This document shows, in pieces, positions 1 through 64,000 of a stretch of DNA of 64,000 bases; positions within the stretch are counted from its first letter, which is position 1; each line of letters opens with the position of its first letter. Source of the stretch: Chloroflexota bacterium. GTDB taxonomy: Bacteria > Chloroflexota > Anaerolineae > B4-G1. Both the position numbers and the translations under genes were made by a program. Location of the stretch: contig JAXHUO010000015.1 in the NCBI GenBank assembly GCA_034189605.1, positions 8,321 to 72,320 of the forward strand. The letters run 5' to 3'. The notes under the pieces were generated by a model. It did not search any database. It had not been told where the DNA came from and was given only the letters and a program-made list of their open reading frames with translations.

Positions 1-1
1 G

Positions 2-373
2 TTTTATTTGCGCTTGCGCAATGAACCAGGTGAATTTGGCATCGTGGAACTGCCTTTCTTGCCCTTTTTGGCCCAGCGGCAGTACCACCAGACCATCCAC
101 GGCAAGTCATTGGCTTACGGTTACCTATCCCGTGTTCCTGAGAGTGGGTTTGCGTACATAGACTTGCTGAGGCAGGAAGTTTACCATCCCACCGGCTTTT
201 TCGAGTCGGTGGATATACGCTACCTGGTGTTGCACAAGGATCAACTGGCCAGCCTGGAGCCGGTGGAAGCAGAGGCCCTCGAAACGGCGCTGGAGACCAA
301 CTTTGAATTGGTCGAAAGCGACGACCACCTGCGCGTCTATCGTGCCTACCCTTTGCGGAGCAATTCACAATGA
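2..373 (+). CDS. hypothetical protein, C-terminal fragment (5' end lies outside the window)
   Basis: The frame is open from the window edge to TGA at 371-373. The stop overlaps the next ATG (ATGA at 370-373), so it is co-transcribed with the downstream membrane proteins. No family recognised by eye. Confidence 0.4.
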   Translation, partial: FYLRLRNEPGEFGIVELPFLPFLAQRQYHQTIHGKSLAYGYLSRVPESGFAYIDLLRQEVYHPTGFFESVDIRYLVLHKDQLASLEPVEAEALETALETNFELVESDDHLRVYRAYPLRSNSQ

Positions 374-1725
374 GCCTTATCTCTCGCTTAAAACAATCCG
401 ATCGCGGTGTGATTGTGTTGACTATTGTCTTTCTCGTCGCCTTCCCGGTGCTGTTCAAACCCTGGATCCACGGCGCGGACACCATCGGTTACTACTCCTG
501 GCTGCGCTCGTTGGTCATTGACGGCGACCTGCAGACAGGTGATGAGTTCGAACACTTTGGCATGGGGTGGCTCAACACTTATGCTGATACGGGTATGCGT
601 GATAACCCAGGCGCAATTGGCTCAGCGGTGCTCTGGTCGCCCTGGTTCCTGGCCACCCATGGGCTGTCTCTGCTGGGGCGTGCTCTGGGCCTGCCCTGGG
701 CTGCCGATGGCTATGGGCAACAATACATCCTGGCCGTCAGTCTGGGCAGCGCGGTATACGCTTTTGTGGCCCTTTTACTCACCTATCGCCTGGCGCAGGA
801 TTTCTTTGCTCCCCCCATAGCCGTTCTGTCAGTGGTGGCGGTTTGCCTCTCGTCACCATTGGTTTTTTATATGTACAGCCACCCCCTCATGTCCCATGCC
901 AACGATACTTTTGCCTATGCACTGTTTCTGTTCACATGGCATCGCACACGGGAGCAACGCAGTGCTGCCCAATACGGGCTGCTGGGACTGACCGCCGCCC
1001 TATGTGCGCTGGTGCGCAACCAGAATGCTGTCCTCGTGTTTTTTCCACTCTTGGAAATTACTTTCCGCGCTGTCCGGGCCGGCCGGCGGAATGGCTGGGG
1101 CCGCGCTATCGCCAGCGGACTGCTGGATGCGCTATGCTTCTCGGCTGCCTGGTGGCTAGTGTTCCTGCCCCAACTGCTTGTCTGGCGCACTGTCCTCGGC
1201 ACTTGGCTGCCTGGCAACCCCTACGCGCACAGCGGCGGCGGCACGTTTGACTTTCTACGCCCGCACCTCTTTGGGGTTCTGTTTTCCACTAACCACAGCC
1301 TGTTCCTTTGGACACCGCTGATGTTGCCAGCAGTATTGGGCTGGCTTCCCCTTTGGCGCAAAGACCGCCGCTTGACCACGCTGCTGGCGCTTAACTTTGT
1401 TTTACAACTCTACACAATAGCCTCGTGGAGCGACTGGGGTGGCGCGGCCGCTTTCGGCCAGCGGTTCTTTACTAATATGACGCCCGCTTTCGCGCTGGGA
1501 CTGGCGGCGCTGTTGGCCACTTTACAAAGACGCATCTCTTTGCGCTGGTTGGCTGTCATCTGTGCCTTGTTCGTCGTCTGGAATGGGTTGCTCATCGTGC
1601 GCTACGTCTTGGAAGATATCCCCCGCTGTGGCCCTGTGCCACTCGCCGAACTGATCGTTGGTCAGTTCACTGTGTTGCCTCGTTATCTCAACCGTATCAT
1701 CCAGATTCTACTCACGCGCTCCTGA
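370..1725 (+). CDS. polytopic membrane protein, GT-C-fold glycosyltransferase-like
   Basis: 451 aa with many hydrophobic segments. An early acidic loop (VIDGDLQTGDEFEH) resembles those of PMT/ArnT-like GT-C enzymes. Start overlaps the upstream stop. Confidence 0.5.
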   Translation: MSLISRLKQSDRGVIVLTIVFLVAFPVLFKPWIHGADTIGYYSWLRSLVIDGDLQTGDEFEHFGMGWLNTYADTGMRDNPGAIGSAVLWSPWFLATHGLSLLGRALGLPWAADGYGQQYILAVSLGSAVYAFVALLLTYRLAQDFFAPPIAVLSVVAVCLSSPLVFYMYSHPLMSHANDTFAYALFLFTWHRTREQRSAAQYGLLGLTAALCALVRNQNAVLVFFPLLEITFRAVRAGRRNGWGRAIASGLLDALCFSAAWWLVFLPQLLVWRTVLGTWLPGNPYAHSGGGTFDFLRPHLFGVLFSTNHSLFLWTPLMLPAVLGWLPLWRKDRRLTTLLALNFVLQLYTIASWSDWGGAAAFGQRFFTNMTPAFALGLAALLATLQRRISLRWLAVICALFVVWNGLLIVRYVLEDIPRCGPVPLAELIVGQFTVLPRYLNRIIQILLTRS

Positions 1726-1833
1726 TGAGGTCGAACGGTGAGGGAGTGACAAAAGAACTGGGGATACTTTATAGGTGTGGGCTGATGTATCTCCTGTGTG
1801 GCCAGGGGTTCCACTTAGAGAAAGGAAAAGAAT

Positions 1834-3384
1834 ATGCCATTTGAGCACAAAGCCAAAGATTCTTCCAGGTCACCCCTCCGGAATCTTCTCCAACGGCCAA
1901 CATTACTCGCAGCGGGTATTTCCCTGGCTTCTCTGTCCCTCTACGTGGCAACGCTGGCACCAGGATTGTTATGGGGAGGAGGAGACTTTGCCATTTTCCA
2001 GACACGGGCTTTCTCGTGTGAGATTTTCGAGGACGGCCCTTTTGGGCATTCTCTATGGGTTATTCTGGCCCACCCTTTTACGCGGTTGCCCATCCGCGAT
2101 GTTGCCTGGCGAGCCAACTTTGCCGCCGCTGTCTTTGGAGCGGTGGCGCTGTGGTTCGTTTTCTTGTCAGCCTGGTATATCACCCGCTCGAAAGTCGCTT
2201 CACTCCTGGCGACCGGCACGCTGGCGATCTCGCATACGTTTTGGACATACGCTGTAATGCCCAAAGTGTATTCGCTTAACGCCCTAATTCTAGCAGTATG
2301 TTCCTATCTTTTACTACGCTGGCGGGAAAAGGCTCAAGATGTTTGGCTGTACCTTTTTGCCTTCCTCTATGGCCTTAGTTTTCTCAATCACCTGGTAATG
2401 GCGACAGCCGCAGCCGGGTTCGTGGTGTTCGTCGGATATGTACTCTGGTCGCGTCGCCCATCGAAGGCGGCCTGGCGTTCTCTTCTGCTGGCAGGATTTT
2501 CCTTTGGTTTGGGGCTTGCTCCCTATCTGTACCTGACCATTCAGAGCGGAAGCGCTCAGGCCACTGAAAGGTCAATTCTCGCTTTTCCTAGAGGTCTGCT
2601 GTATGCTCTGTTTCACCCCGCAGCGTTGCTCAATGGCGCAGGCTGGGGGGTAGCGCTGTTGGTCTATCAGTTTCCAATCACGGTCTTTGTTGGACTGGTC
2701 GGCCTCTATTACCTGTGGCGACAAGATCGGGGTACAGCCGCGTTTGTCACTCTTGCCGTGCTTGGCACGTTTGCCTTTCTCCTGGCGGCAGTTGATCCCA
2801 GGGCAGGGGGCGTCTATGTCTGGAATCTGCACTATTACCTTCAGGCCTATGTCATCTTTGCCTTCGCCCTGGCGGCCGGGTTCAAGGTTTTGTGGACCAG
2901 GTGGTGTGCACACAACTTGCATCGCCAGGCAACTATTATTGCCCTTTCCGTGATTCTCCCGGTACTCGTCTATGCTGTGGCTCCTTCTGTCGCCAGCATG
3001 TTCTGGCAAAACGTGCCTGACTTTCGCCCGTTGCCCGGACGTGATAATCTGACATACGTGTTGGCGCCTTGGAAACACCACGAAACTGGAGCACGCGATC
3101 TTGGCGATGAGATCCTTCTCACCCTGCCACCCCACAGCGTCCTTTTTGCCGACTATAGTATTTGGGCCATCGTCAATTACCTCCAGGTAGTCGAGGGAGC
3201 CCGACCAGATGTAGAACTGGTGGGGTTGCCTAAAAGAGGTCGTCAGGTTCCTCTTCTTCTGCAATACCGTGACGTGTCTGACCTTTTCCTTGCCGATACG
3301 TATCGTTACTATGATGTAGAGGAAATACAAGAGTATTTTGAGATTGTACCAGAGGGTCCAATCTACCGCTTAATTCCAGAATAG
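1834..3384 (+). CDS. membrane protein, DUF2723/TMEM260-like GT-C glycosyltransferase candidate
   Basis: 516 aa, multi-TM N-terminal two thirds plus a soluble C-terminal domain. The segment LYVATLAPGLLWGGGDFAIFQ resembles the DUF2723 signature, from memory. A purine-rich SD (gaaaggaaaag) lies upstream of the ATG. Confidence 0.45.
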   Translation: MPFEHKAKDSSRSPLRNLLQRPTLLAAGISLASLSLYVATLAPGLLWGGGDFAIFQTRAFSCEIFEDGPFGHSLWVILAHPFTRLPIRDVAWRANFAAAVFGAVALWFVFLSAWYITRSKVASLLATGTLAISHTFWTYAVMPKVYSLNALILAVCSYLLLRWREKAQDVWLYLFAFLYGLSFLNHLVMATAAAGFVVFVGYVLWSRRPSKAAWRSLLLAGFSFGLGLAPYLYLTIQSGSAQATERSILAFPRGLLYALFHPAALLNGAGWGVALLVYQFPITVFVGLVGLYYLWRQDRGTAAFVTLAVLGTFAFLLAAVDPRAGGVYVWNLHYYLQAYVIFAFALAAGFKVLWTRWCAHNLHRQATIIALSVILPVLVYAVAPSVASMFWQNVPDFRPLPGRDNLTYVLAPWKHHETGARDLGDEILLTLPPHSVLFADYSIWAIVNYLQVVEGARPDVELVGLPKRGRQVPLLLQYRDVSDLFLADTYRYYDVEEIQEYFEIVPEGPIYRLIPE

Positions 3385-3386
3385 AC

Positions 3387-4481
3387 GTGATGAACATTAT
3401 TCACATATATAAAGACTACTTTCCTGTCCTGGGTGGTATTGAAAACTATATCCGCATCTTGGCCGAGGCTCAGGCCACGGCCGGACACAAGGTCACTGTC
3501 CTGGTATGCGACCCTGGTCACCGCACCCGCCTGGAAAATCTCAACAATGTACGGGTTATCAAGGCCGGGCGACTGACAACTGCTGCTTCTATGCCCCTCA
3601 GCCTGAGCCAGCCCGTCGCCCTGGCCCGTCTTTGCCACGGGGATGTCGTCCACGTCCACTCTCCCTATCCCCTCGGCGAGGTCGCCAATTGGTTTCTGGG
3701 CCGGGCGCGTGCTACCGTCGTCACCCATCACTCCGACATAGTCCGCCAGCAGGGGTGGCTTTTCCTCTACGGCCCGCTCCTCCGCCGTGTCTTGCGTGCC
3801 GCCGACCGTGTCATCGCTACCAGCCCTCGCTACATCGAGACCTCTCCCTGGTTGCGGCCGGTGCGCGAAAAGTGCGTCGTTGTCCCTCCGGGAGTGAACC
3901 ATCATCGCTTTGCTCCTCCACTCATCCCCTTTGATGGCCCGCCAACCATCATTTTCGTGGGCAGATTGCGCTACTACAAAGGACTGGATACTCTCCTGCA
4001 CGCGATGGCAGACCTGCCCGATGTGCATCTAAACATTGTGGGCGATGGGCCAATGCGCGTTCCATGGGAAACATTGACGGCAGAGTTAGGGATTGCTGAC
4101 CACGTCCACTTCGTCGGCGAGGTAGATGATACTGACCTGCCAGCCCTCTACCATCAAGCGCATCTCTTTGTCCTACCCGCCAACGCCCGCGCTGAAGCAT
4201 TCGGTATTGTCATTCTGGAGGCTATGGCCTCGGCTCTCCCATGTATCACCACCGAGGTGGGCACTGGTACCTCCTGGGTGGTGCAGGATGGTATCACCGG
4301 ATTGGTGGTGCCTCCTCTCGCTCCCCAGGCACTGGTTAAGGCCATCCGATGTCTGTTGGACGACCATCAGCGCCGGGCAGCGATGGGCCGCGCCGCTCGC
4401 GCGCGTGTGGAGGCAGAGTTCACCCTGGAACAGATGGTCGCCCGCGTGCAAGCGGTGTATGAAGACATACTGGCCGCTTGA
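3387..4481 (+). CDS. glycosyltransferase family 4 (GT-B, retaining)
   Basis: 364 aa. N-terminal IIHIYKDYFPVLGGIENY and a C-terminal EAFGIVILEAMASALPCITTEVGTG (E-x7-E region) are typical of GT4 enzymes. Starts 3 nt after the upstream stop. Confidence 0.85.
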   Translation: MMNIIHIYKDYFPVLGGIENYIRILAEAQATAGHKVTVLVCDPGHRTRLENLNNVRVIKAGRLTTAASMPLSLSQPVALARLCHGDVVHVHSPYPLGEVANWFLGRARATVVTHHSDIVRQQGWLFLYGPLLRRVLRAADRVIATSPRYIETSPWLRPVREKCVVVPPGVNHHRFAPPLIPFDGPPTIIFVGRLRYYKGLDTLLHAMADLPDVHLNIVGDGPMRVPWETLTAELGIADHVHFVGEVDDTDLPALYHQAHLFVLPANARAEAFGIVILEAMASALPCITTEVGTGTSWVVQDGITGLVVPPLAPQALVKAIRCLLDDHQRRAAMGRAARARVEAEFTLEQMVARVQAVYEDILAA

Positions 4482-4638
4482 TTTTTCAGGCGTTTGGTGT
4501 AAGATACACCAGGCGATTCATTTCTGGAGACCTCCTTGCGGGAGAGAGATGTGTTTTACGACAAGATGAACTGGAACCGGGGGAAAAAGCGAGATGTGGT
4601 GATGCACTTGCTGCATGCCGGGAGCAGGAGGTAGAACA

Positions 4639-5200
4639 ATGGTTCAGCGTGATCCCCACTTGCAGACCGACAGGGTTACGCCTGCTTTGCTCGGCTATAT
4701 TGTGCAAAAGATAGTGAGGCACCTCGCGCCCGATCAGATTATCCTCTTCGGTTCTCGCGCTCGCGGCGAGGCAGACGAGGAGAGCGACCTGGATTTGTTC
4801 ATCATCCAGAGTAGCGCGGCCTCAAATCGGGAAGTGCGTCGCCAGGTTGACCGATTGCTACTAGGGCGGCGCTTTAGCCTATCACACTGTCTGTTTCCTC
4901 TGTCAGAGCGCGGCCGAGAAGTGTCTCAAGGGCTATCTCGTCGCTCAGGGCTGGGTGTTGAAAAAGACCCACGACATCACTGAATTGCTCGAACTTTGCA
5001 CTGGGTATGCCCCCGACTTTGAAGTGTTGCTCCAAGAGGGAAGTGTACTGAATGAGTACGTTACTGAAGGTCGCTATCCTGGCGACATCGCTTTCGAATC
5101 CGTTGGCAACGCCGAAGCCCAAGAAGCGATGAATGTCGCACGTCGCATCAGAGGGGCAGTCGTTGCTAAACTGCCAATAGACAATGACACTAGGATTTGA
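4639..5200 (+). pseudogene. relic of an MNT (nucleotidyltransferase) / HEPN toxin-antitoxin pair, fused by an internal out-of-frame deletion
   Basis: AGGAGG SD then ATG at 4639. Frame 1 encodes the NTase core IILFGSRARGEADEESDLDLFII, and homology stops near 4860-4880. Frame 2 is open only from 4865 and reads LAYHTVCFLCQSAAEKCLKGYLVAQGWVLKKTHDITELLELC...GRYPGD, a HEPN helix plus the Rx4-6H-type region. The MNT C-terminus and the HEPN N-terminal helix are missing. Confidence 0.65.
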
Positions 5201-5203
5201 ACT

Positions 5204-6175
5204 ATGAGAATTCTCGTCACCGGCGGTGCCGGCTTTATCGGTTCCAACCTGGTGGATGTTCTGACGGAGCAGGGCCACGAGGTTACCGTCATAGATAATC
5301 TTTCTGTGGGCAAGGTCACCAACATCGAACACCACCTGCAGAGCAAACACTTTCACTTTGTCAATGATACCATCCTCAACGTCACCACGTTGGAGCGACT
5401 CATTCGTCATGTTGACTTGATCTACCACCTGGCTGCAGTCGTCGGCCCAAAATACGTCATTGAGGACCCCCTGGGTACTGTTATCACCAACGTGCGTGGC
5501 ACAGAGAATGTGTTAGAGTTGGCCTCCAAGTACTGGGTCAAGACCGTCATCGCTTCCAGTTCCGAAGTCTACGGCAAGTCCACTGCTGTGCCGCTCAGCG
5601 AGGACGATGACCGTGTCCTCGGCCCAACCACCGTGAACCGCTGGTCGTACTCTGACGCCAAAGCGATTGACGAGTACTTTGCCCTGGCCTACGCCAAAAA
5701 GGGGCTGCCCGTCGCCGTCGTGCGTTACTTTAACGCCTACGGCCCCAGGCTCGATCCACGTGGCTATGGCAGTGTCATTGCCAGGTTCATTACGCAGGCG
5801 CTGCGTGGCGAGCCGATCACTGTTTACGACGATGGACGGCAGAGTCGTTCCTTCACCTACGTTGCTGATACCATCAGGGGCACAATCCTGGCGGCTACAG
5901 TTGAGCAAGCCACGGGGCAGGTGTTCAACATTGGTTCCAACCGCGAGATAACTATCCTCGAACTGGCTACCTTGGTCCAGCAACTGACGAGTTCGACATC
6001 GGAAATCGTCAACGTGCCCTATGAGACCGCCTATGGCTTGGCCTTTGAGGAAACTCGCCGCCGTGTGCCCGATGCAACCCGCGCGCGGGAGGTGCTTGGC
6101 TTGGAGATACAGACATCTCTTGAGGAAGGGTTGCGGCGTACGCTAGAATGGTTTCAAGGAGCGGCTATATGGTAA
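5204..6175 (+). CDS. NAD-dependent epimerase/dehydratase (extended SDR, UDP-glucuronate decarboxylase / UDP-hexose 4-epimerase-like)
   Basis: 323 aa with a VTGGAGFIGSNL Rossmann motif and catalytic YSDAK (YxxxK). Confidence 0.85.
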   Translation: MRILVTGGAGFIGSNLVDVLTEQGHEVTVIDNLSVGKVTNIEHHLQSKHFHFVNDTILNVTTLERLIRHVDLIYHLAAVVGPKYVIEDPLGTVITNVRGTENVLELASKYWVKTVIASSSEVYGKSTAVPLSEDDDRVLGPTTVNRWSYSDAKAIDEYFALAYAKKGLPVAVVRYFNAYGPRLDPRGYGSVIARFITQALRGEPITVYDDGRQSRSFTYVADTIRGTILAATVEQATGQVFNIGSNREITILELATLVQQLTSSTSEIVNVPYETAYGLAFEETRRRVPDATRAREVLGLEIQTSLEEGLRRTLEWFQGAAIW

Positions 6176-9100
6176 AAGGGATGAACTCGACCAAACTCGG
6201 CACATTCTGTGACAAAATCCTGGAGATTGCCTGGCTCGTGGCGGTGATTATCACCCCGCTTTTTTTTAACGTTTACTCCAGCCGCGTGTTCGAGCCAGAT
6301 AAGTTGACTGCCTTGCGCACTGTCGCCGTCATTATGGCTGCCGTATGGTTGGTCAAATATATCGAAGAACGAACCAGTGGCCGGCGCGAGATTAGGCTCA
6401 CCTGGCGCACACCATTGGTGTTTCCCACCCTCTTTATGGTCGTAGTCTACCTCCTCAGCACCATTCTGTCTGTCACTCGCTGGGTCAGCCTGTTTGGCTC
6501 ATATCAGCGTCTGCAGGGGACGTACACCACACTGGCCTATATTGTTGTGTTCCTGGTCATCCTGCAAGGGCTGCGCACGCGTGCCCAACTCGATCGGCTG
6601 ATCGGCGTCATCATCATCAACAGTCTGCCTATCTCTCTCTATGGTCTCGTCCAGCGCAATGGGCTTGATCCACTTCCCTGGGGGGGGGATGTGACTCGGC
6701 GAGTGGCTTCCAACATGGGCAACGCCATCTTCGTCGCCGCGTATCTCATTATGGTTGTTCCTCTCACCATAGGGCGCATAATCGAAAGTTTCAAGGCCAT
6801 CCTGACCGATGATGAGGCTAACGGGGCAGATGTCATTCGTGCGGCGTGTTACATTTTCACCGCCGCCGTGCAACTGATCACCATCTGGTATACCCAGAGC
6901 CGTGGTCCCTTGATGGGACTCCTGGCCGGCCTGGGCGTATTTGCGTTTATGGGTCTCCTGGCTTTGCAGCGTGCCGCCCGGCAAGAGCGACCTTTCCACC
7001 CCTCCGACATACTGGGAGACCTGGGGCGCGGTTCGGCGTTCGGGTTGGGGGGCATGGCGGTAGCGGGTGCGGCAGCGGCGATCCTCTACTTTATCAGCAA
7101 AGCCGTCGTTGTGCCAGAGAGCAGTATCCCTCAGTGGGTAGCAATAATCGGAGCGGGGCTGATTCTGTCAGGGCTCTGGCTGGCCTTCATCGCCAGCCAG
7201 CGGGGCTGGCGATGGCTGTGGATCAGCGCGCTGTTGATCGCGATCATCTTTGTCACTGGATTCCTGGCGATCAACCTGGTCGAGCCGGTCCACGAGTGGA
7301 GCCGCAACCAGCCCTGGCTGGGTCGGCTGGATGACGTATTGCAGCACGAGGGCGGCACCGGCAGGGTGCGCGATCTCATCTGGGAGGGCGGGCTGCAATT
7401 GATCCTGCCCCACGAACCCATCCAGTACCCGCCGACGAGGGCATACCCCGAAGGGCATCCTGATTTCTTCAACACCCTCCGTCCCCTGGTTGGTTACGGT
7501 CCAGAGGCTATGTATGTGGCGTATAATCCTTTCTACCCCCCGCTTTTGGGTCACCATGAGGCCCGCACTGCATCACCCGACCGCTCGCACAACGAGACAT
7601 TGGACTCACTGATCATCACCGGCCTTTTGGGTTTCATCGCCTACCTGTGGATTTTTGTAGGCGTGTTTACCTTCGGCCTGCGCTGGATGGGAATCTTGCC
7701 CTCCGACTGGCGACGAACCACTTTCTTTGTCCTGCTGGCCATAGGAGCGGTCGCAACCGTGGCAGTGACGAGCATCATCATCGCCCCTCACTTCTTCGGT
7801 CTGGCCATCCCAGTAGGCATCGTCGCTGGGTTGGTTCTCTACCTGATCGTCTATGGCTTTTCTACGTATTGGGAACCGGAGGCAGCCCCGAAAGGTCATC
7901 CTCATCTCATCTTGCTGATTAGCATCCTTTCTGCTTCAGTAGCGCACTTGGTCGAGATCAACTTTGGCATCGCTATCGCCTCCACGCGCACTACCTTCTG
8001 GGCCTACGCCGGGATGTTCGTCGTGGCCGGGCTGGGACTCGTTCGCAAGCAGGAAACAGAACCGCAGGAGCAAGAGGCAGGAAACAAAAAGCATGGGAGT
8101 AAACATCGCAAGAAGCGCCGCAAGGCTGTCCCGCCGCCACCTGCCAAACCCACCATGCCCGCTTGGTTGTGGCCCACGATTGCCATTGCTACCGTCGGAG
8201 GCTTTATTATAGGTACGTTGGGCTTTGACTTTGTCACCAATGCGGAGCGCCTTTCTCAACCCATGACTATTATCTGGCGCGCATTGACTGTCTTACCAGC
8301 GCAGGAGAGTCGGACCTCCTATGGTGCATTGATGATCTTTGTCCTCACCTGGTTGACGAGCGCATTCATATTCATCTCTGAAATGGTCAAGGGCGGAGCA
8401 TTTCGTGAACGCAGGAGCGGCGATGTGGCTCTGGCGATAGTTCTGTACTTGCTGATCTCGCTAGCGATTGGATTTGGGCTTGTTCTGGTACTGACCAGCC
8501 GCCAGGCGTCGCTGCTGAACATCCAGGCCCGGGCGCTGGAGGATGTGATCACGCTGGAAGATGTGATTGGTGTCGCTGACAGCGTCGCTGGTCTCCTGTC
8601 CACCTATTACGGCTTTATCGTCTTCGTTCTGGTCGCCGGTGGGGTGGCGCTCTTCTTGGGTACAGAGCGACTACCTCGGCAGAATGCACAACCCTGGGGC
8701 GTGCTCGCACTTACCGTGCTGATAGTACTGGCTGGTGCTATCAGCGTAGTGACCAACCTGCGGCCCATCCAGGCTGACATCGTCTACAAGCAAGCCGTCC
8801 CTTACGACCAAAGCGGGCAGTGGTTGGTAGCCATTGAACATTACAAGCACGCGATTGAACTGGCTCCCAGGGAAGACTTTTATTACCTGTATCTAGGCCG
8901 ATCCTATCTGGAGTATGCTTCGACCATTGAAGATACTGCTGTGCGAGACAATGTAATGCGTATGACAGAACAGACACTGATCCAGGCACTCGAGCTCAAT
9001 CCTCTCAACACCGACCACAGCAGGAATCTGGCCAAGATGTACATGCGCTGGATTCAACTCACACCCGACACGGCAAAACATGGTGGTTTGGCCCAACAGT

Positions 9101-9618
9101 CTACTGAGCACTTTAGAATCGCAACTATGCTGAGCCCCAATAACGCCGATCTGTGGAACGAGTGGGCGGGGTTATACCAGTTCTTGGGCGACTTTGCCAT
9201 GGCCGGACAAACTTTGCAAAAGTCGCTGGCCGTAGACAAAGAGTATTATGTGACCTGGTTGATCTATGGTGACGTGAGCCTCCAGTCAGGTGATTCAGAA
9301 AAGGCTGCCCAATGCTACGAGGAAGCACTGAAACTCGAACCAGGCCTCCCGCAGGTCTGGCGTATGCTGGGCTCGGTGTACGCCCAGTTAGGTCGCCTTG
9401 ATGAGGCCGTCGCTGCTCTCCATCAGGCGCTGGAACTGGGCCCCGAAGCCTCCGACGCGTGGGACACTCACCGTATGTTGGCCATTATCTACACCCAGTC
9501 TGGCCATAATGATGTGGCGCTTCCTCACGCTCAGATGGCACTGCAACTCGCTCCCGAGGATCAACAGGCAATGCTACAGGATTTGATTGCACAGATTCAG
9601 TCATTGGATACACAGTAA
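6169..9618 (+). CDS. large membrane protein: O-antigen ligase (Wzy_C)-like polytopic domain plus C-terminal TPR repeats
   Basis: AAGGAG at 6156-6161 lies 7 nt before ATG 6169 (the track ORF starts at 6148). There are more than 12 TM segments. YTQSRGPLMGLLAG and DRSHNETLDSLIITGLLGF resemble Wzy_C motifs. The last ~270 aa are TPR-like (AIEHYKHAIELAP..., EEALKLEP..., LHQALELGP...). Confidence 0.65.
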   Translation: MVKGMNSTKLGTFCDKILEIAWLVAVIITPLFFNVYSSRVFEPDKLTALRTVAVIMAAVWLVKYIEERTSGRREIRLTWRTPLVFPTLFMVVVYLLSTILSVTRWVSLFGSYQRLQGTYTTLAYIVVFLVILQGLRTRAQLDRLIGVIIINSLPISLYGLVQRNGLDPLPWGGDVTRRVASNMGNAIFVAAYLIMVVPLTIGRIIESFKAILTDDEANGADVIRAACYIFTAAVQLITIWYTQSRGPLMGLLAGLGVFAFMGLLALQRAARQERPFHPSDILGDLGRGSAFGLGGMAVAGAAAAILYFISKAVVVPESSIPQWVAIIGAGLILSGLWLAFIASQRGWRWLWISALLIAIIFVTGFLAINLVEPVHEWSRNQPWLGRLDDVLQHEGGTGRVRDLIWEGGLQLILPHEPIQYPPTRAYPEGHPDFFNTLRPLVGYGPEAMYVAYNPFYPPLLGHHEARTASPDRSHNETLDSLIITGLLGFIAYLWIFVGVFTFGLRWMGILPSDWRRTTFFVLLAIGAVATVAVTSIIIAPHFFGLAIPVGIVAGLVLYLIVYGFSTYWEPEAAPKGHPHLILLISILSASVAHLVEINFGIAIASTRTTFWAYAGMFVVAGLGLVRKQETEPQEQEAGNKKHGSKHRKKRRKAVPPPPAKPTMPAWLWPTIAIATVGGFIIGTLGFDFVTNAERLSQPMTIIWRALTVLPAQESRTSYGALMIFVLTWLTSAFIFISEMVKGGAFRERRSGDVALAIVLYLLISLAIGFGLVLVLTSRQASLLNIQARALEDVITLEDVIGVADSVAGLLSTYYGFIVFVLVAGGVALFLGTERLPRQNAQPWGVLALTVLIVLAGAISVVTNLRPIQADIVYKQAVPYDQSGQWLVAIEHYKHAIELAPREDFYYLYLGRSYLEYASTIEDTAVRDNVMRMTEQTLIQALELNPLNTDHSRNLAKMYMRWIQLTPDTAKHGGLAQQSTEHFRIATMLSPNNADLWNEWAGLYQFLGDFAMAGQTLQKSLAVDKEYYVTWLIYGDVSLQSGDSEKAAQCYEEALKLEPGLPQVWRMLGSVYAQLGRLDEAVAALHQALELGPEASDAWDTHRMLAIIYTQSGHNDVALPHAQMALQLAPEDQQAMLQDLIAQIQSLDTQ
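8536..8595. repeat. two back-to-back in-frame tandem micro-duplications (18 nt x2, then 12 nt x2)
   Basis: ctggaggatgtgatcacg / ctggaagatgtgattggt encode LEDVIT/LEDVIG. gtcgctgacagc / gtcgctggtctc encode VADS/VAGL. Confidence 0.8.
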
Positions 9619-9620
9619 CT

Positions 9621-10625
9621 ATGACTGTTTACATGCTTGCCTTTGCTGGTGCATTGGTGCTGGCTATTGGGGTTACTCCTGTAGCGCGCTGGCTAGCCCC
9701 ACGAATGGGCGTGATGGATAAACCCGAAGTACGCAAAATCCACCATTATCCCGTTCCCCGCATGGGGGGCGTGGCGATTTATCTGGCTGTCATTGGCGCA
9801 GCGCTTGCCCTGGGAGAGCGCTACAACTTTGCCCAATTCGGGAGCATCCTCGTCGGCGCTACAGGCGTCTCTTTCATGGGACTGATAGACGATCGCTGGG
9901 GTCTGCGTCCACTGGTCAAACTGCTCGGCCAGACGCTGGCGGCTCTGCTGCTCTATGCCAGTAACATCTACGTCGGTACATTCCATAACCCGATTCTGAA
10001 TCTGATCACTACGGTGCTGTGGGTTGGATACATCACCAACGCGGTCAACTTTCTCGACAACATGGACGGCCTGGCTGGAGGGGTCGCGGCCATCGCGGCG
10101 GCCTTCTTTGCTCTGATGTGTGCCTTCAGTGGCCAATACCTGGTCGGCGCTCTCTCCATCGCCGTGCTGGGAGCATGCCTGGGATTCCTGTTCTACAACC
10201 TCAACCCGGCCAGCATATTTATGGGGGACTCGGGAGCACTGTTTCTCGGTTTCATCCTGTCCGCCGCGGGCATCAAACTTCGTTTCCCGGACAACGTTAC
10301 CTTTGTCACATGGATGGTGCCAGTGCTGGTGATGGGCCTTCCCATTTTTGATACCACGCTGGTCATCGTATCGCGCTTGCGGCGGCGTCTGAATCCAGCC
10401 ACAACACCGGGCCAAGATCACATTTCACACCGCCTGGTGGCGGCCGGGATGACCCGACGTGAGGCAGTTCTGACTCTTTACGTCATATCCTTCATCCTGG
10501 GATTGCTGGCCACTTTTGTCACCCAGGCTTCCATCCTGGAGGGTTATGCTGTCGGCATGCTCGTCGCGCTGGTCGGCCTCTATTGTTTATGGCGTGTGGA
10601 GCGTCCTCCATTCTTCAAATCTTAG
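9621..10625 (+). CDS. polyprenyl-phosphate N-acetylhexosamine-1-phosphate transferase (MraY/WecA family)
   Basis: 334 aa, about 10 TM segments. Motifs NAVNFLDNMDGLAGG and IFMGDSGALFLGF are present. Confidence 0.85.
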   Translation: MTVYMLAFAGALVLAIGVTPVARWLAPRMGVMDKPEVRKIHHYPVPRMGGVAIYLAVIGAALALGERYNFAQFGSILVGATGVSFMGLIDDRWGLRPLVKLLGQTLAALLLYASNIYVGTFHNPILNLITTVLWVGYITNAVNFLDNMDGLAGGVAAIAAAFFALMCAFSGQYLVGALSIAVLGACLGFLFYNLNPASIFMGDSGALFLGFILSAAGIKLRFPDNVTFVTWMVPVLVMGLPIFDTTLVIVSRLRRRLNPATTPGQDHISHRLVAAGMTRREAVLTLYVISFILGLLATFVTQASILEGYAVGMLVALVGLYCLWRVERPPFFKS

Positions 10626-10626
10626 A

Positions 10627-10654
10627 CCCCAAACCCCGAACCCCGAAGACCAAA
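10627..10654. repeat. heptanucleotide tandem repeat, CCCCRAA-type x4
   Basis: cccc aaa cccc gaa cccc gaa gacc aaa begins 2 nt after the TAG stop at 10623-10625. Intergenic. Confidence 0.8.
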
Positions 10655-10715
10655 CTGAATGACTGACAATCAGCAACGAGTAACCAATATCCAGTATTGA
10701 GCACCGGAGGCCGCA

Positions 10716-12059
10716 ATGTCCTCTCTGCAAAATAAAATCGCCGACCGCACCGCTCACGTGGCCGTCATAGGATTGGGTTACGTCGGCTTGCCCTTGGCGA
10801 CGGCGTTCGCCAAGGCCGGCTTTCATACCATTGGTATGGAAGTGAACCAGGACAAGGTGGATGCTATCACTGCCGGTCAGAGTTACATCCCCGATGTCCC
10901 CGACGATGATTTGATCCCTCATGTCCAATCGGGCCGCCTCACAGCCACCTCGGATTATGACGCTTTGCGCGAGGCAGACGCCATGTTCATCTGTGTCCCC
11001 ACTCCCTACGACGCACAGCGTGCCCCTGACCTTTCCTATATCCAGGCTGCCAGTTATGGCATTCGGCCACGCCTACAGTCCGGCCAACTGATTGTCTTGC
11101 AAAGCACGACCTACCCCGGAACTACGGAAGAGATCGTCCGTCCGATTCTGGAGAAAAGCGGCCTCAAGGTCGGCGTGGATTTTTATCTGGCCTTCTCTCC
11201 CGAACGCATTGACCCTGGCAACAAGCAATGGTCGGCCTACAACACGCCCAAGGTCGTGGGCGGCATCACGCCGGAGTGCACCCAGCTGGCGTGTGACCTT
11301 CTGAGCCGGATGGGCGTGCCGGTACACCCTGTCTCCTCTCCCCGCGCTGCCGAGTTGACCAAACTGTTGGAGAATACCTTCCGCACTGTCAATATTGCGT
11401 TGGTCAACGAGTTGGCACTGCTGACCGAGCGCATGGGGATTGACTTTTGGGAAGTGATCGAGGCGGCCAAGACCAAGCCATTTGGCTTTATGCCCTTTAC
11501 TCCGGGGCCGGGTGTAGGGGGACATTGTATTCCGGTAGATCCCTACTATCTCTCCTGGAAAGCCCGCGAGTATGACTATTACACCGAGTTTATAGAACTG
11601 GCCGGCGAGGTCAACCAGGCGATGACGCATCACGTTGTAGACCTGGTATCTCAGGCCCTTTCGCTGCGCGGGAAGCCCTTGCGCAACGCGCGTGTACTGG
11701 TGCTGGGTGTTGCCTTCAAGCCCGACATTGACGACGCCCGCAACTCCCCTGCCGAACGGATCATCGAACTGCTGCTGGGTCGTGGCGCCCGCGTATGCTA
11801 CCACGACCCCTACGTGCCACGCTTCCGGGTGGGCAATGACGTTTTTCACCGCGAAGCAGTCGTGCTGGAGTCGGTGCCGCTAACGGAGGAGGAGGTCACC
11901 GCCGCTGACTGCGTCGTCGTCGTCACCAATCACCGCAGCATGGACTATGGCCGCGTAGTACGGCAGGCCAATCTGGTCGTGGACACCCGTAACGCCACTT
12001 CTGGCATAGCCGACCATAGGGAAAAGATCGTGCGCCTGGGCGCCCCGTTGCCCCAGTGA
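10716..12059 (+). CDS. nucleotide-sugar dehydrogenase (UDP-glucose/GDP-mannose dehydrogenase family, WbpA/WecC/TviB-like)
   Basis: 447 aa with an N-terminal VAVIGLGYVGLPLA Rossmann motif and the catalytic-Cys region PGVGGHCIPVDP. Confidence 0.9.
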   Translation: MSSLQNKIADRTAHVAVIGLGYVGLPLATAFAKAGFHTIGMEVNQDKVDAITAGQSYIPDVPDDDLIPHVQSGRLTATSDYDALREADAMFICVPTPYDAQRAPDLSYIQAASYGIRPRLQSGQLIVLQSTTYPGTTEEIVRPILEKSGLKVGVDFYLAFSPERIDPGNKQWSAYNTPKVVGGITPECTQLACDLLSRMGVPVHPVSSPRAAELTKLLENTFRTVNIALVNELALLTERMGIDFWEVIEAAKTKPFGFMPFTPGPGVGGHCIPVDPYYLSWKAREYDYYTEFIELAGEVNQAMTHHVVDLVSQALSLRGKPLRNARVLVLGVAFKPDIDDARNSPAERIIELLLGRGARVCYHDPYVPRFRVGNDVFHREAVVLESVPLTEEEVTAADCVVVVTNHRSMDYGRVVRQANLVVDTRNATSGIADHREKIVRLGAPLPQ

Positions 12060-12099
12060 TGTGTCTGGATCGCTCTCTCATATCAATGACTAAGACGTT

Positions 12100-12669
12100 A
12101 TGTCTATTGCCCCGTCTCCCCCGCCCACCCGGCGACTGAGAATCATACAGGTTTTGACTGTCATTACGATTCTTGCCGCCCTTGGCGCGGCCTTCTACTT
12201 TCGCGACAATCTCCAAGAACTGAAGCAATATGGCTACGCCGCCGTTTTCCTGGTCGGTCTGGCCAGCAATGCAACGATTATCTTCCCTGTCCCCGGCCTG
12301 GCTGTCAGTTCAGTGATGGGCGGTATCTTTAACCCCTGGGTCGTGGGACTCGTTGCCGGTGTGGGCCAGGCCCTGGGAGAACTGACTGGCTACATGGCTG
12401 GCTACAGCGGGCAAATGCTCGTGGACGACCATCCCACCTATGACCGCCTGATGCGCTGGATGCAGCGCCACGGCACACTGACCATTTTTGTCCTGGCCGT
12501 CATCCCTAACCCTGTAGCCGACGTAGGCGGCATGATCGCCGGCGCACTGCGCTTCCCGCTGTGGCGATTCCTGGCGGGTTGTACTGCCGGCAAGGTAGTT
12601 AAGAACGTCATGTTTGCGCTGACCGGCTACTATGGAATTGAGGCGGTGTTCAAGCTGTTCAGGGGTTGA
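12100..12669 (+). CDS. YqaA/DedA-type (VTT domain) membrane protein
   Basis: 189 aa with 4-5 TM segments. YGYAAVFLVGLASNATIIFPVPG and GELTGYMAGY resemble the VTT/SNARE-associated family. Confidence 0.6.
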   Translation: MSIAPSPPPTRRLRIIQVLTVITILAALGAAFYFRDNLQELKQYGYAAVFLVGLASNATIIFPVPGLAVSSVMGGIFNPWVVGLVAGVGQALGELTGYMAGYSGQMLVDDHPTYDRLMRWMQRHGTLTIFVLAVIPNPVADVGGMIAGALRFPLWRFLAGCTAGKVVKNVMFALTGYYGIEAVFKLFRG

Positions 12670-12694
12670 CGGTGACACAGGCACGTGGTATAAT
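12666..12694 (+). promoter_or_regulatory. sigma-70-type promoter of the T-box leader (TTGACG-17-TATAAT)
   Basis: The -35 TTGACG is at 12666-12671, followed by a 17-nt spacer and the -10 TATAAT at 12689-12694. It overlaps the stop codon of the upstream gene. Confidence 0.6.
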
Positions 12695-12700
12695 CTAACT

Positions 12701-13011
12701 ATAGACTAGATTTAGAAAGACGGCGAACAGGAGGAGTAGGCGGGATTGGCTTTGGCGAACCATCCCTGAGATGGGAAGAGAAGAGGGCCACCGGCTGCAA
12801 GCCCTCGCAGCGCCCCCCGCCGAAGGTCGCCTGGGAGTCGAGAGGGTCAATGAATGTCCCCCACTGGCGTTCGATAGCCCTCTCCGGGTTCGCCCGTTAA
12901 CGCGAGAGCCCTTGTTGGAGGGCTGCAGAGTGCGATGATGGAATCCATCGTCGAACCAGGGTGGTACCACGGAAGCTTACCCCTTTCGTCCTTGGACGAA
13001 AGGGGCTTTTG
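12701..13011 (+). promoter_or_regulatory. T-box riboswitch leader, probable valine specifier (GUC)
   Basis: T-box core AACCAGGGUGGUACCACGG is at 12954-12972 (UGGU bulge). It is immediately followed by a terminator hairpin at 12980-13005 plus a U-tract. The Stem I 5' element GGCGAACAGGAGGAGUA at ~12721 resembles canonical leaders. In the 3' specifier-loop string GAAG-GUC-G, GUC lies at 12826-12828. valS is downstream. Confidence 0.7.
12980..13011 (+). terminator. intrinsic terminator of the T-box leader
   Basis: CCCCTTTCGTC(C) / (G)GACGAAAGGGG forms an 11-12 bp stem at 12980-13005, followed by CTTTTG. Confidence 0.75.
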
Positions 13012-13109
13012 CGTAGGAGAGGCACGATTCTGGTGGCACACCTCGCAGGAAGACGAGTAAGTCAAGCGGAAAGCGAGGCTGTGGAAAGAGTAGCACTGAG
13101 GAAATCGGA

Positions 13110-13335
13110 ATGGAAATTGAAGACATATTTGACGATCTGCCCGTTCTAAAGACTGGGCGGCTTTCGCACGATGGAGTTGAATCGTATTGAGGCCAGATGT
13201 AAGATTGGAAATATCGCTTCTGCACGTGTTATGGAAAAAGCGGGAATGAAGTTTGAGGGAATCTTGCGACAACACATATTTGCAAAAGGCACCTATCACG
13301 ATTTGAAGATATATTCTGTCCTTAGGGAGGAGTGA
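13110..13335 (+). pseudogene. internally deleted GNAT (RimJ/RimL-like) N-acetyltransferase relic
   Basis: The frame from ATG 13110 reads MEIEDIFDDLPVLKTGRL, an N-terminal RimJ-like LxTxRL motif, then stops at 13188-13190. A different frame, open from 13150 to TGA 13333-13335, reads ELNRIEARCKIGNIASARVMEKAGMKFEGILRQHIFAKGTYHDLKIYSVLREE, a typical GNAT C-terminus. The middle ~100 codons are absent. The segment is markedly AT-richer than its surroundings. Confidence 0.6.
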
Positions 13336-13342
13336 ACGAATA

Positions 13343-16117
13343 ATGACCGACAGACTTTCCAGAACCTACAACCCCAAGGAGCACGAAGAATGGCTCTACC
13401 AGTGGTGGGAGGAGCGGGGCTACTTTCGCCCCGAAAAGCAAGTTGAACTGGGCCTGGTCTCCGAGGGTGGCCCGCGCTGGTGCATCACCATGCCGCCCCC
13501 CAACGTCACCGGCGCGCTCCACCTGGGCCACGCCATGGTCGCAGCCGTCGAAGACCTGATGACTCGCTACTATCGCATGCGCGGTTTCGCTACCCTCTTT
13601 CTCCCTGGCTCCGACCACGCCGGGATCGCTACCCAAAACGTCGTGGAGCGGGAACTAGCCAAGGAAGGGCTCACCCGCCACGACCTGGGACGCGAGAGAT
13701 TCATCGCCAAAGTGTGGGAGTGGAAGCACGTCTACCATCATCGCATCACCGATCAGACTAAGCGGCTGGGTGTCTCGTGCGACTGGACAAGGGAGCGCTT
13801 CACCCTCGATGAGGGGCTGAGCCACGCCGTACGCACCGCCTTCACGCGCCTCTACGAGAAGGGTCTCATCTACCGGGGGACTTATTTGGTCAACTGGTGT
13901 CCCCGTTGCACCAGCGCCATCTCCGACCTGGAGGTGATCCCGGAAGAGCGTGCCAGTCACCTCTGGCACGTCCGCTACCCCATCCTCAACGACGATTGGG
14001 ATGGGCCAGCCCCCTCCCAATCCCCCTCAAATCCGGGGGGGAGATCCCCAGGGGGTTGGGGCAGCGGTAAATGGGCTGAGGGCGCGACCGAGTTCATCGA
14101 GATGGCCACCACCCGCCCAGAGACCATTCTGGGCGACACCGGTGTCGCCGTTCACCCCGACGATCCCCGCTGGCGATATCTGATTGGCAAGACCGCCATC
14201 CTGCCGGCAATCGGCCGCCGCGTTCCCATCATCGCCGATGAAGCGGTGGATCCAGAGTTCGGCACCGGTGCGGTCAAAGTCACCCCTGCGCACGACCCTA
14301 CCGACAACGAAATCGGCATCCGCCACGGCCTGGAGGCTCCCAACGTCATGACTGACACAGCCCAGATGAACGAGTTGGCCGGCCCCTACGCCGGACAAGA
14401 CCGCTCCGAGTGCCGTCGCAACATCGTTGCCGACTTTGAGAAGGAAGGATTGCTCGTCAAAGTCGAGCCCTACTTTCACGCTGTGGGCACCTGTGAGCGC
14501 TGCCATACCGATATCGAACCGCGCATCTCCACCCAGTGGTTCGTCAACGTAAAGCCGCTGGCCGAGGCCGCAATGGATGCGGTGCGCGAGGGTAGCACGA
14601 CCATCATCCCGGAGCGGGAGGAGCGGCGTTTCTTCCACTGGATGGAGAACATCCGCCCGTGGTGTATCTCGCGTCAACTGTGGTGGGGCCACCGCATCCC
14701 CGTCTGGTACTGCGACGACTGCAGTGAGCAGACCTGCGAGATAGTTGACCCTACCGCGTGTGCACATTGCGGTAGTGCGAATATCCACCAGGATGAGGAT
14801 GTCCTCGACACCTGGTTCTCATCTGGCCTATGGCCCTTCTCCACCCTCGGCTGGCCCGACACTAACGCGCCGGATTACCGCCGCTACTATCCTACTGACG
14901 TGCGCGAAACCGCCTACGAGATACTGTTCTTCTGGGTGGCACGGGAGATGATGCTGGGCATAGAACTGACCGGTCAGACCCCCTACTCCACCGTCTACCT
15001 GCACGGCCTGGTGCGCACCGAGGAGGGCAAAAAGGTCAGCAAGTCAATGGAGGATATTGACGAGTACGACCCATTGAACATCATCGAGAGGTACGGCTGT
15101 GACGCGCTCCGTTATACCCAACTGACCAGTTCCACGCCGGGTCTGGACATGAGCCTTGATCTACGTCGCCTGGAAAGCGCCCGCAATTTTACCAACAAAA
15201 TCTGGCAAGCGGCGCGATTCTCCCTCTCCAATCTGGATACTGGGCACTCAATATTGGATATTGACCAATCTCTAATCTCTAATCTCCATCTTCCCGACCG
15301 GTGGATTCTCTCGCGTCTAAATCATCTAATTCAGGACATGATTCGCCTTTTCGAGAGTCACCAGTACGGCGAGGCGGGCCGCCAGATTCACGACTTTCTG
15401 TGGGGGGAGTATTGCGACTGGTACATTGAGGCCAGCAAAGTGCGCCTCTACGACGAGACGGCGGACAAGTCCGTTCCGCGGGCCGTCCTGCTCCACGTGT
15501 TGGAGACAGCGCTGCGATTGCTACATCCCTTTATGCCATTTGTCACTGAGGCTATCTGGCAAGCACTGCCCAGTGAAACACGTAGGGGCGAGGCGCTGAT
15601 CATGGCCCGTTGGCCGGAGCCGGCCCCCGCATTCCTGGACGACGAAGCCGAGGGGCAAATGGAATTAGCGATGGCGCTCATTCGGGGTATTCGTAACCGG
15701 CGGGCTGAGTACAACGTGATCCCCGGCAAGCGCATCCCGGCTCTCATTGCCGCTGGCGACGCTGCTCAGTGGTTGGACGAGCAACGCGCCGTTCTCTGCA
15801 CCCTGGCCAAACTAGACCCTGAACAACTCTCTGTCCAACCAACCATCCAACCGCCTGTCCAGGCAGCGACCATCGTCGCGGGCGACGTCGTCTGCTACCT
15901 GCCGCTGGCCGCGCTGGTGGACCTGGAAGCGGAGCATGAACGGCTGTCGTCGGAACTGGACAAAGTTGAGGCTCGTATTGCCCGCAGCGAGAATCTGCTG
16001 GCGGGGGAGTTTGCACAAAAGGCACCTGCGCACATCGTTCAGCGAGAACGGGACAAACTGGCCGGCTTACAAATCGAACAAGCGAAACTAGAGGAGCGGC
16101 TGGCAGCGCTGGAGTAG
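13343..16117 (+). CDS. valS: valine--tRNA ligase
   Basis: 924 aa. HIGH-type motif PPNVTGALHLGHA, KMSKS-type motif KVSKSM, ATTRPET editing-domain motif and a C-terminal coiled coil. SD GGGAGGAG lies upstream. Confidence 0.97.
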   Translation: MTDRLSRTYNPKEHEEWLYQWWEERGYFRPEKQVELGLVSEGGPRWCITMPPPNVTGALHLGHAMVAAVEDLMTRYYRMRGFATLFLPGSDHAGIATQNVVERELAKEGLTRHDLGRERFIAKVWEWKHVYHHRITDQTKRLGVSCDWTRERFTLDEGLSHAVRTAFTRLYEKGLIYRGTYLVNWCPRCTSAISDLEVIPEERASHLWHVRYPILNDDWDGPAPSQSPSNPGGRSPGGWGSGKWAEGATEFIEMATTRPETILGDTGVAVHPDDPRWRYLIGKTAILPAIGRRVPIIADEAVDPEFGTGAVKVTPAHDPTDNEIGIRHGLEAPNVMTDTAQMNELAGPYAGQDRSECRRNIVADFEKEGLLVKVEPYFHAVGTCERCHTDIEPRISTQWFVNVKPLAEAAMDAVREGSTTIIPEREERRFFHWMENIRPWCISRQLWWGHRIPVWYCDDCSEQTCEIVDPTACAHCGSANIHQDEDVLDTWFSSGLWPFSTLGWPDTNAPDYRRYYPTDVRETAYEILFFWVAREMMLGIELTGQTPYSTVYLHGLVRTEEGKKVSKSMEDIDEYDPLNIIERYGCDALRYTQLTSSTPGLDMSLDLRRLESARNFTNKIWQAARFSLSNLDTGHSILDIDQSLISNLHLPDRWILSRLNHLIQDMIRLFESHQYGEAGRQIHDFLWGEYCDWYIEASKVRLYDETADKSVPRAVLLHVLETALRLLHPFMPFVTEAIWQALPSETRRGEALIMARWPEPAPAFLDDEAEGQMELAMALIRGIRNRRAEYNVIPGKRIPALIAAGDAAQWLDEQRAVLCTLAKLDPEQLSVQPTIQPPVQAATIVAGDVVCYLPLAALVDLEAEHERLSSELDKVEARIARSENLLAGEFAQKAPAHIVQRERDKLAGLQIEQAKLEERLAALE
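14006..14068. repeat. C-tract / G-tract low-complexity insert inside valS
   Basis: ccagccccctcccaatccccctcaaatcc followed by gggggggagatccccagggggttggggcagcgg. It encodes PAPSQSPSNPGGRSPGGWGSG, between the YPI and ATTRPET motifs. Confidence 0.6.
15251..15292. repeat. heptanucleotide tandem repeat, 6 units (42 nt), in-frame in valS
   Basis: Units are atattgg atattga ccaatct ctaatct ctaatct ccatctt. The tract encodes ILDIDQSLISNLHL. Confidence 0.75.
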
Positions 16118-16174
16118 ATCACAGATCAGGGAAAAGGGCACACAGACTTCGTCCGCCAGACGTGAAGTTCGCAT

Positions 16175-16203
16175 TTGGTCTATAACAACAGTTGTGGTAT
16201 TAT
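16175..16203 (+). promoter_or_regulatory. candidate promoter (TTGGTC-17-TATTAT)
   Basis: -35 at 16175-16180, 17-nt spacer, -10 at 16198-16203. A 38-nt leader containing a GGAGG SD precedes ATG 16242. Confidence 0.45.
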
Positions 16204-16241
16204 AGGGCCTGTGAATTGATAACTATGAACGGAGGCTGACT

Positions 16242-17792
16242 ATGCCCGTTGATCCCAAGATTGAGAAACTACACAAGATGCGTGAGCAGGCCCGCCTGGG
16301 CGGTGGCCAGGCGCGCATAGATCGCCAGCATGCCCGAGGCAAGATGACCGCCCGCGAGCGGGCGGAGAAACTGCTCGACCCTGGCTCTTTCCGCGAACTG
16401 GACATGTTCGTCACTCACCGCGCCACCGGCTTTGGCGTGGAAAAGCAGAAATACCTGGGTGATAGCGTCGTCACCGGCTGGGGCATGATCAACGACCGCC
16501 TGGTCTATGTCTTCTCCCAGGACTTTACCGTCTTCGGCGGCAGTCTCTCTGAGGTGCACGCTGAGAAGGTGTGTAAGATCATGGATCTGGCGATGAAGAA
16601 CGGCGCGCCGGTCATCGGCCTCAACGACTCCGGCGGCGCTCGCATCCAGGAGGGGGTTGTCTCCCTGGCCGGGTACGCCTACATCTTCCTGCGCAATGTC
16701 CTGGCCTCCGGCGTCATCCCTCAGATCTCGGCTATCCTCGGCCCTTGCGCCGGGGGCGCGGTCTATTCTCCTGCTATGACCGATTTCACCCTGATGACCA
16801 GGGATACCAGTCATATGTTCATTACCGGTCCCGAGGTGATCAAGGCAGTCACTCATGAGGAAGTGACCTTTGAGGAACTGGGCGGGGCGATGACCCACGC
16901 TTCCAAGAGCGGCGTGGCTCACTTTGCCGCCGAGAACGAGGAGCACTGCCTGGGGCTGGTTCGCCAACTTCTCAGTTATATCCCCCAGAACAACCTGGAG
17001 GACCCGCCTTTCGTGCCCACCGCTGATCCAGAGGATCGGATGGACGAGGAGTTGAAAACCATCATCCCCGACAGCCCCAACAAAGCCTACGACATAAAAG
17101 ATGTCATCCGCCACATAGTGGATGACGGCCAGTTTCTACAAGTGCACGAGCACTGGGCGCAGAACATCGTCGTGGGGTTTGCTCGCCTGGGTGGTTTCAG
17201 CGTCGGTATCGTCGCCCAGCAGCCGATGATTTTGGCCGGCGTTCTGGACATAAACGCCTCCCGGAAAGGAGCACGCTTTGTTCGCTTCTGCGATGCTTTC
17301 AACATCCCCATCATTACCTTCGAGGACGTGCCAGGTTTTCTGCCTGGTGTGGAGCAGGAACACGGCGGGATCATTCTTAACGGGGCTAAACTCTTGTATG
17401 CCTACTGTGAGGCTACTGTGCCTAAAGTAACTATCATCACCCGCAAGGCTTACGGCGGGGCCTACGACGTGATGAGTTCTAAGCATATCCGCGGCGACAT
17501 CTCATACGCCTGGCCTACGGCGGAGATCGCGGTGATGGGGCCAGACGGCGCGGTTAATATTATCTTCCGCAAGGAAATCGCCGCCGCTGAGGATCCGGAG
17601 GCGGAGCGAACGCGGTTGGTACGGGAATACCGGGAGCAGTTCGCCAACCCCTACATTGCCGCTGCCAGGGGCTATGTGGATGACATCATTGAGCCGCAGG
17701 AAACCCGCCCCCGCTTGATTGAGGCGCTAAAGATGCTGCAGAACAAGCGGGATACGAACCCGCCGAAGAAGCATGGGAATATTCCACTGTGA
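16242..17792 (+). CDS. acyl-CoA carboxyltransferase, 12S / beta subunit (methylmalonyl-CoA carboxyltransferase or propionyl-CoA carboxylase beta family)
   Basis: 516 aa. The N-terminal [42 protein letters not shown] and the overall length are typical of the family. Confidence 0.9.
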
Positions 17793-18191
17793 AATGACGC
17801 ATTACGGTAAAAATCGCACTATTGCTCTTAGCCCCTGTCTCGGGGGCGTTCCAGGCAGGATTTGGAGCGGAAACCCTCACAAAACCCGCCCTCGGGGACG
17901 ATGGCTGAGAGCTTTGGAAGGCAGACGTGTCATTTTTGCCTCAATGCGAAATGACAAATCGGAGGAGAAAGGAAATGACCCGATTTCTGCGCTTCCTCTT
18001 TAGAGTGTAAAAAGCAGGGGCGAAGCCGCTCTGATACGAGAAGCGGTCTGGTGTAAGTCGAACCCGTCCCCGCGTATGGTTCTCTATTGGAATTCGATGA
18101 GACGGTGATCGGGCGGGGAATCGTGTTGGTCAAAATCCAACCGACCGGCAGGATGGCACATCGTGTGAGCGAGTAGAGGAGGAGCAAAACG

Positions 18192-18509
18192 ATGTCTGAC
18201 AAAGTCAATATCGCCCAGGTCGCCGCCAGGCTGACCGAGCCCTTCAAGCACATCGTCGTCGGGCAGGTGGACGACTACTGCGCCTACCTGACCCGCATTG
18301 AGGGCATCTACCTTTTCCACCAACATGCCAGGGACGAGATGTACCTGGTGCTGGAGGGGAAAATCGCCGTTGACTATGCCGACGGCGCTAGTACCACTGT
18401 TGGCCAGGGAGAGAGCCTGGTCGTGATGGCCGGGGAGAAGCACCGCTCCCGGTCCGAGAAGGGGGCGCTAGTGCTGATGTTCAAGGCGCGAGACCTGTTT
18501 GCGGAGTAG
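18192..18509 (+). CDS. cupin domain protein
   Basis: 105 aa. FHQHARDEMYLVLEGKI...GESLVVMAGEKH matches the two cupin motifs. SD GAGGAGGAG lies upstream. Confidence 0.6.
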   Translation: MSDKVNIAQVAARLTEPFKHIVVGQVDDYCAYLTRIEGIYLFHQHARDEMYLVLEGKIAVDYADGASTTVGQGESLVVMAGEKHRSRSEKGALVLMFKARDLFAE

Positions 18510-18517
18510 GAGATGAG

Positions 18518-20032
18518 ATGACCAATCCACTTGAAATATGTGACCTGATGTTGCGTGACGGCCACCAGTCACTTTTGGCCACTCGTATGCGCACCGACGA
18601 TATGCTGGTCATCGCTGATAAGATTGACCAGGTGGGCTACTGGGCAGTGGAGATGTGGGGTGGCGCCACTTTCGACTCCGCCATGCGTTTCCTGGGCGAG
18701 AACCCCTGGGACCGCATCCGCCGCCTCAAAGAACGTATGCCCAACACTCCTTTTCTGATGCTTCTGCGTGGCCAAAACGTTGTCGGCTACAAGCACTATC
18801 CCGACGACGTGTTGGAGCGTTTTATTGTCCATGCTCACGCCGATGGCATAGATGTCTTCCGCATCTTTGACGCGCTCAACGATGTGCGCAACATGCGCAA
18901 GGCGATGGAGGTCGTCAAACGGGAGGGCGCCCACGTGCAGGCCAGCATCTGCTACACCATCGGCCCGCCCTACGACGTGGACTACTTTGTCGCCACCGCC
19001 AGCCAACTGGCGGATATGGGCGCCGATTCCATCTGCATCAAGGATATGGCTGGCCTCATCACTCCCTACATTGCTTACGAGTTAGTAGCGCGGCTCAAGG
19101 CCGACGTTGGCCTGCCGGTGCATCTCCATTCCCACTCTACCAGTGGCATGGCTACGGCGGCGCTCCTCAAGGCCATTGAGGCTGGGGTGGACATCGTGGA
19201 CACTGCCATCTCCGCCCTCTCGGGGATAACCTCGCACCCGCCGACCGAGTCCATCGTGGCGACGCTGGCTGGCACCGAACGGGACACCGGTTTTGACCTC
19301 AACCTGCTGGCTGAGATCGCCACCTACTTTGCCGAGGTGCGCAAAAAGTACGCCCACTTTGAGAGCGGGATGAAGACCGCGGATGTGCGTGTCTTGCAGT
19401 ACCAGATCCCCGGTGGTATGCTTTCCAACCTGGTGTCGCAGTTGCGCGGGCAGAACGCCGAGGACAAGTACGAGGAGGTGTTGGAAGAAGTGCCCCGCGT
19501 GCGGGAGGAACTGGGATACCCGCCACTGGTGACGCCATCCAGCCAAATCGTCGGCACCCAGGCCACGCTCAACGTCGTGCTCGGCGAACGGTACAAGATC
19601 ATTCCCGAAGAGGTCAGGCAGTACATCCGGGGCTACTATGGCCGCCCGCCGGCCTCCATTGACCCCGAGATACAGCGGCTGGCCATCGGCGACGAGCAGC
19701 CGATTGACTGTCGCCCTGCAGACCTGATTCCTTCAGGGATGGAGCAAGCACGGGAGGAGATCGGCGACCTGGCGCGGGACGAAGAGGACGTGATTTCCTA
19801 TGCTCTGTTCCCCCAGGTGGCCCGCCCATTCTTGGAGCGGCGTGCCCGGGGAGGGGGTGGAAAGGAACTGGTGGTGGCTGCCGTCGCCGGGCTGCTGCTA
19901 AAGCGATTGGAGGATCAGGCCGCCGCCACGATGGCGCCTGCCGGCCCTGCTATCTCCCCGTGGAGAGTAGCCTGGCGGCCGGGAGTGGGCCGCTGGACCG
20001 GGTTGATTGACGGTGCAGGAGGGATGAGATAA
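18518..20032 (+). CDS. carboxyltransferase 5S subunit (oxaloacetate decarboxylase alpha / pyruvate carboxylase B-like, no biotin domain)
   Basis: 504 aa. LMLRDGHQSLLATRMRTDDML and the HLHSHSTSG metal-site motifs of the HMGL-like TIM barrel are present. Confidence 0.88.
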   Translation: MTNPLEICDLMLRDGHQSLLATRMRTDDMLVIADKIDQVGYWAVEMWGGATFDSAMRFLGENPWDRIRRLKERMPNTPFLMLLRGQNVVGYKHYPDDVLERFIVHAHADGIDVFRIFDALNDVRNMRKAMEVVKREGAHVQASICYTIGPPYDVDYFVATASQLADMGADSICIKDMAGLITPYIAYELVARLKADVGLPVHLHSHSTSGMATAALLKAIEAGVDIVDTAISALSGITSHPPTESIVATLAGTERDTGFDLNLLAEIATYFAEVRKKYAHFESGMKTADVRVLQYQIPGGMLSNLVSQLRGQNAEDKYEEVLEEVPRVREELGYPPLVTPSSQIVGTQATLNVVLGERYKIIPEEVRQYIRGYYGRPPASIDPEIQRLAIGDEQPIDCRPADLIPSGMEQAREEIGDLARDEEDVISYALFPQVARPFLERRARGGGGKELVVAAVAGLLLKRLEDQAAATMAPAGPAISPWRVAWRPGVGRWTGLIDGAGGMR

Positions 20033-20160
20033 GAGTGCGTCGAAAAAGTTGCGCGTCGGCTGCTAGGAGACGTCGCATGAGTATCACAAGGCTGGATGCT
20101 GTCCGAGAACGGTATATGTAAGACGGGCTGCCGACACGTCTTGGGGGGCTTGCCACCAAC

Positions 20161-20475
20161 TTGATGCGCATCGCATCGGTCGCCGATCATCCAGGTAACC
20201 GCCAGGTCGTGGATAGCCTTCTGGAAGAGAGCAAGTTTTTTATTGAATGGGCAGTACCAGACGCTACCATGGATAAACAGGGAGCGCTGGTGGAACTACA
20301 GATCAGATTAGCCAGATGGCATTATGGTTGGCATCGTGACTCTGTTGACCGGGCGAAGCGGGCTCATCTTGCACAGGAAGCGCGTGCCTGGGCCGAGCAG
20401 GTATTGGAGATATCTGGTCTGCTGACGGAGAAGGGGGAATGCAATGAAGCGAGAATTCACGCTGACATTAAATAG
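20161..20475 (+). CDS. hypothetical protein (possibly a longer gene starting at 20077 and interrupted by an in-frame TAA)
   Basis: 104-aa ORF with no family recognised. In the same frame, AGGAG plus ATG 20077 opens MSITRLDAVRERYM and then TAA at 20119-20121. The 3' end overlaps the biotin-carrier start by 32 nt. Confidence 0.35.
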   Translation: MMRIASVADHPGNRQVVDSLLEESKFFIEWAVPDATMDKQGALVELQIRLARWHYGWHRDSVDRAKRAHLAQEARAWAEQVLEISGLLTEKGECNEARIHADIK

Positions 20476-20926
20476 CATCGAATACCCGGTGGTCGTCGAG
20501 AACGACACCGTCACCGTCAACGGCCATCCCTTCACCGTCGAGGTCGCCGCCGACGGCGCGGTGCTGGTGGACGGCATCGCCCATGAAGTCGCGTTGGAGG
20601 GGGAGGCGGCGACTGTGGGTGGGGAGTCCTATGTGGTGCAGGTCAGTGGGCTGGCGTTGACACCAGTGACAGCCGTGGCCACGCCCCCTGCGCCGGCCAT
20701 CGAAGCAGCGGGGGCCGGCGCTATTTTGGCAATTATGCCTGGCAAGATCATCCGCGTGTTAGTTGAGGCAGGCCAGCAGGTAGAAGAGGGGGAGCCCGTC
20801 TGCGTACTGGAAGCGATGAAGATGGAGAACGAACTCCACGCCCGCCAGAGCGGCACCGTGCAGGCGGTGCACGTCAAGCCTGGGGACGATGTGGAGAAGG
20901 ATCAGGTATTGGTGGAAATCGAGTGA
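20444..20926 (+). CDS. biotin carboxyl carrier (1.3S-type biotinyl domain protein)
   Basis: 160 aa. The C-terminal CVLEAMKMENELHA carries the AMKM biotinylation motif, preceded by an Ala/Pro linker. Confidence 0.88.
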   Translation: MKREFTLTLNSIEYPVVVENDTVTVNGHPFTVEVAADGAVLVDGIAHEVALEGEAATVGGESYVVQVSGLALTPVTAVATPPAPAIEAAGAGAILAIMPGKIIRVLVEAGQQVEEGEPVCVLEAMKMENELHARQSGTVQAVHVKPGDDVEKDQVLVEIE

Positions 20927-21600
20927 TGATGCATGTCCAACTGGCACGCGGTGCCAGAAAGGAACTGACCGCCGTCGTTATCCCTCTCATCCTCGCCCTG
21001 GTTGCAGCGGTCGTCTGGCCTGGTCCTTATACCTTACTTCCAACAGGGCTGTTGATCACTCTTTTTGTCCTTCTTCTGTACTTCCTTCGCGACCCAGAGC
21101 GTACAGCATCGGCGGGGGAGGAGTTGCTCTTGGCCCCGGCCGACGGGCGGGTAGTAGAGGTGGGACAGGTATATGAGCCCTGCTTCCTGGAAGGAAGAGC
21201 ACTAAAGATCAGCATCTTTATGTCTCTGCTCGATGTGCACGTCAATCGGACGCCGACAGAGGGACGGGTGACCATGGTGGAACACGTTCCCGGCAAGTTT
21301 CTTCAGGCCTTCCGGCCTGAGGCGTCTGAGGTTAACGAGCACAATCTTATCGGCCTGGAAAGTCGCTATGGGAGGGTGTTGGTCAAGCAGGTGGCTGGCA
21401 TTATGGCCCGCAGGATCGTTTGTTGGGTACATCCTGGTCAGAGACTGCAGGCCGGAGAGCGATTGGGGGTAATCAAGTTCGGCTCGCGAGTGGATCTGTA
21501 CCTGCCGCCAAAGGCAGAGCCGGTCATCCGGGTGGGGGATCAGGCTCGGGCGGGAGTTACAGTGATCGCGCAATGGAAGAAGATAGGAGAGAGCGAATGA
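20923..21600 (+). CDS. psd: phosphatidylserine decarboxylase proenzyme (short form)
   Basis: 225 aa with an N-terminal TM region and a C-terminal GVIKFGSRVDLYLP (G-S self-cleavage motif). Its GTG start overlaps the upstream TGA. Confidence 0.85.
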   Translation: MMMHVQLARGARKELTAVVIPLILALVAAVVWPGPYTLLPTGLLITLFVLLLYFLRDPERTASAGEELLLAPADGRVVEVGQVYEPCFLEGRALKISIFMSLLDVHVNRTPTEGRVTMVEHVPGKFLQAFRPEASEVNEHNLIGLESRYGRVLVKQVAGIMARRIVCWVHPGQRLQAGERLGVIKFGSRVDLYLPPKAEPVIRVGDQARAGVTVIAQWKKIGESE

Positions 21601-22292
21601 AAGACTATCTGCGTGGGCTGTTGCCCAATTTGATTACCTTCTCTGCCCTGGTGTGCGCCTTTTCAGCGGTGGTGCTGGCGATGCACGAGGAACTGACGGC
21701 ATCCGGTGTTTGTATTTTGACTGGCTACTTGCTGGATGCCCTGGACGGCGAAGTAGCACGGCGAACAGGGTCGGCCAGTGCCTTTGGCCTGGAACTGGAT
21801 TCCCTGGTGGACCTTGTCACCTTTGGAGTCGCGCCTAGCGCCCTGGTCTACCAATACTTGCAGCAACTGGATTTTAGCCCTGTGGTTGTATGGGGTGCGT
21901 GCGCGGCGTACATGATCGGCGGAGCCTTCCGGCTGGCCCGCTTCAATCTTTTGCCTCCCAAGCGTTCCGGCAGCGAGAGCGTGGGGCTTACTATATCCAC
22001 CTCAGGAGCGACCCTGGCGCTCAGTGTACTCTCCAACTGCCGGTACGACCACCAGTTGATCCCTGCTGCTATCTTCCCGGTGCTGGTGGTGGTTTTGACC
22101 TTGCTGATGATGAGCCGCATCCGCTACCCGGCGCTGGCTTCCGTTTTTAAGCACCGTTGGCTGAGCATGACGGGGCTGGGTTCCGCAACCGTACTGGCGA
22201 TCTGGCTTTCTCCTCAACTGGTCTGGTTTGGCTTGACCGGAGGTTACGTCTCCTTTGGCCTGGCTCGGGCCATTTACGCCATGTTTCACTGA
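21597..22292 (+). CDS. pssA: CDP-diacylglycerol--serine O-phosphatidyltransferase (CDP-alcohol phosphatidyltransferase family)
   Basis: ATG 21597 overlaps the psd TGA (ATGA). DALDGEVARRTGSASAFGLELDSLVD matches the D-G-x2-A-R-x8-G-x3-D-x3-D motif. The upstream extension in the track (from 21420) is Gly/Ser/Arg-rich and overlaps psd. Confidence 0.8.
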   Translation: MKDYLRGLLPNLITFSALVCAFSAVVLAMHEELTASGVCILTGYLLDALDGEVARRTGSASAFGLELDSLVDLVTFGVAPSALVYQYLQQLDFSPVVVWGACAAYMIGGAFRLARFNLLPPKRSGSESVGLTISTSGATLALSVLSNCRYDHQLIPAAIFPVLVVVLTLLMMSRIRYPALASVFKHRWLSMTGLGSATVLAIWLSPQLVWFGLTGGYVSFGLARAIYAMFH

Positions 22293-22300
22293 GGCCAAGT

Positions 22301-22975
22301 ATGAAGATCACATCCTTGTCTCTCCTCCAGGGATGGGGCCTTTCTGCATACGCCAGGTTGATCTGGCGCACCGCCCGTTACTGTGTGGAGGGACAGGAGC
22401 ACGTGGATCAGGTTCATGCCTCCGGACACCCTCTCATCATTGCCGCCTGGCATGGGATGACAATGATGTTCACGGGTTATATCGCTGCTCAGGAGGATCC
22501 CAGCCAGTATGTGCTAGTCGTGCCCGATGACCATAGAGGAGCGGTGCTGAGCGTCTGGGCACGGCGGTTAGGGGCCATCTCTTTTCCTATCTCAATGAAA
22601 GCCGACTCGATGGTAGCCGCCCGACGACTGCTGGCGCTGATCCGCCAGATGAAGGAGGGGAAAAGCCTCTATCTCAACCCCGATGGTCCCGATGGTCCCT
22701 CTCACGAGCCCAAAGGGGGTGTGGTGTTCATCGCCCGCAAGGCCGGAGCACTAGTTGTCCCGGCCGGGGCCTTTACTGCTACTGGCATCCATCTCTCCCG
22801 GTGGGACCGGTACACCATCCCCTTTCCCTTCAGCCGTATCACTGTCGTTCTGGGGGAGCCATTGGAGGTGCGCCCGGAGAGTGATCCAGACCAGATGCAA
22901 GCAATGGTGCGAGAGCGGCTAAACGAAGTAGAAAGGGCAGCGGAGGCGCTGTACCGTAGAGCAAGCCACGCATAA
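22301..22975 (+). CDS. DUF374 / lysophospholipid acyltransferase-like protein
   Basis: Starts at ATG 22301, 9 nt after the pssA stop. PLIIAAWHGMTMM and LNPDGPDGP resemble DUF374, from memory. Confidence 0.55.
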   Translation: MKITSLSLLQGWGLSAYARLIWRTARYCVEGQEHVDQVHASGHPLIIAAWHGMTMMFTGYIAAQEDPSQYVLVVPDDHRGAVLSVWARRLGAISFPISMKADSMVAARRLLALIRQMKEGKSLYLNPDGPDGPSHEPKGGVVFIARKAGALVVPAGAFTATGIHLSRWDRYTIPFPFSRITVVLGEPLEVRPESDPDQMQAMVRERLNEVERAAEALYRRASHA

Positions 22976-23092
22976 CTCTCCTGCCTCAGAAACTCGCTGT
23001 GCGATACTTTGCCCGGCAGCACCTGCATCACTATTATATGCCCTTCAGTGGGAAAAGGGTCAAGGCGTAATATGAGCAACGCTGTCACCATA

Positions 23093-23126
23093 AACGAAAC
23101 CCCGGCCTTCGGGCCGGGGCTTGTTC
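23093..23126. terminator. bidirectional intrinsic terminator between convergent operons
   Basis: CCCCGGCC ttcg GGCCGGGG at 23100-23119. It is flanked by AAACGAAA on one side and CTTGTT on the other, so the minus-strand reading gives a TTTCGTTT tail just after livF. Confidence 0.6.
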
Positions 23127-23142
23127 GTCCAGCAGGCATGCT

Positions 23143-23862
23143 TCAGATGCCCAGGTAGGCTCGGCGCACATGTTCGTTTTGTGCCAAGTCGCGACTGGTG
23201 CCCTCCAACTCAATCCGTCCTTGGGCCAGAACGTACGCATAGTCACTCACTGCCAGAGCCATTTGCACGTTCTGCTCCACCAGGAGCATTGTGAGGCCAG
23301 ATGTCTTCAATTGGTTGAGAGTTTCGAAAAGCTCCAAGACCAAAAATGGGGCCAGACCAAGCGACAGCTCATCCAGCATCAAGACGATGGGTTCGGCCAT
23401 GATGCCTCTCGCCACGGCCAACATTTGTTGCTCGCCTCCGCTCAGAGTTCCGGCCTTTTGATCCTTGCGTTCTTTGAGACGCGGGAACATCTCAAAGACA
23501 CGCTCCAAATTATGTTTGACGTGAGAGCGTGCCCGTTTGGGTGAGGCCCCCATCTCAAGGTTCTCGGCCACACTCATATCGGTGAACAGTTGGCGCCCCT
23601 CGGGCACCAACACCAGACCCAGTTCAGCCTTGGCGTGCGGGGACAGGCGGGTAATGTCCTGCTCATCGAACCAAACAGAACCCTCCCAGGGACGGTTGAG
23701 GCCCATCACGGTCCGCAGGAGCGTGGTTTTACCCGCTCCATTCGTTCCGACCAGTGAGGTTAGCTTGCCTTCCTCAAGAGCCAGGCTGGTTCCCCAAAGA
23801 ATCTGCACTTCCCCGTACCCAGTAGTTACGCCACGGATTTCTAGTATTGCCATAGATCCCAT
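23143..23862 (-). CDS. livF: branched-chain amino acid ABC transporter, ATP-binding protein
   Basis: Walker A GTNGAGKTT, signature LSGGEQQ, Walker B LMLDE. The start could instead be the second in-frame ATG, 9 nt downstream. Confidence 0.9.
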   Translation of the reverse strand: MGSMAILEIRGVTTGYGEVQILWGTSLALEEGKLTSLVGTNGAGKTTLLRTVMGLNRPWEGSVWFDEQDITRLSPHAKAELGLVLVPEGRQLFTDMSVAENLEMGASPKRARSHVKHNLERVFEMFPRLKERKDQKAGTLSGGEQQMLAVARGIMAEPIVLMLDELSLGLAPFLVLELFETLNQLKTSGLTMLLVEQNVQMALAVSDYAYVLAQGRIELEGTSRDLAQNEHVRRAYLGI

Positions 23863-23868
23863 CCCCCA

Positions 23869-24618
23869 TCAATTGTTCTGCTGCAAGAGGCGTTTGGCCA
23901 GTTTAGGATCACCCAAATAAGCCTCAATCACCTGATCGTTATTCGCTATCTCTTCAGGCGTGCCCTCGGCGATCAGCTTTCCAAAGTCCAGTACCAGAAT
24001 GCGCTCGGAGACATTCATAATGGCGTGCATCACGTGCTCAATCATAATGATGGTGATGCCCTGATCGCGAATCTTGCGGATTGTCTCCAGCATATCGGTG
24101 ATTTCGGAGCGGTTGAGCCCGGCCAGGACTTCGTCCAGCAGAAGCAAGTAAGGCCGAGAGGCAAGGGCGCGGGCCATCTCCAGACGCTTTTTCTGGCCCA
24201 CGTTCAGGCTGCAGGCCAACTGACTCGCCCGATCGGTCAGGCCAACGAACTCAAGCACCTCGTCTGCAATCGTTGCGGCATCGGCCAGGCTGTGATCTTC
24301 ACGACCAAAGCATGCGCCCACCATCACGTTTTCGCGCACCGTGAGTTCATTGAGCGGCTTTACAATCTGATGGGTTCGGGCCAGGCCCAGGCGAGCCATC
24401 TGATACGTTTTCAAGCCGGTTACTTCCTTTCCGCGGAAGGAGTAACGGCCCTCTGTGACAGGGTATACGCCATTGATGACGTTGAAAAGGGTAGTCTTAC
24501 CCGCCCCATTTGGTCCGATCAGACCTAGAATCTGCCCTTCTGGCAGGTCAAAGGTCACATTGAGGAGGGCCTGCAGGCCGCCGAAGCATTTGGAAACCCT
24601 CTCTACTTGCAAGATCAT
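23869..24618 (-). CDS. livG: branched-chain amino acid ABC transporter, ATP-binding protein
   Basis: Walker A GPNGAGKTT, LNVGQKKRLE signature-like region, LLLLDE. Confidence 0.9.
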   Translation of the reverse strand: MILQVERVSKCFGGLQALLNVTFDLPEGQILGLIGPNGAGKTTLFNVINGVYPVTEGRYSFRGKEVTGLKTYQMARLGLARTHQIVKPLNELTVRENVMVGACFGREDHSLADAATIADEVLEFVGLTDRASQLACSLNVGQKKRLEMARALASRPYLLLLDEVLAGLNRSEITDMLETIRKIRDQGITIIMIEHVMHAIMNVSERILVLDFGKLIAEGTPEEIANNDQVIEAYLGDPKLAKRLLQQNN

Positions 24619-25586
24619 TGGAGTACCCTCCGCAGCGTAGGAAAGCGGTTGCGCAGCCAGCCGACTACTCCTGCCGGCACAAACAGTACGATCAGTAAAA
24701 GCAGAGCCCCCGCAACCGAGAGTTGGATGTTTTTGAATATGGGACTGGTCAGCAGGGAACCACGCAGGCGTTGGTATACTGTCGCGCCCAGGATAGGCCC
24801 AAGGACTGTCCCGCGCCCACCCAGCATGACCATCACGATCATCTCAATGGATGCATGTAGGGGGAATGCATCGTGGGGCTCGACGTTACCGTTCTTGAAG
24901 AAAAAGAGGGCTCCGATGACACCGGGGATGATGGCAGAAAGCACATACGCCCATGTCTTAGCATTGGGGGCGACCACCCCCATTACCTCAGCGGCATCCT
25001 CATCCTCCCGGATAGCCAACAATCCCAAACCAAATTTCGATGTCCTGATCAGATAACTGGCGGTTACCACGATCAGGGTGATCGCCACAAGAACGTAGAA
25101 TGACATTTCCAACGCCTTCGCGGCGCCGCCATATTGTTGATAAACTTGAAAGTTGAGAGTCATACCGATTGGACCGCCGAACGGTTCAAAATTATTGATA
25201 AAAGCCTGCATCGCCGCGTTGACGCCAATGGTGGCTAGAGTAAAGTAAGCGCCGCGCAGGTGCAATATGGCTTTGCCAAGAAGAAAAGCCAGCATACCAG
25301 CAGACAGCCCCCCCATCAGCATGGCCATCCACAGCGACCAGCCTCTAACGCTCATCAGATAGAAGCCAACATAGCCTCCCAGGCCAAAGAACACTATGTG
25401 AGCAAAACTGACATAGCCCGCGTAACCAAGGATTATGTTCAGACTGGAAGCCAGGGCAATGGCTTTGAGGACTGTGAAGAACATTTCACGGGTGGCTGGT
25501 TTGTCCGTGATTTTCACCCCCAGCGCAATGCCCACGATGACGAGCAGGGGGATCAGCAAGCCCAGGTGATTTCTCCAGTTCTTCAT
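24615..25586 (-). CDS. livM: branched-chain amino acid ABC transporter permease
   Basis: 323 aa polytopic protein of the LivM-type permease family. 4-nt overlaps with both neighbours. Confidence 0.85.
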   Translation of the reverse strand: MKNWRNHLGLLIPLLVIVGIALGVKITDKPATREMFFTVLKAIALASSLNIILGYAGYVSFAHIVFFGLGGYVGFYLMSVRGWSLWMAMLMGGLSAGMLAFLLGKAILHLRGAYFTLATIGVNAAMQAFINNFEPFGGPIGMTLNFQVYQQYGGAAKALEMSFYVLVAITLIVVTASYLIRTSKFGLGLLAIREDEDAAEVMGVVAPNAKTWAYVLSAIIPGVIGALFFFKNGNVEPHDAFPLHASIEMIVMVMLGGRGTVLGPILGATVYQRLRGSLLTSPIFKNIQLSVAGALLLLIVLFVPAGVVGWLRNRFPTLRRVLQ

Positions 25587-26440
25587 TGTTTTGCTCCAAG
25601 CAGGCCGCTTGGCCGGAAGATGATGGTGAGAACAAACAGGCCGAACTCAAACACCGGTACCCACGATGTCTCCATAAAAATGGGGATGACGCCCTCTAAC
25701 GTGCCGAGGATCAGACCACCAACCAATGCACCGATGGGGTTACCCAGGCCTCCCAGCACACCGATGACAAAACTTTTGAGTTGATAGTTCATGCCCCCTA
25801 GGATGTTGAACGGGAAGAATGTCGCGATCAAACCTCCGGCGATGGAGGCTAGCATCGCCCCCAACCCAAAACTAAGGGCCAGTATTTGGTTGGAAGGCAC
25901 ACCGACCATCTCAGCAGCCTCCCGATTGTTTGCCACGGCCCGGATGTACCGTCCTGGCCGGGTGCGGTAGAGGAAGAGGTACAGGCCTGCCGTCGCCAAA
26001 GCGGCTGCCAGGGCCGCGACGGCACGGGTGACCGGGAGAGTGACTGGGCCGAGCGAGAAACTGCCCAGGGAAAACTCTATATTCCGGGGAGAGGTGGTCC
26101 AAACAGCAGTCCCCACTCCAGTCATGATCATACTGACAGAAAAGGTCGCCAGGAGTGTACACAGTTCGGGCGCGTCAATCACACGATGTACGGCGATCAG
26201 ATAGATCAGAATGCCCAACAGCAACCCCAGTCCTGCCACAAGGATTATCGCCAGGTAAGGATTTATTCCCAGGTTGTTGAAGAGCAGGTACACGCCAAAC
26301 ATGCTATAGGCGATGAGCACGTTGTGCGACAAATTGATAACTTTCATCACACCCCAGATGAGTGTCATGCCTATGGCTGCTACCCCGTAAACAAATCCCA
26401 GGAGCAGGCCATCGGCCAGAAATGTTAGCAAGGATTCCAT
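25583..26440 (-). CDS. livH: branched-chain amino acid ABC transporter permease
   Basis: 285 aa polytopic, LivH-like protein. Confidence 0.85.
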   Translation of the reverse strand: MESLLTFLADGLLLGFVYGVAAIGMTLIWGVMKVINLSHNVLIAYSMFGVYLLFNNLGINPYLAIILVAGLGLLLGILIYLIAVHRVIDAPELCTLLATFSVSMIMTGVGTAVWTTSPRNIEFSLGSFSLGPVTLPVTRAVAALAAALATAGLYLFLYRTRPGRYIRAVANNREAAEMVGVPSNQILALSFGLGAMLASIAGGLIATFFPFNILGGMNYQLKSFVIGVLGGLGNPIGALVGGLILGTLEGVIPIFMETSWVPVFEFGLFVLTIIFRPSGLLGAKQ

Positions 26441-26588
26441 GTGTGCCTACCTATGCACTCGGTATCTATTAGCCAGTCCCCGTAGGCACAACCGCGCCGC
26501 GCCTGCGGGGTACGGCTTCTTGAGGCCAGTCTGACCGGTGGATCACAGGTCCACCGGGAGCGGGACCTTCCATCCACTAGTGTGGCTT

Positions 26589-27881
26589 TTAGGGGATGGG
26601 GTAGATGGTCTCTGCAGTGGCACCTTCCAGAGGCCAGACGACCTGTTTGACCAGGTTGCCAGCATCATCTTTTTGCCACTGAACGTAAACCATAGAGTGG
26701 CCAAGTTGCAGGCCATGGGCTTCGGCTGTAGTATCGAATTTGGTGTGGCCGAAGAAAGTCAGCACGTCCATGTTGTCGAGTGCAGCCTTGACATCCGCCT
26801 GGGCGACAGAGTCGGCATCTTCGATGGCCTTCTGCAGAATCAACCCGGCCGCGTAGCCGCCAGCGGAGTGATAGGAAGGTTCTTCTTCATAGGCAGCCTC
26901 GTAGGCCGTGACAAACTCACCACTCAGAGGACCGAACCACTCCAGGCCAGCCTCTTTGGCTGAGTCCGGGGTAAAGGCAGCCAGAGGCTCCCACTGGCTG
27001 GGGCCGATAACACCATAAGCGGCATCACCCAATTCCGCAAAATCAGGCTCCGGCGGGGCCACCAGCAGTGCGAAGAACTTGATGCCCACCTCCTTCTCAT
27101 ACACCTGGCGGGCGAACGTGACGCCATCTGTCAAGTGACCACCACCCATGATAACCTCAGCCCCGGTGTCCAAGATTTTATTGATAAAGGGTCCAAAGTC
27201 GGTCGTCTCGGTGGCATAGCCTTCATAGATCACGATCTCGTAGCCCAGAGACTCGGCATATTCTTTAGCGGCCTCCACGACACCGGTGGCGAACTTGGCA
27301 TTCTCGTTGACGATGGCGATTTTCTTGACGCTGGGATCCAACAACTGCAACAGATCTACCGCGCCAGTCAGATAGCGGCTGGCAGGGGTATAGATCTGAA
27401 AGACTTGCGTATAGCCTTCTTTGTAGTTGGAGTCAGCAGCCGCGCCGGTGGTAATCATAACCTTGCCGTATTGCTCAGCGATCACTGAGGCTGCTGCTGT
27501 CAGGCCGCTGGAATACGGGCTGATCAGCAGGTCAGCATTATCCTCGGTCGCCAAGCGGGTGTACAGTTCCTGCACCCGGTCTTTGCTGCTCTCGTCGTCG
27601 TAGGTGACAAAGTCGAACTTGACGATTGTGCCATCGCTCAAAGTGATTCCACCTGCTTCATTCACCTGATTCATCCACAACTGCAAGCCCTTGGACTGAC
27701 GCCCGGCTGAAACTTCGAGTTTGCCGGTCAATGAGGCGGTGTAGCCGATGATCATTGTCTTGGTCTCGGCGACTGGCGCCGCCGGTTCTTCTTCGACTGG
27801 AGCAGGTGTCGGAGTGGCGGCTGGGGCGCATGCAACTAACAACAACACGAATAACAGGGCAAAGGTAACGCAGCGTTTCAT
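26589..27881 (-). CDS. ABC transporter substrate-binding lipoprotein (LivK/type I periplasmic binding fold)
   Basis: 430 aa. Lipobox LLLVAC after the signal peptide, then a Pro/Ala/Thr linker and a LivK-like body. AAGGAGG SD upstream. Confidence 0.85.
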   Translation of the reverse strand: MKRCVTFALLFVLLLVACAPAATPTPAPVEEEPAAPVAETKTMIIGYTASLTGKLEVSAGRQSKGLQLWMNQVNEAGGITLSDGTIVKFDFVTYDDESSKDRVQELYTRLATEDNADLLISPYSSGLTAAASVIAEQYGKVMITTGAAADSNYKEGYTQVFQIYTPASRYLTGAVDLLQLLDPSVKKIAIVNENAKFATGVVEAAKEYAESLGYEIVIYEGYATETTDFGPFINKILDTGAEVIMGGGHLTDGVTFARQVYEKEVGIKFFALLVAPPEPDFAELGDAAYGVIGPSQWEPLAAFTPDSAKEAGLEWFGPLSGEFVTAYEAAYEEEPSYHSAGGYAAGLILQKAIEDADSVAQADVKAALDNMDVLTFFGHTKFDTTAEAHGLQLGHSMVYVQWQKDDAGNLVKQVVWPLEGATAETIYPIP

Positions 27882-28133
27882 TTTTTTCCTCCTTTATGAG
27901 AAGACATTCACCTACGCGACACAGACTGTGGGTTCGCTATCAATGAACTGGTCTTTGTCATCTCCCTTATATGATAAATGGCGGGGCTGTGCCCTGGCCT
28001 CACCAGCGAGGGCCGCGAGGCTGGCCCATCCGACCTCGTGCTTATACCCCAATGGGGCTTGTCATCAATTTCGCTTCTGGGGATTTAGGCCTTTCTCTGG
28101 TACTCGATCAGCCAATCTCATAGGTAGTATCGG

Positions 28134-28162
28134 ATTATATCAGATTTCCAGGAGGGGAGCAA
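28134..28162 (-). promoter_or_regulatory. candidate promoter for the liv operon (TTGCTC-17-TATAAT on the minus strand)
   Basis: On the minus strand, the -35 is at 28162-28157 and the -10 TATAAT at 28139-28134. This would give a leader of about 245 nt before the SBP start at 27881. Confidence 0.4.
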
Positions 28163-28366
28163 GAAGCAGATTGATCTGCAGGTGTCTCGTGCATATCATG
28201 CCGTCAAGGAATCGTCTCGGAAGGCCTGGCGCAAGAGTATTACACTTGCACTGCTACCGTGACCAGTCTGCCTTGCCGTCGAATTGCCGATAACGTCGGG
28301 TGAGCTCTCGGCGGCGTAGCGATTGAGGCCAGGACAAGCGTCACGAGAAAGTCAGGACGAACGTAA

Positions 28367-28395
28367 TTGGCATCTGCTAAAAAATGCGGTATACT
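28367..28395 (+). promoter_or_regulatory. promoter TTGGCA-17-TATACT positioned for a leaderless hdrA-like transcript
   Basis: -35 at 28367-28372 and -10 at 28390-28395. Only 7 nt (ttaacac) separate the -10 from the GTG start at 28403, and there is no SD. Confidence 0.5.
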
Positions 28396-28402
28396 TTAAC
28401 AC

Positions 28403-29782
28403 GTGACCGATCAATCTCTTATTCCCCGTGCACTTGTCATCGGCGCTGGTATCGGCGGTATGCAAGCGGCCCTCGACATTGCTAATGCTGGCTACGACGT
28501 TGTCCTGGTTGAACGTCTCCCCTCCATCGGAGGGCGCATGGCCCAACTTTCGGAGACCTTTCCCACCCTGGATTGCTCCCAGTGCATCCTCACCCCCCGC
28601 ACTGTCGAGGTCGGCCATCACGAACATATCCGCCTGCTCACCTACTCCGAGGTCGAGGCGGTCGAGCCCCTTCTTTCCCCATCTCAGGTAGAGGGGCAGG
28701 GTAGGGGGGCAGGGTTCCGCGTGCGCATACGTCGTCACGCCGCCTACGTGGACTGGGACAAGTGCACCGGTTGTGGCCTCTGTCAGGAGAAATGCCCCCG
28801 CAAGGTGCCTTCCGGTTTCGAGCGTTATGCGGGGAAACGTAAGGCAATCTACACCCTCTCCCCCCAGGCAGTGCCGAACAAGCCAGTTATTGACCGCGAT
28901 AATTGCATCTTTTTCCAGCGGGGCAAGTGCAAAGCCTGTGAGCGGTTCTGCCCGGTGGGGGCGATTGACTATGACCAGGAAGACACGGTCATTGAGGAGC
29001 GGGTTGACGCGATCGTCCTGGCCACCGGCTATGACCTTTATGGATTGGATAACATGCCCGAGTATGGTGGTGGCAAGGTGCCGGATGTGATTGACGCGCT
29101 TGCTTTTGAGCGGCTGCTCTCCGCCTCCGGCCCCACCGCCGGCGAGATCCAGCGCCCCTCCGACGGGAGAGTTCCCCGCGAGGTTGTCTTTGTACAGTGC
29201 GCTGGTTCCCGCGATCCCGAAAAGCACCTGCCTTACTGCTCTAAAGTCTGCTGTATGTACATCGCCAAGCAGTCCATCCTCTACCGCCACCGGGTCCACG
29301 ATGGACAGGCATACATATTCTATATTGACATCCGCGCCGCAGGCAAGCGGTACGACGAGTTCACCCAGCGGGCTATGGAGGACGAGCACGTGATCTATCT
29401 GCGAGGCAAGGTCTCCCGTATTTTCCGCAAGAACGACAAGGTGATAGTGTGGGGAGCCGACACGCTCAGCGGGCAGCAGATACAGATCGCCGCCGACCTG
29501 GTGGTGCTGGCCCCGGCACTCTTGCCCCGCTCCACGACGCATCGGTTGGCCGAGATATTGGGGTTGCCAGTGGATGAGCATGGCTGGTTGCTCTCCCTCG
29601 ACTCAAACGCATACCCGGTGGAGACCGTTCGGCCCGGTATTTTCCTGGCTGGCGCTGGCACGGGGCCGATGGACATCCCAGAGACGGTTGCCCACGCCAG
29701 CGGTGCGGCAGCCCAGGTACTCAAACTTTTCTCCCCTGGTTCGGTCGGAAACCAACCAGAGCCTTTGCAGGAGGAACAGTAG
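28403..29782 (+). CDS. hdrA: HdrA-like FAD/FeS oxidoreductase, core plus inserted ferredoxin domain only
   Basis: 459 aa. FAD motif ALVIGAGIGGMQAALD, TLDCSQCIL, inserted ferredoxin CTGCGLCQEKCP and C-x2-C-x3-CP, CSKVCCMYIAKQ, LAGAGTGPMDIPETVAHASGAA. It lacks the N-terminal Cys domain and the C-terminal 2x[4Fe-4S] domain of canonical HdrA. Confidence 0.85.
   Translation: MTDQSLIPRALVIGAGIGGMQAALDIANAGYDVVLVERLPSIGGRMAQLSETFPTLDCSQCILTPRTVEVGHHEHIRLLTYSEVEAVEPLLSPSQVEGQGRGAGFRVRIRRHAAYVDWDKCTGCGLCQEKCPRKVPSGFERYAGKRKAIYTLSPQAVPNKPVIDRDNCIFFQRGKCKACERFCPVGAIDYDQEDTVIEERVDAIVLATGYDLYGLDNMPEYGGGKVPDVIDALAFERLLSASGPTAGEIQRPSDGRVPREVVFVQCAGSRDPEKHLPYCSKVCCMYIAKQSILYRHRVHDGQAYIFYIDIRAAGKRYDEFTQRAMEDEHVIYLRGKVSRIFRKNDKVIVWGADTLSGQQIQIAADLVVLAPALLPRSTTHRLAEILGLPVDEHGWLLSLDSNAYPVETVRPGIFLAGAGTGPMDIPETVAHASGAAAQVLKLFSPGSVGNQPEPLQEEQ
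28667..28714. repeat. pyrimidine-arm / purine-arm low-complexity insert (48 nt) inside hdrA-like 1
   Basis: ccccttctttccccatctc aggta gaggggcagggtaggggggcaggg. The purine arm has a 14-nt periodicity. It encodes PLLSPSQVEGQGRGAG at the position of the conserved GYVGN segment. Confidence 0.65.
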
Positions 29783-29783
29783 G

Positions 29784-31538
29784 ATGGCTCGCATCGGCAT
29801 ATTCGTCTGCCACTGTGGGCTCAACATCGCCAGTACGGTAGACGTGCAGCGGGTGGCCAAGACTCTGTACAACTACCCTGGCGTTGTCTATGCCACCGAC
29901 TACAAGTATATGTGCTCCGACCCTGGTCAGGCACTCATCCAGCAGACTATCGCGGAGCACGACCTGGATGGGGTAGTCATCGCCGCCTGTTCCCCAGCAA
30001 TGCATGAATCCACCTTCCGCAAGGCCGCCGCCGCTGCCGGGCTAAACCCCTACCAGGTGGAGATCGCTAATATCCGAGAGCAGGTCTCCTGGCCGCACCA
30101 AAACGCGCCGGAGGAAGCCACTCGCAAGGCCATTGAGATAGTGCGCACCATCGTGGAGAAGGTGCGTTACGATGAACCGCTGGTGCCACTCACGCTGCCC
30201 ATCATCAAGCGGGTGTTGGTAGTCGGTGGAGGCATCGCCGGGCTGACTTCTGCCCTGGACGTAGCCACTGCTGGGTACCCGGTGACCCTCGTCGAGCGGT
30301 TAGACCACCTGGGCGGGAAGATGACGCAACTCTCTCGCCTCTACCTCAACTTTGACGCCAGCAGGGGCTTGCTGGAGGAACGTGTCGCAGCCGTTGTCCA
30401 CCATCCCCTCATTCAGGTGCTCACGAACGCAGAGGTGATAGAGTTTGGGGGATACGTGGGCAATTTCACGGTGGAGGTTTCGGGTTCCAGGTTCCAGGTT
30501 TCGGATTTGCCCAATACGGAATATGAAACTTTGAAACCTGAGACTCACTGTCTAGATGTGGGGGCGGTGGTGCTCGCCACCGGCTTTGACCTCTACGCTA
30601 AGGCGAACTTGCCAGAGTACGGAGGCGGGCGGTACCCCGACGTGGTGGATAGCCTCCAGTTCGAAGCCATGCTGCAAGCGGGGGAGATCCGCTGTCCTTC
30701 GGATGGCCGTGTGCCTCGGGAGGTCGTCTGGGTGCAATGCGCCGGTTCCCGCGATCCGAACCTCCACCGGCCTTATTGCTCCAAAATTTGCTGTATGTAC
30801 GTCGCCAAGCAGACCATTGCCTACCGCCGCGCAATTCCCGAAGGACAGGCTTATGTTTTCTACATTGATATCCGCTCACAGGGCCGTGGGTACGACGAGT
30901 TCGTCCAGCGGGCGATGGAGGAATTCGGCGTCGTCTATCTGCGTGGTAAGGTGTCCCGGCTCATCCAGCGGGATGGGCGGTTGGAGGTATGGGGCGCCGA
31001 CACTTTGAGCGGCCAATCAATGCGCGTGGAAGCCGATCTGGTGGTGCTGGCGATGGCGACTGTGCCCAGTTCCGGGAGCGAGACATTGGCCCGCCTGATG
31101 CGCGTAGCCACCGACGAAAGCGGGTTCTTAGCCGAAGCCCATCCCAAACTGCGCCCGGTGGAGAGCCTTACGGCAGGCATTTATCTGGCTGGTGCAGCCC
31201 AGTTCCCCAAGGACATCCCGGAGACAGTGGCTCAGGCATCAGGCGCAGCGGCCAAGGTTCTCCAACTTTTTGCCCAGCGTGAGATGGTGGCCGAGCCGAC
31301 CGTCGCCATCGTAGACGAGGAACTATGCGCGGGCTGTGGGCGTTGCGTGCCGGCCTGCCCCTATGACGCCCGAGAACTGGACCCCTGGAGACCCCTGGCT
31401 ACGGTCAACGTGGCCCTCTGTCAGGGCTGTGGGGCCTGTGTCGTCGCCTGCCGGAACAAGGCGACTATCGTACGCAACTTGACGCCAGAGCAGGTGCTGG
31501 CGATGGTAGAAGCGGTGTTGCCAAACCCCAATGATTAA
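29784..31538 (+). CDS. hdrA: HdrA-like FAD/FeS oxidoreductase with N-terminal Cys domain and C-terminal ferredoxin domain, lacking the inserted ferredoxin
   Basis: ATG 29784 lies 1 nt after the upstream TAG, with GGAGGA upstream. N-terminal IFVCHCGLNIAS...YMCSDPG...AACSP, FAD motif VLVVGGGIAGLTSALD, CSKICCMYVAKQ, and C-terminal CAGCGRCVPACP plus CQGCGACVVAC. The track extension from 29574 overlaps hdrA-like 1 and is rejected. Confidence 0.85.
   Translation: MARIGIFVCHCGLNIASTVDVQRVAKTLYNYPGVVYATDYKYMCSDPGQALIQQTIAEHDLDGVVIAACSPAMHESTFRKAAAAAGLNPYQVEIANIREQVSWPHQNAPEEATRKAIEIVRTIVEKVRYDEPLVPLTLPIIKRVLVVGGGIAGLTSALDVATAGYPVTLVERLDHLGGKMTQLSRLYLNFDASRGLLEERVAAVVHHPLIQVLTNAEVIEFGGYVGNFTVEVSGSRFQVSDLPNTEYETLKPETHCLDVGAVVLATGFDLYAKANLPEYGGGRYPDVVDSLQFEAMLQAGEIRCPSDGRVPREVVWVQCAGSRDPNLHRPYCSKICCMYVAKQTIAYRRAIPEGQAYVFYIDIRSQGRGYDEFVQRAMEEFGVVYLRGKVSRLIQRDGRLEVWGADTLSGQSMRVEADLVVLAMATVPSSGSETLARLMRVATDESGFLAEAHPKLRPVESLTAGIYLAGAAQFPKDIPETVAQASGAAAKVLQLFAQREMVAEPTVAIVDEELCAGCGRCVPACPYDARELDPWRPLATVNVALCQGCGACVVACRNKATIVRNLTPEQVLAMVEAVLPNPND
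30476..30538. repeat. nine-heptad (63 nt) dyad-symmetric repeat element, in-frame in hdrA-like 2
   Basis: Units are ggtttcg ggttcca ggttcca ggtttcg gatttgc ccaatac ggaatat gaaactt tgaaacc. The first and last units are near reverse complements, and the arms can pair with G:U pairs. It encodes (E)VSGSRFQVSDLPNTEYETLKP. Confidence 0.8.
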
Positions 31539-31544
31539 TAACCG

Positions 31545-31579
31545 TTTGTCACTGATCATTTGTCATTTACCCCTTGTCG
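31545..31579. repeat. heptad-phased tract (TTTGTCA-type, TTGTC every 14 nt x3) that supplies the -35 box
   Basis: Units are tttgtca ctgatca tttgtca tttaccc cttgtcg. Intergenic, 5 heptads. Confidence 0.6.
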
Positions 31580-31588
31580 CGTTATAAT
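31560..31588 (+). promoter_or_regulatory. promoter TTGTCA-17-TATAAT, near-leaderless for the fhaA-like gene
   Basis: -35 at 31560-31565 and -10 at 31583-31588. ATG 31600 lies 11 nt after the -10, there is no SD, and the expected 5' UTR is at most ~5 nt. Confidence 0.55.
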
Positions 31589-31599
31589 CCCCTCCACGT

Positions 31600-32403
31600 A
31601 TGAGCAAGATTGCCCGCTTCGAAGCCCTGGCCGAGCGATTGGTCGAGGGTACCTTTGCCCGCCTCTTTGCCGGGCGTCTCAGCCCGTTAGAGGTTGCCAT
31701 GCACCTCACGCGGGCTATTGAGGATTACCAGGTACTCTCTCTCGGCGGCATACCACAGGCTCCGACTCACTACTGGGTCTATTTGCATCAGGATGACTGC
31801 GACGCGCTGGCAGTCGAGCAACCAGCCTTGGAAGCAGAGTTGGCCCGTCACGTTGCCGAATTGGCCGCTCAGGCCAGCCTGGTGCTCAAAGTCACGCCAG
31901 TTGTTCACGTCTTGCCTGACGAGGGGATGGAGCCCCACGAAGTGCGCGTCGAGGCACGCTGGATGCCTGAAGAGGCGCCCGAGGTGGAGAAAACCCGCGA
32001 GATGGAGGCTGGCGAAACGGAGGCTGAGGACGAGGCCATGATAGCGCCACAGGGCCGCCCGTTTTTGATACTGGAAGGCCAGCGCCACGTGAATCTCCTC
32101 CAGCCGGTGGTATCTATCGGACGTGCGCTGGATAATGATATCATCATAGAGGATCCGCGCATCTCCCGCCACCACGCTCAACTCCGCCGGCGATACGGTC
32201 GTTACGTGCTCTATGATCTGGGCAGTTCCGGTGGCACGCAGATCAACGGCTATCCCATTGAGGAGTGCGTGTTGCACTCGGGGGACATCATATCCTTCGC
32301 CCATATCCAGGTCATCTACGGTGAGGACCCACCCACTCCTATTCCATTATCGGACAGCGGAGATACACCGCCACTCGCATCTCTGGAGATTGAGACTGGC
32401 TAG
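31600..32403 (+). CDS. FhaA-like protein (DUF3662 N-terminal domain plus C-terminal FHA domain)
   Basis: 267 aa. N-terminal FEALAERLVEGTFARLF is typical of DUF3662, followed by an acidic linker. FHA core SIGRALDNDIIIEDPRISRHHAQL...GSSGGTQING. Confidence 0.8.
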   Translation: MSKIARFEALAERLVEGTFARLFAGRLSPLEVAMHLTRAIEDYQVLSLGGIPQAPTHYWVYLHQDDCDALAVEQPALEAELARHVAELAAQASLVLKVTPVVHVLPDEGMEPHEVRVEARWMPEEAPEVEKTREMEAGETEAEDEAMIAPQGRPFLILEGQRHVNLLQPVVSIGRALDNDIIIEDPRISRHHAQLRRRYGRYVLYDLGSSGGTQINGYPIEECVLHSGDIISFAHIQVIYGEDPPTPIPLSDSGDTPPLASLEIETG

Positions 32404-32405
32404 CG

Positions 32406-32834
32406 ATGGACATTTTGCTGTTAGCATTGCGCCTCCTGCTTGTTATATTGCTCTACTCTTTTCTGGCTGCGGTGTTGGTGATGCTGTGGCGCGACCTGCG
32501 GCAAGCGACCATCAATCGTGAGGCAGTCCGGCCGGGTGGACGACTGATCATTCTGCAAACAGCGGACGATGCACCCGCCGTAGGCACCACTTTTCCCCTG
32601 CAGCCTATTACCTCGATAGGCCGCTCGCCGAGCAACACACTCTCCATCTCGGATACTTTTGCTTCTGCCCAACACGCCCTGCTGACCTGGCGAGAAGGCC
32701 AGTGGTGGTTGGAGGATCAGGGCAGCCGCAATGGGACAATGCTCAATGACATCTACATCAAAGGCCCCACTGTCGTCAGCACCGGTGATGTCATCGGCGT
32801 GGGACGAATACAACTGAAATTGGAGTTAGAGTGA
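32406..32834 (+). CDS. FhaB-like membrane-anchored FHA domain protein
   Basis: 142 aa with an N-terminal TM helix. FHA core TSIGRSPSNTLSISDTFASAQHALL...GSRNGTMLN. Confidence 0.75.
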   Translation: MDILLLALRLLLVILLYSFLAAVLVMLWRDLRQATINREAVRPGGRLIILQTADDAPAVGTTFPLQPITSIGRSPSNTLSISDTFASAQHALLTWREGQWWLEDQGSRNGTMLNDIYIKGPTVVSTGDVIGVGRIQLKLELE

Positions 32835-33625
32835 TGGACCTGGGATTACACGACAAGGTCGTACTGGTAGCCGCTGCTAGCAAGGGTTTGGGCAAGGCTG
32901 TCGCGCTGTGCCTGGCTCAAGAGGGCGCGCACATTGCCATCTGTGCTCGGGGCGAAGAGCATCTGACCAGTACCGCCGCCGAAATTGAGATGAAGACGGG
33001 CCGCCCTGCGCTGGCTCTCCCGGCCGACGTCTCAGACCCGGCGGCTGCGAATGCGTTGGTCAAGGCCACTGTGGAACGATTCGGACGGATTGATATCCTG
33101 ATCACCAACGCTGGGGGGCCGCCTCCGGGGCAATTCCTGGATCTAACCCCTGACGACTGGGAAACTGCCACACGGATGACGTTGATGAGCGCAGTGCGCC
33201 TCTGTTATGCCATAGTGCCGGTGATGAAGGAACAAGCCGAGGGTTCCATCCTGGCTATGACCTCGGTCAGTGTCAAGCAACCTTTGCCTAACCTCATCCT
33301 ATCCAACAGCCTGCGGTTGGGGGTGATCGGTCTGGTCAAGACATTGGCCGATGAACTGGCCCCCTCCGGTATCCGCGTCAATGGTATCTGCCCTGGCTGG
33401 ACCCGCACAGCACGGGTTGACCAACTCTTGCGCGACAGGGCTGGGCGAAACTCGACTACGCCGGAGGAAGAGGCCGCGAAAATCAAAGCCGCCATCCCTC
33501 TGGGACGGATGGGTACGCCGGAGGAGTTCGCCGCCGCCGCCGCGTTCCTTGTCTCACCCGCCGCCTCCTACATCACCGGCGTCAGCCTGCTCGTGGACGG
33601 GGGAATGTACCGGGGATTGATGTGA
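32831..33625 (+). CDS. SDR family oxidoreductase (FabG-like)
   Basis: 264 aa. Cofactor-site glycine-rich motif region and NAGG. Start overlaps the upstream stop. Confidence 0.85.
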   Translation: MMDLGLHDKVVLVAAASKGLGKAVALCLAQEGAHIAICARGEEHLTSTAAEIEMKTGRPALALPADVSDPAAANALVKATVERFGRIDILITNAGGPPPGQFLDLTPDDWETATRMTLMSAVRLCYAIVPVMKEQAEGSILAMTSVSVKQPLPNLILSNSLRLGVIGLVKTLADELAPSGIRVNGICPGWTRTARVDQLLRDRAGRNSTTPEEEAAKIKAAIPLGRMGTPEEFAAAAAFLVSPAASYITGVSLLVDGGMYRGLM

Positions 33626-35148
33626 GGGATAGTGTGCACTTTGAACGGGGTGACTGGCCCTGGCTGGTGAGTCTGTTGGCCATCGGCTGCCTGATCCTTG
33701 GCGCCTTCGCACTCACTGCCTACCGCTTCACTGGTGGCCAGGGGGGTGTGCCACTGGACGATGCCTGGATCCACTTCCAGTTCGCCCGCAACCTGGCCCG
33801 GGGCGATGGTCTCTCTTTTAACCCCGGTCATCCAACGTCCGGTTCCACAGCGCCGCTGTGGACGCTGCTCCTGGCCGTGATGTGCCTCGTTGGCGGCGAC
33901 TTTCCCGTCGCCGGGCAACTGCTGAGCGGGGCCTGCTTCCTGGCCGTTTTGGTGGTCACCTATGCGCTGGGCAAGCGGTTGACAGGCAGTCGCTGGGCCG
34001 CATGGCTGGCCGGGACGGTCGCCGCCACTAACGGGCGTTTGGTCTGGGCTGGCCTCTCGGCACTAGAGACCTGCCTGTTCGCCGCGTTGAGTATGTTGGC
34101 AATCAGCGCCCACTTGGGCGACCGGGCCACACGCCGTTACCGGCTGCATACGGCAGTCCTCTTTGGGCTAGCCGCGCTGGCCCGTCCCGAAGGCTATCTC
34201 CTTTTCGCGCTGGCCCTGGCCGATTTCCTGTTCGCGCTGATCGCGCAGGGACATGAACCATGGCCTACCCGCTGGCGGCGGCTGCCTATTCTGCCCACCT
34301 TGCTCTTTGCTGCTATCGTGTTTCCTTACCTCTTGTTCTCCCTGCACACCAGCGGTCACCTGCTCCCCAACACCTACCACGCCAAGGCTGTCGTCAACTT
34401 CCTGCCCGGCCGCGATTTTATGAGCGTCGCTGCCAGATACCTGATTCTGGACAACCCGCTGCTGTTACCGTTCTATCTGCTTGGCCTTATCCTGCTGATT
34501 GAGCGGGCGCCTCTCCTAAGCCTGTGGAGCATAGGCTTGCCACTGGCCTACGCCTTCCTCCGCGCCGAACTCTACCAACACGGGCGCTACCTGATGCCCC
34601 TCATTCCCTGCAACACGATCATTGGTGTCGTGGGGCTGCTGGAGGCCCGACGGCTGGCTGCACAACGCGGATACCGCTGGCGCGGTTCCCAGATAGCCAT
34701 CGCAGTGCTGGTCAGTCTGTTCGTCGTCGTCGGAACCGGTTGGCGGCTGCCGGAGATGGCGCACTTTTATACCCAAAATGTGAACGAGATCAACGAGATG
34801 CATGTCGCGCTAGGCCACTGGGTGGCGGAACACACCTCGCCGGATGCAATTCTGGCCTTGAACGATATCGGTGCCATCACCTATATCTCCGAGCGGTCAG
34901 TAGTGGACCTGGCGGGACTGGTCACACCAGAGATCGTTCTGCTTCTGCGCACCCCCGATTGGGATTCGCAACTGGTTGACTTTATGGCTGAGCAAGGCGT
35001 ACAGTACGTCATCATCTTCCCCAATTGGTTCCCCGGCCTGGCTGCCCGGGACGACGTTTTGGAACCGGTGCATCAGGTGACGTTGGAACACAGAAGCATC
35101 GCTGGCGGGGAGACGATGGTCGTCTATCGCGCCCACTGGCGCAGATAG
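33622..35148 (+). CDS. polytopic membrane protein, GT-C-fold glycosyl/arabinosyltransferase-like
   Basis: 508 aa. The early loop LDDAWIHFQFARNLARGDGLSFNPGHPTSGSTAPLW resembles the DxxI..A.N...G.G..FN motif of some GT-C enzymes, from memory. Many TM segments plus a soluble C-terminal domain. GTGA overlap with the SDR gene. Confidence 0.5.
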   Translation: MRDSVHFERGDWPWLVSLLAIGCLILGAFALTAYRFTGGQGGVPLDDAWIHFQFARNLARGDGLSFNPGHPTSGSTAPLWTLLLAVMCLVGGDFPVAGQLLSGACFLAVLVVTYALGKRLTGSRWAAWLAGTVAATNGRLVWAGLSALETCLFAALSMLAISAHLGDRATRRYRLHTAVLFGLAALARPEGYLLFALALADFLFALIAQGHEPWPTRWRRLPILPTLLFAAIVFPYLLFSLHTSGHLLPNTYHAKAVVNFLPGRDFMSVAARYLILDNPLLLPFYLLGLILLIERAPLLSLWSIGLPLAYAFLRAELYQHGRYLMPLIPCNTIIGVVGLLEARRLAAQRGYRWRGSQIAIAVLVSLFVVVGTGWRLPEMAHFYTQNVNEINEMHVALGHWVAEHTSPDAILALNDIGAITYISERSVVDLAGLVTPEIVLLLRTPDWDSQLVDFMAEQGVQYVIIFPNWFPGLAARDDVLEPVHQVTLEHRSIAGGETMVVYRAHWRR

Positions 35149-35253
35149 GGGCACTGGGGTAAAATAGGAGCAAATTCTGTATCCGTCGTTGGGAACTAGC
35201 GTGAGAGAACGGATACCCAGCATCAAGCAACCCATCAGCGAAGGAGTGTACCT

Positions 35254-36126
35254 ATGTCTGAAATCCCCATCCGCATCGGCGTCATCGGTGGCAGTGGCCT
35301 CTACCAGATGGAGGGGCTAACCGACGTCGAGGAGCGCCGTATCTCTACCCCCTTCGGCGATCCTTCCGATGCTCTGACCATCGGCACACTAGAGGGAGTG
35401 CGCGTCGTTTTCGTGGCTCGCCACGGCCGGGGACATCGTATCATGCCCACCGAGGTCAACTACCGGGCCAACATCTTTGCTCTCAAGAGCCTGGGCGTAG
35501 AGCAGGTCATCTCCATCTCCGCCTGCGGTTCTCTGCGCGAGCACCTGCACCCCGGCGAGATTGTCATCCCCAACCAGTTGTTCGACTTTACCAAGAAGCG
35601 GGAGTACACCTTCTTTGGGGATGGGCTGGTGGCCCACGTTGGCGTCGCCGATCCGCTCTGCCCGCGCCTCTCGGCTCTCCTGGCCGACGCGGTGGAGGAG
35701 GTCAACAGCACAGTCCATCGAGGCGGGCGTTTCATCACCATAGAAGGCCCTCGCTTCTCCACCAAGGGTGAGAGTTTCACTTACCGTGCCTGGGGGATGG
35801 ACCTCATCGGTATGACGACCTGCCCCGAGGCTTTCCTGGCTCGGGAGGCGGAGATGTGCTATGCGGTAATGGCTCACGTCACCGACTATGATGTGTGGCA
35901 TGAGACAGAGGAGCCGGTCAGCGTCGAGGCGATCATCCGCATCCTTCAGCAGAACACCACCATGGCCCAGCGGGCCGTCCGGCTGCTGGTCCCCCGGCTG
36001 GCTGCCGCCGGGCGCACCTGCGACTGCAAGGACACCCTGACGAACGCCATCATCACCCAACGCGACACCATCCCCGAGCAAGTCAAGCGCGACCTGGTGC
36101 CGATCATCGGAGAGTACCTGGGGTAG
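35254..36126 (+). CDS. mtnP: S-methyl-5'-thioadenosine phosphorylase
   Basis: 290 aa. IGVIGGSGLY, FVARHGRGH, EVNYRANIFALKSLGV and ISACGSL motifs. AAGGAG SD. Confidence 0.9.
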   Translation: MSEIPIRIGVIGGSGLYQMEGLTDVEERRISTPFGDPSDALTIGTLEGVRVVFVARHGRGHRIMPTEVNYRANIFALKSLGVEQVISISACGSLREHLHPGEIVIPNQLFDFTKKREYTFFGDGLVAHVGVADPLCPRLSALLADAVEEVNSTVHRGGRFITIEGPRFSTKGESFTYRAWGMDLIGMTTCPEAFLAREAEMCYAVMAHVTDYDVWHETEEPVSVEAIIRILQQNTTMAQRAVRLLVPRLAAAGRTCDCKDTLTNAIITQRDTIPEQVKRDLVPIIGEYLG

Positions 36127-36243
36127 GTTTTAATCTCGGGCTTTAGTCTCAAGTTGCTGAGTTGGATGCAATCTCCACTGCCCTCCGTAGGCTGTACATT
36201 TGCACCGGTGTGGAATAACGGTACGCCTGGAACCTGAAATCCT

Positions 36244-38979
36244 ATGCCAATCACTCTTGCTCCTGCACAGACCAAAGTCGCTCGCCGCGAACGTTTTCTC
36301 CTCCTCATCGCTGCCGCCTTCCTCCTCGCTGGCACCCTCACCCTCGCAGCCCACGATTCTCCATTCTCCATTCTCCATTCTGCATTGGCCATTCTCTCAT
36401 TTATCATCTCTTTCGCCGTGGCTCACTTTTTTCTCTCTCGCTATCTCCCCCACCGTGACCCATTCCTGCTGCCTATGGCAGCGCTCCTGACCGGCTGGGG
36501 GCTCCTGCTCATCGGACGACTGGCGATCAATTTCCTCCTGCGCCAGGCCGCCTGGCTGCTCATATCCACTGCCGCACTCCTGGCCGTCGTTTGGCTGAGC
36601 CACAACCTGCGTTGGCTGCGCCGGTTCCGCTATACCTGGCTCTTTGGGGGGTTGGCGTTACTGGCGGCCACGCTCCTCTTCGGCGTCAATCCCTCTGGCT
36701 ACGGCCCGCGTCTCTGGTTGGGAGCCTGGGGTATCTACTTCCAGCCCTCGGAGCCGCTCAAACTCTTGCTGGTGGTCTACCTGGCCTCTTACCTGGCCGA
36801 GAAACGGGAATTGCTCGTCTCCGAGAGATGGAAAGTGGGACGCTGGCGTCTCCCCCCGTTGGCCTATGTCGGCCCGCTCCTGGCGATGCTCGGGCTGGCG
36901 ACGATACTCCTGGCCTGGCAGCAGGACCTGGGCGCGGCGATACTGTTTTTCTTCACCTTTCTGGCGATGCTCTACCTGGCAACCGGCCAGTGGGAATACA
37001 TCGCCACTGGGCTGGTGCTCTTCCTACTGGTGGGGCTGGCAGGCTACCGGATCTCCGGTCGGGTGGCGCTGCGGATAGATGGCTGGCTCAACCCCTGGCC
37101 GGAGGCGGCCGACCGTGCCTTTCAAATCGTGCAATCACTGCTGGCCTTTGGAACAGGGGGTGTTTTCGGACAGGGGTTGGGGTTGGGCCACCCTGGCTAC
37201 ATCCCTGCCGTGCACACTGACTTTGTCTTCGCCGCCATTGGGGAGGAGTTTGGCCTGGCGGGGACACTGGTCATCGTCGCGTTATACGGGGTGCTGGCTC
37301 TGCGCGGATTCCGCATCGCTGCCCGCGCCTCTCGCCCATTCGAGCGATTCCTGGCTGCGGGTCTCACTGCCGGGTTGGTCATCCAGGCCTGGGTCATCAT
37401 GGCCGGGAACGTAAAACTGGCCCCCATTGCTGGCGTGACTCTCCCCTTTGTCTCCTACGGTGGCAGTTCCCTCCTGACCTGTTTTATCACCCTTGCTCTT
37501 CTCCTCCGCATATCCAGTCCAACGTCCAATGTCCCTAGTCCAAAGTCCAAAGTCCGATACCCGACGTCGCCAGTTCCCTTGTCCCCTTGTCCCCTTGTTC
37601 TCCCCTATCCCCTTCTTCATCTGGCCTGCGCTCTCTCCCTGGCCCTGGCGTTACTGGCAGCCACCTGCGGCTACTGGGGCATCGTCCGCGCTAGTTACCT
37701 GCGCGGACGCGACGACGACCCCCGCCGTGTCCTCTACGAGCAGCACATTGTGCGGGGACGCATCCTGGACCGGGATGGAGCCGTGTTGGCCAACGTGGAT
37801 GTGGCTGGCGACGGGACCGTGACGCGCCACTATCCAATCCCGGAGGCTGCGCCGGCTGTCGGTTACGCCAGTCTGCGCTATGGCACCGGGGGTATCGAAG
37901 CGGCCCTAGACGCCGAACTGCGAGGGGAGGCCAACCGCAGCGATTGGCAGGCCACGTGGGATGAACTGCTTCACCGCCCACCCCACGGTCTTGATGTCCA
38001 ACTGACACTTGATGCAGCGCTGCAGGTGGAATCTCAGGAAGCGCTCGCAGGTCAGGCTGGGGGAGTCGTGCTGCTCGACGCTGCCACTGGCGAGATCCTG
38101 GCTTTGGCCTCAAGCCCCACCTTCGATCCGGCGCGCCTCGACGAGGAATGGGAGAGATTGAGTGAAGACCTATCCGCGCCGCTGGTTAACCGCGCTACGC
38201 AGGGTCTCTACCAGCCAGGGGCTGCCCTCCAGACCATTGTCCTGGCCGAGGCACTGAACGAGAGACTGGACAGTCTCTCAACCCCAATCACCAACGCGAC
38301 AGCGACGCTTAGCGTGAACGGCGCGCGGCTGGGCTGCAGCACGGCTCTCTCTGAGCCATACACGCTGGCCGATGCCTACGCTGCTGCTTGCCCGGCACCT
38401 TTCGCGGATTTGGGTGAGCGGTTAGGAGCCACTGGGCTGGTAGAGATGGTAGATCATTGGACACTCACCACTCCGCCCTCATTGGAGATCCCGACCGAGG
38501 CGGCCGACTGGAACGCGAAAGTGCTCTCGACCACGGCAGCAGTGCGGGCCGAGGCCATAGGTCAGGGGAGGCTGACTGTCTCACCACTACAGATGGCGCT
38601 GGTGGCAGGGGCGCTCGCCAATGAGGGACAAATGCCTGCTCCGCGTTTGGTGCTCCGTGTTCAAGATATGGAGGGAGGCTGGCGAGAACATAGTAGCGCC
38701 GCGTTATCCAGCACCGTCATCTCGCCGGCGATAGCCAAAAGTATGTTGGGTGCCTGGCCGGCATACGGTTCGACCACCTCCACCGCAGGCAGCTCAGACG
38801 TGATGGGGCACTATGGAGTGGCCATCGCGGGACAGAAACAAGAACCTCACGTCTGGTTCCTGGGTGTAGCACCGGCCAAAGCCCCGCGCTATGCCATCGC
38901 CGTGCTTATTGAGCGAGCCGCCGATCCTCAGCAGGCTGTCATAGTTGGCACGGCTCTGCTGCGAGCAGCGTCCCGGTAG
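36244..38979 (+). CDS. fusion protein: SEDS (FtsW/RodA) peptidoglycan polymerase plus class B PBP-like domain with degenerate transpeptidase motifs
   Basis: 911 aa. The SEDS part has FQPSEPLKLLLV, PAVHTDFVFAAIGEEFG and LPFVSYGGSSLL. A low-complexity linker spans ~37500-37620. The PBP part aligns with PbpA-type proteins, but SxxK reads AALQ, SxN reads ACP and KTG reads QKQ. Confidence 0.85.
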   Translation: MPITLAPAQTKVARRERFLLLIAAAFLLAGTLTLAAHDSPFSILHSALAILSFIISFAVAHFFLSRYLPHRDPFLLPMAALLTGWGLLLIGRLAINFLLRQAAWLLISTAALLAVVWLSHNLRWLRRFRYTWLFGGLALLAATLLFGVNPSGYGPRLWLGAWGIYFQPSEPLKLLLVVYLASYLAEKRELLVSERWKVGRWRLPPLAYVGPLLAMLGLATILLAWQQDLGAAILFFFTFLAMLYLATGQWEYIATGLVLFLLVGLAGYRISGRVALRIDGWLNPWPEAADRAFQIVQSLLAFGTGGVFGQGLGLGHPGYIPAVHTDFVFAAIGEEFGLAGTLVIVALYGVLALRGFRIAARASRPFERFLAAGLTAGLVIQAWVIMAGNVKLAPIAGVTLPFVSYGGSSLLTCFITLALLLRISSPTSNVPSPKSKVRYPTSPVPLSPCPLVLPYPLLHLACALSLALALLAATCGYWGIVRASYLRGRDDDPRRVLYEQHIVRGRILDRDGAVLANVDVAGDGTVTRHYPIPEAAPAVGYASLRYGTGGIEAALDAELRGEANRSDWQATWDELLHRPPHGLDVQLTLDAALQVESQEALAGQAGGVVLLDAATGEILALASSPTFDPARLDEEWERLSEDLSAPLVNRATQGLYQPGAALQTIVLAEALNERLDSLSTPITNATATLSVNGARLGCSTALSEPYTLADAYAAACPAPFADLGERLGATGLVEMVDHWTLTTPPSLEIPTEAADWNAKVLSTTAAVRAEAIGQGRLTVSPLQMALVAGALANEGQMPAPRLVLRVQDMEGGWREHSSAALSSTVISPAIAKSMLGAWPAYGSTTSTAGSSDVMGHYGVAIAGQKQEPHVWFLGVAPAKAPRYAIAVLIERAADPQQAVIVGTALLRAASR
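36356..36397. repeat. heptanucleotide tandem repeat, 6 units (42 nt), in-frame at the SEDS N-terminus
   Basis: Units are attctcc attctcc attctcc attctgc attggcc attctct. The tract encodes (D)SPFSILHSALAIL. Confidence 0.85.
37517..37600. repeat. heptanucleotide tandem repeat (6 units, 37517-37558) followed by an 8-nt TCCCCTTG-type repeat, forming the SEDS-PBP linker
   Basis: gtccaac gtccaat gtcccta gtccaaa gtccaaa gtccgat, then ...gttcccttg tccccttg tccccttg ttc. Together they encode SPTSNVPSPKSKVRYPTSPVPLSPCPLVL. Confidence 0.85.
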
Positions 38980-39115
38980 CGCACTCCGCCTGCCGGAGAG
39001 AAATGCAGCAGTGGTCTATGGGGCAAGTTGTGTCGGCGACGACAGAGCTTTATCGTGTGCAGATTATCTCCTCCCTGCGCGTAGTCGGCGCCGACGGTTG
39101 GGCTTTGCCAGATGG

Positions 39116-40306
39116 TTATCTGAGATCTTTCCTCAAGCGAAAAATACCCCAGATGAGCGGCAGGGTCAGGAGGTTCACCACGGCAAAGACTCCAAACATC
39201 CAACGGAAGCCGACGGCGTCTACTAACATTCCTGCTAACGGTGCGCCCAGGCCAATACCGATGTTGCCCACAGCCATGACGAAAGCGAACGTAAAGGCCG
39301 CGATGCGTGGATCGGAAAAGTCCATCCCTATGGCCATGTAGACCGTCTCATAGTAGCCAAAGGCCACGCCGAAGAGGAACACGACAGCCCAGGCAATCCA
39401 CGCTGAGGGGAGCGCGGCCAGCCCAAAGGTCACCACCGACGTGAGCAGCAGTGCCACCGTAAGGCTGGTCCGTCGCCCAATCCGGCTCATCAATGGCCCG
39501 CCGACCAGGCTGCCCACCACTGCGCCGATGCCAAAGACCGATGTGTATAATCCTACCTGGGCCAGTGCTACTCCTAGTATCTCATGAAGGAATGCGCCCA
39601 CCATCCCATTGGCGCTGTAGAGCGCCATCGGGTAGACTAACCCCAGCACAAGGAAGAGCACAAACGCCCGGTCAAAGAGGGAGCGGAACGCGGCGAGCGA
39701 GAATTCCTTCTCCGTTTGGTGCTCTCTTGGCTCTTGCACGGTGAGCGCCAGTGGTATGGCTAACAAGCCGAGCCCTCCGATGAGGATGAAAACCGCAGGC
39801 CATAGACCACGTTGTGAGAGAAAGCCGATGACTATCGCGATGATGACAGAACTCAGTGCTCGTCCACCGACCATAATGCCCTGAACCAGCCCACGCTCGT
39901 CCGCTGGCGTAGTGTCAATAGACAGCCCATCAATGCAGGTGTCGTAAGTGGACATGCCTAGGGCAGCCACCACGCAAATGCCGACGAGGAGGGGGAATTG
40001 GGTCACCGGGGAGATCAGGGGCATGAGCAGGAAGGCCAATGCTTGCAGTACAAGTCCCAAGACGATGTAAGGCTTGCGGTGGCCCAGGCCCGCTAGGTTG
40101 ACCCTGTCACTGAGTAAGCCGATAAATATCTTGAGTATAAAGGGAATAAGAGTGATCCCGCCTATGATCCCGATACGGGTAAAGGAAACGTCAAAGGTGC
40201 GCAGGTAAATCACGTTAAAGGTCGAGAAATAAGTCAGTACCATGCCTTCAACAAAGTAGGCGACGCCAAACAGTGCCAGGCGGCGAAAACGGTCGGTTGT
40301 GTTCAT
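39116..40306 (-). CDS. MFS transporter
   Basis: 12 predicted TM segments. I prefer the ATG at 40306 because AGGAGG lies 7 nt upstream of it; the track ORF starts 30 nt further up at a GTG. Confidence 0.8.
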   Translation of the reverse strand: MNTTDRFRRLALFGVAYFVEGMVLTYFSTFNVIYLRTFDVSFTRIGIIGGITLIPFILKIFIGLLSDRVNLAGLGHRKPYIVLGLVLQALAFLLMPLISPVTQFPLLVGICVVAALGMSTYDTCIDGLSIDTTPADERGLVQGIMVGGRALSSVIIAIVIGFLSQRGLWPAVFILIGGLGLLAIPLALTVQEPREHQTEKEFSLAAFRSLFDRAFVLFLVLGLVYPMALYSANGMVGAFLHEILGVALAQVGLYTSVFGIGAVVGSLVGGPLMSRIGRRTSLTVALLLTSVVTFGLAALPSAWIAWAVVFLFGVAFGYYETVYMAIGMDFSDPRIAAFTFAFVMAVGNIGIGLGAPLAGMLVDAVGFRWMFGVFAVVNLLTLPLIWGIFRLRKDLR

Positions 40307-40380
40307 ATTGTGTACCTCCTGAATTGTTGTTTGCACCGTGAGTCAGTGTACTACAAGTGACGCACGTTGCCAAGTGCTGC

Positions 40381-40409
40381 TTGCCAGCCGGAAGCCGATA
40401 GGGTACAAT
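40381..40409 (+). promoter_or_regulatory. candidate promoter (TTGCCA-17-TACAAT) for leuCD
   Basis: -35 at 40381-40386 and -10 at 40404-40409. A leader of about 25 nt contains a GAGGAG SD. Confidence 0.5.
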
Positions 40410-40440
40410 ACGGGTTACCAAATCGGTAGAGGAGATTGTG

Positions 40441-41694
40441 ATGGGTCATACGTTTGCCGAAAAGATTCTGGCACAAAAGGCCGGCTTTCCGGAAGTTGTA
40501 CCTGGGCAGATTGTCGAGGTCACGCCCGACGTGGCGCTCAGTCACGACAACACTGCCCCCATCGCGGGGATATTTCGCAAGATCGGCGTGAGGTGTGTGG
40601 CGCGTCCCGATATTCACGTCGTGGTGCTCGACCACGCCTGCCCGGCCCCCACGACGAAGCACGCGCAGAACCACAAGGCCATTCGCCAGTTTGTGTTGGA
40701 GCAAGAGATCGCTCACTTTTACGACGTGGGACGTGGGGTCTGTCACCAGGTTCTGGCTGAGGAAGGTTTCGCGCTGCCGGGGGCTCTAGTCCTTGGCTCT
40801 GATTCGCACACGCCTACCGCTGGGGCCTTCGGGGCCTTTGCGGCAGGCATCGGACGCAGCGAGATGGCGGCGATTATGGCGACGGCTCGCATTTGGTTGC
40901 GTGTGCCGGAGAGTCTCAAAATCGTCGTCCACGGACACCTGCGTGAAGGGGTCACCTCCAAGGACCTGGCCCTGCACGTTATCGGTGACCTGGGAGCCGA
41001 TGGTGGGCTCTATCAATCAGTCGAGTGGCATGGAGGGGGAGTGGAGTCGCTCGATATGGAGGCTCGGATGGTTATTCCCAACCTGATGGCGGAGATGGGC
41101 GCCAAGAATGGGTACATCCCGCCCGACGAGGTGACTTTCGCCTGGCTGGAGGGGCGGGCACAGCGACCCTACGGGCCGGTTTATCCCGACCAGGATGCGG
41201 AGTATGCCTGTGTGGTCGAGTATGATGCGGAAGCGATTGAGCCGGTGGTTGCCAGGCCGCACACGGTAGACAACGTCGCGCCGGTGTGGGAGGTGGCGGG
41301 GACGCGGGTTGACCAGGCATTTTTGGGCACCTGCACCAACGGGCGACTGGGTGACCTGGCGATGGCGGCACGGGTGTTAGAAGGGCGCAAGGTCGCACCA
41401 GGAGTGCGACTGATCGTCATTCCGGCTTCGTCGGAGGTGTACCTGGCGGCGCTCGACGCGGGATACCTGCACACCTTTGTCGAGGCAGGTGCGGTTATAG
41501 AGAGTCCTGGTTGTGGCCCGTGTATGGGCAATCACATGGGTGTTCCCGCTGAGGGAGAAGTCTCTATCAGCACCGCCAACCGCAACTTTCGTGGGCGGAT
41601 GGGCACCAAGGAAAGCGAGGTCTATCTAGCCAGCCCGCTGGTAGTGGCGGCGAGTTCTGTCGCTGGTGAGATTGTGCATCCAGAGGCCTTGTAG
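40441..41694 (+). CDS. leuC: 3-isopropylmalate dehydratase large subunit (type 2; homoaconitase-like also possible)
   Basis: ~417 aa. Aconitase-family Cys ligand motifs GTCTNGR and GCGPCMG. Confidence 0.9.
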
Positions 41695-41703
41695 CGCATG
41701 GGC

Positions 41704-41766
41704 ATCGCGAAGCGCGGATAGCGAATCAGTAACTAGTGTGGAATCGGGATTCGCAGGTTCGCAAAT
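41704..41766. repeat. nine-heptad (63 nt) dyad-symmetric repeat element in the leuC-leuD spacer
   Basis: Units are atcgcga agcgcgg atagcga atcagta actagtg tggaatc gggattc gcaggtt cgcaaat. GCGAATC (41721-41727) is inverted as GATTCGC (41748-41754). Confidence 0.65.
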
Positions 41767-41788
41767 TTGGACTCTTTAGGAGAAACAT

Positions 41789-42286
41789 ATGTCTATCAAA
41801 GGGCGTGTCTGGAAATACGGTGACGATGTGAATACCGACGTTATCTTTCCTGGCAAGTACACCTATACCATCAGCGACCCGGCGGAGATGGGGGAACATG
41901 CGTTGGAGGACCTGGACCCCGAGTTCCGCTCGCAGGTGCAGCCGGGCGATGTGATCGTGGCGGGCAAAAACTTTGGCTGCGGCAGTTCCCGAGAGCAGGC
42001 GGTCACCTGCCTTGTGGCAAAGGGGGTTGGGGCAATCATCGCCAGGTCGTTCGCCCGCATATACTACCGCAATTGTATCAACAATGCCCTTCCGGTCATC
42101 ACCTGCCCGGAGGCGGTGGAGATACTGGAGAGCGGCGACGAGATCGAGGTGAACCTGGAGGCAGGGGAGATTAACAGCGCGAAGGGCACCTTCACCTTCC
42201 CACCGCTGCCGGATGCGGTGATGGGCATCTTTGCGGCTGGGGGACTGATTGCTTATACGCGAGAGAGGCTTGGGGTAGGGGAGTAG
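41789..42286 (+). CDS. leuD: 3-isopropylmalate dehydratase small subunit (type 2)
   Basis: 165 aa. GKNFGCGSSREQA motif. AGGAGA SD. Confidence 0.9.
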   Translation: MSIKGRVWKYGDDVNTDVIFPGKYTYTISDPAEMGEHALEDLDPEFRSQVQPGDVIVAGKNFGCGSSREQAVTCLVAKGVGAIIARSFARIYYRNCINNALPVITCPEAVEILESGDEIEVNLEAGEINSAKGTFTFPPLPDAVMGIFAAGGLIAYTRERLGVGE

Positions 42287-42293
42287 GGAGTAG

Positions 42294-43283
42294 ATGAGGC
42301 AGGGCGGCTGGTTGATGCGCGGACTGATCGTGCTGGCCCTGGCGACTGTTGTCGCGCTGGTGGTGCTGGTGCGCCCCCTTTCGGAGCATCCACTTCCAAC
42401 TGCCACGCCTGTGCTCATGCCCAGTCCCACCTTTACTCTCACTCCTGCGCTCACTGCCACACCCACATCCGCTCCAACTTCCATTCCCACTTTCACTCTC
42501 ACTCCTACCTTTATACCCACTCCCACTTTTACTCCAACGCCAACGTGTACCGAGATTCTGGGCAGGGTAGAGCAGCGCACCTACTTTAGCCAGACGACCG
42601 GGGATGAGCAACCCTATCGCATCTACTTGCCGCCCTGTTATGACCAGGTTGACCGGCGCTATCCTGTGCTCTATCTGCTCCACGGCTGGCCCTACGACGA
42701 GGCCCACTGGGATAGCCTGGGAGCCGATGAGGCTGCCGAACTCGGCATCGGGGCCGGGACATTGCCTTCATTCATCATTGTCCTGCCAGGGGGAAGCGAG
42801 AGGCTGTACATCAACACCTGCGGCGGTGACCACTCCTTTGAAGAACAGGTTGTAAAAGATATTATTCCCCACGTGGATGGGGTACACCGCACCTGGGCAG
42901 AGCGGGAGGGACGGGCTATCGGCGGCGTGTCACGGGGCGGGGTCTGGGCTTTGGAGATAGGCTTCCGCCATCCTGATCTCTTTGCAGCGGTAGGGGCGCA
43001 CAGCCCGGCTCTCTCGGTAAACATGGCCGCGCCAGCCTGCGATCCGTTTTATCTTTTGGAGGAGCCCGGTGTGGCAGCGTTGCACATCTACCTGGATGCT
43101 GGCGATGCAGACTGGGCGCGGAAGTCTACCCAGGCGCTACACGAGGCGTTGGAGGTATTGGGCATAGCCCACGACTATGTCGTGCACTCCGGTGGTCACG
43201 AGAGTGGTTTATGGACGGCGAACCTCGCCGAGTACCTGGCCTTCTATGCTAGCAGGTGGCCTATGGATGGCGTACCGCCGTAA
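42294..43283 (+). CDS. secreted/anchored alpha/beta-hydrolase, esterase-D-like
   Basis: 329 aa. Signal anchor, Pro/Thr linker, YPVLYLLHGW and GGVSRGG (GxSxG) motifs. Confidence 0.65.
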   Translation: MRQGGWLMRGLIVLALATVVALVVLVRPLSEHPLPTATPVLMPSPTFTLTPALTATPTSAPTSIPTFTLTPTFIPTPTFTPTPTCTEILGRVEQRTYFSQTTGDEQPYRIYLPPCYDQVDRRYPVLYLLHGWPYDEAHWDSLGADEAAELGIGAGTLPSFIIVLPGGSERLYINTCGGDHSFEEQVVKDIIPHVDGVHRTWAEREGRAIGGVSRGGVWALEIGFRHPDLFAAVGAHSPALSVNMAAPACDPFYLLEEPGVAALHIYLDAGDADWARKSTQALHEALEVLGIAHDYVVHSGGHESGLWTANLAEYLAFYASRWPMDGVPP

Positions 43284-43451
43284 ACGGTGGAAGCAGGTTG
43301 CAAAAACAGGATCTTTTTTAACCGCCCCTGGGAACGAGTTGCGGTATCCAGATACATAGTGTCCGGTAATGAAGCTGGGAGCACACCTAACTGTGGCCTG
43401 CAATGGACGGACAGCGAGAGAGTATCTTATGAACCAGAAGGATGAGCGGTT

Positions 43452-46400
43452 ATGAACGGTATTTTGCGTATCCTTATCCTTGGCGACACCTCAGAATGGC
43501 GCACCCTGGGCATGCCTGAACTGGACTGGGAGATTCCTGATTTCCAGGTGCAGCAGATTACTGAAGCGAAAGGCTTTGCCCAGGCTCTGGAGGGAGGCAA
43601 TTTCGACCTGGTGATCGCCGATTGCCGGCTACAGTGGGCGGACGGCATGGAAGTCATACGCATGGTCGTATCCCGCTGGCCCGAGTGCCCAGTGATTATG
43701 CTCGCGGATACCAGCACTGAGGAGATCGCCGCGGAGGCGATACAGGCTGGGTTGGTGGACGACTATGTCATCAAATCGCCTGAGCACTTTGCTCGCCTAC
43801 CGGTCGTGGCCTTGTTAACCCTGCAGCGGGCACGGCAGCGTCAATCATTGAAGGAGGCCAATGCCCGCTACCGGAGTTTGTTTGATGGTGTGCCTGTGGC
43901 CCTCTACCGGACCACGCCGGATGGAAAGGCTCTGGACGCTAACCTTACCCTGGTGCAGATGCTGGGTTACCCCAACCGGGAGTCACTGCTGGCGGTCAGC
44001 GCATCCGACGTGTATGTGAACCCTGAGGATCGCCAGCGATGGCAGGCTCTGATGGATCGCGAGGGGGTCGTGCGCGACTTTGAGATGCAATTGCGCCAGT
44101 GTGACGGAACGGTCATCTGGGTGCGGGATAGCGCCCACACTGTCTGTGATTCCGATGGTCAGGTGTTGTACTACGAGGGCTTTATGGAGGACATCACCGC
44201 GCGCAGGCGAGTGGAGGAAAAAGAAAGACAGTACATCCATGACCTGGCGCGTCTGTCAAAAAGTGCAATGGAGTTTGTTGATCTTCCACCTGAGGAGGAC
44301 ATCTACTGGTTCATAGGAAACTGTCTAAAAGAAATCGTGGGCGACGCTATTGTCATTGTCAGTTCGTTCGACGTGGCGTCGGACACTTTTTGTGTCCGTG
44401 CGGTCTCAGGGATTGAGGGGCGGATTGAGGTGCTCATTGAGATACTGGGGAGCGACCTCGTTGGGAGATCATTTGTGGTAGGGGGTAAAGTAAAGCCCGC
44501 CCCCACCGCTGGCAGGCTGGTAGAAATCCCTTGGGACCTGTACGAGTTTTCTTCCAGGCGAGTACCAAAGGGTGTCTGCCAGGTGCTTGAGAGAGTCTTT
44601 AACCTGGGCGACATATATGTGATGGGGTTTTTCAGGAAAGGGGAACTGTTTGGCAGCGCTGTTATCATGATGCATAGGGGCGCTGAACTGAAGAATCCAG
44701 GCATCGTAGAGACATTCATAAACCAGGCGTCGGTTGCCCTGCAGCGCAAGCAGGCGGAGGAGAGCCTGCGCCGCGAGCGCGACTTTTCCCAAAACATCAT
44801 TGAGACTACCCCAGCGCTGGTCGTGATGCTGGATGCCGGTGGACGCATCACCATGCTCAATCGGGCGTGTGAGGAACTCACAGGTTATACCGCAGCCGAA
44901 GCGATCGGACAGGAGATATCCAAGTTCCTGATCCCCGCACGGTTTGTCCAGGATGAGCATAAAGTCTTCTCCAGCCTGCAGGCTGGTGTGCCGCCCGGTA
45001 ACTATGAAATTCCATTACTCACCAGAGATGGCAATGAGCGCTGGATTACCTGGACCTATGCCGACGTCAAGGATGAGGCTGGGAATGTGACCTCGATCGT
45101 CGGCATCGGCGTTGATGTGACAGACTTTCGGCGTGTGCAGCAGGCCTTGGAGCGACGCAACCGCGAGCTGCAGGCTTTGGTGGAGGCAGGGCAGTTGCTC
45201 TCGGGTACGTTGAATCTAGACCAAGTATTGGATCGCCTGCTTGATGTAGTACAAAAGCAGTTCAATATGGCTAGCGTATCCTTCTCATCCTATGACCCTG
45301 ACCGGCAGATGTTTGAGATTCGGGCGCAGCGCTATGATGCCCCAGAGCACCAGGTTGGACGGATAGGTGATCGCCGCACGCGGGATCAGCATCCATATTC
45401 GAGCCGGGCCTTGGATACTGGCCAACCGGTCTATGAGCCCGACCTGTGGAATGCCCCCCACATCTCCGAGGAGAAACAGGCCGAAGCACGGGGGAAGAAC
45501 ATCCGCAGTGTCGTGGAAGTGCCATTGATTGCCAAGAGTCAGCCAGTGGGTGTGCTGCACCTGCGTTCTTTCGAGACCCCGCGTTTCTTCACTGAGGAGG
45601 AACTTGCTTTCGCCCGCGCCATTGCGCCGGGAGCGGCTGCCGCGATAGACAATGCTCGGTTGTACAGGCGATTGGAGCAGCGAATACAGGAGATCAGTAC
45701 CCTCTATCACGCCGGACAGGTGCTTACAGGCGTGATTGACATGGAGCGGTTGCTTCACTTTGTGATCGAGGCGGCCGTTGGTGTGCTCCCGAGTGCAGAG
45801 AAGGGCACCATTCAACTCTATGATAGGGAGAGCGATATGCTGGTGGCCCGGGCTGGGATAGGGTATTCCGAACAGGAGTTGGCCCAGATGCGTTTCTTGC
45901 CTGATGCCAGCGTCGCTGGTCAGTGTTTTACCACTGCCAAGCCTTGGGTAGTGGACGACACCACCGATGATCCCTATTTCCAGCACGTAGGCCCACCGGT
46001 GGTAGGTAGGATTCGCTCAATGGTAGCCGTGCCTTTGGTGAGCAAAGGCCGTTCTATTGGTGTGTTTTGTGTGGATAATCTCTCCACCACGAGTGCATTT
46101 GCTGCCGATGCTGTGCGTGTGCTGAGCACCCTGGCGGCCCAGGCTGCTGCGGCGATTGAGGCGGCCCGCCTGTTCACGGAGGTAGATGCCGCGCGCGCAC
46201 GGGCTGAAGGACTGGCCGCGCGGGTGGTACAGGCTCAGGAAGATGAACGTCGGCGTATTGCCCGTGAACTGCACGATGAGGTGGGGCAGTTACTGACCGG
46301 TGCCAAACTCAGTCAGGAGATGTTGGTGGCGGACTTGCCTGCTGAACTGGCAGAGTTACGAGAGCGGGCGCTCGAAAACGTGGACTTGATTGACGAGACG

Positions 46401-46862
46401 ATGGATGTGGTGCGCAAACTCTCGCTTGATCTGCGCCCGGCAGCGCTGGATGAACTGGGGTTACCGGCAGCCCTCGAATGGCATATCGAACGTTACCAGC
46501 ATCAGACCGGCTTGCGGGTCACCTTACACCAGGGACTGCTTCCCACGTTGCCCGACTCCCTGGCTACAGCGGTGTATCGCATTATCCAGGAGGCGCTGAC
46601 CAACGTCGCACGCCATGCCTCTGCTAAATCGGTCATGGTGGAAGTGGAGCATACTAGTCCGAGTCTGTGTGTGCGGGTGACGGATGATGGCTGTGGTTTC
46701 GACGTTGCGGCTGTCTTGCGGGCAGGCTCGGCCGAGGAACGTTTTGGCCTGATGGGACTGGAGGAGCGCGCCACGCTTCTGGGCGGCAAGGTGAACATTG
46801 AATCGGCCCCCGGGCAGGGGACCAGGATTGCGGTCGAGTTGCCGCTGCCGGAGCGTGAGTGA
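43452..46862 (+). CDS. multidomain sensor histidine kinase (N-terminal REC, PAS, GAF x2, HisKA_3, HATPase_c)
   Basis: 1136 aa. REC-like N-terminus (LVIADCRL...DYVIKSP), PAS segments, GAF-like segments, H-box RIARELHDEVGQ and an ATPase domain with a GQGT G2 box. Confidence 0.85.
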   Translation: MNGILRILILGDTSEWRTLGMPELDWEIPDFQVQQITEAKGFAQALEGGNFDLVIADCRLQWADGMEVIRMVVSRWPECPVIMLADTSTEEIAAEAIQAGLVDDYVIKSPEHFARLPVVALLTLQRARQRQSLKEANARYRSLFDGVPVALYRTTPDGKALDANLTLVQMLGYPNRESLLAVSASDVYVNPEDRQRWQALMDREGVVRDFEMQLRQCDGTVIWVRDSAHTVCDSDGQVLYYEGFMEDITARRRVEEKERQYIHDLARLSKSAMEFVDLPPEEDIYWFIGNCLKEIVGDAIVIVSSFDVASDTFCVRAVSGIEGRIEVLIEILGSDLVGRSFVVGGKVKPAPTAGRLVEIPWDLYEFSSRRVPKGVCQVLERVFNLGDIYVMGFFRKGELFGSAVIMMHRGAELKNPGIVETFINQASVALQRKQAEESLRRERDFSQNIIETTPALVVMLDAGGRITMLNRACEELTGYTAAEAIGQEISKFLIPARFVQDEHKVFSSLQAGVPPGNYEIPLLTRDGNERWITWTYADVKDEAGNVTSIVGIGVDVTDFRRVQQALERRNRELQALVEAGQLLSGTLNLDQVLDRLLDVVQKQFNMASVSFSSYDPDRQMFEIRAQRYDAPEHQVGRIGDRRTRDQHPYSSRALDTGQPVYEPDLWNAPHISEEKQAEARGKNIRSVVEVPLIAKSQPVGVLHLRSFETPRFFTEEELAFARAIAPGAAAAIDNARLYRRLEQRIQEISTLYHAGQVLTGVIDMERLLHFVIEAAVGVLPSAEKGTIQLYDRESDMLVARAGIGYSEQELAQMRFLPDASVAGQCFTTAKPWVVDDTTDDPYFQHVGPPVVGRIRSMVAVPLVSKGRSIGVFCVDNLSTTSAFAADAVRVLSTLAAQAAAAIEAARLFTEVDAARARAEGLAARVVQAQEDERRRIARELHDEVGQLLTGAKLSQEMLVADLPAELAELRERALENVDLIDETMDVVRKLSLDLRPAALDELGLPAALEWHIERYQHQTGLRVTLHQGLLPTLPDSLATAVYRIIQEALTNVARHASAKSVMVEVEHTSPSLCVRVTDDGCGFDVAAVLRAGSAEERFGLMGLEERATLLGGKVNIESAPGQGTRIAVELPLPERE

Positions 46863-46872
46863 GACCATTCTT

Positions 46873-47532
46873 ATGAATGCGGTTCGTGTGTTGTTAGCCG
46901 AAGATCATCATTTGGTGCGCCAGGGCCTACGAGCATTGCTGGAGAGAGACTCGGACATTGAGGTCGTGGGAGAGGCGGCCGATGGATTGGAGGCTCTTCA
47001 CCTGATCGAAGAGATCCAGCCCGACGTCGTGGTGATGGACATCACTATGCCTGGCTTGAATGGACTGGAAGTGTTGCGGCGTGTCCGCCAGCGATTGCCA
47101 GAGGTACGGGTGCTGATGCTCTCGGTGCACGAGGGAGGGGCATATGTCCTGCGTGCACTACAGGCTGGCGCCTCCGGTTATCTGCTCAAGCGTTCGCTCA
47201 GCGCCGAGTTGTTGCTGGCGATTCGCGCAGCCCAACGCGGTGAGGTGTTCCTCAGCCCAGCCGTATCGCAAATCATTATCACCCGCGTTCTCCAGGGCAT
47301 ATCCCCTGAGGAGGGCAAGACCCCATACGACAGGTTGACGCCTCGCGAGCGCGAGGTGTTCCAACTTATCGCCGAAGGGTATACCAATCAGGCGATTGCG
47401 CACCGGCTGACCATCAGTGTGCGCACTGTTGAGACACACCGCGCCCATCTGATGGATAAACTGGACATCCACGATGTGGCTGGACTGACCCGGTTGGCCA
47501 TTCAGTTGGGTTTGGTCGAGTCTGTTGGGTGA
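46873..47532 (+). CDS. response regulator, NarL/LuxR family
   Basis: I prefer ATG 46873 (the track starts at 46798, inside the kinase gene). VLLAEDHHLVRQGL, DVVVMDITMPGLNG and a C-terminal LuxR HTH (LTPREREVFQLIAEGYTNQAIA). Confidence 0.9.
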   Translation: MNAVRVLLAEDHHLVRQGLRALLERDSDIEVVGEAADGLEALHLIEEIQPDVVVMDITMPGLNGLEVLRRVRQRLPEVRVLMLSVHEGGAYVLRALQAGASGYLLKRSLSAELLLAIRAAQRGEVFLSPAVSQIIITRVLQGISPEEGKTPYDRLTPREREVFQLIAEGYTNQAIAHRLTISVRTVETHRAHLMDKLDIHDVAGLTRLAIQLGLVESVG

Positions 47533-47550
47533 GGGTGACTGTCTGTACCT

Positions 47551-49998
47551 TTATCCTCCGTACAGTGCCCTGTAGACTGCCCAGTGCTCTTTGATGCGCT
47601 GGATGTAGAGACGTGGTTCGTGCAGGGTGATGAGTTCGAGGAACAGGTCGGGGTCGTCGCCGGCAGCCTCCAGCCAGCGCTCGGCGCGGAAAGGGCCCCC
47701 ATTGTAGGCTGACAGCGCTACGTCCAGGCGGTTATCGAAGCGGTAGTATTGTTGCGCCAGGTAGTAGGTGCCAAAGCGCAGGCTGACGTAGGGGAGGTAT
47801 AGGTCGGCAGTCTTATAGTCCGGCGGCCAGTCCAGTTCGGTGGCTATCTGTGCGCCGGTGGGGGGAATCACCTGCATCAGCCCGTGAGCGCTGGCGGTGG
47901 AGGTGGCGAGGCTCTCGAAGAGGCTCTCCTGCCGGATGAGGGCGAAGACGAGAAGCGGGTCGAGATCGTTCGCGTGAGCGTTCTGCAGCACCAGATCCTC
48001 GTGGTAGGTGGGGTAGGCCAGACGGGCGATGAAGGCTGGGGCCTCAATGGTGGTGGCAACCGGGGAGAGGTGCACGACTCTCGTGGCGCAGAGGATGGAG
48101 GAGCGGTAGAGACCGATGTCGCGGAATAGAAGCGCCAGTTGGTACTGGGCCAGCGCGTCCGACCTGGTGTCATAGCGGAGGGATTCCAGTTCCCATTTGG
48201 CCTCCTCAAAGCAGCCCAATCGCCATAATTCCAGGCCACGTTGGAGGTGGGGTGTAGCGACGAGGTCGGGATCCAGCAGGGGCGGGGTCACCCCGCTTTC
48301 ACCCAGATCCAATCCCAGCCACCCGGCCAACCACTCCTCCGCCTCGGCCTGGGCTGTGACGGCATCATAGTCGGGTCTGTACCGGGTGGGTGAGAAAGAC
48401 GGAGAGGGCGGGTCGGCGATCAGATCAACGGCACGCAGACCATAGTAACTGGTGGGGTCAGCGGTGCTGGCCTCCTCGAAGGCGGCCGAGGCCGCCTCGT
48501 TGTCTTCCTGGGCCAGGCTGAGTTTGCCCAGCCAGAGGAGGGCCGCGGGGTTATAGGGGGAAGTGGGGTAGGCGGCGACCAGCGTATCCCAGGCGGCAGC
48601 GGCGTCCTCTAACTCGTCCAGTTGATAGGATTGCAGCCCGCTGCGGAAGAGGGCCGGAGGGCCATAATCGGAATCGGGATAGGCGGTGTGGCAGTCCAGG
48701 TAAGCTGCTGCCGCGGCTTCCAGTTCGCCAGCCCGCTCCAGGAGTTGGGCCGCTTCCCAAAGTGCCTCCGGTGCACGGGAGTGATCAGGGGCAGCGGTGG
48801 CGAATTCCCAGTAGGTGATGATGGCGGCGTGGGTATCGCCAGCATCATCCTGGGCCTCGGCCAGGTCCATCCAGGCATCACCCCAGTGCTCGTTCTCCGG
48901 CTGGGCCTCGATCAATGTCTGGAACTCACCCGCAGCCAGATTGGGGCTCCCGGCGGCCAGGTACGCCCGGCCCGCATACCAATGGGCGTCTCCAGAGTAG
49001 GTCTCGGGGTTGGCGCGTATATAACGGTGAAAGGCCTCGACCGCCGGGCCGTAGGCTCCCCCGTAATAGTCCACCACGCCGCGCAGAAAGTCGTCCACCG
49101 TCCGTCCGGCCTCCACCAGTTCGACCAGTGAGAGGTAGGCATAGTGCTCAGTGGAATAGTCCTCGACGACGGCCAGGTGGCGGTCGTAGCCAGCCTCGGT
49201 CTCCCCGGCCAGGATGAGCGTCTCAGCAGCCTGGTGCTCAATGCGGGCGCGGTAGGCGCGTATCTGTGCTATGTCGAGGATAGCGTCGTACTGGGCGATG
49301 GCGGCGGGGTAATTCTCCAGGGCAACCTGGGTGAGGGCCAGTTTCTCACGCACGCCGACCTCGAAGGAACGGTCGGGAACCTCAGCGAGGGCGGCCTCGT
49401 AGGCTCTGACGGCCGGGAGGTAGTCGCCGCCAGCGTGGAAGGCATCCCCCAGCCGTTGGTTCACGTAGGCGGTGATGACCGTCCCGGCGGAAAGATAGGC
49501 CTGGTATTCTTCAGTCGCCGTCAGCGGTTCGCCTGTACCAACGAGAGCCTCGGCCAGCAGGAAGTGGCCGTCGGGGGCCAGGTCACTTTCGGGATAGGCA
49601 TCCAGAAAATCGCGGAGGGCGTCGGCGGCGCTGAGGTAATCGCCAGCGCGCAGGTAGGCCGTGCCCAGGCCAATCTGAGCCTGGGCTGTGCTTTCCCTGT
49701 CAAGAGGGAGGGCCAGCAGGCCACGATAAGCATCGGCGGCGGTCTCATAGTCGCCATCCTGCAGCGCTTGCGTGGCGTCAGAGAGCCATTCGCCGGGGTC
49801 GGGGGTGGGGGTCGGCGTGGAAGTGGGCGTGGGAGCAGGTGTGGAGGTGGGCGTGGGGGTGGGGGTGGGAGTGAGAGTGAGTGTGGGGGTGGCGGTGGCA
49901 AAGAGTGGCGGTGGTGTTAGGTAGGAGGGTACGTTGCAAGCCAGCGCTGCCGCGATCAGTGTGGAGAGAGCCCAAAGGGCCAGTTTCGGTCGGCGCAT
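47551..49998 (-). CDS. TPR-repeat lytic transglycosylase (SLT domain)
   Basis: I prefer ATG 49998 (MRRPKLALWAL signal peptide). Pro/Thr linker, long TPR region and a C-terminal SLT domain (LIRQESLFES, AHGLMQV, YNGG). Confidence 0.8.
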   Translation of the reverse strand: MRRPKLALWALSTLIAAALACNVPSYLTPPPLFATATPTLTLTPTPTPTPTSTPAPTPTSTPTPTPDPGEWLSDATQALQDGDYETAADAYRGLLALPLDRESTAQAQIGLGTAYLRAGDYLSAADALRDFLDAYPESDLAPDGHFLLAEALVGTGEPLTATEEYQAYLSAGTVITAYVNQRLGDAFHAGGDYLPAVRAYEAALAEVPDRSFEVGVREKLALTQVALENYPAAIAQYDAILDIAQIRAYRARIEHQAAETLILAGETEAGYDRHLAVVEDYSTEHYAYLSLVELVEAGRTVDDFLRGVVDYYGGAYGPAVEAFHRYIRANPETYSGDAHWYAGRAYLAAGSPNLAAGEFQTLIEAQPENEHWGDAWMDLAEAQDDAGDTHAAIITYWEFATAAPDHSRAPEALWEAAQLLERAGELEAAAAAYLDCHTAYPDSDYGPPALFRSGLQSYQLDELEDAAAAWDTLVAAYPTSPYNPAALLWLGKLSLAQEDNEAASAAFEEASTADPTSYYGLRAVDLIADPPSPSFSPTRYRPDYDAVTAQAEAEEWLAGWLGLDLGESGVTPPLLDPDLVATPHLQRGLELWRLGCFEEAKWELESLRYDTRSDALAQYQLALLFRDIGLYRSSILCATRVVHLSPVATTIEAPAFIARLAYPTYHEDLVLQNAHANDLDPLLVFALIRQESLFESLATSTASAHGLMQVIPPTGAQIATELDWPPDYKTADLYLPYVSLRFGTYYLAQQYYRFDNRLDVALSAYNGGPFRAERWLEAAGDDPDLFLELITLHEPRLYIQRIKEHWAVYRALYGG

Positions 49999-50004
49999 GG
50001 TTCT

Positions 50005-50033
50005 ATTATCGCCGAGAGGGGCGAGTTTGTCAA
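50005..50033 (-). promoter_or_regulatory. consensus promoter TTGACA-17-GATAAT placing the TSS on the ATG of the lytic transglycosylase gene (leaderless)
   Basis: On the minus strand, -35 at 50033-50028, a 17-nt spacer, and -10 at 50010-50005. Six nt later comes ATG at 49998-49996, with no SD. Confidence 0.6.
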
Positions 50034-50051
50034 CTGGGGGCATCTCGATAG

Positions 50052-50080
50052 TTGACAGAAATGCTCAATTAATGTACAAT
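50052..50080 (+). promoter_or_regulatory. consensus promoter TTGACA-17-TACAAT for the Rrf2/isc operon
   Basis: -35 at 50052-50057 and -10 at 50075-50080. A 21-nt leader with an AGGAGGGG SD precedes ATG 50102. Confidence 0.6.
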
Positions 50081-50101
50081 CGCCGTGTTTTAGGAGGGGC
50101 G

Positions 50102-50545
50102 ATGCGAATTTCAACACGCGGGCGATACGCGCTGCGAGCGATGGTGGATTTGGCCCTGCATACCGATGGGGGGGCAGTTTCGCGCTGCGACATCGCCACG
50201 CGACAGGGGATTTCGGCCGACTATGTGGCCCAGTTGTTCCGGCGGCTCCGTGTGGCGGGGCTGGTGGAGGGAGTGCGAGGGCCAGGTGGTGGTTACCGGC
50301 TGGCCCGTGACGCTACGACAATCTACGCGAAGGACGTGGTGTGGGCGGTCGAGGGTCCCATTGACGTGACTGGTTGTGTGGCCGTCGGTGGCGACCTGGC
50401 GTGCCAACGGGTTGAAGAGTGCGTGACGCGGGTGGTCTGGCAACTGGTCGCTCGGGCGGTGGAGGAGGTATTGAGTGAGATTACGTTGGCTGAATTGCGT
50501 GACAAGGCGCGGACACTGGTCATGCAAGATGTGGAGGTGGAATGA
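50102..50545 (+). CDS. Rrf2 family transcriptional regulator (IscR-like)
   Basis: 147 aa. MRISTRGRYALRAMVDLAL wHTH domain, and three Cys in GCVAVGGDLACQRVEECV. Confidence 0.85.
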   Translation: MRISTRGRYALRAMVDLALHTDGGAVSRCDIATRQGISADYVAQLFRRLRVAGLVEGVRGPGGGYRLARDATTIYAKDVVWAVEGPIDVTGCVAVGGDLACQRVEECVTRVVWQLVARAVEEVLSEITLAELRDKARTLVMQDVEVE

Positions 50546-51753
50546 GCCACATTTATATGGATCATAACGCGACGACGCCGCTGCGCAAAGATGTGCTGGA
50601 GGTGATGTTGCCATACCTGCGGGAGGAGTTTGGCAATGCCTCCAGTTTGCATTTCTTTGGCATCCGGGCGCGCCGAGCCGTCGAGGCGGCGCGGGAGAAA
50701 GTGGCGACGGCATTGGGGGTGCAGCCGCGCGAAATCATCTTTACCGGGTGTGGTACAGAGTCCGACAATCAGGCTATCAAGGGGGTGGCCTTTGCCAATG
50801 GGAACGACCGAGGCCAGGGCGATCACATCATCACTTCGCGTATCGAACACAAGGCGGTGTTGCAGACCTGTCAGTACCTGGAGAAGCAGGGTTTTCGGGT
50901 CACCTATTTGCCGGTGGATGAGCATGGCCTGGTTAACCCCGACGACGTGGCGCAGGCGATCACTGACCGGACGGTGTTGGTGAGTGTGATGTTCGCCAAC
51001 AACGAGGTGGGCACGATCCAGCCCATCGCTGCCATCGCGCGAGTCTGCCGGGAGAGAGGGGTCTATTTTCACACCGACGCGGTGCAGGTGGTAGGCAAGT
51101 TGCCGATTGACGTGAGCGAACTGGGAGTGGACCTGCTCTCGCTTTCGGCGCACAAGTTCTACGGCCCCAAGGGAGTCGGAGTGTTATACGTGCGCCGGGG
51201 TGTGAAGGTTGACCCGTTGTTACATGGGGGGCATCAGGAGTGGGGGCGCCGGGCGGCTACGGAGAATGTCGCCGGTATCGTAGGGCTGGGCCGGGCGCTG
51301 GAGTTGCGGTTAGGAGAGATGGATGCAGAGGCGGAGCGGCTGACGGTGCTGCGGGAACGGCTCTACACTGGACTTTTGGAGCGGATTCCTCACGTTTATC
51401 TGAATGGTCACCCCACTGAACGACTGCCGGGCACACTGAATGTGTGTTTCGAGTACATTGAGGGCGAGGGAATCATTATGGGCCTGGACCTGGCAGGAGT
51501 GGCGGTCTCCAGCGGCTCGGCATGTACCTCAGCAGAACTTGCGCCCTCGCACGTATTGCTGGCGATGGGAGTGCCCCCCGCCGTGGCGCAGGGTTCAATC
51601 CGTTTCAGCCTGGGGCGGGAGAACAGCGAGGCAGACGTGGACTATGTGTTAGAGAAATTGCCCCCGATCATTGAGCGGCTGCGCGCGATGTCCATGTTCT
51701 CGCCGCAGGTGCCATTCCCAGAGGATGCCGGACCCCGGAGCCGGGAGCATTGA
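50542..51753 (+). CDS. cysteine desulfurase (NifS/IscS family)
   Basis: 403 aa. PLP-Lys motif SAHKFYGPKG and active-site SSGSACTS. 4-nt overlap with the Rrf2 gene. Confidence 0.92.
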   Translation: MSHIYMDHNATTPLRKDVLEVMLPYLREEFGNASSLHFFGIRARRAVEAAREKVATALGVQPREIIFTGCGTESDNQAIKGVAFANGNDRGQGDHIITSRIEHKAVLQTCQYLEKQGFRVTYLPVDEHGLVNPDDVAQAITDRTVLVSVMFANNEVGTIQPIAAIARVCRERGVYFHTDAVQVVGKLPIDVSELGVDLLSLSAHKFYGPKGVGVLYVRRGVKVDPLLHGGHQEWGRRAATENVAGIVGLGRALELRLGEMDAEAERLTVLRERLYTGLLERIPHVYLNGHPTERLPGTLNVCFEYIEGEGIIMGLDLAGVAVSSGSACTSAELAPSHVLLAMGVPPAVAQGSIRFSLGRENSEADVDYVLEKLPPIIERLRAMSMFSPQVPFPEDAGPRSREH

Positions 51754-51774
51754 TGTATTTAAGGAGATCAGATA

Positions 51775-52167
51775 GTGGCAGAGTTTGGCTGGTACAGTGA
51801 GAAGGTGCTGGAGCACTACCAGCACCCGCGCAATTTGGGAGAGATTGAGCAGGCCGACGGTGTGGGCATGGTGGGCAACCCGGTCTGTGGTGATATGATG
51901 AAGATCACGATCAAGGTCCAGGACGATAGGATTGAGGATGTAAAGTTCAAGACTTTTGGTTGTGGTGCGGCCATCGCTACCACGTCTATGGTGACTGAAC
52001 TGGTCAAAGGAAAAATGCTGGATGAGGCACTGCAGGTCACCAACCAGGATGTGGTCGAGGCGTTGGATGGCCTGCCGCCCATCAAGGTGCATTGTTCGCT
52101 GCTGGCCGAGGAGGCGATCAAGGCGGCAATTGAGGATTATCGGAGTAAAATAGCCAGCGACCAGTGA
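51775..52167 (+). CDS. Fe-S cluster assembly scaffold (NifU N-terminal / IscU-like)
   Basis: 130 aa. GNPVCGDMM, FKTFGCGAAIA and KVHCS cluster-ligand motifs. Confidence 0.9.
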   Translation: MAEFGWYSEKVLEHYQHPRNLGEIEQADGVGMVGNPVCGDMMKITIKVQDDRIEDVKFKTFGCGAAIATTSMVTELVKGKMLDEALQVTNQDVVEALDGLPPIKVHCSLLAEEAIKAAIEDYRSKIASDQ

Positions 52168-52193
52168 AATGGCCCAACGCCGAGGTTTCAGGG

Positions 52194-52228
52194 GCTGACT
52201 GCTAACCGCTGACCGTTAACGGCTATTA
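52194..52228. repeat. heptanucleotide tandem repeat, GCTNACC-type x5, followed by a T7 G8 homopolymer pair
   Basis: Units are gctgact gctaacc gctgacc gttaacg gctatta. T7 at 52231-52237 and G8 at 52238-52245 follow, directly upstream of ATG 52248. Confidence 0.75.
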
Positions 52229-52247
52229 ACTTTTTTTGGGGGGGGCG

Positions 52248-52544
52248 ATGGCAGAGACGGTATCTGACCATCTGCGGAAACTGAAATCGAGCCTGGCGGG
52301 TGTGCGCTCCCATGCAGCCTGGCAATTGGGGCGCTTGGGTGATACCAGTGCGGTGCCGGCTTTGGTCCAGGTGCTACAGACGGACGAAAACGAGGATGTG
52401 CGCTGGACAGCCGCCTGGGCGCTGGCCGAACTGGGGGACACAGCCGCAGCCCCGGCGCTTGAGGCGGTCAGCAAGACAGACAAGAGCGGTGAGGTGCGGG
52501 CGCGGGCCTGGGAAGCCCTACGGGTTTTGAGAGGCGGTGGGTGA
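52248..52544 (+). CDS. HEAT-repeat protein ending in LRGGG
   Basis: 98 aa from ATG 52248. Three HEAT/PBS-lyase-type repeats (LGDTSAVPALVQVL..EDVRWTAAWALAELGDTAAAPAL..EVRARAWEAL). The C-terminus is RVLRGGG-stop. Confidence 0.7.
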   Translation: MAETVSDHLRKLKSSLAGVRSHAAWQLGRLGDTSAVPALVQVLQTDENEDVRWTAAWALAELGDTAAAPALEAVSKTDKSGEVRARAWEALRVLRGGG

Positions 52545-53392
52545 CGGTGGGCAAATCGGATTTGCAGAGACGCATTGGCGAACTGGCGGACGTGGAAGGT
52601 GACGTGCGCCTTATTCGTCTTCAATGGGTGCACGAGTTGGCTGCTGAGAACGATTGCTCCATCCGGGACGTGGAGTTGGCAGCGTTAGAAGCGGATGTCC
52701 TCCCCTGGCGGTATTTGCGCAGCCTGGGCACGGTTGGCCTGGAGGGGCAAGCCCGGCTCTTGCGGGCCACAGTGGCGGTCGTGGGGCTGGGTGGGCTGGG
52801 GGGATACATTGTGGAGGCGCTGGCCCGCATGGGGGTGGGACGGTTGATCCTGATAGACGGAGACGTCTTTGAGGAGCACAATTTCAACCGGCAGGTCTTG
52901 AGCGGCGAGGCTAAACTGGGCATGGATAAGGCCCAGGCCGCGCACGACCGTGTCGCCAGGATCAACGGCGCGGTGGAGGTCGTGGCCCACGCGATGGCGC
53001 TTACCCGGGAAAACCTGCCCCGGCTGCTGGAGGGGGCGGACGTGGTCGTAGATGGCCTCGACCGGTTGCCCACTCGTCTGGCTCTGCAGGAGGGGGCCCA
53101 GGCGCTGGGTATCCCGATGGTGCACGGCAGCATCGCGGGCTTCCTGGGGCAGGTGATGACCATCTTCCCTGGTGATCTGGGCCTGCGTAGCCTGTATGGT
53201 GAAGGGGGCGATCTCCCGGAGCAGGGGCTTGAGGTGCAACTGGGATGCCCGGCCGCGACGCCGATGGCGGTGGCGGCCTGGGAGGCGCAGGAGGTCGTCA
53301 AGATTCTGCTTGGACGCGGCGAACTCCTCCGGCGACGGTTGTTAGTGATGGATATGGAGACGGGTACAGTCGAGGTTCTGCAGTTGGGTTGA
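52541..53392 (+). CDS. ThiF/MoeB/HesA-family E1-like adenylyltransferase with ~60-aa N-terminal extension
   Basis: 283 aa. VAVVGLGGLGGYIVEALARMGVGRLILIDGDVFEEHNFNRQ nucleotide-binding motif. Its GTG start overlaps the TGA of the HEAT gene. Confidence 0.85.
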   Translation: MTVGKSDLQRRIGELADVEGDVRLIRLQWVHELAAENDCSIRDVELAALEADVLPWRYLRSLGTVGLEGQARLLRATVAVVGLGGLGGYIVEALARMGVGRLILIDGDVFEEHNFNRQVLSGEAKLGMDKAQAAHDRVARINGAVEVVAHAMALTRENLPRLLEGADVVVDGLDRLPTRLALQEGAQALGIPMVHGSIAGFLGQVMTIFPGDLGLRSLYGEGGDLPEQGLEVQLGCPAATPMAVAAWEAQEVVKILLGRGELLRRRLLVMDMETGTVEVLQLG

Positions 53393-53433
53393 GGTCACGA
53401 CGACGCTTGCCAGGCGGAGGGGTAAGACTGAGC

Positions 53434-53463
53434 GAGCCTACGTCAGTAGGCTCGTTTGCGTTT
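53434..53463 (+). terminator. intrinsic terminator after the E1-like gene
   Basis: GAGCCTAC gtca GTAGGCTC (8-bp stem) followed by GTTTGCGTTT. Confidence 0.7.
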
Positions 53464-53540
53464 GGAGACAGTACCGGTCTGAAGAGCCTGCGTTGGGCTG
53501 TCCCCTCGGCGTCGTCTGTTCGCGGTGACGCATTGGCACT

Positions 53541-53569
53541 TTGACAATGTTCCTGGGATGTGATATTCT
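53541..53569 (+). promoter_or_regulatory. candidate promoter (TTGACA-17-TATTCT)
   Basis: -35 at 53541-53546 and -10 at 53564-53569. GGAGG at 53582-53586 lies 6 nt before GTG 53593. Confidence 0.5.
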
Positions 53570-53592
53570 CTCTCGACCGGTGGAGGTGTGGT

Positions 53593-55155
53593 GTGGCGAG
53601 AGGCGGGGATAGGTTGTGGGTGGCCGCAGTTACGGCACTGGGCGGCTACCTGCGGGCCTGTCAGATCGGTGGCAAAGGGCTCTGGATAGACGAGGCGTTC
53701 AGTGTCTGGCTGGGCTGGCAACCTGTGGGGGAGATGTTGGGCTGGCTGGTCCGCATTGACCAGCATCCGCCACTCTACTATCTACTGCTGCACTTTTGGA
53801 TGATCCTCGGCGATGACCCATCTACCGTGCGCGCACTCTCCGCTCTGTGCGGCACGCTGACCATCCCCGTGGTTTACCTGCTGGGCCGCCGCCTGGCCGG
53901 CGACAAGGTAGGGTTCCTCACTGCGCTGATCCTGGCTGTTTCCCCTTTCCACGTGCGCTTTGCCCAGGAGACGCGCATGTACACGCTGCTGACGCTGAAC
54001 GCTTCGCTGGCGCTGTATGCGCTGGCCTGGTTGTTCACTGACCCCCGCTCGGCCGAAGCACGGCTGGGCCGGCAGTTCGTAGACTTTTGGCGGGGCTGGC
54101 GAACCACCCGTCGCCGCCCTCCCATGTGGGTCATTGAGACCGACCTGGCCTGGCTGGGTTACGTGCTCTTCACGGCGGCGATGCTGTTGACTCATAACAC
54201 AGCAGTCTTCTTTCCCGTCGCCACAAATATTATCGTGCTGCTCTTGGTCCGCCTGCGAATCGCGAATCGCGAATCACGAATCACGAATCACGGGTTCTTA
54301 CGCAACTGGCTCCTGGCCCAGGTAGGCGTGTTTCTGTTATGGAGCCTCTGGCTCCCGGCCTTTGCCGTCCAGGGCGTAGGTGTCTACCGGGAGTTCTGGC
54401 TGCCTGCGCCAACGTGGAGCACTGTCGCCGGCGCGGTAGGGGCCTTTGTGAGCGACTTCCTGCCGTTGCCGCCCGCCGGTCTCTGCGCGGTAGGGGTGCT
54501 GTACGCGGGGTTGGCGCTACTGGGGCTGGTTCACTTCCGCCGCCGTCCGGCGCACGTCTTGTTTCTGCTCGTCACCTTCACAACGCCATTCGTGGGCGAG
54601 TGGCTGGTCAGCCTATACCGGCCCATCTTTTACGATCGCACGCTCATCTGGGCATCGCTCCCGCTTTACCTGCTGCTGGCCGCTGGCATACGCCAGTTGC
54701 ATCACCGGTCTTATATTATCGGCGTCATTCTGGTGGTGCTGGTGGTCAACACCCTTTCGCTGCGGGAGTATTACGTCAACTTCGAGAAGGAGCAGTGGGA
54801 TGACGCAGCACTGTTTGTGGCGGGGCGGGTGGAGGCCGGTGACTTGATTCTGTTTAATGCTACCTGGACGCAGATTCCATTTGACTATTACTTTCGCCGG
54901 TACGAGCGATCGGTGGCCGAGCACGGCGTGCCGGTGGATTTGTTTGACCGGGGTGTCCTGGAGCCAGAGATGTCTACAGACGATCTCCCCCGGCTGCGGG
55001 TGCTCGTCCGGAGCCACGAACGAGTGTGGTTGGTCTACAGCCACGACTGGTACACTGATCCGCAGGGATTGATCCCCCTGGCGTTGGAGGAGGAACTTGA
55101 TCTGCTCGACCGGTGGGACTTTTATGGCCTGCAGGTGCGGCTGTACGGGAGATAG
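53593..55155 (+). CDS. glycosyltransferase family 39-like (ArnT/PMT_2) membrane protein
   Basis: I prefer GTG 53593, because the track start at 53560 overlaps the predicted -10. GLWIDEAFSVWL and HPPLYYLLLHFW are typical of PMT_2-type GT-C enzymes. A soluble C-terminal domain follows. Confidence 0.75.
   Translation: MARGGDRLWVAAVTALGGYLRACQIGGKGLWIDEAFSVWLGWQPVGEMLGWLVRIDQHPPLYYLLLHFWMILGDDPSTVRALSALCGTLTIPVVYLLGRRLAGDKVGFLTALILAVSPFHVRFAQETRMYTLLTLNASLALYALAWLFTDPRSAEARLGRQFVDFWRGWRTTRRRPPMWVIETDLAWLGYVLFTAAMLLTHNTAVFFPVATNIIVLLLVRLRIANRESRITNHGFLRNWLLAQVGVFLLWSLWLPAFAVQGVGVYREFWLPAPTWSTVAGAVGAFVSDFLPLPPAGLCAVGVLYAGLALLGLVHFRRRPAHVLFLLVTFTTPFVGEWLVSLYRPIFYDRTLIWASLPLYLLLAAGIRQLHHRSYIIGVILVVLVVNTLSLREYYVNFEKEQWDDAALFVAGRVEAGDLILFNATWTQIPFDYYFRRYERSVAEHGVPVDLFDRGVLEPEMSTDDLPRLRVLVRSHERVWLVYSHDWYTDPQGLIPLALEEELDLLDRWDFYGLQVRLYGR
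54255..54296. repeat. heptanucleotide tandem repeat, RCGAATC x5 plus one degenerate unit (42 nt), in-frame in the GT39-like gene
   Basis: Units are gcgaatc gcgaatc gcgaatc acgaatc acgaatc acgggtt. The tract encodes RIANRESRITNHGF. Confidence 0.85.
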
Positions 55156-55178
55156 GGCCAGGGAATGGAGGAGGGGAA

Positions 55179-56735
55179 ATGACTGAAAAGTCGCTCATCA
55201 TCATCGGGGCCGGACTGGCTGGCCTATCCACCGGCTGCTACGCCCAGATGAACGGCTACCAAAGTCACATCTTCGAACACCATGCTGTTCCAGGTGGAGT
55301 GGCAGCCACCTGGAAACGGAAGGGCTACCTCATTGACGGTGGCATCCACTTTGTCACGGGTCACAAGCCGGGCACTGCGCTCCACGAGTTGTACCGTGAG
55401 TTGGGCATCGTCCCTGCCACTCGCTTCGTGGATATGACCACCTACGGCCGTTTTACCGACGAGGTCAGTGGACGCAGCGTGGAGGTCACACATGACCTGA
55501 ACCGCCTGGCCGACGACTTGAAGGCGCTTGCACCAGGCGATGCCCGGGTCATTGGCGAGTTGATCGCGTGCGCTTGCGCCATGCGAGGGCTCGACATGAG
55601 CGAGATGGGAATGAGCAAGCCTCCCGGGTTGGCGGGCCCCCTGGATCAGCTCAAAGAGATATGGAACGTGCGCCATCTGTTCAGGTATTTTACGGGCAAA
55701 TACGCCAGGCCTGTCGCCGACTATGTACAGGCCGTTCACGATCCGTGGCTGCGTGAATGCATCAAGAACCTGTTCCTTCCAGAGTCGCCAGTCTGGTTTG
55801 TATGTATGGTTCTGGGACTGCTTGCAGATGGGCAAATGGGGTTACTGGCAGGGGGCAGCCTTGACTTTGTCAGACCAATCGAGAAACGATACAAGACCTT
55901 GGGCGGGCGCGTGACCTACAAGGCCACCGTCGAGGAGATTCTGGTGGAAACCTGCCTTGATCGCAGCCAAAGGGACGACCGGGCCGTGGGCGTGCGCCTG
56001 GCCGACGGCAGCGAGCATCGCGCCGACATCGTGGTATCCGCCGCCGATGGCTACAACACCATATTCAAGATGCTGGGTGGTCGCTATGTGAATGAGGAGA
56101 TCAGAAACCGTTACGCGAGTTGGAAGTTGTGCCGCCCCCTCGTTATGGTCAGCTATGGCGTAGCGCGGGAGTTCCCGCATGAGCCGGTCCTGACCACGAT
56201 CATGCTGGAACATCCCTTTACCGTAGGCAACCAGGCGGTTGATGGGATATTTGTTCGCATCTTCAATTACAGCCCCAGGTTCGCCCCGTCGGGCAAGACG
56301 GTAGTCCAGGTCGAGTTTGAGACAGAATGGGATTACTGGAATGATCTGCAAAGGGAAGACCGGGCGCGCTACAACTCTGAGAAGGAGCGGGTTGCGGCGG
56401 AGATTCTAAAGCGGCTGGAAGCGCACTATCCGGGTGTCTCGTCGCAGGTGGAGGTGACCGATGTAGCCACGCCCTACACCACCTGGCGTTACACTCTGAA
56501 TCGCAAAGGGGCCTGGGGGGGGTGGTTGCTGGCGGCGGAAATGATTAATACGCAGATGAAGAGAACTTTGCCCGGCCTAGCCAACTTTTATATGGCTGGC
56601 CAGTGGGTAATGCCGGGCGGTGGCGTCCCGCCGTGCCTCTATTCTGGTCGCCACGTGGTACAACTCCTCTGCCATCGGGACAGGAAACTGTTTTCGAGTG
56701 GTGATCAATCTAGCCGGGCCCGAATCTTTGATTGA
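55179..56735 (+). CDS. NAD(P)/FAD-dependent oxidoreductase, phytoene desaturase (CrtI/CrtD)-like
   Basis: I prefer ATG 55179 (GGAGGAGGGG upstream). LIIIGAGLAGLSTG dinucleotide motif. ~518 aa. Confidence 0.8.
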   Translation: MTEKSLIIIGAGLAGLSTGCYAQMNGYQSHIFEHHAVPGGVAATWKRKGYLIDGGIHFVTGHKPGTALHELYRELGIVPATRFVDMTTYGRFTDEVSGRSVEVTHDLNRLADDLKALAPGDARVIGELIACACAMRGLDMSEMGMSKPPGLAGPLDQLKEIWNVRHLFRYFTGKYARPVADYVQAVHDPWLRECIKNLFLPESPVWFVCMVLGLLADGQMGLLAGGSLDFVRPIEKRYKTLGGRVTYKATVEEILVETCLDRSQRDDRAVGVRLADGSEHRADIVVSAADGYNTIFKMLGGRYVNEEIRNRYASWKLCRPLVMVSYGVAREFPHEPVLTTIMLEHPFTVGNQAVDGIFVRIFNYSPRFAPSGKTVVQVEFETEWDYWNDLQREDRARYNSEKERVAAEILKRLEAHYPGVSSQVEVTDVATPYTTWRYTLNRKGAWGGWLLAAEMINTQMKRTLPGLANFYMAGQWVMPGGGVPPCLYSGRHVVQLLCHRDRKLFSSGDQSSRARIFD

Positions 56736-56788
56736 ATGTCCATTTAACCGGGCAGCCACACGTTGGGTGTCTTTGGTATGCTCGACCA

Positions 56789-57751
56789 ATGGCAGAGCAC
56801 ATCGCCGACACACAACGACTCTGTACAGAGTTGGGGATTCTGTGTATAGCGCAACGGTTGCGCAACCGTTACGCTAATGGAGTGAGATGGGTGAACGCCC
56901 CCAAAGATTATCCTGGAACACCGCAACACCAGGCCCTGTTACAGGCCATTGCATCCTACTATGCAAATGATCCTCGTGTCCTGGCCATGGCAGTGTTTGG
57001 ATCACTTGGGCGCGGCACCTGGGATCGCTATTCCGATCTTGACCTCGACGTTGTGATCGCCGACGGTGTAGAAATTGATGTCATCCAGGAATTGAGGCGG
57101 TTGTGTGATTCCTTTGTATCCATCGGTGAGCGGGTTGCGTTGATCATCCCGGATGGTGACGATGCCGGCGATGTGGTCCTTGAGTCACTGATGGAACTTT
57201 CAATCCGTTACCATCCGCTCCACACAACCAGTCCGAACATCGTGGACAGCGTTCAGGTCCTCGCAGGGCGAATTGACGGCGCGGCCATCAAAGTGGCAGG
57301 ACTGGCAAACGAGTGCACGGGAGCCAGGCCGCTGGGCCGGATTTTGGATATGTGTGTGCGATATGCGGTTGGCGTAGACGTTGCTTTGCAACGACGACAG
57401 ATTTGGGGAGCGATTGAACTATTGCACCGAATGCGCGGACTTTTTATGGAGTCATTTGCCCGCGCCCGTAGTGGTGTGCGCGCTTACCACGTTTTTCAGG
57501 CAGAAGCGGATGCGGCCTTGCAGGCCCGGCTGGGCGCCACACTGCCACAGTATGATCTGGTCTCTGCGCAAGAGTCGCTGGCACAGTTCCTCGAAATCCT
57601 GGAGTACGATCTTGGGCAATTGGCGGGGGGGCAAGTTCAACTGACGGAAGCACATCGCAAGGTGTTGAATCTTGTTCGTATGAGACAGGCACATCTGAGC
57701 CCGAACGGCGGAAACGTCAGCCAATCTCTACCGACCGGAGGAGAAGTGTGA
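56789..57751 (+). CDS. Pol-beta superfamily nucleotidyltransferase with C-terminal helical domain (ANT/KNTase-like architecture)
   Basis: AVFGSLGRGTWDRYSDLDLDVVI NTase motif, followed by a ~200-aa helical region. The start is uncertain (56732 or 56789). Confidence 0.6.
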   Translation: MAEHIADTQRLCTELGILCIAQRLRNRYANGVRWVNAPKDYPGTPQHQALLQAIASYYANDPRVLAMAVFGSLGRGTWDRYSDLDLDVVIADGVEIDVIQELRRLCDSFVSIGERVALIIPDGDDAGDVVLESLMELSIRYHPLHTTSPNIVDSVQVLAGRIDGAAIKVAGLANECTGARPLGRILDMCVRYAVGVDVALQRRQIWGAIELLHRMRGLFMESFARARSGVRAYHVFQAEADAALQARLGATLPQYDLVSAQESLAQFLEILEYDLGQLAGGQVQLTEAHRKVLNLVRMRQAHLSPNGGNVSQSLPTGGEV

Positions 57752-58659
57752 AATACAACAAGTTGGTCAGGGACAAGATACCCGATGTCATCACGAGGCG
57801 CGGCGACAAGCCTGTAACCCGGATATTGGATGACGGCGCGTACAGACGGGAACTGCGGAGGAAACTGCAGGAAGAAGTCGCCGAATTCGGCGCATCAGGC
57901 GAGGTGGAAGAGTTGGCCGACATTCTCCAAGTCGTATATGCCCTGGCTGCGGCCAAAGGAGTCAGCCAATTCCAACTTGAGGAGGAACGAAAGCGAAAGC
58001 GAAGGGAAAGGGGCGGATTCGACCACCGGGTTTTCCTCATAGAAACGGTTTCGGACGGTAAAAATCATGTGAGGATAGCCGTCGGCTCGACGAATCCGGT
58101 CAAGGTCGCGGCCACGACTATAGTGTTGCACCGTGTCTATGGGGACCGAGTAGGCGTGGAAGCGGTGGATGTGGAGAGCGGCGTCTCGCACCAGCCGTGG
58201 GGCAACGAGGAAACGTTGCACGGTGCACTCAGCCGGGCGCAGACTGCACAGCGCAGGAGCGGCGCGACGCTGGGCGTTGGATTCGAGGGTGGCCTACTGG
58301 AGGTGCAGGGGCGCGTGTTCACCTGTGCCTGGTGCGCGGTTGTGCGCGACGACGGCGTGATTGGTATCGCTGGCGGGGAGAACGTGCTCCTCCCGCCATC
58401 GGTGGCGGCGGCCGTGCGCGCAGGGGCGGAACTGGGACCGGCGATGGACACACTGACGGGTCTGCACAATACCAAGCAGGGCGGCGGCGCGATCGGCGCT
58501 CTGACTGGAGGCCGTCTCGACCGCCAGGCGGCCTACGAGCACTTGCTGACGATGGCGTTGGCGCGGCTGCTGACGCCGTCGTACTATGAGCCGGACAGGG
58601 GGAGTGGACTATGCGTATTGATGGGATGTGGTTCAAGGACGAACACGGACGGACTTTGA
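57748..58659 (+). CDS. fusion of an all-alpha MazG/PRA-PH-like NTP pyrophosphohydrolase domain and a YjjX-type inosine/xanthosine triphosphatase domain
   Basis: The N-terminal ~100 aa (KLVRDKIPDVI...EEVAEF...EELADILQVVYAL...RGGFDHRVFL) are MazG-like. The C-terminal ~200 aa (RIAVGSTNPVKV...ESGVSHQPWG...GVGFEGG) are YjjX-like. Its GTG start overlaps the upstream TGA. Confidence 0.75.
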   Translation: MKYNKLVRDKIPDVITRRGDKPVTRILDDGAYRRELRRKLQEEVAEFGASGEVEELADILQVVYALAAAKGVSQFQLEEERKRKRRERGGFDHRVFLIETVSDGKNHVRIAVGSTNPVKVAATTIVLHRVYGDRVGVEAVDVESGVSHQPWGNEETLHGALSRAQTAQRRSGATLGVGFEGGLLEVQGRVFTCAWCAVVRDDGVIGIAGGENVLLPPSVAAAVRAGAELGPAMDTLTGLHNTKQGGGAIGALTGGRLDRQAAYEHLLTMALARLLTPSYYEPDRGSGLCVLMGCGSRTNTDGL

Positions 58660-60491
58660 TCCTGCGCGGCGTCAATTTGGGCGGGAGCACCAAAGTGCCC
58701 TTACGGCCCAATGGAGCTACTCACGTTCTGGAGGGGTTCTACGACCATCGCAACGTCTCCTTCGTGGGGCGGCCCTTCCCGCTGGAGGAAGCGGACGAGC
58801 ACTTCTCCCGGCTGCGGGCCTGGGGCTTTACCTTCCTGCGCTTCCTGATCACCTGGGAGGCGGTCGAGCACGCCGGGCCAGGCATCTACGATGAGGAGTA
58901 TCTAGACTACCTGTACCAGGTCGTGCGGAAGGCAGGCGAGTATGGGATTGATCTGTTCATTGACCCCCACCAGGATGTGTGGGGCCGTTTGTCCGGCGGC
59001 GACGGCGCGCCTGGCTGGACCTTTGAGGTTGTGGGGATGGATGCTACCCATTTCTCCAAGGCAGGGGCGGCGATTGTCCACTGCATCCACGGCGAGTCCT
59101 TCCCCCGCATGATCTGGCCGACCAACTACACCAAACTGGCGGCGGCGACAATGTTCACCCTCTTCTTCGGGGGCAACGACTTTGCGCCCCGGACGATTGT
59201 GGACGGCGAGCCGGTGCAGAAGTTGCTCCAGCGCCACTACATCAACGCCATCAAACAGGTCGCGCTCCGACTAAAGGGGTTGTCCAACGTCGTGGGCTAC
59301 GACACGCTGAACGAACCTTCGCCTGGCCTCATCGGCTGGACGGATTTGAACTCTAGCGGCGGTATGTTGCGCCTGGGGGAGTCGCCCACACCGTTCCAGG
59401 CGATGCTGCTGGGAGCAGGCTTTCCTCAGGAGGTCGAGGTTTGGAGCATGCGGCTCACGGGTCCCAAACTGCGCGGGCGGCGGCTGGCGAACCCGGACGG
59501 CGTGCGTGTCTGGCGCGAGGGGTACGACTGCATCTGGAAGGAGAACGGCGTGTGGGGTTTAGACGTAAATGGCGCCCCGTGCTTGCTCCGTCCGCACCAC
59601 TTTGTGCAGGTCGGCAATCGGTCGGTGGACTTTGCCAACGACTACCTGCGCCCTTTCGCCAACCGTTATGCCCGCGCGATCCGCTCCGTGGACCCCGACG
59701 CCATCATATTCGTTGAAGGTGCGCCAGGGGAGAGTCCTCCCGATTGGAGACCGGAGGACGTGCCGAAGGTGGTCCACGGTGCCCACTGGTACGATGGCGT
59801 CACCCTGTTCACCAAGAACTTTGTGCCTTTCCTGGGCGTGGATTTCCACACGCACAGACTCATATTTGGCCGCAGACGCGTGCAGCGTTCGTTCGTCGAG
59901 CAACTGGCGCACATCAAAAACTGGGCGGATGAGCGGATGGGCACCATTCCCACCCTCATCGGTGAGTTCGGCATCCCGTTCGACATGCGGGACAAGCGAG
60001 CCTACCGGACGAGTGATTTCTCCCTTCAGACAAAAGCGATGGACGCCAGTTTTCGGGCGATGGAGGCCAACCTGCTGAACTGCACCCTCTGGAATTACAC
60101 CGCCGACAACGACAACCGTTGGGGCGACCAGTGGAACGACGAGGACCTCTCCATCTTCAGCCGGGATCAGCAGGCCGACCCCGGCGACGTCAACTCTGGC
60201 GGGCGGGCACTTGAGGCGGTTGTGCGCCCTTATGCCCGCAAGGTCGCCGGGGAGCCCTTGCGGATGCACTTTGACCTGTCCAGCCGCACCTTCGAGTTCG
60301 AGTTTCGGCACGACCCGTCCGTGAGGGCGGCAACGGAGGTTTTTGTGCCCAACTACCAATACCCCGAAGGATACGCAGTTGGACTCTCCGATGGCACCTA
60401 CAAGATAGACCGAGAATCACAGACGCTCACCGTGCAGCACACGCCGGATCGAGAGACGCATACTATACGTGTATGGCCAGCCGCTTCGTAG
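58611..60491 (+). CDS. glycoside hydrolase family 5 protein (endoglycoceramidase/beta-glycosidase-like)
   Basis: 626 aa. RGVNLGG, the acid/base motif LNEPSPG and the nucleophile motif LIGEFGIP. It overlaps the upstream gene by 49 nt. Confidence 0.8.
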   Translation: MRIDGMWFKDEHGRTLILRGVNLGGSTKVPLRPNGATHVLEGFYDHRNVSFVGRPFPLEEADEHFSRLRAWGFTFLRFLITWEAVEHAGPGIYDEEYLDYLYQVVRKAGEYGIDLFIDPHQDVWGRLSGGDGAPGWTFEVVGMDATHFSKAGAAIVHCIHGESFPRMIWPTNYTKLAAATMFTLFFGGNDFAPRTIVDGEPVQKLLQRHYINAIKQVALRLKGLSNVVGYDTLNEPSPGLIGWTDLNSSGGMLRLGESPTPFQAMLLGAGFPQEVEVWSMRLTGPKLRGRRLANPDGVRVWREGYDCIWKENGVWGLDVNGAPCLLRPHHFVQVGNRSVDFANDYLRPFANRYARAIRSVDPDAIIFVEGAPGESPPDWRPEDVPKVVHGAHWYDGVTLFTKNFVPFLGVDFHTHRLIFGRRRVQRSFVEQLAHIKNWADERMGTIPTLIGEFGIPFDMRDKRAYRTSDFSLQTKAMDASFRAMEANLLNCTLWNYTADNDNRWGDQWNDEDLSIFSRDQQADPGDVNSGGRALEAVVRPYARKVAGEPLRMHFDLSSRTFEFEFRHDPSVRAATEVFVPNYQYPEGYAVGLSDGTYKIDRESQTLTVQHTPDRETHTIRVWPAAS

Positions 60492-60723
60492 CCGCGCTTT
60501 CCATAGCGCGCTGGTTTGCCAGTTTGGAGGATAATATGAACATCATCTGCATTATGCTAGATATTTTTCAAGGCAAATACGAATTGGCATCTGGGAGCGT
60601 CGAATGAATGTCTGTCAGTGCTCCAATGATCAGGGGGTGGTCGGACTGGCAGGTTCTGCCCTGCTGCGCTGGTCGGTGCGTGAGTCCGTCAGGCACGACC
60701 TACTGTGAAGGAAGCGGCATAAG

Positions 60724-63700
60724 ATGTCCAGGCGTAGAGGAAGCCAGCATGTGTTGCGCCTGTTCCTGTGGCTGGCCCTGCTGCTTGCTGTCGGGCTGGT
60801 CGCGCAGGCTGTCGTCGTAACGCGCCAGACCCGCACGCGGGGTGTCCCCAGCGGCTTCCCCGCGCCCGTGGCCGGAGCCGACGTGCCCATCCTCGGCGTC
60901 AACGTCGCGCTGGAGCAGTACGATGATGAGGAAGGTGAGGAACTGGAGGCTGCCCTGGCCCGCATCGCCGAGGGAGGCTTTGTCTGGGTGCGCCAGTCCT
61001 TCTACCGGAGCCAGATTGAGCCGGAGCCAGGCCGCTTCGACTGGACCGTCCCCGACCGCGTCATAGCCGCGCTGGCGCGCCAGCCCAGGCTGCGACTTGT
61101 GGCCGTTCTCGACGATAGCCCCCCTATCCCACCCGCCGACCCCGACCGCTTCGCCGCTTTTGCCGGAGCCTTTGCCGCCCGCTACGGCGCGCAGGTGGAC
61201 TATTACCAGGTGTGGGACGAACCGAACCTGGCGGCTCATTGGGGCGGTGGCCCGGTCAACCCGCCCGCCTACGCCGACCTGCTGGCCCGCACCGCCCACG
61301 CTGTCCGTGCCGCCGATTCCGACGCTCGCATCCTCCTGGCCGGGCTGGCCCCCACTGTTGAGACTGGGCCCCAGAACTTGAGCGACGTGCGCTACCTGGA
61401 GCAACTCTACCAGGCGGGGGCCGCTCCCTACTTCGACGTCGTGTCCGGCAAGCCCTACGGCTTCGACACCGGGCCCGACGACCGGCGCGCCCCTGAAGAC
61501 GGGACGGTGCTGAACTTCTCGCGATTGCTTCTCCTACGGGAGGTGATGGTGGAGCAGGGCGATGCGGGCAAGGCAATCTGGGCCAGCCACTGGGGATGGA
61601 ACGCGCTGCCGCCGGGCTGGACGGGCGCGCCTTCCTTGTGGGGCCAGACCGGTGAAACGACCCAGGCGGCCCGTACCATCGCGGCGCTGGAGCGGACGCG
61701 CGCCGAATGGCCGTGGGTTGGTGCGCTGATCCTGGAGCATTTCCAGCCTGACGCCGGTCCCGACGACCCACGCTGGGGCTTTGCGCTGGTGGGGCAGGAC
61801 GACGCGCCGCGTCCGGTCTACGACGCGGTGGCTGCCTGGGCCACCGCGCTGCCCGACGGTGCACCGGTCGGCGGCTACCCGGCGCTCAACCCCTGGGCGA
61901 CCTATGAAGGGGACTGGCGCGCGGGGCCGCTGGGTGCTGATGTTGGTCGCTCGACTGCGCTCACGGCAGGCTCCGGCGGCGACAGGGCCATCTTTCGCTT
62001 CGCGGGGTCCGCCGTCGCTCTGATGGTGCGGCGGGGACCGTACCGTGCCTTCCTCTACGTCACGGTGGACGGGCGGCCGGCCAACGCATTGCCTCGGGAT
62101 GATACAGGCCGCGCCTATGTTGTGCTCTACGACGATATACCCACCGTCGCCACCGTCCCCCTGGCGACCGGCCTCTCTCCCGGCCCGCACACCGTCGAGG
62201 TCCTGGCCGAAGGTGGGCAGGGCCAATGGGCGCTGGTGGACTGGCGCGTGGGGTCGGAACCAGTGGCCGACAACTTTGGCTGGTGGATGACTGGACTGGC
62301 GGCAGCGGGGCTGGTGCTGGCGGCGTTGTTGATACGCGATGCGCGGCGGGTAGAGTGGAGAACGTTGGCACGGATATTCCTCGGCTGGCCCGAATGGGCG
62401 CAGGTAGCCCTGTTGGCGGGGCTGACCGGCGTCCTCTGGGCCAGCGCCTGGGTCAGTTGGGGGCACGACCTCTCTCTTGCTTCCTGTCTCCCATTTCCTG
62501 TTTTCTGCTTATTTCTCAGCCTGCTCGTGCTGCCTGCGCTGGCCATGCTCTTTGCACTACGGCCTGATCTGGGTTTAGCACTGGTGGTTTTCACCGCCCC
62601 TTTCTATCTGCACCCCGGCGTCATGCTTCACCGGGCGCTCAGTTTACCAGAGGTGCTGGTGGTATTGTGCACGTTGGGAATTGCGGGTCTCCGAATTTAC
62701 GCATCTCCGAATCTACGGATTTCTCCGATTGACTGGGCCGTTTTGCTGCTGGTGCTGGCGGCGGTGGTGGCGGGGCTGGCCGCCGCTGACTGGAGGGCGG
62801 CGATCTTTGAACTGCGGACGGTCTTCCTGCTCCCGGCGCTCTACTATGGGCTGTTGCGTTTGGCCCGGCTGCCCGAGCGGGCCAGGTGGCGGGTCCTGGA
62901 CGGCTGGGTGCTGGGTGCCGTCGGGGTGGCGCTTATCGGGCTGGTGCAGTACGCGCTGGGGAGCAATGTCAGCATCGCCGAAGGAGGCCTGCCGCGGTTG
63001 CAGAGTGTCTACTACTCGCCCAACAACGTGGGGCTGTACCTGGAGCGGGTATGGCCACTCCTGGTGGCAGTTGCACTGTGGGGGGGGAATCTCTCTCCTG
63101 GGAGGAGAGGGGAGACATACCGCCGGACGCTATATGGACTGGCGCTGGCGGTGGTGACGCTGGCGCTGGTGCTCAGTTTCTCGCGGGGGGCGCTGCTATT
63201 GGCGCTGCCGGCGGCGCTATTGGTGATGGTGTGGCGGGCTGGGACGTGGTCGCGGTCACCGCGCCCTTATCGCTGGGCAGCGTTGGCGCTCGTCGTGGTC
63301 GGCGTGTTGGCGCTGATCCCACTCCTGCGCGTGCCGCGCTTTGCCTCAATGTTCGACTTGCAACAGGGCAGCACATTCTTCCGGCTGGAATTGTGGCATA
63401 GTAGCCTGACGCTCGTGCGCGAACATCCCTGGTTCGGCGTCGGGCCAGGCAATTTCCTGGATGCCTACCGCACCCGTTACGTCCTACCCACCGCCTGGGA
63501 GGAGTTTAACCTGGAGCACCCGCACAACGTCTACCTGGACCACTGGACGCGGCTGGGGCTTCTGGGCCTTTTGGCAGGGGTGGCGGTGCAGGTATCGTTT
63601 TGGCGAACCATATTCCATCGCTCCCAGCCCTCGTCCCCGAGGGCGTCGTCGGGAAGACCTTTGCATCAGCGACGACTGCTTGCTGCATGGGGCGCCCCCG

Positions 63701-63858
63701 TGACGGGGGCTTTGAGCGTTTTTATCGGCCTCGCGGGCAGCATGGCCGCGCTGTTGGCGCACGGTCTGGTGGACAATACACTGTTCTTCCCCGACCTGGC
63801 GCTGATCTTTTTCTTGACGTTGGCGCTGCTTGCAGAGGAGCGAGGGGCTGGGGGCTAG
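60724..63858 (+). CDS. fusion protein: N-terminal glycoside-hydrolase-like TIM-barrel domain, central beta-rich domain, C-terminal O-antigen ligase (Wzy_C)-like polytopic domain
   Basis: 1044 aa. Signal anchor, VWDEPNL (NEP-type acid/base motif), then about 12 TM segments with FSRGALLLALP and EHPHNVYLDHWTRLGLLGLLAG Wzy_C-like motifs. Confidence 0.7.
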   Translation: MSRRRGSQHVLRLFLWLALLLAVGLVAQAVVVTRQTRTRGVPSGFPAPVAGADVPILGVNVALEQYDDEEGEELEAALARIAEGGFVWVRQSFYRSQIEPEPGRFDWTVPDRVIAALARQPRLRLVAVLDDSPPIPPADPDRFAAFAGAFAARYGAQVDYYQVWDEPNLAAHWGGGPVNPPAYADLLARTAHAVRAADSDARILLAGLAPTVETGPQNLSDVRYLEQLYQAGAAPYFDVVSGKPYGFDTGPDDRRAPEDGTVLNFSRLLLLREVMVEQGDAGKAIWASHWGWNALPPGWTGAPSLWGQTGETTQAARTIAALERTRAEWPWVGALILEHFQPDAGPDDPRWGFALVGQDDAPRPVYDAVAAWATALPDGAPVGGYPALNPWATYEGDWRAGPLGADVGRSTALTAGSGGDRAIFRFAGSAVALMVRRGPYRAFLYVTVDGRPANALPRDDTGRAYVVLYDDIPTVATVPLATGLSPGPHTVEVLAEGGQGQWALVDWRVGSEPVADNFGWWMTGLAAAGLVLAALLIRDARRVEWRTLARIFLGWPEWAQVALLAGLTGVLWASAWVSWGHDLSLASCLPFPVFCLFLSLLVLPALAMLFALRPDLGLALVVFTAPFYLHPGVMLHRALSLPEVLVVLCTLGIAGLRIYASPNLRISPIDWAVLLLVLAAVVAGLAAADWRAAIFELRTVFLLPALYYGLLRLARLPERARWRVLDGWVLGAVGVALIGLVQYALGSNVSIAEGGLPRLQSVYYSPNNVGLYLERVWPLLVAVALWGGNLSPGRRGETYRRTLYGLALAVVTLALVLSFSRGALLLALPAALLVMVWRAGTWSRSPRPYRWAALALVVVGVLALIPLLRVPRFASMFDLQQGSTFFRLELWHSSLTLVREHPWFGVGPGNFLDAYRTRYVLPTAWEEFNLEHPHNVYLDHWTRLGLLGLLAGVAVQVSFWRTIFHRSQPSSPRASSGRPLHQRRLLAAWGAPVTGALSVFIGLAGSMAALLAHGLVDNTLFFPDLALIFFLTLALLAEERGAGG
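62688..62735. repeat. 16-nt period tandem repeat x3 (TCTCCGAATYTACGSA-type, 48 nt), in-frame
   Basis: tctccgaatttacgca tctccgaatctacgga tttctccgattgactg. The tract encodes (G)LRIYASPNLRISPIDW. Confidence 0.7.
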
Positions 63859-63878
63859 GGGCCAGGAGCCAGGAGCGA
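63844..63878. repeat. heptanucleotide tandem repeat, GGRGCYR x5, straddling the stop codon
   Basis: Units are ggggctg ggggcta ggggcca ggagcca ggagcga. The TAG stop at 63856-63858 lies inside unit 2/3. Confidence 0.8.
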
Positions 63879-63907
63879 GTGTCTGTTTGATGCCCAATCC
63901 GTTGTTG

Positions 63908-64000
63908 TCAAAGATAGGGCTGCAACAGGCTCAAAATCTTGGTCAGTGGCGCGATGTCGTCCTCGTCGAATTGGGCCGGCTTGTGTGAGTCGATGTCCAG
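63908..64000 (-). CDS. C-terminal fragment of a GAF-domain protein, possibly free methionine-(R)-sulfoxide reductase
   Basis: The minus-strand frame is open to the window edge and encodes LDIDSHKPAQFDEDDIAPLTKILSLLQPYL-stop. The LDIDS...FDEDD pattern resembles the fRMsr/GAF C-terminus, from memory. Confidence 0.45.
   Translation of the reverse strand: MDIDSHKPAQFDEDDIAPLTKILSLLQPYL

Follow-up and report, generated by a model that had tools for sequence, protein, structure and literature searches.

Heptanucleotide tandem repeats of many different units, frequently in frame within conserved genes, in an Anaerolineae lineage (Chloroflexota)

What kind of process places short tandem repeats with a 7-nt unit between and inside the conserved genes of a bacterium? 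The question is raised by a 64,000-nucleotide stretch of a Chloroflexota MAG (Anaerolineae), hereafter the window, to which all positions below refer; the features lie on its + strand. Reading of the letters alone had led to a list of ten heptad loci (the original prediction). Using TRF and our own lag-7 scan, we recovered true heptamer arrays at seven of these ten loci, arranged head-to-tail with copy numbers of 2.9–6.4.

At a mismatch penalty of -3, five window tracts score at least 12 at lag 7, compared with 0–1 tracts at each of the other lags from 2 to 21 (two at lag 14) and a mean of about 0.02 tracts in 40 dinucleotide shuffles of the window. At a penalty of -2, seven tracts reach this score at lag 7 versus 0–2 at other lags. 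The excess of period-7 repeats in the window is genuine, as the comparison of lags and shuffles had been expected to show, and the period of the DNA is 7, not 21. Of the eight window arrays, one of which has period 14, five (all of period 7) are coding. No Rfam family matched the window, and a tRNA/tmRNA search of it found none.

Three proposed loci were rejected as heptad arrays. At 52194–52224, between a NifU-like gene (stop at 52167) and a ThiF-family gene (Pfam), TRF reports an intergenic array of period 14 (GCTGACCGCTAACC x2.2), an alternation of two related heptamers. The locus at 31545–31579 was correctly placed in a promoter (sigma-70-like, TTGTCA-17-TATAAT, 31560–31588), but the TTTGTCA copies over this promoter are spaced 14 nt apart. 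The leuC–leuD spacer (41704–41766), proposed to hold nine heptads with dyad symmetry, retains the dyad, as a 7-bp inverted repeat GCGAATC-N20-GATTCGC and nothing more; the period-7 signal is absent. The occurrence of GCGAATC at two loci, to which the original prediction drew attention, is explained by chance (11 matches versus 10.0 expected). As a dispersed singleton, CCAATCT is similarly unremarkable (9 occurrences versus 7.9 expected).

Two of the true arrays are located at gene ends. ACCCCRA x3.1 (10626–10647; TRF; lag-7 score 12) is intercistronic, beginning directly after the stop codon of a GT4 gene (9621–10625) and lying 5' of a UDP-glucose dehydrogenase gene (10716) (Pfam). GGRGCYR x4.7 (63843–63876; TRF; lag-7 score 17) overlaps the stop codon (63856–63858) of a Wzy_C/O-antigen-ligase-like gene (Pfam). 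Each array has three GGGG runs (on the minus strand at 10626), and a G-quadruplex reading of the two was rejected because it requires at least four consecutive runs of at least three G. The other window arrays are G-poor, and no window array has four G-runs.

The five coding arrays are in frame within valS, an HdrA-like gene, a SEDS–PBP fusion gene and a PMT_2 gene, as was claimed originally and is borne out here. All five occupy permissive segments, that is, loops, linkers or an N-terminal extension. The strongest tract of the window, RCGAATC x5.3 (54255–54292; TRF score 60, 96 per cent matches; lag-7 score 28), is in the gene of the PMT_2 (GT-C type, GT39-like) glycosyltransferase and encodes LRIANRESRITNHG in a loop between predicted transmembrane segments 214–232 and 252–270 (hydropathy). 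The lag-7 match fraction of this loop is at least 0.5 in 21 of 44 closer orthologs versus 0 of 37 remote ones. Remote orthologs mostly have a non-repetitive loop of 19 aa (mean lag-7 match 0.25), whereas the loop of closer orthologs is 12–72 aa long (mean 0.50). In some orthologs, the entire loop is made of heptamers in one register, and the units grade into each other in constant register along arrays of 18 units in L070 and 25 units in L091 (handles of this kind denote sequences of relatives). All array-bearing PMT_2 loops that we inspected are in frame.

The SEDS–PBP fusion gene carries arrays at two sites. ATTCTCC x6.4 (36356–36401; TRF score 62) lies in the N-terminal extension, where it corresponds to residues 38–53 (DSPFSILHSALAILSF) and spans a loop plus the beginning of the second of two additional transmembrane segments that hydropathy predicts; RodA and FtsW structures align to the protein only from residue 78 or 99 on. 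At least 12 orthologs have heptamer arrays at this site with differing units (all units are CATTCTC in the window and CAATTCG in L004, a concerted change of the array), the loop of L028 has 7 extra aa, and 28 of 28 orthologs read through the site in frame. The linker between SEDS and PBP (37516–37598; TRF) contains the in-frame array GTCCAAN x5.7 (37516–37555), encoding SPTSNVPSPKSKVR, and 3' of it the period-8 array CCCTTGTC x2.9 (37576–37598). In orthologs, this linker is a general repeat hot spot, with periods of 7, 8, 4, 14, 15 and 16. Array positions are kept across species with only 60–78 per cent protein identity. The loci found via the SEDS–PBP gene share only the upstream fhaA-to-SEDS operon (synteny), and valS and hdrA were compared by protein searches.

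In valS, the array (15251–15292; TRF; lag-7 score 13) has a core of AATCTCT x2.9 (15267–15286; 100 per cent matches in TRF), preceded by an imperfect inverted partner, ATATTGR x2. The tract encodes SILDIDQSLISNLH within a variable loop where the anticodon-binding domain begins. This loop is 6 residues longer in the window than in Thermus thermophilus ValRS (1GAX), and it is hypervariable and heptamer-coded in orthologs that are 73–89 per cent identical. The array of the HdrA-like gene (30475–30538; TRF; lag-7 score 12) consists of GGTTYCR x3.7 (30475–30500; TRF unit AGGTTCC) and, 3' of it, GAAACTT TGAAACC as an inverted arm. The encoded peptide, SGSRFQVS...ETLKPET, is in a linker of about 19 aa that takes the place of a domain of about 90 residues in HdrA structures. 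Across orthologs, the linker measures 13–83 aa, and most orthologs have the same two-armed module there.

Each coding site is a hot spot throughout the lineage, with arrays that differ between orthologs in unit and copy number. Judged by comparison with remote orthologs or solved structures, which are without them, the tracts in PMT_2, ValRS and the HdrA-like protein are expansions specific to this lineage, and here the anticipated outcome of ortholog comparison was obtained.

The excess of period 7 extends to relatives. Across 425 kb linked to SEDS–PBP genes, we counted 19 period-7 tracts, compared with 0–6 at other periods and 8 at period 14; in 386 kb linked to PMT_2 genes, there were 45, versus 0–10 at periods that are not multiples of 7 and 32 at period 14. 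Distant loci, from Chloroflexia and Actinobacteria, had no period-7 tract in 406 kb. The analysis sampled about 1.3 Mb of lineage sequence, not whole genomes, and this sequence was selected around genes in which arrays had already been seen. One sequence (L001) is 100 per cent identical to the window; three of the window host proteins are singletons in 90 per cent clusters, and the other two are absent as exact sequences from the protein collection, which has no strain variants of the window proteins. The lineage yielded 81 non-redundant arrays on contigs of many MAGs and metagenomes. Their units are many, the commonest canonical unit accounting for six arrays only, and have 47 per cent GC versus about 60 per cent for the genome. 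No 7-mer, HIP1-like or other, is strongly over-represented genome-wide. Together with the diversity of units, this points to a process that is specific for unit length and not for sequence. In a sample biased to two array-bearing genes, 47 of the 81 arrays are coding, and per bp the arrays are enriched outside genes. There is a lineage-wide process with a strong preference for 7-nt units in this genome and its relatives, in agreement with the earlier idea of a repeat-generating process active throughout.

The rule that arrays inside genes measure 42 or 63 nt does not hold. Those lengths depend on the counting of degenerate flanking units: called objectively, the five coding tracts of the window measure 20–46 nt, and none is a multiple of 21. 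Among the 81 objectively called arrays, coding ones are not enriched near multiples of 21 (9 of 47 within 2 nt, versus about 11 by chance). The proposed test of tract length modulo 21 is itself ill-posed, because any tract inside an intact open reading frame keeps the frame whatever its own length. What stands is a preference in differences between orthologs: in four of seven contrasts, the loops of related orthologs are 7 or 14 aa (21 or 42 nt) apart in length, where 1/7 is expected by chance. Examples are loops of 46, 53 and 60 aa in L089, L095 and L091, of 35 and 42 aa in L067 and L074, and of 29 and 43 aa in L078 and L070. Other indels occur too, since about half of the length differences between orthologs (12, 18 and 30 nt) do not fit steps of 21 nt. 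In the small sample of array-bearing pairs with flanks 99.4–100 per cent identical (L056/57, L068/69, L078/79, L092/93 and L095/96), the loops are identical. Turnover is therefore slow, and the arrays are not hypermutable.

We consider it likely, with a probability of roughly 0.7, that the arrays of this uncultured Anaerolineae lineage are heptanucleotide simple-sequence repeats (long SSRs, STRR-like) generated by slippage and filtered by selection. Short arrays of 7-nt units would arise from local sequence via replication slippage or unequal exchange and would then gain and lose units. Point mutation would create variant units, and re-expansion of one variant would homogenize the array, which would give each locus and each species its own unit. 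The pattern seen is that arrays survive where they do little harm: in intergenic regions, across gene ends and, within genes, in terminal extensions, in linkers between domains and in loops that connect transmembrane helices. Three units (21 nt) inside a gene are read in all three frames to give a 7-residue peptide repeat; net changes in length must consequently be multiples of 3 nt, and 21 or 42 nt are frequent. An array that has formed persists as a hot spot, so that orthologs come to carry different arrays at one position. Growth from local sequence is suggested by the ValRS array of L138 (CCAACYT, 9–11 copies), which continues the conserved flank CTCTCCAACCT. Slippage requires no sequence-specific function of the arrays; it leaves the unit size of 7 nt unexplained.

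Simple slippage also does not predict inverted partner arrays, yet 15 of the 81 arrays have one within 90 nt, compared with 2 of 81 controls (most arrays have none). One may ask, then, whether all the arrays, or if not all then the two-armed ones, are small palindromes that are mobile or undergo ectopic conversion (Rickettsia palindromic element or REPIN/MITE-like), with an internal 7-nt periodicity. Such elements would colonize permissive sites without loss of frame and displace each other at hot spots. One module, a GGTTTC arm followed by a GAAACC arm (VSGF...ETLNLKPET), recurs with the same arm order in three unrelated genes of different genomes (HdrA-like, ValRS and PMT_2). Another, NWETGKLG...STNLPIYQ, is found in HdrA-like and SEDS–PBP genes and in an intergenic region of L068, which has three related arrays within 1.6 kb, and the HdrA-like linkers of orthologs carry differing module types that also occur elsewhere. 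Beside GGTTTC/GAAACC and NWETGKLG...STNLPIYQ, a further two-armed module has GGAGAAT as its first arm and ATTCTCC as its second. Rickettsia palindromic elements are mobile, measure about 100–150 bp, lack a short tandem periodicity and exist in many nearly identical copies in each genome. The arrays resemble them in that extra in-frame segments are tolerated at permissive sites of conserved or essential proteins, and a subset is palindromic; in-frame tolerance at surface or loop sites is a trait reported for those elements (Ogata et al. 2000). Unlike those elements, the arrays are locus-specific, 7-nt periodic and variable in length, and we found no multi-copy identity. Within the 64-kb window, every array has its own unit and BLAST finds no second copy of a module. 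Besides the lack of strongly over-represented 7-mers, we saw neither terminal repeats nor target duplications nor a transposase, and a synthetic module peptide searched against a protein database returned only 273 word-sharing candidates, with short hypothetical ORFs as the matches. One array continues its flank, units grade, several length changes are multiples of 7 nt, and the PMT_2 loops of L066 and L067 differ by replacement of the entire loop, which leaves no shared flank within it and thus no clean insertion. Mobility of the arrays is hence unlikely in our judgment. Equally doubtful is a lineage-specific family of small palindromic elements formed by the two-armed modules, which would spread or convert ectopically, be tolerated in frame and repeatedly rebuild loops of ValRS, the RodA–PBP fusion, HdrA-like proteins and GT-C glycosyltransferases in Anaerolineae, possibly with a hairpin-dependent mechanism or function.

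A cis-regulatory or structural role in nucleic acids, in which each subunit of a binding protein would contact one heptamer (e.g. cold-shock-domain proteins) or the arrays would modulate translation or transcription, seems improbable to us. Several arrays do adjoin start or stop codons (10626, 63843 and many arrays of relatives, 4–60 nt from an ORF boundary), positions persist across species as described above, and a regulatory function of heptamer repeats close to start codons has been proposed in Beggiatoaceae (PMC4679880) and Nostoc (bioRxiv 10.1101/2022.06.06.494920). Many other arrays are deep within coding regions, however, the highly diverse units have no common motif, and species differ in the unit that they carry at one and the same site. 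Aside from the negative Rfam scan, four of five folded array segments gave RNA structures no better than shuffles. Window segments ranged from z = -1.3, the value of the HdrA-like hairpin, to +0.9 (10626–10647, z = -0.03; 63843–63876 and 52194–52224, not significant), and L056 alone among the five reached z = -2.2.

Phase variation, in which gain or loss of a single unit would switch envelope-biogenesis genes (SEDS–PBP, PMT_2 and Wzy_C-type) on or off by frameshift, is very improbable. As at contingency loci of Haemophilus, Neisseria and Campylobacter, the unit is not a multiple of three and several host genes make or modify the cell envelope; the SEDS array is close to the 5' end of its gene, and heptanucleotide phase variation is known in Haemophilus (PMC2651432 and PMC8262952). 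Unlike at those loci, copy number is low, units are degenerate, the five near-identical contig pairs lack variation, and no out-of-frame (OFF) allele appeared in any SEDS–PBP ortholog or inspected array-bearing PMT_2 loop; arrays are also present in valS, the HdrA-like gene and linkers far from the 5' end. Finally, chance, compositional artefact or protein-level selection for 7-residue repeats, although chance does suffice for two-copy tracts such as those at 40723, 42275 and 62903 (TRF), is refuted by the shuffles, the other lags and the period counts in relatives, as well as by the presence of arrays between genes and by a DNA period of 7, not 21, which codon structure cannot yield.

The slippage reading places the arrays among known repeats. 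Heptanucleotide repeats are reported to be the most abundant class of long SSRs in many prokaryotic genomes, and polymerase slippage has been proposed as their source (Mrazek et al. 2007, as relayed in PMC4679880 and PMC4692102). The arrays share with them (Mrazek, Guo and Shah 2007, as relayed there) over-represented, diverse and dispersed 7-nt units, here in a non-pathogen with a fairly GC-rich genome. In such surveys (PMC4679880), the units most often met in coding regions are multiples of three in length; by contrast, five of the eight window arrays, like many of those in relatives, lie within genes and in frame. They occupy orthologous hot spots, in some orthologs building whole loops. 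The resemblance to cyanobacterial STRR noted originally is apt: like STRR of Calothrix, Nostoc and Anabaena and the GGGGA(C/T)T or GGGAATC repeats of Nostoc and Xanthomonas (PMC4692102), the arrays are tandem and dispersed genome-wide, with 7-nt units (2 to >20 copies). Inverted array pairs, and arrays within 50 bp of stop or start codons (compare 10626 and 63843), are further common traits (PMC4692102). Unlike STRR, they belong to the phylum Chloroflexota and have diverse, relatively AT-rich units. They thus lie outside STRR in the strict sense of a cyanobacterial host and canonical STRR1–3 units, although the L003 and L029 unit CATTGGT is STRR2 (TTGGTCA) in rotated form. The TAACTGA repeats of Beggiatoaceae, Cyanobacteria and Bacteroidetes are likewise heptamer direct repeats, in filamentous mat bacteria and often beside start codons, and their arrays are translated in all three frames into a 7-residue repeat (PMC4679880). 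They have one dominant unit with stop codons in forward orientation and are almost always intergenic, whereas here units are many and coding copies frequent. The literature that we searched contained no report of heptamer repeats in Chloroflexota or Anaerolineae.

In sum, simple-sequence repeats of an already known kind occur here in a lineage new for them, and their embedding in coding sequence is unusual. Heptanucleotide repeats, the commonest long simple-sequence repeats of many bacteria, are usually described as intergenic. Should the inverted modules prove mobile, they would be a new class of in-frame selfish element, and as a palindromic family they would be a bacterial counterpart of Rickettsia palindromic elements made of 7-nt repeats. 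In practical terms, the arrays create length variation in marker genes such as valS, and they can mislead gene calling, since short spurious ORFs are called across them. Many species of the lineage have in-frame arrays at shared sites of core and essential genes, with turnover of units and frequent length steps of 21 nt, which makes the lineage a natural system for the birth, homogenization and filtering of non-multiple-of-three repeats in coding DNA, and for the origin of new protein loops and linkers from non-coding-like sequence.

TRF called period-7 arrays starting at positions 10626, 15267, 30475, 36356, 37516, 54256, and 63843/63857 of the window, a period-14 array starting at 52194, and several two-copy tracts. 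We also scored the self-match of the sequence at every lag from 2 to 21 (cut-off score of at least 12). With a mismatch penalty of −3, lag 7 gave five tracts, compared to zero or one at each of the other lags (two at lag 14) and to the approximately 0.02 lag-7 tracts expected from 40 dinucleotide-preserving shuffles of the window; with a penalty of −2, lag 7 gave seven tracts versus 0–2 for the remaining lags. Because lag 7 exceeds both the other lags and the shuffles, the window's excess of tandem repeats with a 7-nt period is genuine, and codon structure cannot produce such a period.

The original prediction of period-7 repeats in this stretch is real but was in part described wrongly. The heptad array proposed at 41704–41766 has no lag-7 signal and consists only of an inverted repeat, GCGAATC-N20-GATTCGC (41721–41754), a candidate hairpin or attenuator in the 94-nt leuC-leuD spacer. 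The GCTNACC array at 52194 has a period of 14, and GCGAATC, taken to be a unit shared by two loci, occurs 11 times in the window, with 10 occurrences expected. Where a TTTGTCA-type array had been placed (31545–31579), copies of TTTGTCA lie 14 nt apart across the −35 region of the fhaA promoter (31545–31602). Only 11 nt separate the end of this near-consensus promoter (TTGTCA-17-TATAAT, 31560–31588) from the fhaA ATG at 31600, so that the transcript of the fhaA-to-SEDS-PBP operon is predicted to be leaderless or nearly so. In the related locus L020, ATTTGTCATTTGTCA lies 26 nt upstream of fhaA.

The heptamer-array phenomenon is lineage-wide. At a score of at least 12, 425 kb of SEDS-PBP-linked Anaerolineae loci held 19 period-7 tracts (eight at period 14 and 0–6 at other periods), and 406 kb of more distant Chloroflexia and Actinobacteria loci held none at either period 7 or period 14 (0–7 at other periods). 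Among PMT_2-linked metagenome contigs, there were 45 period-7 tracts in 386 kb around closer orthologs (32 at period 14; 0–10 at other periods) and 22 in 389 kb around remote orthologs (13 at period 14; 0–6 at other periods). Once duplicates were removed, 81 arrays were left, with many different units, mostly 3–5 copies (maximum approximately 15), and a mean GC content of 47 per cent versus approximately 60 per cent for the genomes. No strongly over-represented single 7-mer was found outside the arrays, and the array-forming process looks unit-length-specific rather than sequence-specific.

Other periods occur as well. Period 8 is the second commonest in the lineage among periods that are not multiples of 3 or 7; its arrays (CCCTTGTC, ACCAATCT) are located at 37576–37598 in the window, in relatives' loci L003, L004, L005, L064, and L066, and at 13165–13200 of contig L068, and they occur at hot spots that also hold heptamer arrays. 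A hexamer array of 17 copies (GGGGTG on the plus strand, 49795–49898), whose non-coding strand is strongly G-rich, lies in a minus-strand gene (47551–50043) for a TPR and SLT lytic transglycosylase, where it specifies a (Thr-Pro)n linker following the signal-anchor.

The nearest loci among GTDB species genomes belong to MAGs of Anaerolineae, Anaerolineales, and Thermoflexia (55–78 per cent protein identity). Pfam searches identified the array-associated genes as encoding ValRS, an HdrA-like flavoprotein, a PMT_2 (GT-C) glycosyltransferase, a Wzy_C/O-antigen-ligase-like protein, a GT4-family transferase, and a SEDS glycosyltransferase (FtsW/RodA family) naturally fused to a class B PBP. The last is a single polypeptide with the PBP transpeptidase in the window (36244–38979) and in relatives L002–L046; the fusion is kept in approximately 30 Anaerolineae MAGs, and some actinobacterial MAGs also give full-length matches. 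Upstream of it lie fhaA, an FHA-domain gene, an SDR gene, a polytopic membrane protein gene, and a PNP_UDP_1 gene. The HdrA-like protein (29574–31538) lacks the approximately 90-residue inserted domain of methanogen HdrA structures, and its NCBI annotation of 584 aa places the start 70 codons downstream of that of the longest ORF. Near valS, L136 carries a cold-shock-domain gene, and L137 carries upstream a UDP-glucose dehydrogenase gene (332–3127; 931 aa) with an intein (Intein_splicing and LAGLIDADG matches), the apparent counterpart of the intein-free 447-aa gene at 10716–12059 of the window.

All coding tracts of the window sit in permissive segments; predicted array-encoded peptides include IANRESRITNHGFLR and SPTSNVPSPK. 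The ValRS array (15267) lies in the loop opening the anticodon-binding domain, which is 6 residues longer than in Thermus thermophilus ValRS and, among orthologs of 73–89 per cent identity, as variable as the PMT_2 loop; the DNA of three orthologs showed 9–11 copies of CCAACYT running on from the conserved flank in L138, and two inverted array pairs. The HdrA-like array (30475) fills an approximately 19-residue linker at the position of the approximately 90-residue insert of HdrA structures; this linker spans 13–83 residues among orthologs, most of which share the window's module. The first SEDS-PBP array (36356; residues 38–53) belongs to an extension of the N-terminus that adds two predicted transmembrane segments, and RodA and FtsW structures align only downstream of it. 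The second (37516) is in the SEDS-to-PBP linker, where orthologs hold repeats of several periods. The PMT_2 array (54256; residues 232–245) lies between two predicted transmembrane segments.

These sites are hot spots among orthologs. Heptamer arrays occupy the N-terminal site of the SEDS gene in at least 12 orthologs, with different units and a mostly constant loop length: ATTCTCC in the window, CAATTCG in L003, L004, and L005, CAATCTC in L002, L008, L009, and L014, CATTGGT in L029, and TGCAATC in L028; periodicity is absent there in more distant orthologs of equal length. Since every unit of an array differs alike between species, these comparisons indicate that arrays probably homogenise internally. 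The PMT_2 loop is 19 residues long and non-repetitive in most of the 37 remote orthologs (mean lag-7 match 0.25); in the 44 closer orthologs, it spans 12–72 residues, and 21 have a lag-7 match of at least 0.5. Some of these loops are heptamers in one register whose unit grades along the array (18 units in L070 and 25 in L091). A fifth hot spot, a loop of the membrane protein encoded at 33622–35148, has no array in the window and has arrays in L004, L013, L014, and L016. Other large membrane proteins of the relatives also bear arrays, including apparent Wzy_C orthologs (by synteny). No array seen was longer than the one at 3850–3949 of L025, in a minus-strand ORF (2834–5791) for a 986-aa protein: its 14 copies of CCATTCT (sense) specify LHPPSSLLHSPFSILHPPPSILHPPFSILHSPFF, flanked by hydrophobic segments that resemble transmembrane helices, and its unit and peptide are the same as those of the window's SEDS array.

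Tandem reverse-complement units (at least two) occur within 90 nt of 15 of the 81 arrays, compared to 2 of 81 for reversed or complemented control units, and such two-armed modules recur across unrelated genes and genomes. The pairing of GGTTTC with a downstream GAAACC arm is found in the HdrA-like gene of the window and many of its orthologs, in the ValRS gene of L136, and in the PMT_2 genes of L056, L060, L067, and L074; GGAGAAT followed by ATTCTCC is found in the ValRS gene of L137, and the window's SEDS gene, L004, and L025 (14 copies) have the ATTCTCC unit alone. HdrA-like orthologs, SEDS-PBP linkers, and one L068 intergenic region have in common a module encoding NWETGKLG...STNLPIYQ. In L068, three related arrays lie within 1.6 kb downstream of the PMT_2 gene (11650–11720, 12815–12895, and 13165–13200; units TGGTAGAT and TGGGAAAC and complement ACCAATCT), two of them inverted to each other approximately 270 nt apart; in other genomes, their sequence family encodes NWETGKLG and STNLPIYQ within HdrA-like and SEDS-PBP genes. 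The recurrence could arise if only certain units read as harmless peptides in every frame, or through template switching at hairpins. A mobile or converting element could also spread modules, but a second copy of any module was not found in the window, and the arrays differ from locus to locus. RNA folds of the window's array segments are not significantly stable.

Coding copies had been described as measuring 42 or 63 nt. Objectively called tracts show no preference for multiples of 21: the window's five coding tracts span 20–46 nt, and 9 of 47 coding arrays in the lineage are within 2 nt of such a multiple, with approximately 11 expected by chance. The test is itself ill-posed, because any tract within an intact ORF is in frame at any length; what matters is how far related alleles differ in length. 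PMT_2 loops measure 46, 53, and 60 aa in L089, L095, and L091, 35 aa in L067 and L073 versus 42 aa in L074, and 29 aa in L078 versus 43 aa in L070; the SEDS loop of L028 is longer by 7 residues, and the remaining differences are 1, 4, 6, and 10 aa. Four of seven PMT_2 contrasts are multiples of 7 aa, compared to 1 in 7 expected (binomial P approximately 0.01), and this preference is only suggestive because the contrasts were picked after seeing the data. Loops are identical in five array-bearing contig pairs with flanks 99.4–100 per cent identical, and length differences emerge at approximately 5–10 per cent flank divergence, a pattern that fits slow repeat turnover, presumably under purifying selection. 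Phase variation is argued against by the loops shared between near-identical contigs and by the orthologs examined, all of which are in frame.

We assign a probability of approximately 0.7 to the arrays being heptanucleotide repeats made by slippage and filtered by selection: slippage would generate arrays of 7-nt units, and selection would filter them. According to two reports (PMC4679880, PMC4692102), heptanucleotide repeats are the most abundant class of long simple-sequence repeats in many prokaryotes, polymerase slippage has been proposed as their origin, and genic repeats usually have units that are a multiple of three. These and a third report (bioRxiv 10.1101/2022.06.06.494920) describe cyanobacterial short tandemly repeated repetitive sequences (STRRs), Xanthomonas and Nostoc GGGNATC repeats, and Beggiatoa TAACTGA repeats as mainly intergenic, with regulatory roles proposed and not established. 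Our literature search found no report of heptamer repeats in Chloroflexota. The arrays of the window and its relatives belong to this known kind of repeat but stand apart in two respects: core genes often contain arrays in frame, and these in-frame arrays occupy conserved hot spots. The recurrence of inverted modules is the lead most worth pursuing.

What the first reader, a model, noticed from the sequence alone, without database searches (positions are those of the whole stretch)
30476..30538. 63-nt hairpin-forming heptad element sits where HdrA normally carries its inserted ferredoxin domain
In hdrA-like 2, the conserved GGYVGNFTVEV is followed by 21 codons made of nine heptads, and then directly by LDVGAVVLATGFDLY. 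In hdrA-like 1, and in canonical HdrA as I recall it, about 75 residues of a Cys-rich ferredoxin insert occupy this position.

The first unit (ggtttcg) and last unit (tgaaacc) are near reverse complements. The inner arms GGUUCCAGGUUCC / GGAAUAUGAAACU can form 11 of 13 pairs when G:U pairs are allowed. The mRNA should therefore carry a long stem-loop inside the ORF. The element may mark, or have mediated, a domain deletion.
Basis: partly seen in the sequence, partly recalled or inferred. Interest (0 to 1): 0.6.

Follow-up and report, generated by a model that had tools for sequence, protein, structure and literature searches.

The report
In-frame palindromic heptad repeat in HdrA loop
The 63-nt element is a translated, decaying copy of a short palindromic repeat that colonises tolerant protein loops in this Anaerolineae lineage; it sits in the scar of a ferredoxin domain that was lost long before and it did not cause that loss.

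Summary
At 30476-30503 there are four tandem heptads (GGTTTCG GGTTCCA GGTTCCA GGTTTCG). About 21 nt downstream lie three inverted units (GAAACTT TGAAACC TGAGACT). All are read in frame inside an HdrA paralog, exactly where solved HdrA carries its 77-residue inserted ferredoxin domain.

All Anaerolineae orthologs examined (about 95 DNA loci, 59-89% protein identity) lack the domain. Many have a repeat-free 14-15-residue turn, so the deletion is old and the repeat came later.

The hairpin of this copy is marginal (z -1.4 to -2.1). However, 21 of 53 ortholog loops fold far better than shuffles, often with unrelated 7-8-nt units. The fold is equally strong on both strands, which points to a DNA palindrome rather than a selected mRNA structure.

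The two closest orthologs (87-90% DNA identity on both sides of the loop) carry different repeat families at this site. The genome has 157 strong period-7 arrays. About 70% lie inside long open frames.

Four other GGTTYCR hairpins are translated in frame in other proteins: an ABC ATPase linker, two FGE-sulfatase proteins and a membrane protein.

The closest analogues are in-frame Rickettsia palindromic elements and cyanobacterial heptamer repeats. The spreading mechanism is unknown.

The parts
29784..31538 (+). hdrA-like 2 gene (584 aa from ATG 29784, MARIGIFVCHCG). It has the N-terminal Cys domain, the FAD domain and the C-terminal 2x[4Fe-4S] ferredoxin, but no inserted ferredoxin domain.
   Evidence: ORF and translation. 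Pfam Pyr_redox_2, FAD and Fer4 hits. Alignment to solved HdrA 8RVU/5ODC: query 3-233 and 251-582 match, chain 244-320 is missing.
28403..29782 (+). hdrA-like 1 gene (459 aa). It has the FAD domain with the inserted 2x[4Fe-4S] ferredoxin, but no N-terminal Cys domain and no C-terminal ferredoxin. It is the tandem paralog directly upstream.
   Evidence: tblastn of hdrA2 against the window matches residues 140-218 and 259-505, with about 116 aa between them instead of 40. The translation shows CTGCGLCQEKCP and CKACERFCP.
30476..30503 (+). 5' arm: four tandem heptads, GGTTTCG GGTTCCA GGTTCCA GGTTTCG, translated as (E)VSGSRFQVS.
30504..30524 (+).
   Evidence: Unpaired or weakly paired in the MFE fold. 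This part differs most among orthologs that carry the same element.
30525..30545 (+). 3' arm: three inverted units, GAAACTT TGAAACC TGAGACT, translated as ETLKPET.
   Evidence: It pairs with the 5' arm in the predicted fold.
30468..30551 (+). Whole predicted stem-loop, including the outer stem ACGGTG / CACTGT. The inserted stretch relative to minimal orthologs is about 30477-30551 (residues 232-256).
   Evidence: RNA fold -30.2 kcal/mol, z -1.99. The same stem is kept in 89.8% of cells across nine 93-nt orthologs. The AF2 model has pLDDT <50 at residues 238-251, between strands 227-236 and 253-259.

Best explanation
The element is one copy of a class of short palindromic repeats. Each arm is a tandem array of 7-8-nt units. 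This class is abundant in this Anaerolineae genome and its relatives and, unusually, lives inside genes.

Here it occupies the turn of a beta-hairpin in HdrA paralog 2. That turn is the scar left when the inserted ferredoxin domain was lost in an ancestor of the clade. Paralog 1, encoded directly upstream, kept the domain.

The turn is solvent-exposed and tolerates almost any stop-free sequence whose length is a multiple of three. Repeats that land or grow there therefore survive and are translated, here as SGSRFQVSDLPNTEYETLKPETHC.

Shown: the position, the old domain loss, translation-compatible frames in all loci, hypervariability and family turnover at the site, strand-symmetric palindromy, other in-frame copies in the genome, and the genome-wide excess of period-7 arrays.

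Inferred: the element has no role in enzyme function. The palindrome is a legacy of how the repeat arises (inverted duplication or insertion at the DNA level) and is now decaying. Copy number changes by slippage.

How the same units spread to many loci and genomes is unknown. It could be transposition, template switching or ectopic conversion.
For: 1. Old domain loss. Non-Anaerolineae relatives (40-47% identity) carry 96-104 residues with two Cys clusters between GYVGNF and GAVVLATG. All Anaerolineae orthologs carry 11-91 residues without those clusters; the shortest repeat-free turns are about 14-15 residues.

2. Hypervariable loop. Among 120 homologs of at least 71% identity, the loop ranges from about 0 to more than 50 extra residues. 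It shows recurrent peptide motifs that are translations of heptad DNA.

3. Different repeat units at the same site in other lineages: ATTCGTAR, CAACGAG, CCAATCTA, GAGTAGA, TGGAAGA and ACAAGNA, mostly as inverted pairs.

4. Hairpin tendency of the class. 21 of 53 loops have z < -2, against 2 of 53 control segments from the same genes (p = 0.001). The tendency is strand-symmetric.

5. Fast turnover. The window protein forms a 97%-supported trio with P0003 and P0004, and the three carry three different repeat families. DNA identity is 87-90% on both sides of the loop, with no recombination tract visible. P0027 and P0030 are identical apart from one LKPET unit.

6. Genome-wide class. There are 538 period-7 arrays. 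Of the strong arrays, 157 are period 7, against 11 of period 6 and 8 of period 9. 70% lie in stop-free frames of at least 900 nt, against 74% for random positions. Major units occur 59-134 times, against 0-2 for reversed-pattern controls.

7. Other GGTTYCR hairpins are in frame in a double ABC ATPase linker (peptide SGSRFQDSRSNLKLETPKP), two FGE-sulfatase proteins and a membrane protein.

8. In the genome that holds L003, ATTCGTAR units occur 56 times against 0 for the control, with about 10 or more loci as inverted pairs.

9. The loop is disordered in the AF2 model.
Against: The GGTTYCR family itself is small in this genome. The two-unit motif is no commoner than its reversed control (17 vs 15 exact matches). 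The hairpin arrangement occurs at 4 loci against 1 for the control. Two of the other copies lie in paralogs and may be a single event.

Copies share only the repeat units, not a full-length consensus, defined ends or target-site duplications, so mobility is not demonstrated.

Only 16 of 321 period-7/8 arrays in the genome have an inverted partner nearby, against 3 for the control. Most arrays are therefore not hairpins.

Nine orthologs with the same 93-nt element keep about 90% of stem pairs, slightly more than shuffles (3 of 500). This leaves some room for selection on structure.

Gene assignment of arrays rests on long open frames, not on a gene caller. No RNA or protein data exist for translation of the loop.
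Confidence: 0.72

Rival explanations
1. Purely local origin. The linker is a low-complexity spacer that arose in place by replication slippage and a fold-back (inverted) duplication. It is unrelated to similar tracts elsewhere.
For: Unit-number differences between identical proteins: P0027 vs P0030, and a 24-nt unit present 3 vs 5 times in L011 vs L124. The GGTTYCR motif is not enriched in the genome. Copies lack a shared full-length consensus or target duplications. The outer stem pairs host codons ACGGTG with CACTGT/CACCGC at the 3' end, as a fold-back copy would.
Against: The same units in the same arm-loop-arm layout are read in frame in four other proteins of this genome. Unit families (ATTCGTAR, CCAATCT) are shared by different genomes and many loci, with 0-2 control hits. 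Three unrelated families occupy the site in genes 87-90% identical in DNA, which slippage alone cannot produce.
Confidence: 0.14
2. Functional mRNA stem-loop. The hairpin is kept by selection to pause ribosomes between the two halves of the FAD domain, or to control mRNA decay or processing.
For: Predicted -29 to -30 kcal/mol stem. The stem is kept in 89.8% of cells in nine orthologs; 3 of 500 shuffles reach that, and 5 pairs change on both sides. This copy relies on 7 G:U pairs, so it folds better as sense RNA than as antisense RNA or DNA.
Against: z is only about -2 for this copy. Many orthologs have short loops with no structure. Across 23 hairpin loops, sense and antisense are equally stable and G:U counts are 71 vs 83. 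The RNAalifold covariation term is 0.01. The shuffle control is known to be exceeded by related sequences without any structure.
Confidence: 0.08
3. The repeat mediated, or is the direct footprint of, the deletion of the inserted ferredoxin domain.
For: It sits exactly at the deletion junction. Palindromes and repeats are known to promote deletions (general knowledge).
Against: The deletion is shared by all Anaerolineae orthologs down to 59% identity. Many have repeat-free 14-15-residue turns, and the rest carry unrelated repeats. On the protein tree, the GGTTTCA-type loop is confined to sub-clades nested among orthologs with short, repeat-free turns, and all rows already lack the domain.
Confidence: 0.03

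Closest known systems
Rickettsia palindromic elements (RPEs)
   Same: Both are palindromic repeats inserted in frame into unrelated protein-coding genes. Both are translated as extra surface peptides compatible with the fold (as reviewed in PMC10969869). Here the in-frame copies lie in HdrA2, an ABC ATPase linker, FGE-sulfatase proteins and a membrane protein.
   Different: RPEs are about 100-150 bp with a family consensus over their whole length and a conserved encoded peptide. Here the elements are 55-115 nt. Copies share only 7-8-nt units, with variable unit number and unrelated loops. The phylum is also different (Chloroflexota).
Heptamer tandem repeats of cyanobacteria (STRR) and the TAACTGA repeats of Beggiatoaceae
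   Same: Both show many dispersed tandem arrays of specific 7-nt units, several unit families per genome, and units shared between genomes (PMC4679880).
   Different: Those repeats are reported as mostly intergenic: 22 of 24 mapped sets in Microcystis (PMC4679880). Here about 70% of strong arrays lie in long open frames, and some form inverted pairs.
MITEs and REP/BIME elements
   Same: Both are small non-autonomous hairpin-forming repeats. In the genome of L003, many ATTCGTAR hairpins look intergenic and lie next to gene ends.
   Different: No fixed length, no terminal consensus and no target-site duplication were seen.
Canonical HdrA (8RVU, 5ODC) and sHdrA (6TJR)
   Same: The host protein aligns over its full length to solved HdrA at E = 1e-153 to 1e-131. 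It shares the N-terminal Cys domain, the FAD domain, the C..C...CC cluster motif and the C-terminal ferredoxin.
   Different: It lacks the inserted ferredoxin domain and the DCSxC motif. These are present in the upstream paralog, which in turn lacks both terminal domains.

Membership tests
HdrA (heterodisulfide reductase subunit A-like flavoprotein): the host gene | FAD-binding thioredoxin-reductase-like domain with GxGxxG | tested here: met
   Pfam Pyr_redox_2, FAD_oxidored and NAD_binding_8 at residues 143-268. Aligned to 8RVU_a.
HdrA (heterodisulfide reductase subunit A-like flavoprotein): the host gene | Inserted 2x[4Fe-4S] ferredoxin domain between the two halves of the FAD domain | tested here: not met
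   Chain residues 244-320 of 8RVU_a have no counterpart; query residues 234-250 stand there. The same is true of all Anaerolineae orthologs.
HdrA (heterodisulfide reductase subunit A-like flavoprotein): the host gene | N-terminal Cys-rich domain and C-terminal 2x[4Fe-4S] ferredoxin | tested here: met
   Residues 3-233 align from chain residue 13, including CHCG. Fer4 and Fer4_7 at 508-560.
Heptamer tandem repeats (STRR-like) | Tandem array of a 7-nt unit | tested here: met
   TRF: period 7, 3.7 copies, 84% matches.
Heptamer tandem repeats (STRR-like) | The same unit repeated at many dispersed loci of the genome | tested here: inconclusive
   The GGTTYC two-unit motif occurs 17 times vs 15 for the reversed control, and hairpin layouts occur at 4 loci vs 1. 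The feature is clearly met for other units of the genome: 59-134 hits vs 0-2.
Heptamer tandem repeats (STRR-like) | Predominantly intergenic location | tested here: not met
   This copy is inside an ORF. 70% of strong period-7 arrays lie in open frames of at least 900 nt, against 74% for random positions.
Rickettsia-type palindromic elements (in-frame palindromic repeats) | Palindromic and inserted in frame in several unrelated genes | tested here: met
   Inverted arms. Other in-frame copies at C45, C55, C66 and C97.
Rickettsia-type palindromic elements (in-frame palindromic repeats) | Copies share a consensus over the whole element (about 100-150 bp) | tested here: not met
   Copies share the units only. 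Loops and lengths differ, 54-70 nt in this genome.
MITE | Terminal inverted repeats with target-site duplication and a fixed length | tested here: inconclusive
   Arms are inverted repeats. No duplication or fixed ends were seen among six copies, and a CGGTG/CACCG motif near some ends is not significant.
REP/RAYT system | Co-occurrence with a RAYT (IS200/IS605-like Y1 transposase) | not tested

The most novel reading that the evidence does not exclude
Anaerolineae harbour an undescribed, sequence-specific, actively propagating class of 7-8-nt-unit palindromic repeats. These preferentially persist inside genes, in frame, in surface loops of conserved proteins. At hotspots such as the HdrA2 turn they replace one another within about 10% DNA divergence. 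That would imply a dedicated insertion or replacement mechanism (a hairpin-recognising enzyme or templated copying). It would also be a steady source of new protein-loop sequence.
Probability: 0.35. Interest if true: 0.7.

Novelty: new variant of a known kind. Interest (0 to 1): 0.5.

Why it matters
For HdrA biology the element itself is probably irrelevant. The useful result is that the inserted ferredoxin domain was lost once, long ago. Its scar is a free loop. The tandem paralogs have complementary domain sets.

For genome biology the site is a clean natural experiment. One orthologous turn in about 100 related genes has been filled again and again by different short palindromic repeats, always in frame.

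In-gene, translated palindromic repeats have so far been documented mainly in Rickettsia. Heptamer arrays have been described mainly as intergenic features of cyanobacteria and Beggiatoaceae. A lineage that combines both would help answer two questions: how such repeats spread, and how much they contribute to protein-loop evolution.

Tried and rejected
1. Recombination import of the loop. Sliding DNA identity shows the window gene is closest to L161 and L162 on both sides of the loop, with no imported tract.

2. Translational bypass or frameshift. About 95 Anaerolineae-type loci were checked and every one in which the loop could be located reads through it in frame without a stop. The 14 loci my first pattern missed were motif variants, not frameshifts, and L060 holds only the 3' side.

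3. Selection on the mRNA hairpin through G:U bias. No sense/antisense asymmetry was found.

4. Population variation in reads. Only assembler contigs were available. They show the element identical at 110x and 84x depth and cannot show rare variants.

5. Terminal motifs or target duplications among the six copies. Nothing convincing was found.

7. Literature searches for heptamer or palindromic in-frame repeats in Chloroflexi. No paper describing them was found in the held library. This is not proof of absence.

8. It has a 7-bp GCGAATC/GATTCGC stem but folds no better than shuffles, z -0.05.
Full report
**1. What is in the sequence**

The ORF 29574-31538 most plausibly starts at ATG 29784 (MARIGIFVCHCG). 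This is where all 120 database homologs begin to align. It encodes a 584-residue HdrA-like flavoprotein.

Directly upstream, ending at 29782, lies a 459-residue paralog, hdrA-like 1 (28403-29782). It matches only residues 140-218 and 259-505 of hdrA-like 2. Between those blocks it carries about 76 extra residues with two Cys-cluster motifs.

At 30476-30503 the + strand reads GGTTTCG GGTTCCA GGTTCCA GGTTTCG. TRF reports period 7, 3.7 copies, score 38. A three-unit pattern is unique in the window and absent from 100 shuffles.

After a 21-nt non-repetitive stretch come GAAACTT TGAAACC TGAGACT. These are inverted versions of the same unit.

There are 24 codons, not 21, between V232 and L257. The 11-of-13 pairing claim is correct.

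**2. The domain position**

phmmer against PDB aligns residues 3-233 and 251-582 to solved HdrA (8RVU_a, E = 6e-153; also 5ODC, 7BKB). Chain residues 244-320, the inserted 2x[4Fe-4S] ferredoxin domain, have no counterpart.

An AlphaFold2 model built on 67 homologs has mean pLDDT 71. It places two long strands at 227-236 and 253-259. Residues 238-251 between them fall below pLDDT 50. The element therefore encodes the disordered tip of a beta-hairpin that stands where the domain used to emerge.

**3. The deletion is old and the repeat came later**

Relatives from other phyla (Bacteroidota, Desulfuromonadota, Planctomycetota and others; 40-47% identity) carry 96-104 residues with both Cys clusters between GYVGNF and GAVVLATG.

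All Anaerolineae-type orthologs found in genomes and metagenomes lack them. That covers about 95 loci at 59-89% identity, all encoded downstream of an hdrA-like 1 gene wherever the flank is present.

Many of these orthologs have a plain turn of 14-15 residues between the two motifs, for example TVKVETPSGEKSFDV or TVEVETPAGARTEEV.

The domain was therefore lost before this clade radiated. On the protein tree the heptad element appears only in sub-clades. This removes the suggestion that the repeat mediated the deletion.

**4. The loop is a hotspot for short palindromic repeats**

Among 120 homologs of at least 71% identity, the loop varies from almost nothing to more than 50 extra residues. Its peptide motifs (SGSRFQVS, LKPETLKPET, GNWETGKL, NLPIYQSTD, GFVDS...ESTNL) are translations of 7-8-nt DNA units in their three phases.

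At the DNA level other lineages carry quite different units at the same place:
- (ATTCGTAR)n...(YTACGAAT)n in L003, L089, L090 and L093.
- (CAACGAG)n...(CTCGTTR)n in L035.
- CCAATCTA arrays in L084, L133 and L162.
- GAGTAGA/TCTACTC in L085.
- TGGAAGA/CCTTCCA in L095.
- ACAAGNA/TTGTCTN in L112.
- A 24-nt unit in L011 and L124.

Folding each loop of at least 20 codons against 200 dinucleotide shuffles gives z < -2 for 21 of 53 loops, some as low as -6. Only 2 of 53 equal-length control segments taken 300 nt downstream in the same genes reach that (Mann-Whitney p = 0.001).

The window's own copy is at the weak end: z is -1.9 to -2.1 for 91-93 nt and -1.4 for the 63 nt alone. As DNA it has no significant fold (z -0.43), because seven of its pairs are G:U.

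**5. Is the mRNA hairpin selected?**

Nine orthologs carry the same 93-nt GGTTTCA-type element in the same register. Their consensus fold has 25 pairs, and 89.8% of cells pair. Only 3 of 500 column shuffles reach that figure, and five pairs change on both sides.

However, the RNAalifold covariation term is 0.01. The tool also warns that related sequences can beat the shuffles without any structure.

The stronger test is strand symmetry. Over 23 hairpin-type loops from several unit families, the sense strand is the more stable in 12. The mean difference is 0.04 kcal/mol (Wilcoxon p = 0.82). G:U pairs number 71 in sense folds and 83 in antisense folds.

The palindromy is thus a property of the DNA, not something maintained specifically in the transcript. 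The loop is in frame and stop-free in every DNA locus examined, so it is read through.

**6. Turnover**

A tree built without the loop columns places the window protein in a 97%-supported trio with P0003 and P0004. It shares 92% identity with P0004, its closest row.

The three carry GGTTYCR, ATTCGTA-type and GGGAAACT/CCAATCTA repeats respectively. Their genes are 89.5% and 87.1% identical to the window gene in DNA, evenly on both sides of the loop. Nothing suggests an imported recombination tract.

The GGTTTCA-type 93-nt element is shared, with the same length and register, by the larger neighbouring clade. It is therefore probably ancestral, and it was replaced in the two sisters.

Other near-identical proteins differ only by unit number or by wholly different loops. 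P0027 and P0030 differ by one LKPET unit of 15 nt. P0038, P0050 and P0056 have wholly different loops.

**7. The element belongs to a genome-wide class**

In the 4.73-Mb genome, TRF finds 538 period-7 arrays at score 30 or more. That exceeds period 6 (213) and period 9 (486). Among strong arrays (score at least 45, at least 28 nt), period 7 has 157, period 8 has 50, period 6 has 11 and period 9 has 8.

The main units are CTCCATT, CCAATCT, GTCATTT, ACGTTTC, TCATTGT and CCAAATC. The four of these that were counted (CTCCATT, CCAATCT, GTCATTT, ACGTTTC) each occur as two-unit motifs 59-134 times, against 0-2 for reversed-pattern controls.

Seventy percent of strong period-7 arrays lie within a stop-free frame of at least 900 nt, against 74% for random positions. 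The arrays are therefore not excluded from genes.

In the window itself, arrays lie in ValRS (15267-15286), in the FtsW-transpeptidase fusion (36356-36401, 37516-37555, 37576-37598) and in a PMT_2 glycosyltransferase (54256-54292).

Inverted partners are the exception: 16 of 321 arrays, against 3 for a control.

**8. The GGTTYCR family specifically**

This family is small. The two-unit motif is not enriched (17 vs 15 for the reversed control). The arm-loop-arm layout occurs at 4 loci against 1 for the control.

Still, the other copies have 2-4 units per arm. Four are read in frame:
- C55:22915-22987, in the linker between the two ATPase domains of a double ABC protein. The peptide is SGSRFQDSRSNLKLETPKP, almost the HdrA2 peptide.
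- C66:25194-25253 and C97:23654-23709, at the same site of the FGE-sulfatase domain in two paralogs.
- C45:50762-50818, in a 741-residue membrane protein.

Copies share units but not loops, lengths or recognisable ends.

In the genome that holds L003, ATTCGTAR units occur 56 times against 0 for the control. About 10 or more loci there are inverted pairs, several apparently intergenic. The same unit occurs in a third genome and 17 times in this one. Unit families are thus shared across genomes, which slippage from random seeds would not give.

**9. Reading**

The best-supported account is as follows. A DNA-level palindromic short-unit repeat landed or grew in a freely variable surface turn. It is translated as a harmless extra loop. 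It is now decaying, which explains the weak hairpin.

It resembles Rickettsia palindromic elements in being palindromic and in frame in unrelated genes (PMC10969869). It resembles cyanobacterial and Beggiatoa heptamer repeats in its unit structure (PMC4679880). It fails the defining tests of each: there is no whole-element consensus, and it is not intergenic.

I found no description of such repeats in Chloroflexi in the held literature.

The mechanism of spread is open. A fold-back or template-switch origin is hinted at by the outer stem, which pairs host codons ACGGTG with the element's 3' end. I could not show this to be more than chance.

**10. Limits**

- Gene context of arrays rests on open frames, not on a gene caller.
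- Only assembler contigs, not reads, were available for the source samples.
- No RNA or protein data were available.
The family could therefore not be counted in relatives, and no transposase search was possible.

Noticed in passing
window 28403-31538: The two tandem HdrA paralogs have complementary domain sets. Paralog 1 keeps the inserted ferredoxin and the DCSQC motif but lacks the N-terminal Cys domain and the C-terminal ferredoxin. Paralog 2 is the reverse, with FDASRG where solved HdrA has LDCSMC. Where the upstream flank is held, the locus shows an hdrA-like 1 gene before hdrA-like 2. This suggests an obligate asymmetric heterodimer formed by subfunctionalisation.
   Followed up: partly
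window 28667-28714; L161 and L162 hdrA-like 1: hdrA-like 1 has its own variable insert at the equivalent GxVGNF turn. The window has EPLLSPSQVEGQGRGAG: 54 residues between motifs, against 43 in most orthologs. L161 and L162 have 68 residues there, with VDWETGKLGNWET...NLPIYQSTNLPIYQ. That is the same unit family that fills the hdrA-like 2 loop of L162.
   Followed up: partly
window 15267-15286, 36356-36401, 37516-37555, 37576-37598, 54256-54292: Further period-7/8 tandem arrays lie inside ValRS, inside the FtsW-transpeptidase fusion gene (three tracts) and inside a PMT_2 glycosyltransferase.
   Followed up: partly
genome contigs C66:25194-25253 and C97:23654-23709: Two NACHT/FGE-sulfatase paralogs carry a GGTTYCR hairpin at the same point of the FGE domain, between WYEA.AYC.WL and RLPTEAEW. 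The loops differ. It is unclear whether this was one insertion before the duplication or two separate hits.
   Followed up: no
L011 vs L124; P0027 vs P0030: Copy-number differences of in-frame repeat units occur between near-identical orthologs. The 24-nt unit GQALSEGV is present 3 vs 5 times, and the 15-nt unit LKPET 3 vs 4 times. The 15-nt unit equals one 7-nt plus one 8-nt unit, which keeps the frame.
   Followed up: no
window 30468-30473 with 30546-30551, and flanks of the C66 and C97 copies: A CGGTG/CACCG-like motif lies next to the arms in several GGTTYCR copies. In HdrA2 it makes host codons (T-V) part of the stem. This may be chance, a target preference or the trace of a fold-back copy.
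   Followed up: partly
window 41695-41775: The spacer after the aconitase-family (leuC-like) gene contains GCGAATC...GATTCGC, a 7-bp dyad. The region folds no better than shuffles (z -0.05).
   Followed up: partly
L179 2114-2358: In one relative, hdrA-like 2 is followed by a 1034-residue protein with Pyr_redox_2 and Fer4 hits, instead of the FhaA/FHA genes seen in the window, L161 and L162. The downstream context is therefore not conserved.
   Followed up: no

Follow-up and report, generated by a model that had tools for sequence, protein, structure and literature searches.

[quoted passage not shown] We propose that this natural pseudo-transpeptidase is probably kept, in tethered form, to activate or scaffold its SEDS polymerase, with cross-linking taking place elsewhere. 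As judged by sequence comparison, the dead-site family is a large, old clade of the class Anaerolineae that extends over hundreds of related genomes. To our knowledge, laboratory point mutants have until now been the only means of separating the two jobs of a class B PBP, cross-linking and the switching on of its SEDS partner; the dead clade would represent a natural, ancient and selected separation of both, here within one polypeptide. It offers a ready system in which to ask how a SEDS enzyme responds to the pedestal and transmembrane (TM) module alone, what use is made of a transpeptidase fold without chemistry, and how cells avoid futile synthesis when the partner of a polymerase cannot cross-link. 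SEDS–PBP fusions as such are already known, and no report of a conserved dead-site clade was found in open-access papers and preprints, searches of which also yielded nothing relevant on natural dead bPBPs or on the wall enzymology of Anaerolineae.

A SEDS polymerase fused to a PbpA-type protein

The modules of the fusion follow one another in the order SEDS polymerase, linker, TM anchor, PbpA-type pedestal and pseudo-transpeptidase (Table 1), and the same three-domain architecture is present in 119 of 119 full-length homologues at 62–84% identity. A preliminary description of the DNA had read the gene as a SEDS protein joined to a class B PBP, and the Pfam matches (PF01098, PF21922 and PF00905) agree. 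The SEDS half covers positions 35–353 of the 356 in the PF01098 profile (E 3.9e-76, 256.8 bits against a cut-off of 26.4); the NCBIfam models for FtsW, RodA and SpoVE all match it too, each below its own equivalog cut-off, so that neither FtsW nor RodA is given as its subtype, and its alignment partners are P. aeruginosa FtsW (8bh1) and RodA (6pl5, 6bar and 8tj3). The conserved motifs that had been noted in this half are indeed retained, with QPSE, HTDF and SYGGSS invariant in 110 homologues, and we regard the SEDS half as an intact predicted peptidoglycan polymerase.

Table 1 Features of the fusion gene and its upstream neighbours in the window
Feature	Coordinates	Strand	Residues	Basis or remark
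fhaA	31600–32403	+		FhaA_N + FHA (Pfam)
fhaB-like gene	32406–32834	+		TM + FHA (Pfam)
MTAP-like nucleoside phosphorylase gene	35254–36126	+		PF01048, E 2e-46; 117-bp gap to fusion gene
SEDS–PBP fusion gene	36244–38979	+	911 aa	Single uninterrupted ORF
SEDS (FtsW/RodA/SpoVE) glycosyltransferase domain	36526–37521	+	aa 95–426	PF01098 (FTSW_RODA_SPOVE), E 4e-76
SEDS motif QPSE	36742–36753	+		Aligned to P. aeruginosa FtsW
SEDS motif HTDF	37213–37224	+	includes D326	Aligned to P. aeruginosa FtsW
SEDS motif SYGGSS	37453–37470	+		Aligned to P. aeruginosa FtsW
Low-complexity Ser/Pro/Thr-rich linker	37522–37605	+	aa 427–454	Cytoplasmic location inferred
TM anchor helix of PBP module	37606–37704	+	aa 455–487	Continuous helix in AF2 model
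PbpA-type pedestal (PBP_dimer_2)	37705–38058	+	aa 488–605	PF21922 at aa 504–585, E 8e-12
Pseudo-transpeptidase (transpeptidase-fold domain without catalytic residues)	38059–38922	+	aa 606–893	PF00905, E 2e-27
SxxK-equivalent	38221–38232	+	A660-A-L-Q663	PDB alignments (STFK/SSFK); active relatives carry PGSTFK
Cys698	38335–38337	+	C698	Conserved partner of Cys716 (38389–38391)
SxN-equivalent	38386–38394	+	A715-C-P717	PDB alignments (SSN), active relatives
KTG-equivalent	38809–38817	+	H856-Y-G858	PDB alignment, active relatives

Between the two halves, the linker lacks secondary structure in the AF2 model (pLDDT about 50) and has a mean identity of only 40%; the stretch at aa 418–466 measures 29–76 aa across homologues and contains SPKS(E/K)VR-like repeats. 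Because the C terminus of the SEDS domain is inside in the known SEDS topology, the linker is expected to be cytoplasmic. The TM anchor has the hydrophobic sequence YPLLHLACALSLALALLAATCGYWGIV and a mean identity of 71% among homologues. Anchor, PF21922 pedestal and PF00905 transpeptidase fold together assign this half to the PbpA subtype of class B PBPs, and PF03717, the PBP2/FtsI-type pedestal, is matched only at E 0.076. The pedestal at aa 488–605 is presumed to be the SEDS-activating module.

Colinearity of the C-terminal half with PbpA-type proteins, which had been proposed earlier, is upheld by alignments to 4mnr, 4n1x and Mtb PbpA (3lo7/3un7) with E values of 1e-38 to 1e-39. The AF2 model of the fusion has a mean pLDDT of 81, with most of the transpeptidase-like part above 90, and its best Foldseek matches are Mtb PbpA, which is thus among the best partners in both sequence and structure, and PbpA-type structures of Eggerthella and Atopobium (TM 0.80–0.83). 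On the strength of the model, the PBP half is confidently predicted to have the PbpA fold.

All three transpeptidase motifs are lost

Class B PBPs carry the catalytic triad SxxK, SxN and K(T/S)G, in place of which the fusion has AALQ, ACP and HYG. The STFK or SSFK of solved bPBPs aligns to AALQ, with Ala at the position of the nucleophile Ser and Gln at that of the general-base Lys, and their SSN aligns to ACP, so that both of these replacements are found where the preliminary description had put them. It was also right that KTG is lost, but the Q-K-Q that it took for the site (38833–38841) is not the equivalent: the true site is H-Y-G, 8 residues upstream, where 'dvaGKTGtae' is matched with 'dvmGHYGvai' in the PDB alignment and the GGKTGTA of active relatives with MGHYGVA. 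The pseudo-transpeptidase has therefore had its nucleophile Ser, its general-base Lys, the Ser and Asn of SxN and the Lys and Thr of KTG replaced. A regular-expression scan of aa 453–911 found neither S..K nor K[TS]G, as first described, and the sole S.N (S690-V-N) lies away from the motif position; the scan, together with the profile and structure alignments, rules out an alternative catalytic triad elsewhere in the domain. On its residues, the PBP half is a family homologue and not a functional penicillin-binding transpeptidase, and both covalent beta-lactam binding and D,D-transpeptidase activity are predicted to be absent.

The dead domain is shared and under selection

The substitutions are common to all 119 other clusters at 62–84% identity and to all 119 clusters of the Thermoflexus-type subfamily. 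Orthologues were thus found to share them, as the preliminary description had suggested checking, in 238 of 238 other close fused protein clusters. Among the best 150 divergent representatives from an exhaustive HMMER search (50% clustering), about 130 carry them, and this search, not the genome scan, is the unbiased check on prevalence. The genome scan used a 12-sequence alignment and two search patterns; all 80 species-representative loci retrieved (80 of 509 matched) were degenerate, a result that is partly built in because one of the patterns was the degenerate motif itself.

Values of dN/dS are 0.04–0.13 for the SEDS domain, 0.07–0.25 for the pedestal and 0.09–0.34 for the pseudo-transpeptidase: the dead domain and the pedestal are under purifying selection. 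Mean identity is 74% in the pedestal versus 65% in the transpeptidase-like domain, and the pedestal carries 11 of the 20 columns that are invariant across 50 divergent family members. At the former SxxK Ser, 122 degenerate representatives have Gly, Leu, Ala, Thr, Ser or Met, and at the Lys, 89 of them have Gln (73) or Glu (16). The Ser of SxN has become Gly in 53 and Ala in 37, the Cys is kept in 119 and the Asn is replaced by Pro in 113, and the Lys of KTG is His in 72 of the 122 and in 110 of the 119 Thermoflexus-type clusters. By these counts, catalytic positions are relaxed and structural ones are fixed.

Three lost motifs in metagenome-type sequence are an oddity that might raise the thought of sequencing or assembly errors, or of a PBP half decaying as the relic of a once-active fusion. 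Nothing beyond that oddity speaks for either, and we consider the chance negligible: the 911-codon frame is intact, an identical protein is present on an independent assembly (L001), hundreds of independent assemblies have the same substitutions, and the dead domain combines a low dN/dS with a confidently predicted fold. Conservation and dN/dS rule out both a sequencing error and a pseudogene. The carriers are mostly uncultured, and no cultured strain was named among the matches to a Thermoflexus-type member used as query.

Active and unfused relatives

Active fused relatives (for example, the P0144 group) are found in the same gene neighbourhood of other Anaerolineae, where they occupy an mtap-linked or fhaAB-linked slot: in one locus (L086), fhaA and fhaB homologues stand directly before the active fused relative, and another active relative (P0274) has an MTAP-like gene upstream. 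A neighbour-joining tree of the PBP domain splits active from degenerate proteins with 75% bootstrap, and a tree of the SEDS domain has no such split. A single loss of catalysis is likely and two losses are possible.

Dead PBPs also occur unfused. These are distant relatives encoded directly after a SEDS gene, and in at least 17 loci a separate SEDS gene lies directly upstream of a dead PBP gene with gaps of −10 to +115 bp. Since catalysis has been lost in unfused rodA–pbpA pairs too, the loss is not a consequence of fusion; and because the SEDS and PBP genes overlap or lie a few bases apart in many loci, fusion would take no more than a small change at their junction.

Proposed function and alternatives

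A non-catalytic, tethered activator or scaffold is the most likely role for the PBP half, and it fits everything computed, namely selection, PbpA fold and relaxed catalytic positions. In RodA–PBP2 and FtsW–FtsI complexes, the TM helix and pedestal of the bPBP contact and activate the SEDS protein. By homology with bPBPs, which act in this way on RodA and FtsW, the TM helix and pedestal of the fusion would remain docked to the SEDS domain and hold the polymerase in its active state, with the pedestal as the presumed source of activation. The dead domain should be unable to form an acyl-enzyme and would, for that reason, neither cross-link nor bind beta-lactams covalently; what keeps it may be a scaffolding role, or the ability to bind nascent strands or stem peptides without catalysis. 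We assume that cross-linking is done by another enzyme, which could be another, recruited bPBP, a class A PBP or an L,D-transpeptidase; a Pfam scan of 31 ORFs in the window found no other PBP or L,D-transpeptidase. An E. coli polymerase without its transpeptidase engages in futile synthesis, with degradation of the uncross-linked strands (mecillinam literature), and given this risk a dead partner must be compensated somehow.

Where Lys, Asn and Lys once stood, the replacing Gln, Pro and His are fairly conserved, a counterpoint to a passive scaffold, and the pocket may consequently have a specific new role. The scaffold model could be refined, rather than opposed, by supposing that the remodelled pocket is a ligand sensor for a peptidoglycan stem peptide, a D-Ala-D-Ala terminus or a nascent strand, whose non-covalent binding gates the fused polymerase or hands strands to a partner transpeptidase. 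The replacements counted above are non-random, the motif-flanking residues Y656-Q-P-G659, G773-Q-G775, A860, G863 and W871-F-x-G874 are at least 97% conserved in close homologues, and the domain has a dN/dS well below 1, all of which would suit a sensor. Active PBPs, however, also rely on these flanking residues as structural elements of the fold, and conservation there is no proof of binding; the former nucleophile and SxN Ser positions vary freely. Sensing is a refinement that we hold to be doubtful. Of similarly low probability is the wider idea that Anaerolineae run one SEDS machine with an ex-enzyme partner as its pure regulator or ligand sensor, the Gln/Pro/His pocket sensing stem peptides or nascent strands and gating the polymerase, and all cross-linking of the product being left to other enzymes such as L,D-transpeptidases or class A PBPs. 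If true, it would make the synthase intrinsically insensitive to beta-lactams.

Two further readings are much less likely. The domain might be a neo-functionalised enzyme with a different nucleophile, such as a Cys716–His856 dyad, and perform a new peptidoglycan reaction, for example as an L,D-type transpeptidase, an endopeptidase or an amidase. L,D-transpeptidases use Cys–His chemistry, and both residues are highly conserved in the degenerate clade (C716 in 119 of 122 representatives, with C698 in 120). Yet about 40% of divergent representatives have Tyr, Gln, Leu or Phe in place of His856, and the middle residue of SxN faces away from the catalytic centre in the transpeptidase fold. Many active relatives with SCN, moreover, have Cys at both the 698 and 716 positions, so the pair did not arise together with the loss of serine chemistry. 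This occurrence in active PbpA relatives leads us to judge a new dyad very unlikely. The equivalent of Cys716 in Mtb PbpA presumably forms a disulfide, and on that basis C698–C716 is probably a structural disulfide that active PbpA enzymes have as well. We give hardly any credence to the other reading, that the synthase makes an uncross-linked or differently anchored glycan, for example a specialised wall layer or septal material, for which no transpeptidase partner is needed. Only indirectly in its favour are the lack of a transpeptidase in the operon and of a second PBP-type domain within 10 kb in 80 related loci (a search of PBP-type domains only); the carriers, too, belong to Anaerolineae, whose described members are filamentous. 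Against it, such a polymer is without evidence, uncross-linked strands are normally degraded, and other Anaerolineae carry active relatives at this locus, so the ancestral product was arguably ordinary cross-linked peptidoglycan. A tethered activator or scaffold remains the reading that we prefer.

Comparison with known systems

SEDS–bPBP fusions have been published as putative 'bifunctional class B synthases', including proteins of 931 aa from Senegalimassilia faecalis and 947 aa from Rhodococcus jostii (Microlife 2025, PMC12516126). These proteins resemble ours in their order (SEDS, pedestal/PbpA-dimer, transpeptidase) and their size (about 900–950 aa), and the survey sorted proteins by domain content and left active-site motifs aside. 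Unlike them, the Anaerolineae clade is predicted to be incapable of bifunctionality because the transpeptidase triad is gone, a caution that domain content alone is insufficient to annotate SEDS–PBP fusions as 'bifunctional synthases'.

Engineered proteins offer a parallel: catalytically dead PBP2b of B. subtilis (PMC5656894, cited in PMC12713402) and SpoVD S311A of C. difficile (PMC12713402) still function with their SEDS partners, and PBP3 cross-links. The PBP half would be like them in lacking transpeptidase activity yet supporting its SEDS partner, presumably allosterically (PMC12713402, PMC5656894). Those are laboratory point mutants of enzymes that are otherwise active, whereas the loss in Anaerolineae is natural, affects all three motifs, and is ancient and clade-wide. 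Compared with RodA–PBP2 and FtsW–FtsI (6pl5, 8tj3 and 8bh1), the SEDS half aligns and shares the conserved Asp of HTDF, but the pedestal is of the short PbpA type and not of the PBP2/FtsI type, and the polymerase is covalently joined to its catalytically dead partner.

The locus also recalls the actinobacterial cluster fhaA-fhaB-pstP-rodA-pbpA-pknA-pknB. Both combine a PbpA-type pedestal (PF21922) with a transpeptidase fold, have the SEDS gene directly upstream or fused, and have fhaA and fhaB upstream on the same strand; the SCN Cys and its partner Cys of actinobacterial PbpA are likewise retained in the dead clade. They differ in that all transpeptidase catalytic residues are replaced in the dead clade, that RodA and PbpA are here one polypeptide, and that an MTAP-like gene takes the position of pstP. 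PP2C phosphatase and Ser/Thr kinase genes, moreover, are absent among the scanned window neighbours and the Pfam-annotated neighbours of related loci. Three other genes separate fhaA-fhaB from the fusion gene in the window; about 25 of 80 related loci have fhaA/fhaB-like homologues upstream of, and on the same strand as, their SEDS/pseudo-PbpA genes, and by analogy with the actinobacterial cluster these homologues suggest control via Ser/Thr phosphorylation. In 53 related loci, the SEDS gene or fusion is immediately preceded by the MTAP-like gene. In the relatives inspected, the operon ends after the PBP gene and convergent genes follow.

The SEDS–PbpA fusion lacks transpeptidase motifs

[quoted passage not shown] The same description held that all three transpeptidase motifs had been replaced. 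Motif coordinates were confirmed by translation, and alignments with active relatives gave identical placement of all three motifs: the SxxK and SxN sites lie where they had been put, and KTG is also lost, but at H856-Y-G858 rather than at the Q-K-Q of 38833-38841 that had been proposed. A pattern scan of residues 453-911 returned zero matches to S..K or K[TS]G, bearing out the claim that the domain holds no alternative motif. The SEDS half retains QPSE, HTDF (D326) and SYGGSS, as had been noted; these align to the equivalent motifs of P. aeruginosa FtsW and are invariant among 110 homologues. Given the SxxK and SxN placements, the absent alternatives and the SEDS motifs, the earlier observation was therefore right except for the position of the third motif.

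Features of the fusion gene, its product and its neighbours (window positions)
Feature	Position	Strand	Details
fhaA	31600-32403	+	FhaA_N + FHA
fhaB-like gene	32406-32834	+	TM + FHA
Short-chain dehydrogenase		+	between fhaB-like gene and 508-aa membrane protein
508-aa polytopic membrane protein	33622-35148	+	no Pfam match at E 1e-3
MTAP-like phosphorylase	35254-36126	+	PF01048; directly upstream of fusion
Fusion gene	36244-38979	+	one uninterrupted ORF, 911 aa
FTSW_RODA_SPOVE	aa 95-426		Pfam, E 4e-76
PBP_dimer_2 (PbpA-type pedestal)	aa 504-585		Pfam, E 8e-12
Transpeptidase	aa 606-893		Pfam, E 2e-27
SxxK site	38221-38232	+	A660-A-L-Q663 (STFK/SSFK in active enzymes)
SxN site	38386-38394	+	A715-C-P717 (SSN in active enzymes)
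KTG site	38809-38817	+	H856-Y-G858
MFS transporter			after fusion gene, convergent

The NCBIfam models FtsW, RodA, SpoVE and PBP2 all match the fusion, each under its equivalog cut-off; the protein is a SEDS family member, and its PBP half is a homologue of bPBPs without functional membership. Public annotation of these Anaerolineae proteins reads ‘FtsW/RodA/SpoVE family cell cycle protein’ or ‘FtsW/FtsI’. An AlphaFold2 model built on an alignment of 110 homologues (mean pLDDT 81, pTM 0.66) comprises a helical membrane bundle, disorder at residues 425-454, a long helix at 455-487 and then a confident periplasmic module, whose transpeptidase-like part mostly exceeds pLDDT 90. Its best Foldseek matches in the PDB were M. 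tuberculosis PbpA (3upp, 3un7, 3lo7) and PbpA-type structures from Eggerthella and Atopobium (TM 0.80-0.83 on the target, 26-30% identity). Because the C terminus of SEDS proteins is cytoplasmic, the modules follow the order SEDS, cytoplasmic linker, bPBP membrane anchor, and periplasmic pedestal plus transpeptidase fold, a coherent arrangement in terms of topology.

The two halves are joined by a cytoplasmic linker (37522-37605, + strand) that is of low complexity and rich in Ser, Pro, Thr and Lys, with SPKS(E/K)VR-like repeats in homologues of the fusion. Its length differs among close homologues (29 to 76 aa for the stretch at residues 418-466), and its sequence could provide phosphorylation sites for FHA proteins.

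The degenerate site is widespread and the domain is selected

A close-homologue search covering 5.8 billion proteins returned 119 other clusters at 62-84% identity to the fusion protein, all with the same three domains. These homologues share the substitutions: 119/119 clusters are degenerate at all three motifs, reading PG[A/T/S/V/G]xx[Q/E], xCP and H[W/Y/L..]G. All 119 clusters of a second subfamily, centred on a Thermoflexus MAG protein, are degenerate as well. In an exhaustive HMMER search with one representative per 50%-identity cluster, 909 representatives had E-values of 1e-30 or lower. Of the top 150, about 130 show the same kind of degeneration and 16 retain intact STFK/SCN/KTG. Scanning one genome per GTDB species gave 509 loci, of which the best 80 all belong to class Anaerolineae lineages (Anaerolineales, Thermoflexales, Ardenticatenales, Ca. 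Leptofilum and Ca. Hadersleviella) and are degenerate in 80/80 cases, in a scan biased to such members by the use of the degenerate motif itself as one of its two search patterns.

Mean identity to the fusion protein falls from 82% in the SEDS domain to 74% in the pedestal and 65% in the transpeptidase-like domain, and is 40% in the linker. Across ten pairs of 80-90% identity, Nei-Gojobori dN/dS is 0.04-0.13 for SEDS, 0.07-0.25 for the pedestal and 0.09-0.34 for the dead transpeptidase-like domain, which is therefore maintained by selection. This low ratio, together with an identical protein on an independent assembly and substitutions common to the 119 clusters, excludes sequencing error or decay. 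Our data thus show an intact polymerase tethered to a well-folded, selected bPBP module devoid of any residue of the acyl-enzyme mechanism.

Loss of catalysis is not tied to fusion

The fused form occurs in 46 of the best 80 of the 509 matched loci; this group comprises the closer relatives, most of which carry the label Anaerolineae, Anaerolineales, Thermoflexales or Thermoflexus. In at least 17 of the best 80 loci, a separate SEDS gene is directly followed, at gaps of -10 to +115 bp, by a gene for a dead PBP on its own (~450 aa). Because the dead PBP is also found unfused, loss of catalysis is not tied to fusion. Many SEDS/PBP gene pairs abut or overlap by a few bases, so that a minor alteration where they meet would be enough for fusion.

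Some fused relatives are active. The group around representative P0144 (P0272-P0279, two labelled Anaerolineae bacterium) has STFK, SCN and KTG, and the gene for its member P0274 follows immediately on the same MTAP-like gene that precedes the fusion studied here; another active fused protein, P0288, directly follows fhaA-fhaB. Active fused SEDS-PbpA proteins with all three motifs intact are found in other Anaerolineae/Chloroflexota assemblies at loci L084 and L087-L089 (P0144 group), L085 and L086, in part at the same mtap- or fhaAB-linked position.

Separate neighbour-joining trees of the PBP and SEDS domains, rooted on an active member, place active sequences at the base and degenerate ones as derived, with fused and unfused members interleaved. 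The PBP-domain tree separates active from degenerate members at 75% bootstrap, a split that the SEDS-domain tree does not recover. We read these sequence relationships as suggesting one, possibly two, ancient losses of catalysis within the group and several fusion or fission events. One fused group (P0280, P0281, P0283 and P0287) is degenerate in another way, with PGSLVQ / GCPVT / GLL. It is placed differently by the SEDS tree and the PBP tree, a hint that catalysis may have been lost a second time or that domains may have been exchanged.

Residues at the dead site and proposed function

Among 122 divergent degenerate representatives, the former nucleophile Ser of SxxK is Gly in 41, Leu in 19, Ala in 17, Thr in 16, Ser in 14 and Met in 8, and its Lys is Gln in 73 and Glu in 16. 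The Ser of SxN has become Gly (53) or Ala (37) and its Asn is Pro in 113/122, with Cys between them in 119/122; the Lys of KTG is replaced by His (72), Tyr (15) or others. Chemically essential positions are thus relaxed and structural positions retained. A second cysteine, C698, is kept in 120/122.

The reading that we consider probable is that the transmembrane helix and pedestal would still activate the SEDS domain, by analogy with what bPBPs do for RodA and FtsW, while the dead domain would act as a scaffold or bind non-covalently, with another enzyme supplying the cross-links. Engineered dead PBP2b of B. subtilis and SpoVD S311A of C. difficile are functional with their SEDS partners while PBP3 cross-links (PMC12713402; PMC5656894, as cited there). 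The moderately conserved Gln, Pro and His at the dead site may leave room for a non-catalytic binding role; that the remodelled pocket is a sensor, a refinement of the scaffold or binder reading, seems to us doubtful. New Cys-His chemistry in the dead domain is very unlikely. The pair of C698 and the SxN cysteine also occurs in many active relatives with SCN and is therefore no novelty of the dead clade; it is probably structural, and in M. tuberculosis PbpA the SxN cysteine reportedly forms a disulfide.

A 2025 catalogue lists SEDS-bPBP fusions, SEDS-PbpA-dimer-TPase proteins among them, as putative bifunctional class B synthases; it rests on domain content only, with active-site motifs not examined (PMC12516126). 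A full-text search of open-access papers and preprints turned up no account of a PbpA clade that is dead by nature. Naturally occurring, conserved pseudo-transpeptidases that partner a SEDS polymerase, here by fusion, are real and partly new. In them the regulatory and catalytic roles of a bPBP would have been separated by nature.

Gene neighbourhood

In 53 related loci (L003-L089) the SEDS gene or fusion is immediately preceded by a homologue of the MTAP-like gene. In about 25 related loci fhaA-fhaB lie upstream of the synthase genes, and they also directly precede an active fused relative in L086. In several relatives the whole operon is fhaA-fhaB-mtap-SEDS-deadPBP, followed by convergent genes. 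Actinobacteria have the cluster fhaA-fhaB-pstP-rodA-pbpA-pknA-pknB; the Anaerolineae operon parallels it in having fhaA-fhaB upstream, but no phosphatase or kinase gene was seen in it. The 508-aa membrane protein is kept between fhaB and the MTAP-like gene in six close relatives (L008, L015, L016, L018, L020 and L034), and a strong promoter-like match (11/12) immediately ahead of fhaA spans 31560-31588.

The 31 window ORFs scanned with Pfam contained no other PBP or YkuD domain, and the 10-kb flanks of related loci no second PBP-type domain. A gene 8.6 kb downstream of the fusion (47551-50043, - strand) encodes a secreted TPR protein of 830 aa that carries an SLT lytic-transglycosylase domain at its C terminus. 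Lytic transglycosylases of the SLT type degrade uncross-linked glycan strands in E. coli; a link of this protein to the dead-transpeptidase synthase is speculative. A hybrid sensor kinase (REC-PAS-PAS-GAF-GAF-HisKA_3-HATPase, 1136 aa) and then a LuxR-type response regulator occupy 43452-47532 (+). Many envelope glycosylation genes lie at 370-12669, 53560-55155 and 60724-63858 (all +), encoding a TMEM260-like O-mannosyltransferase, a GT4 glycosyltransferase, an epimerase/dehydratase and a 1156-aa TPR protein, and further a WecA/MraY-type GT4, a UDP-glucose dehydrogenase, a PMT_2 protein and a 1044-aa Wzy_C (O-antigen-ligase-like) protein.
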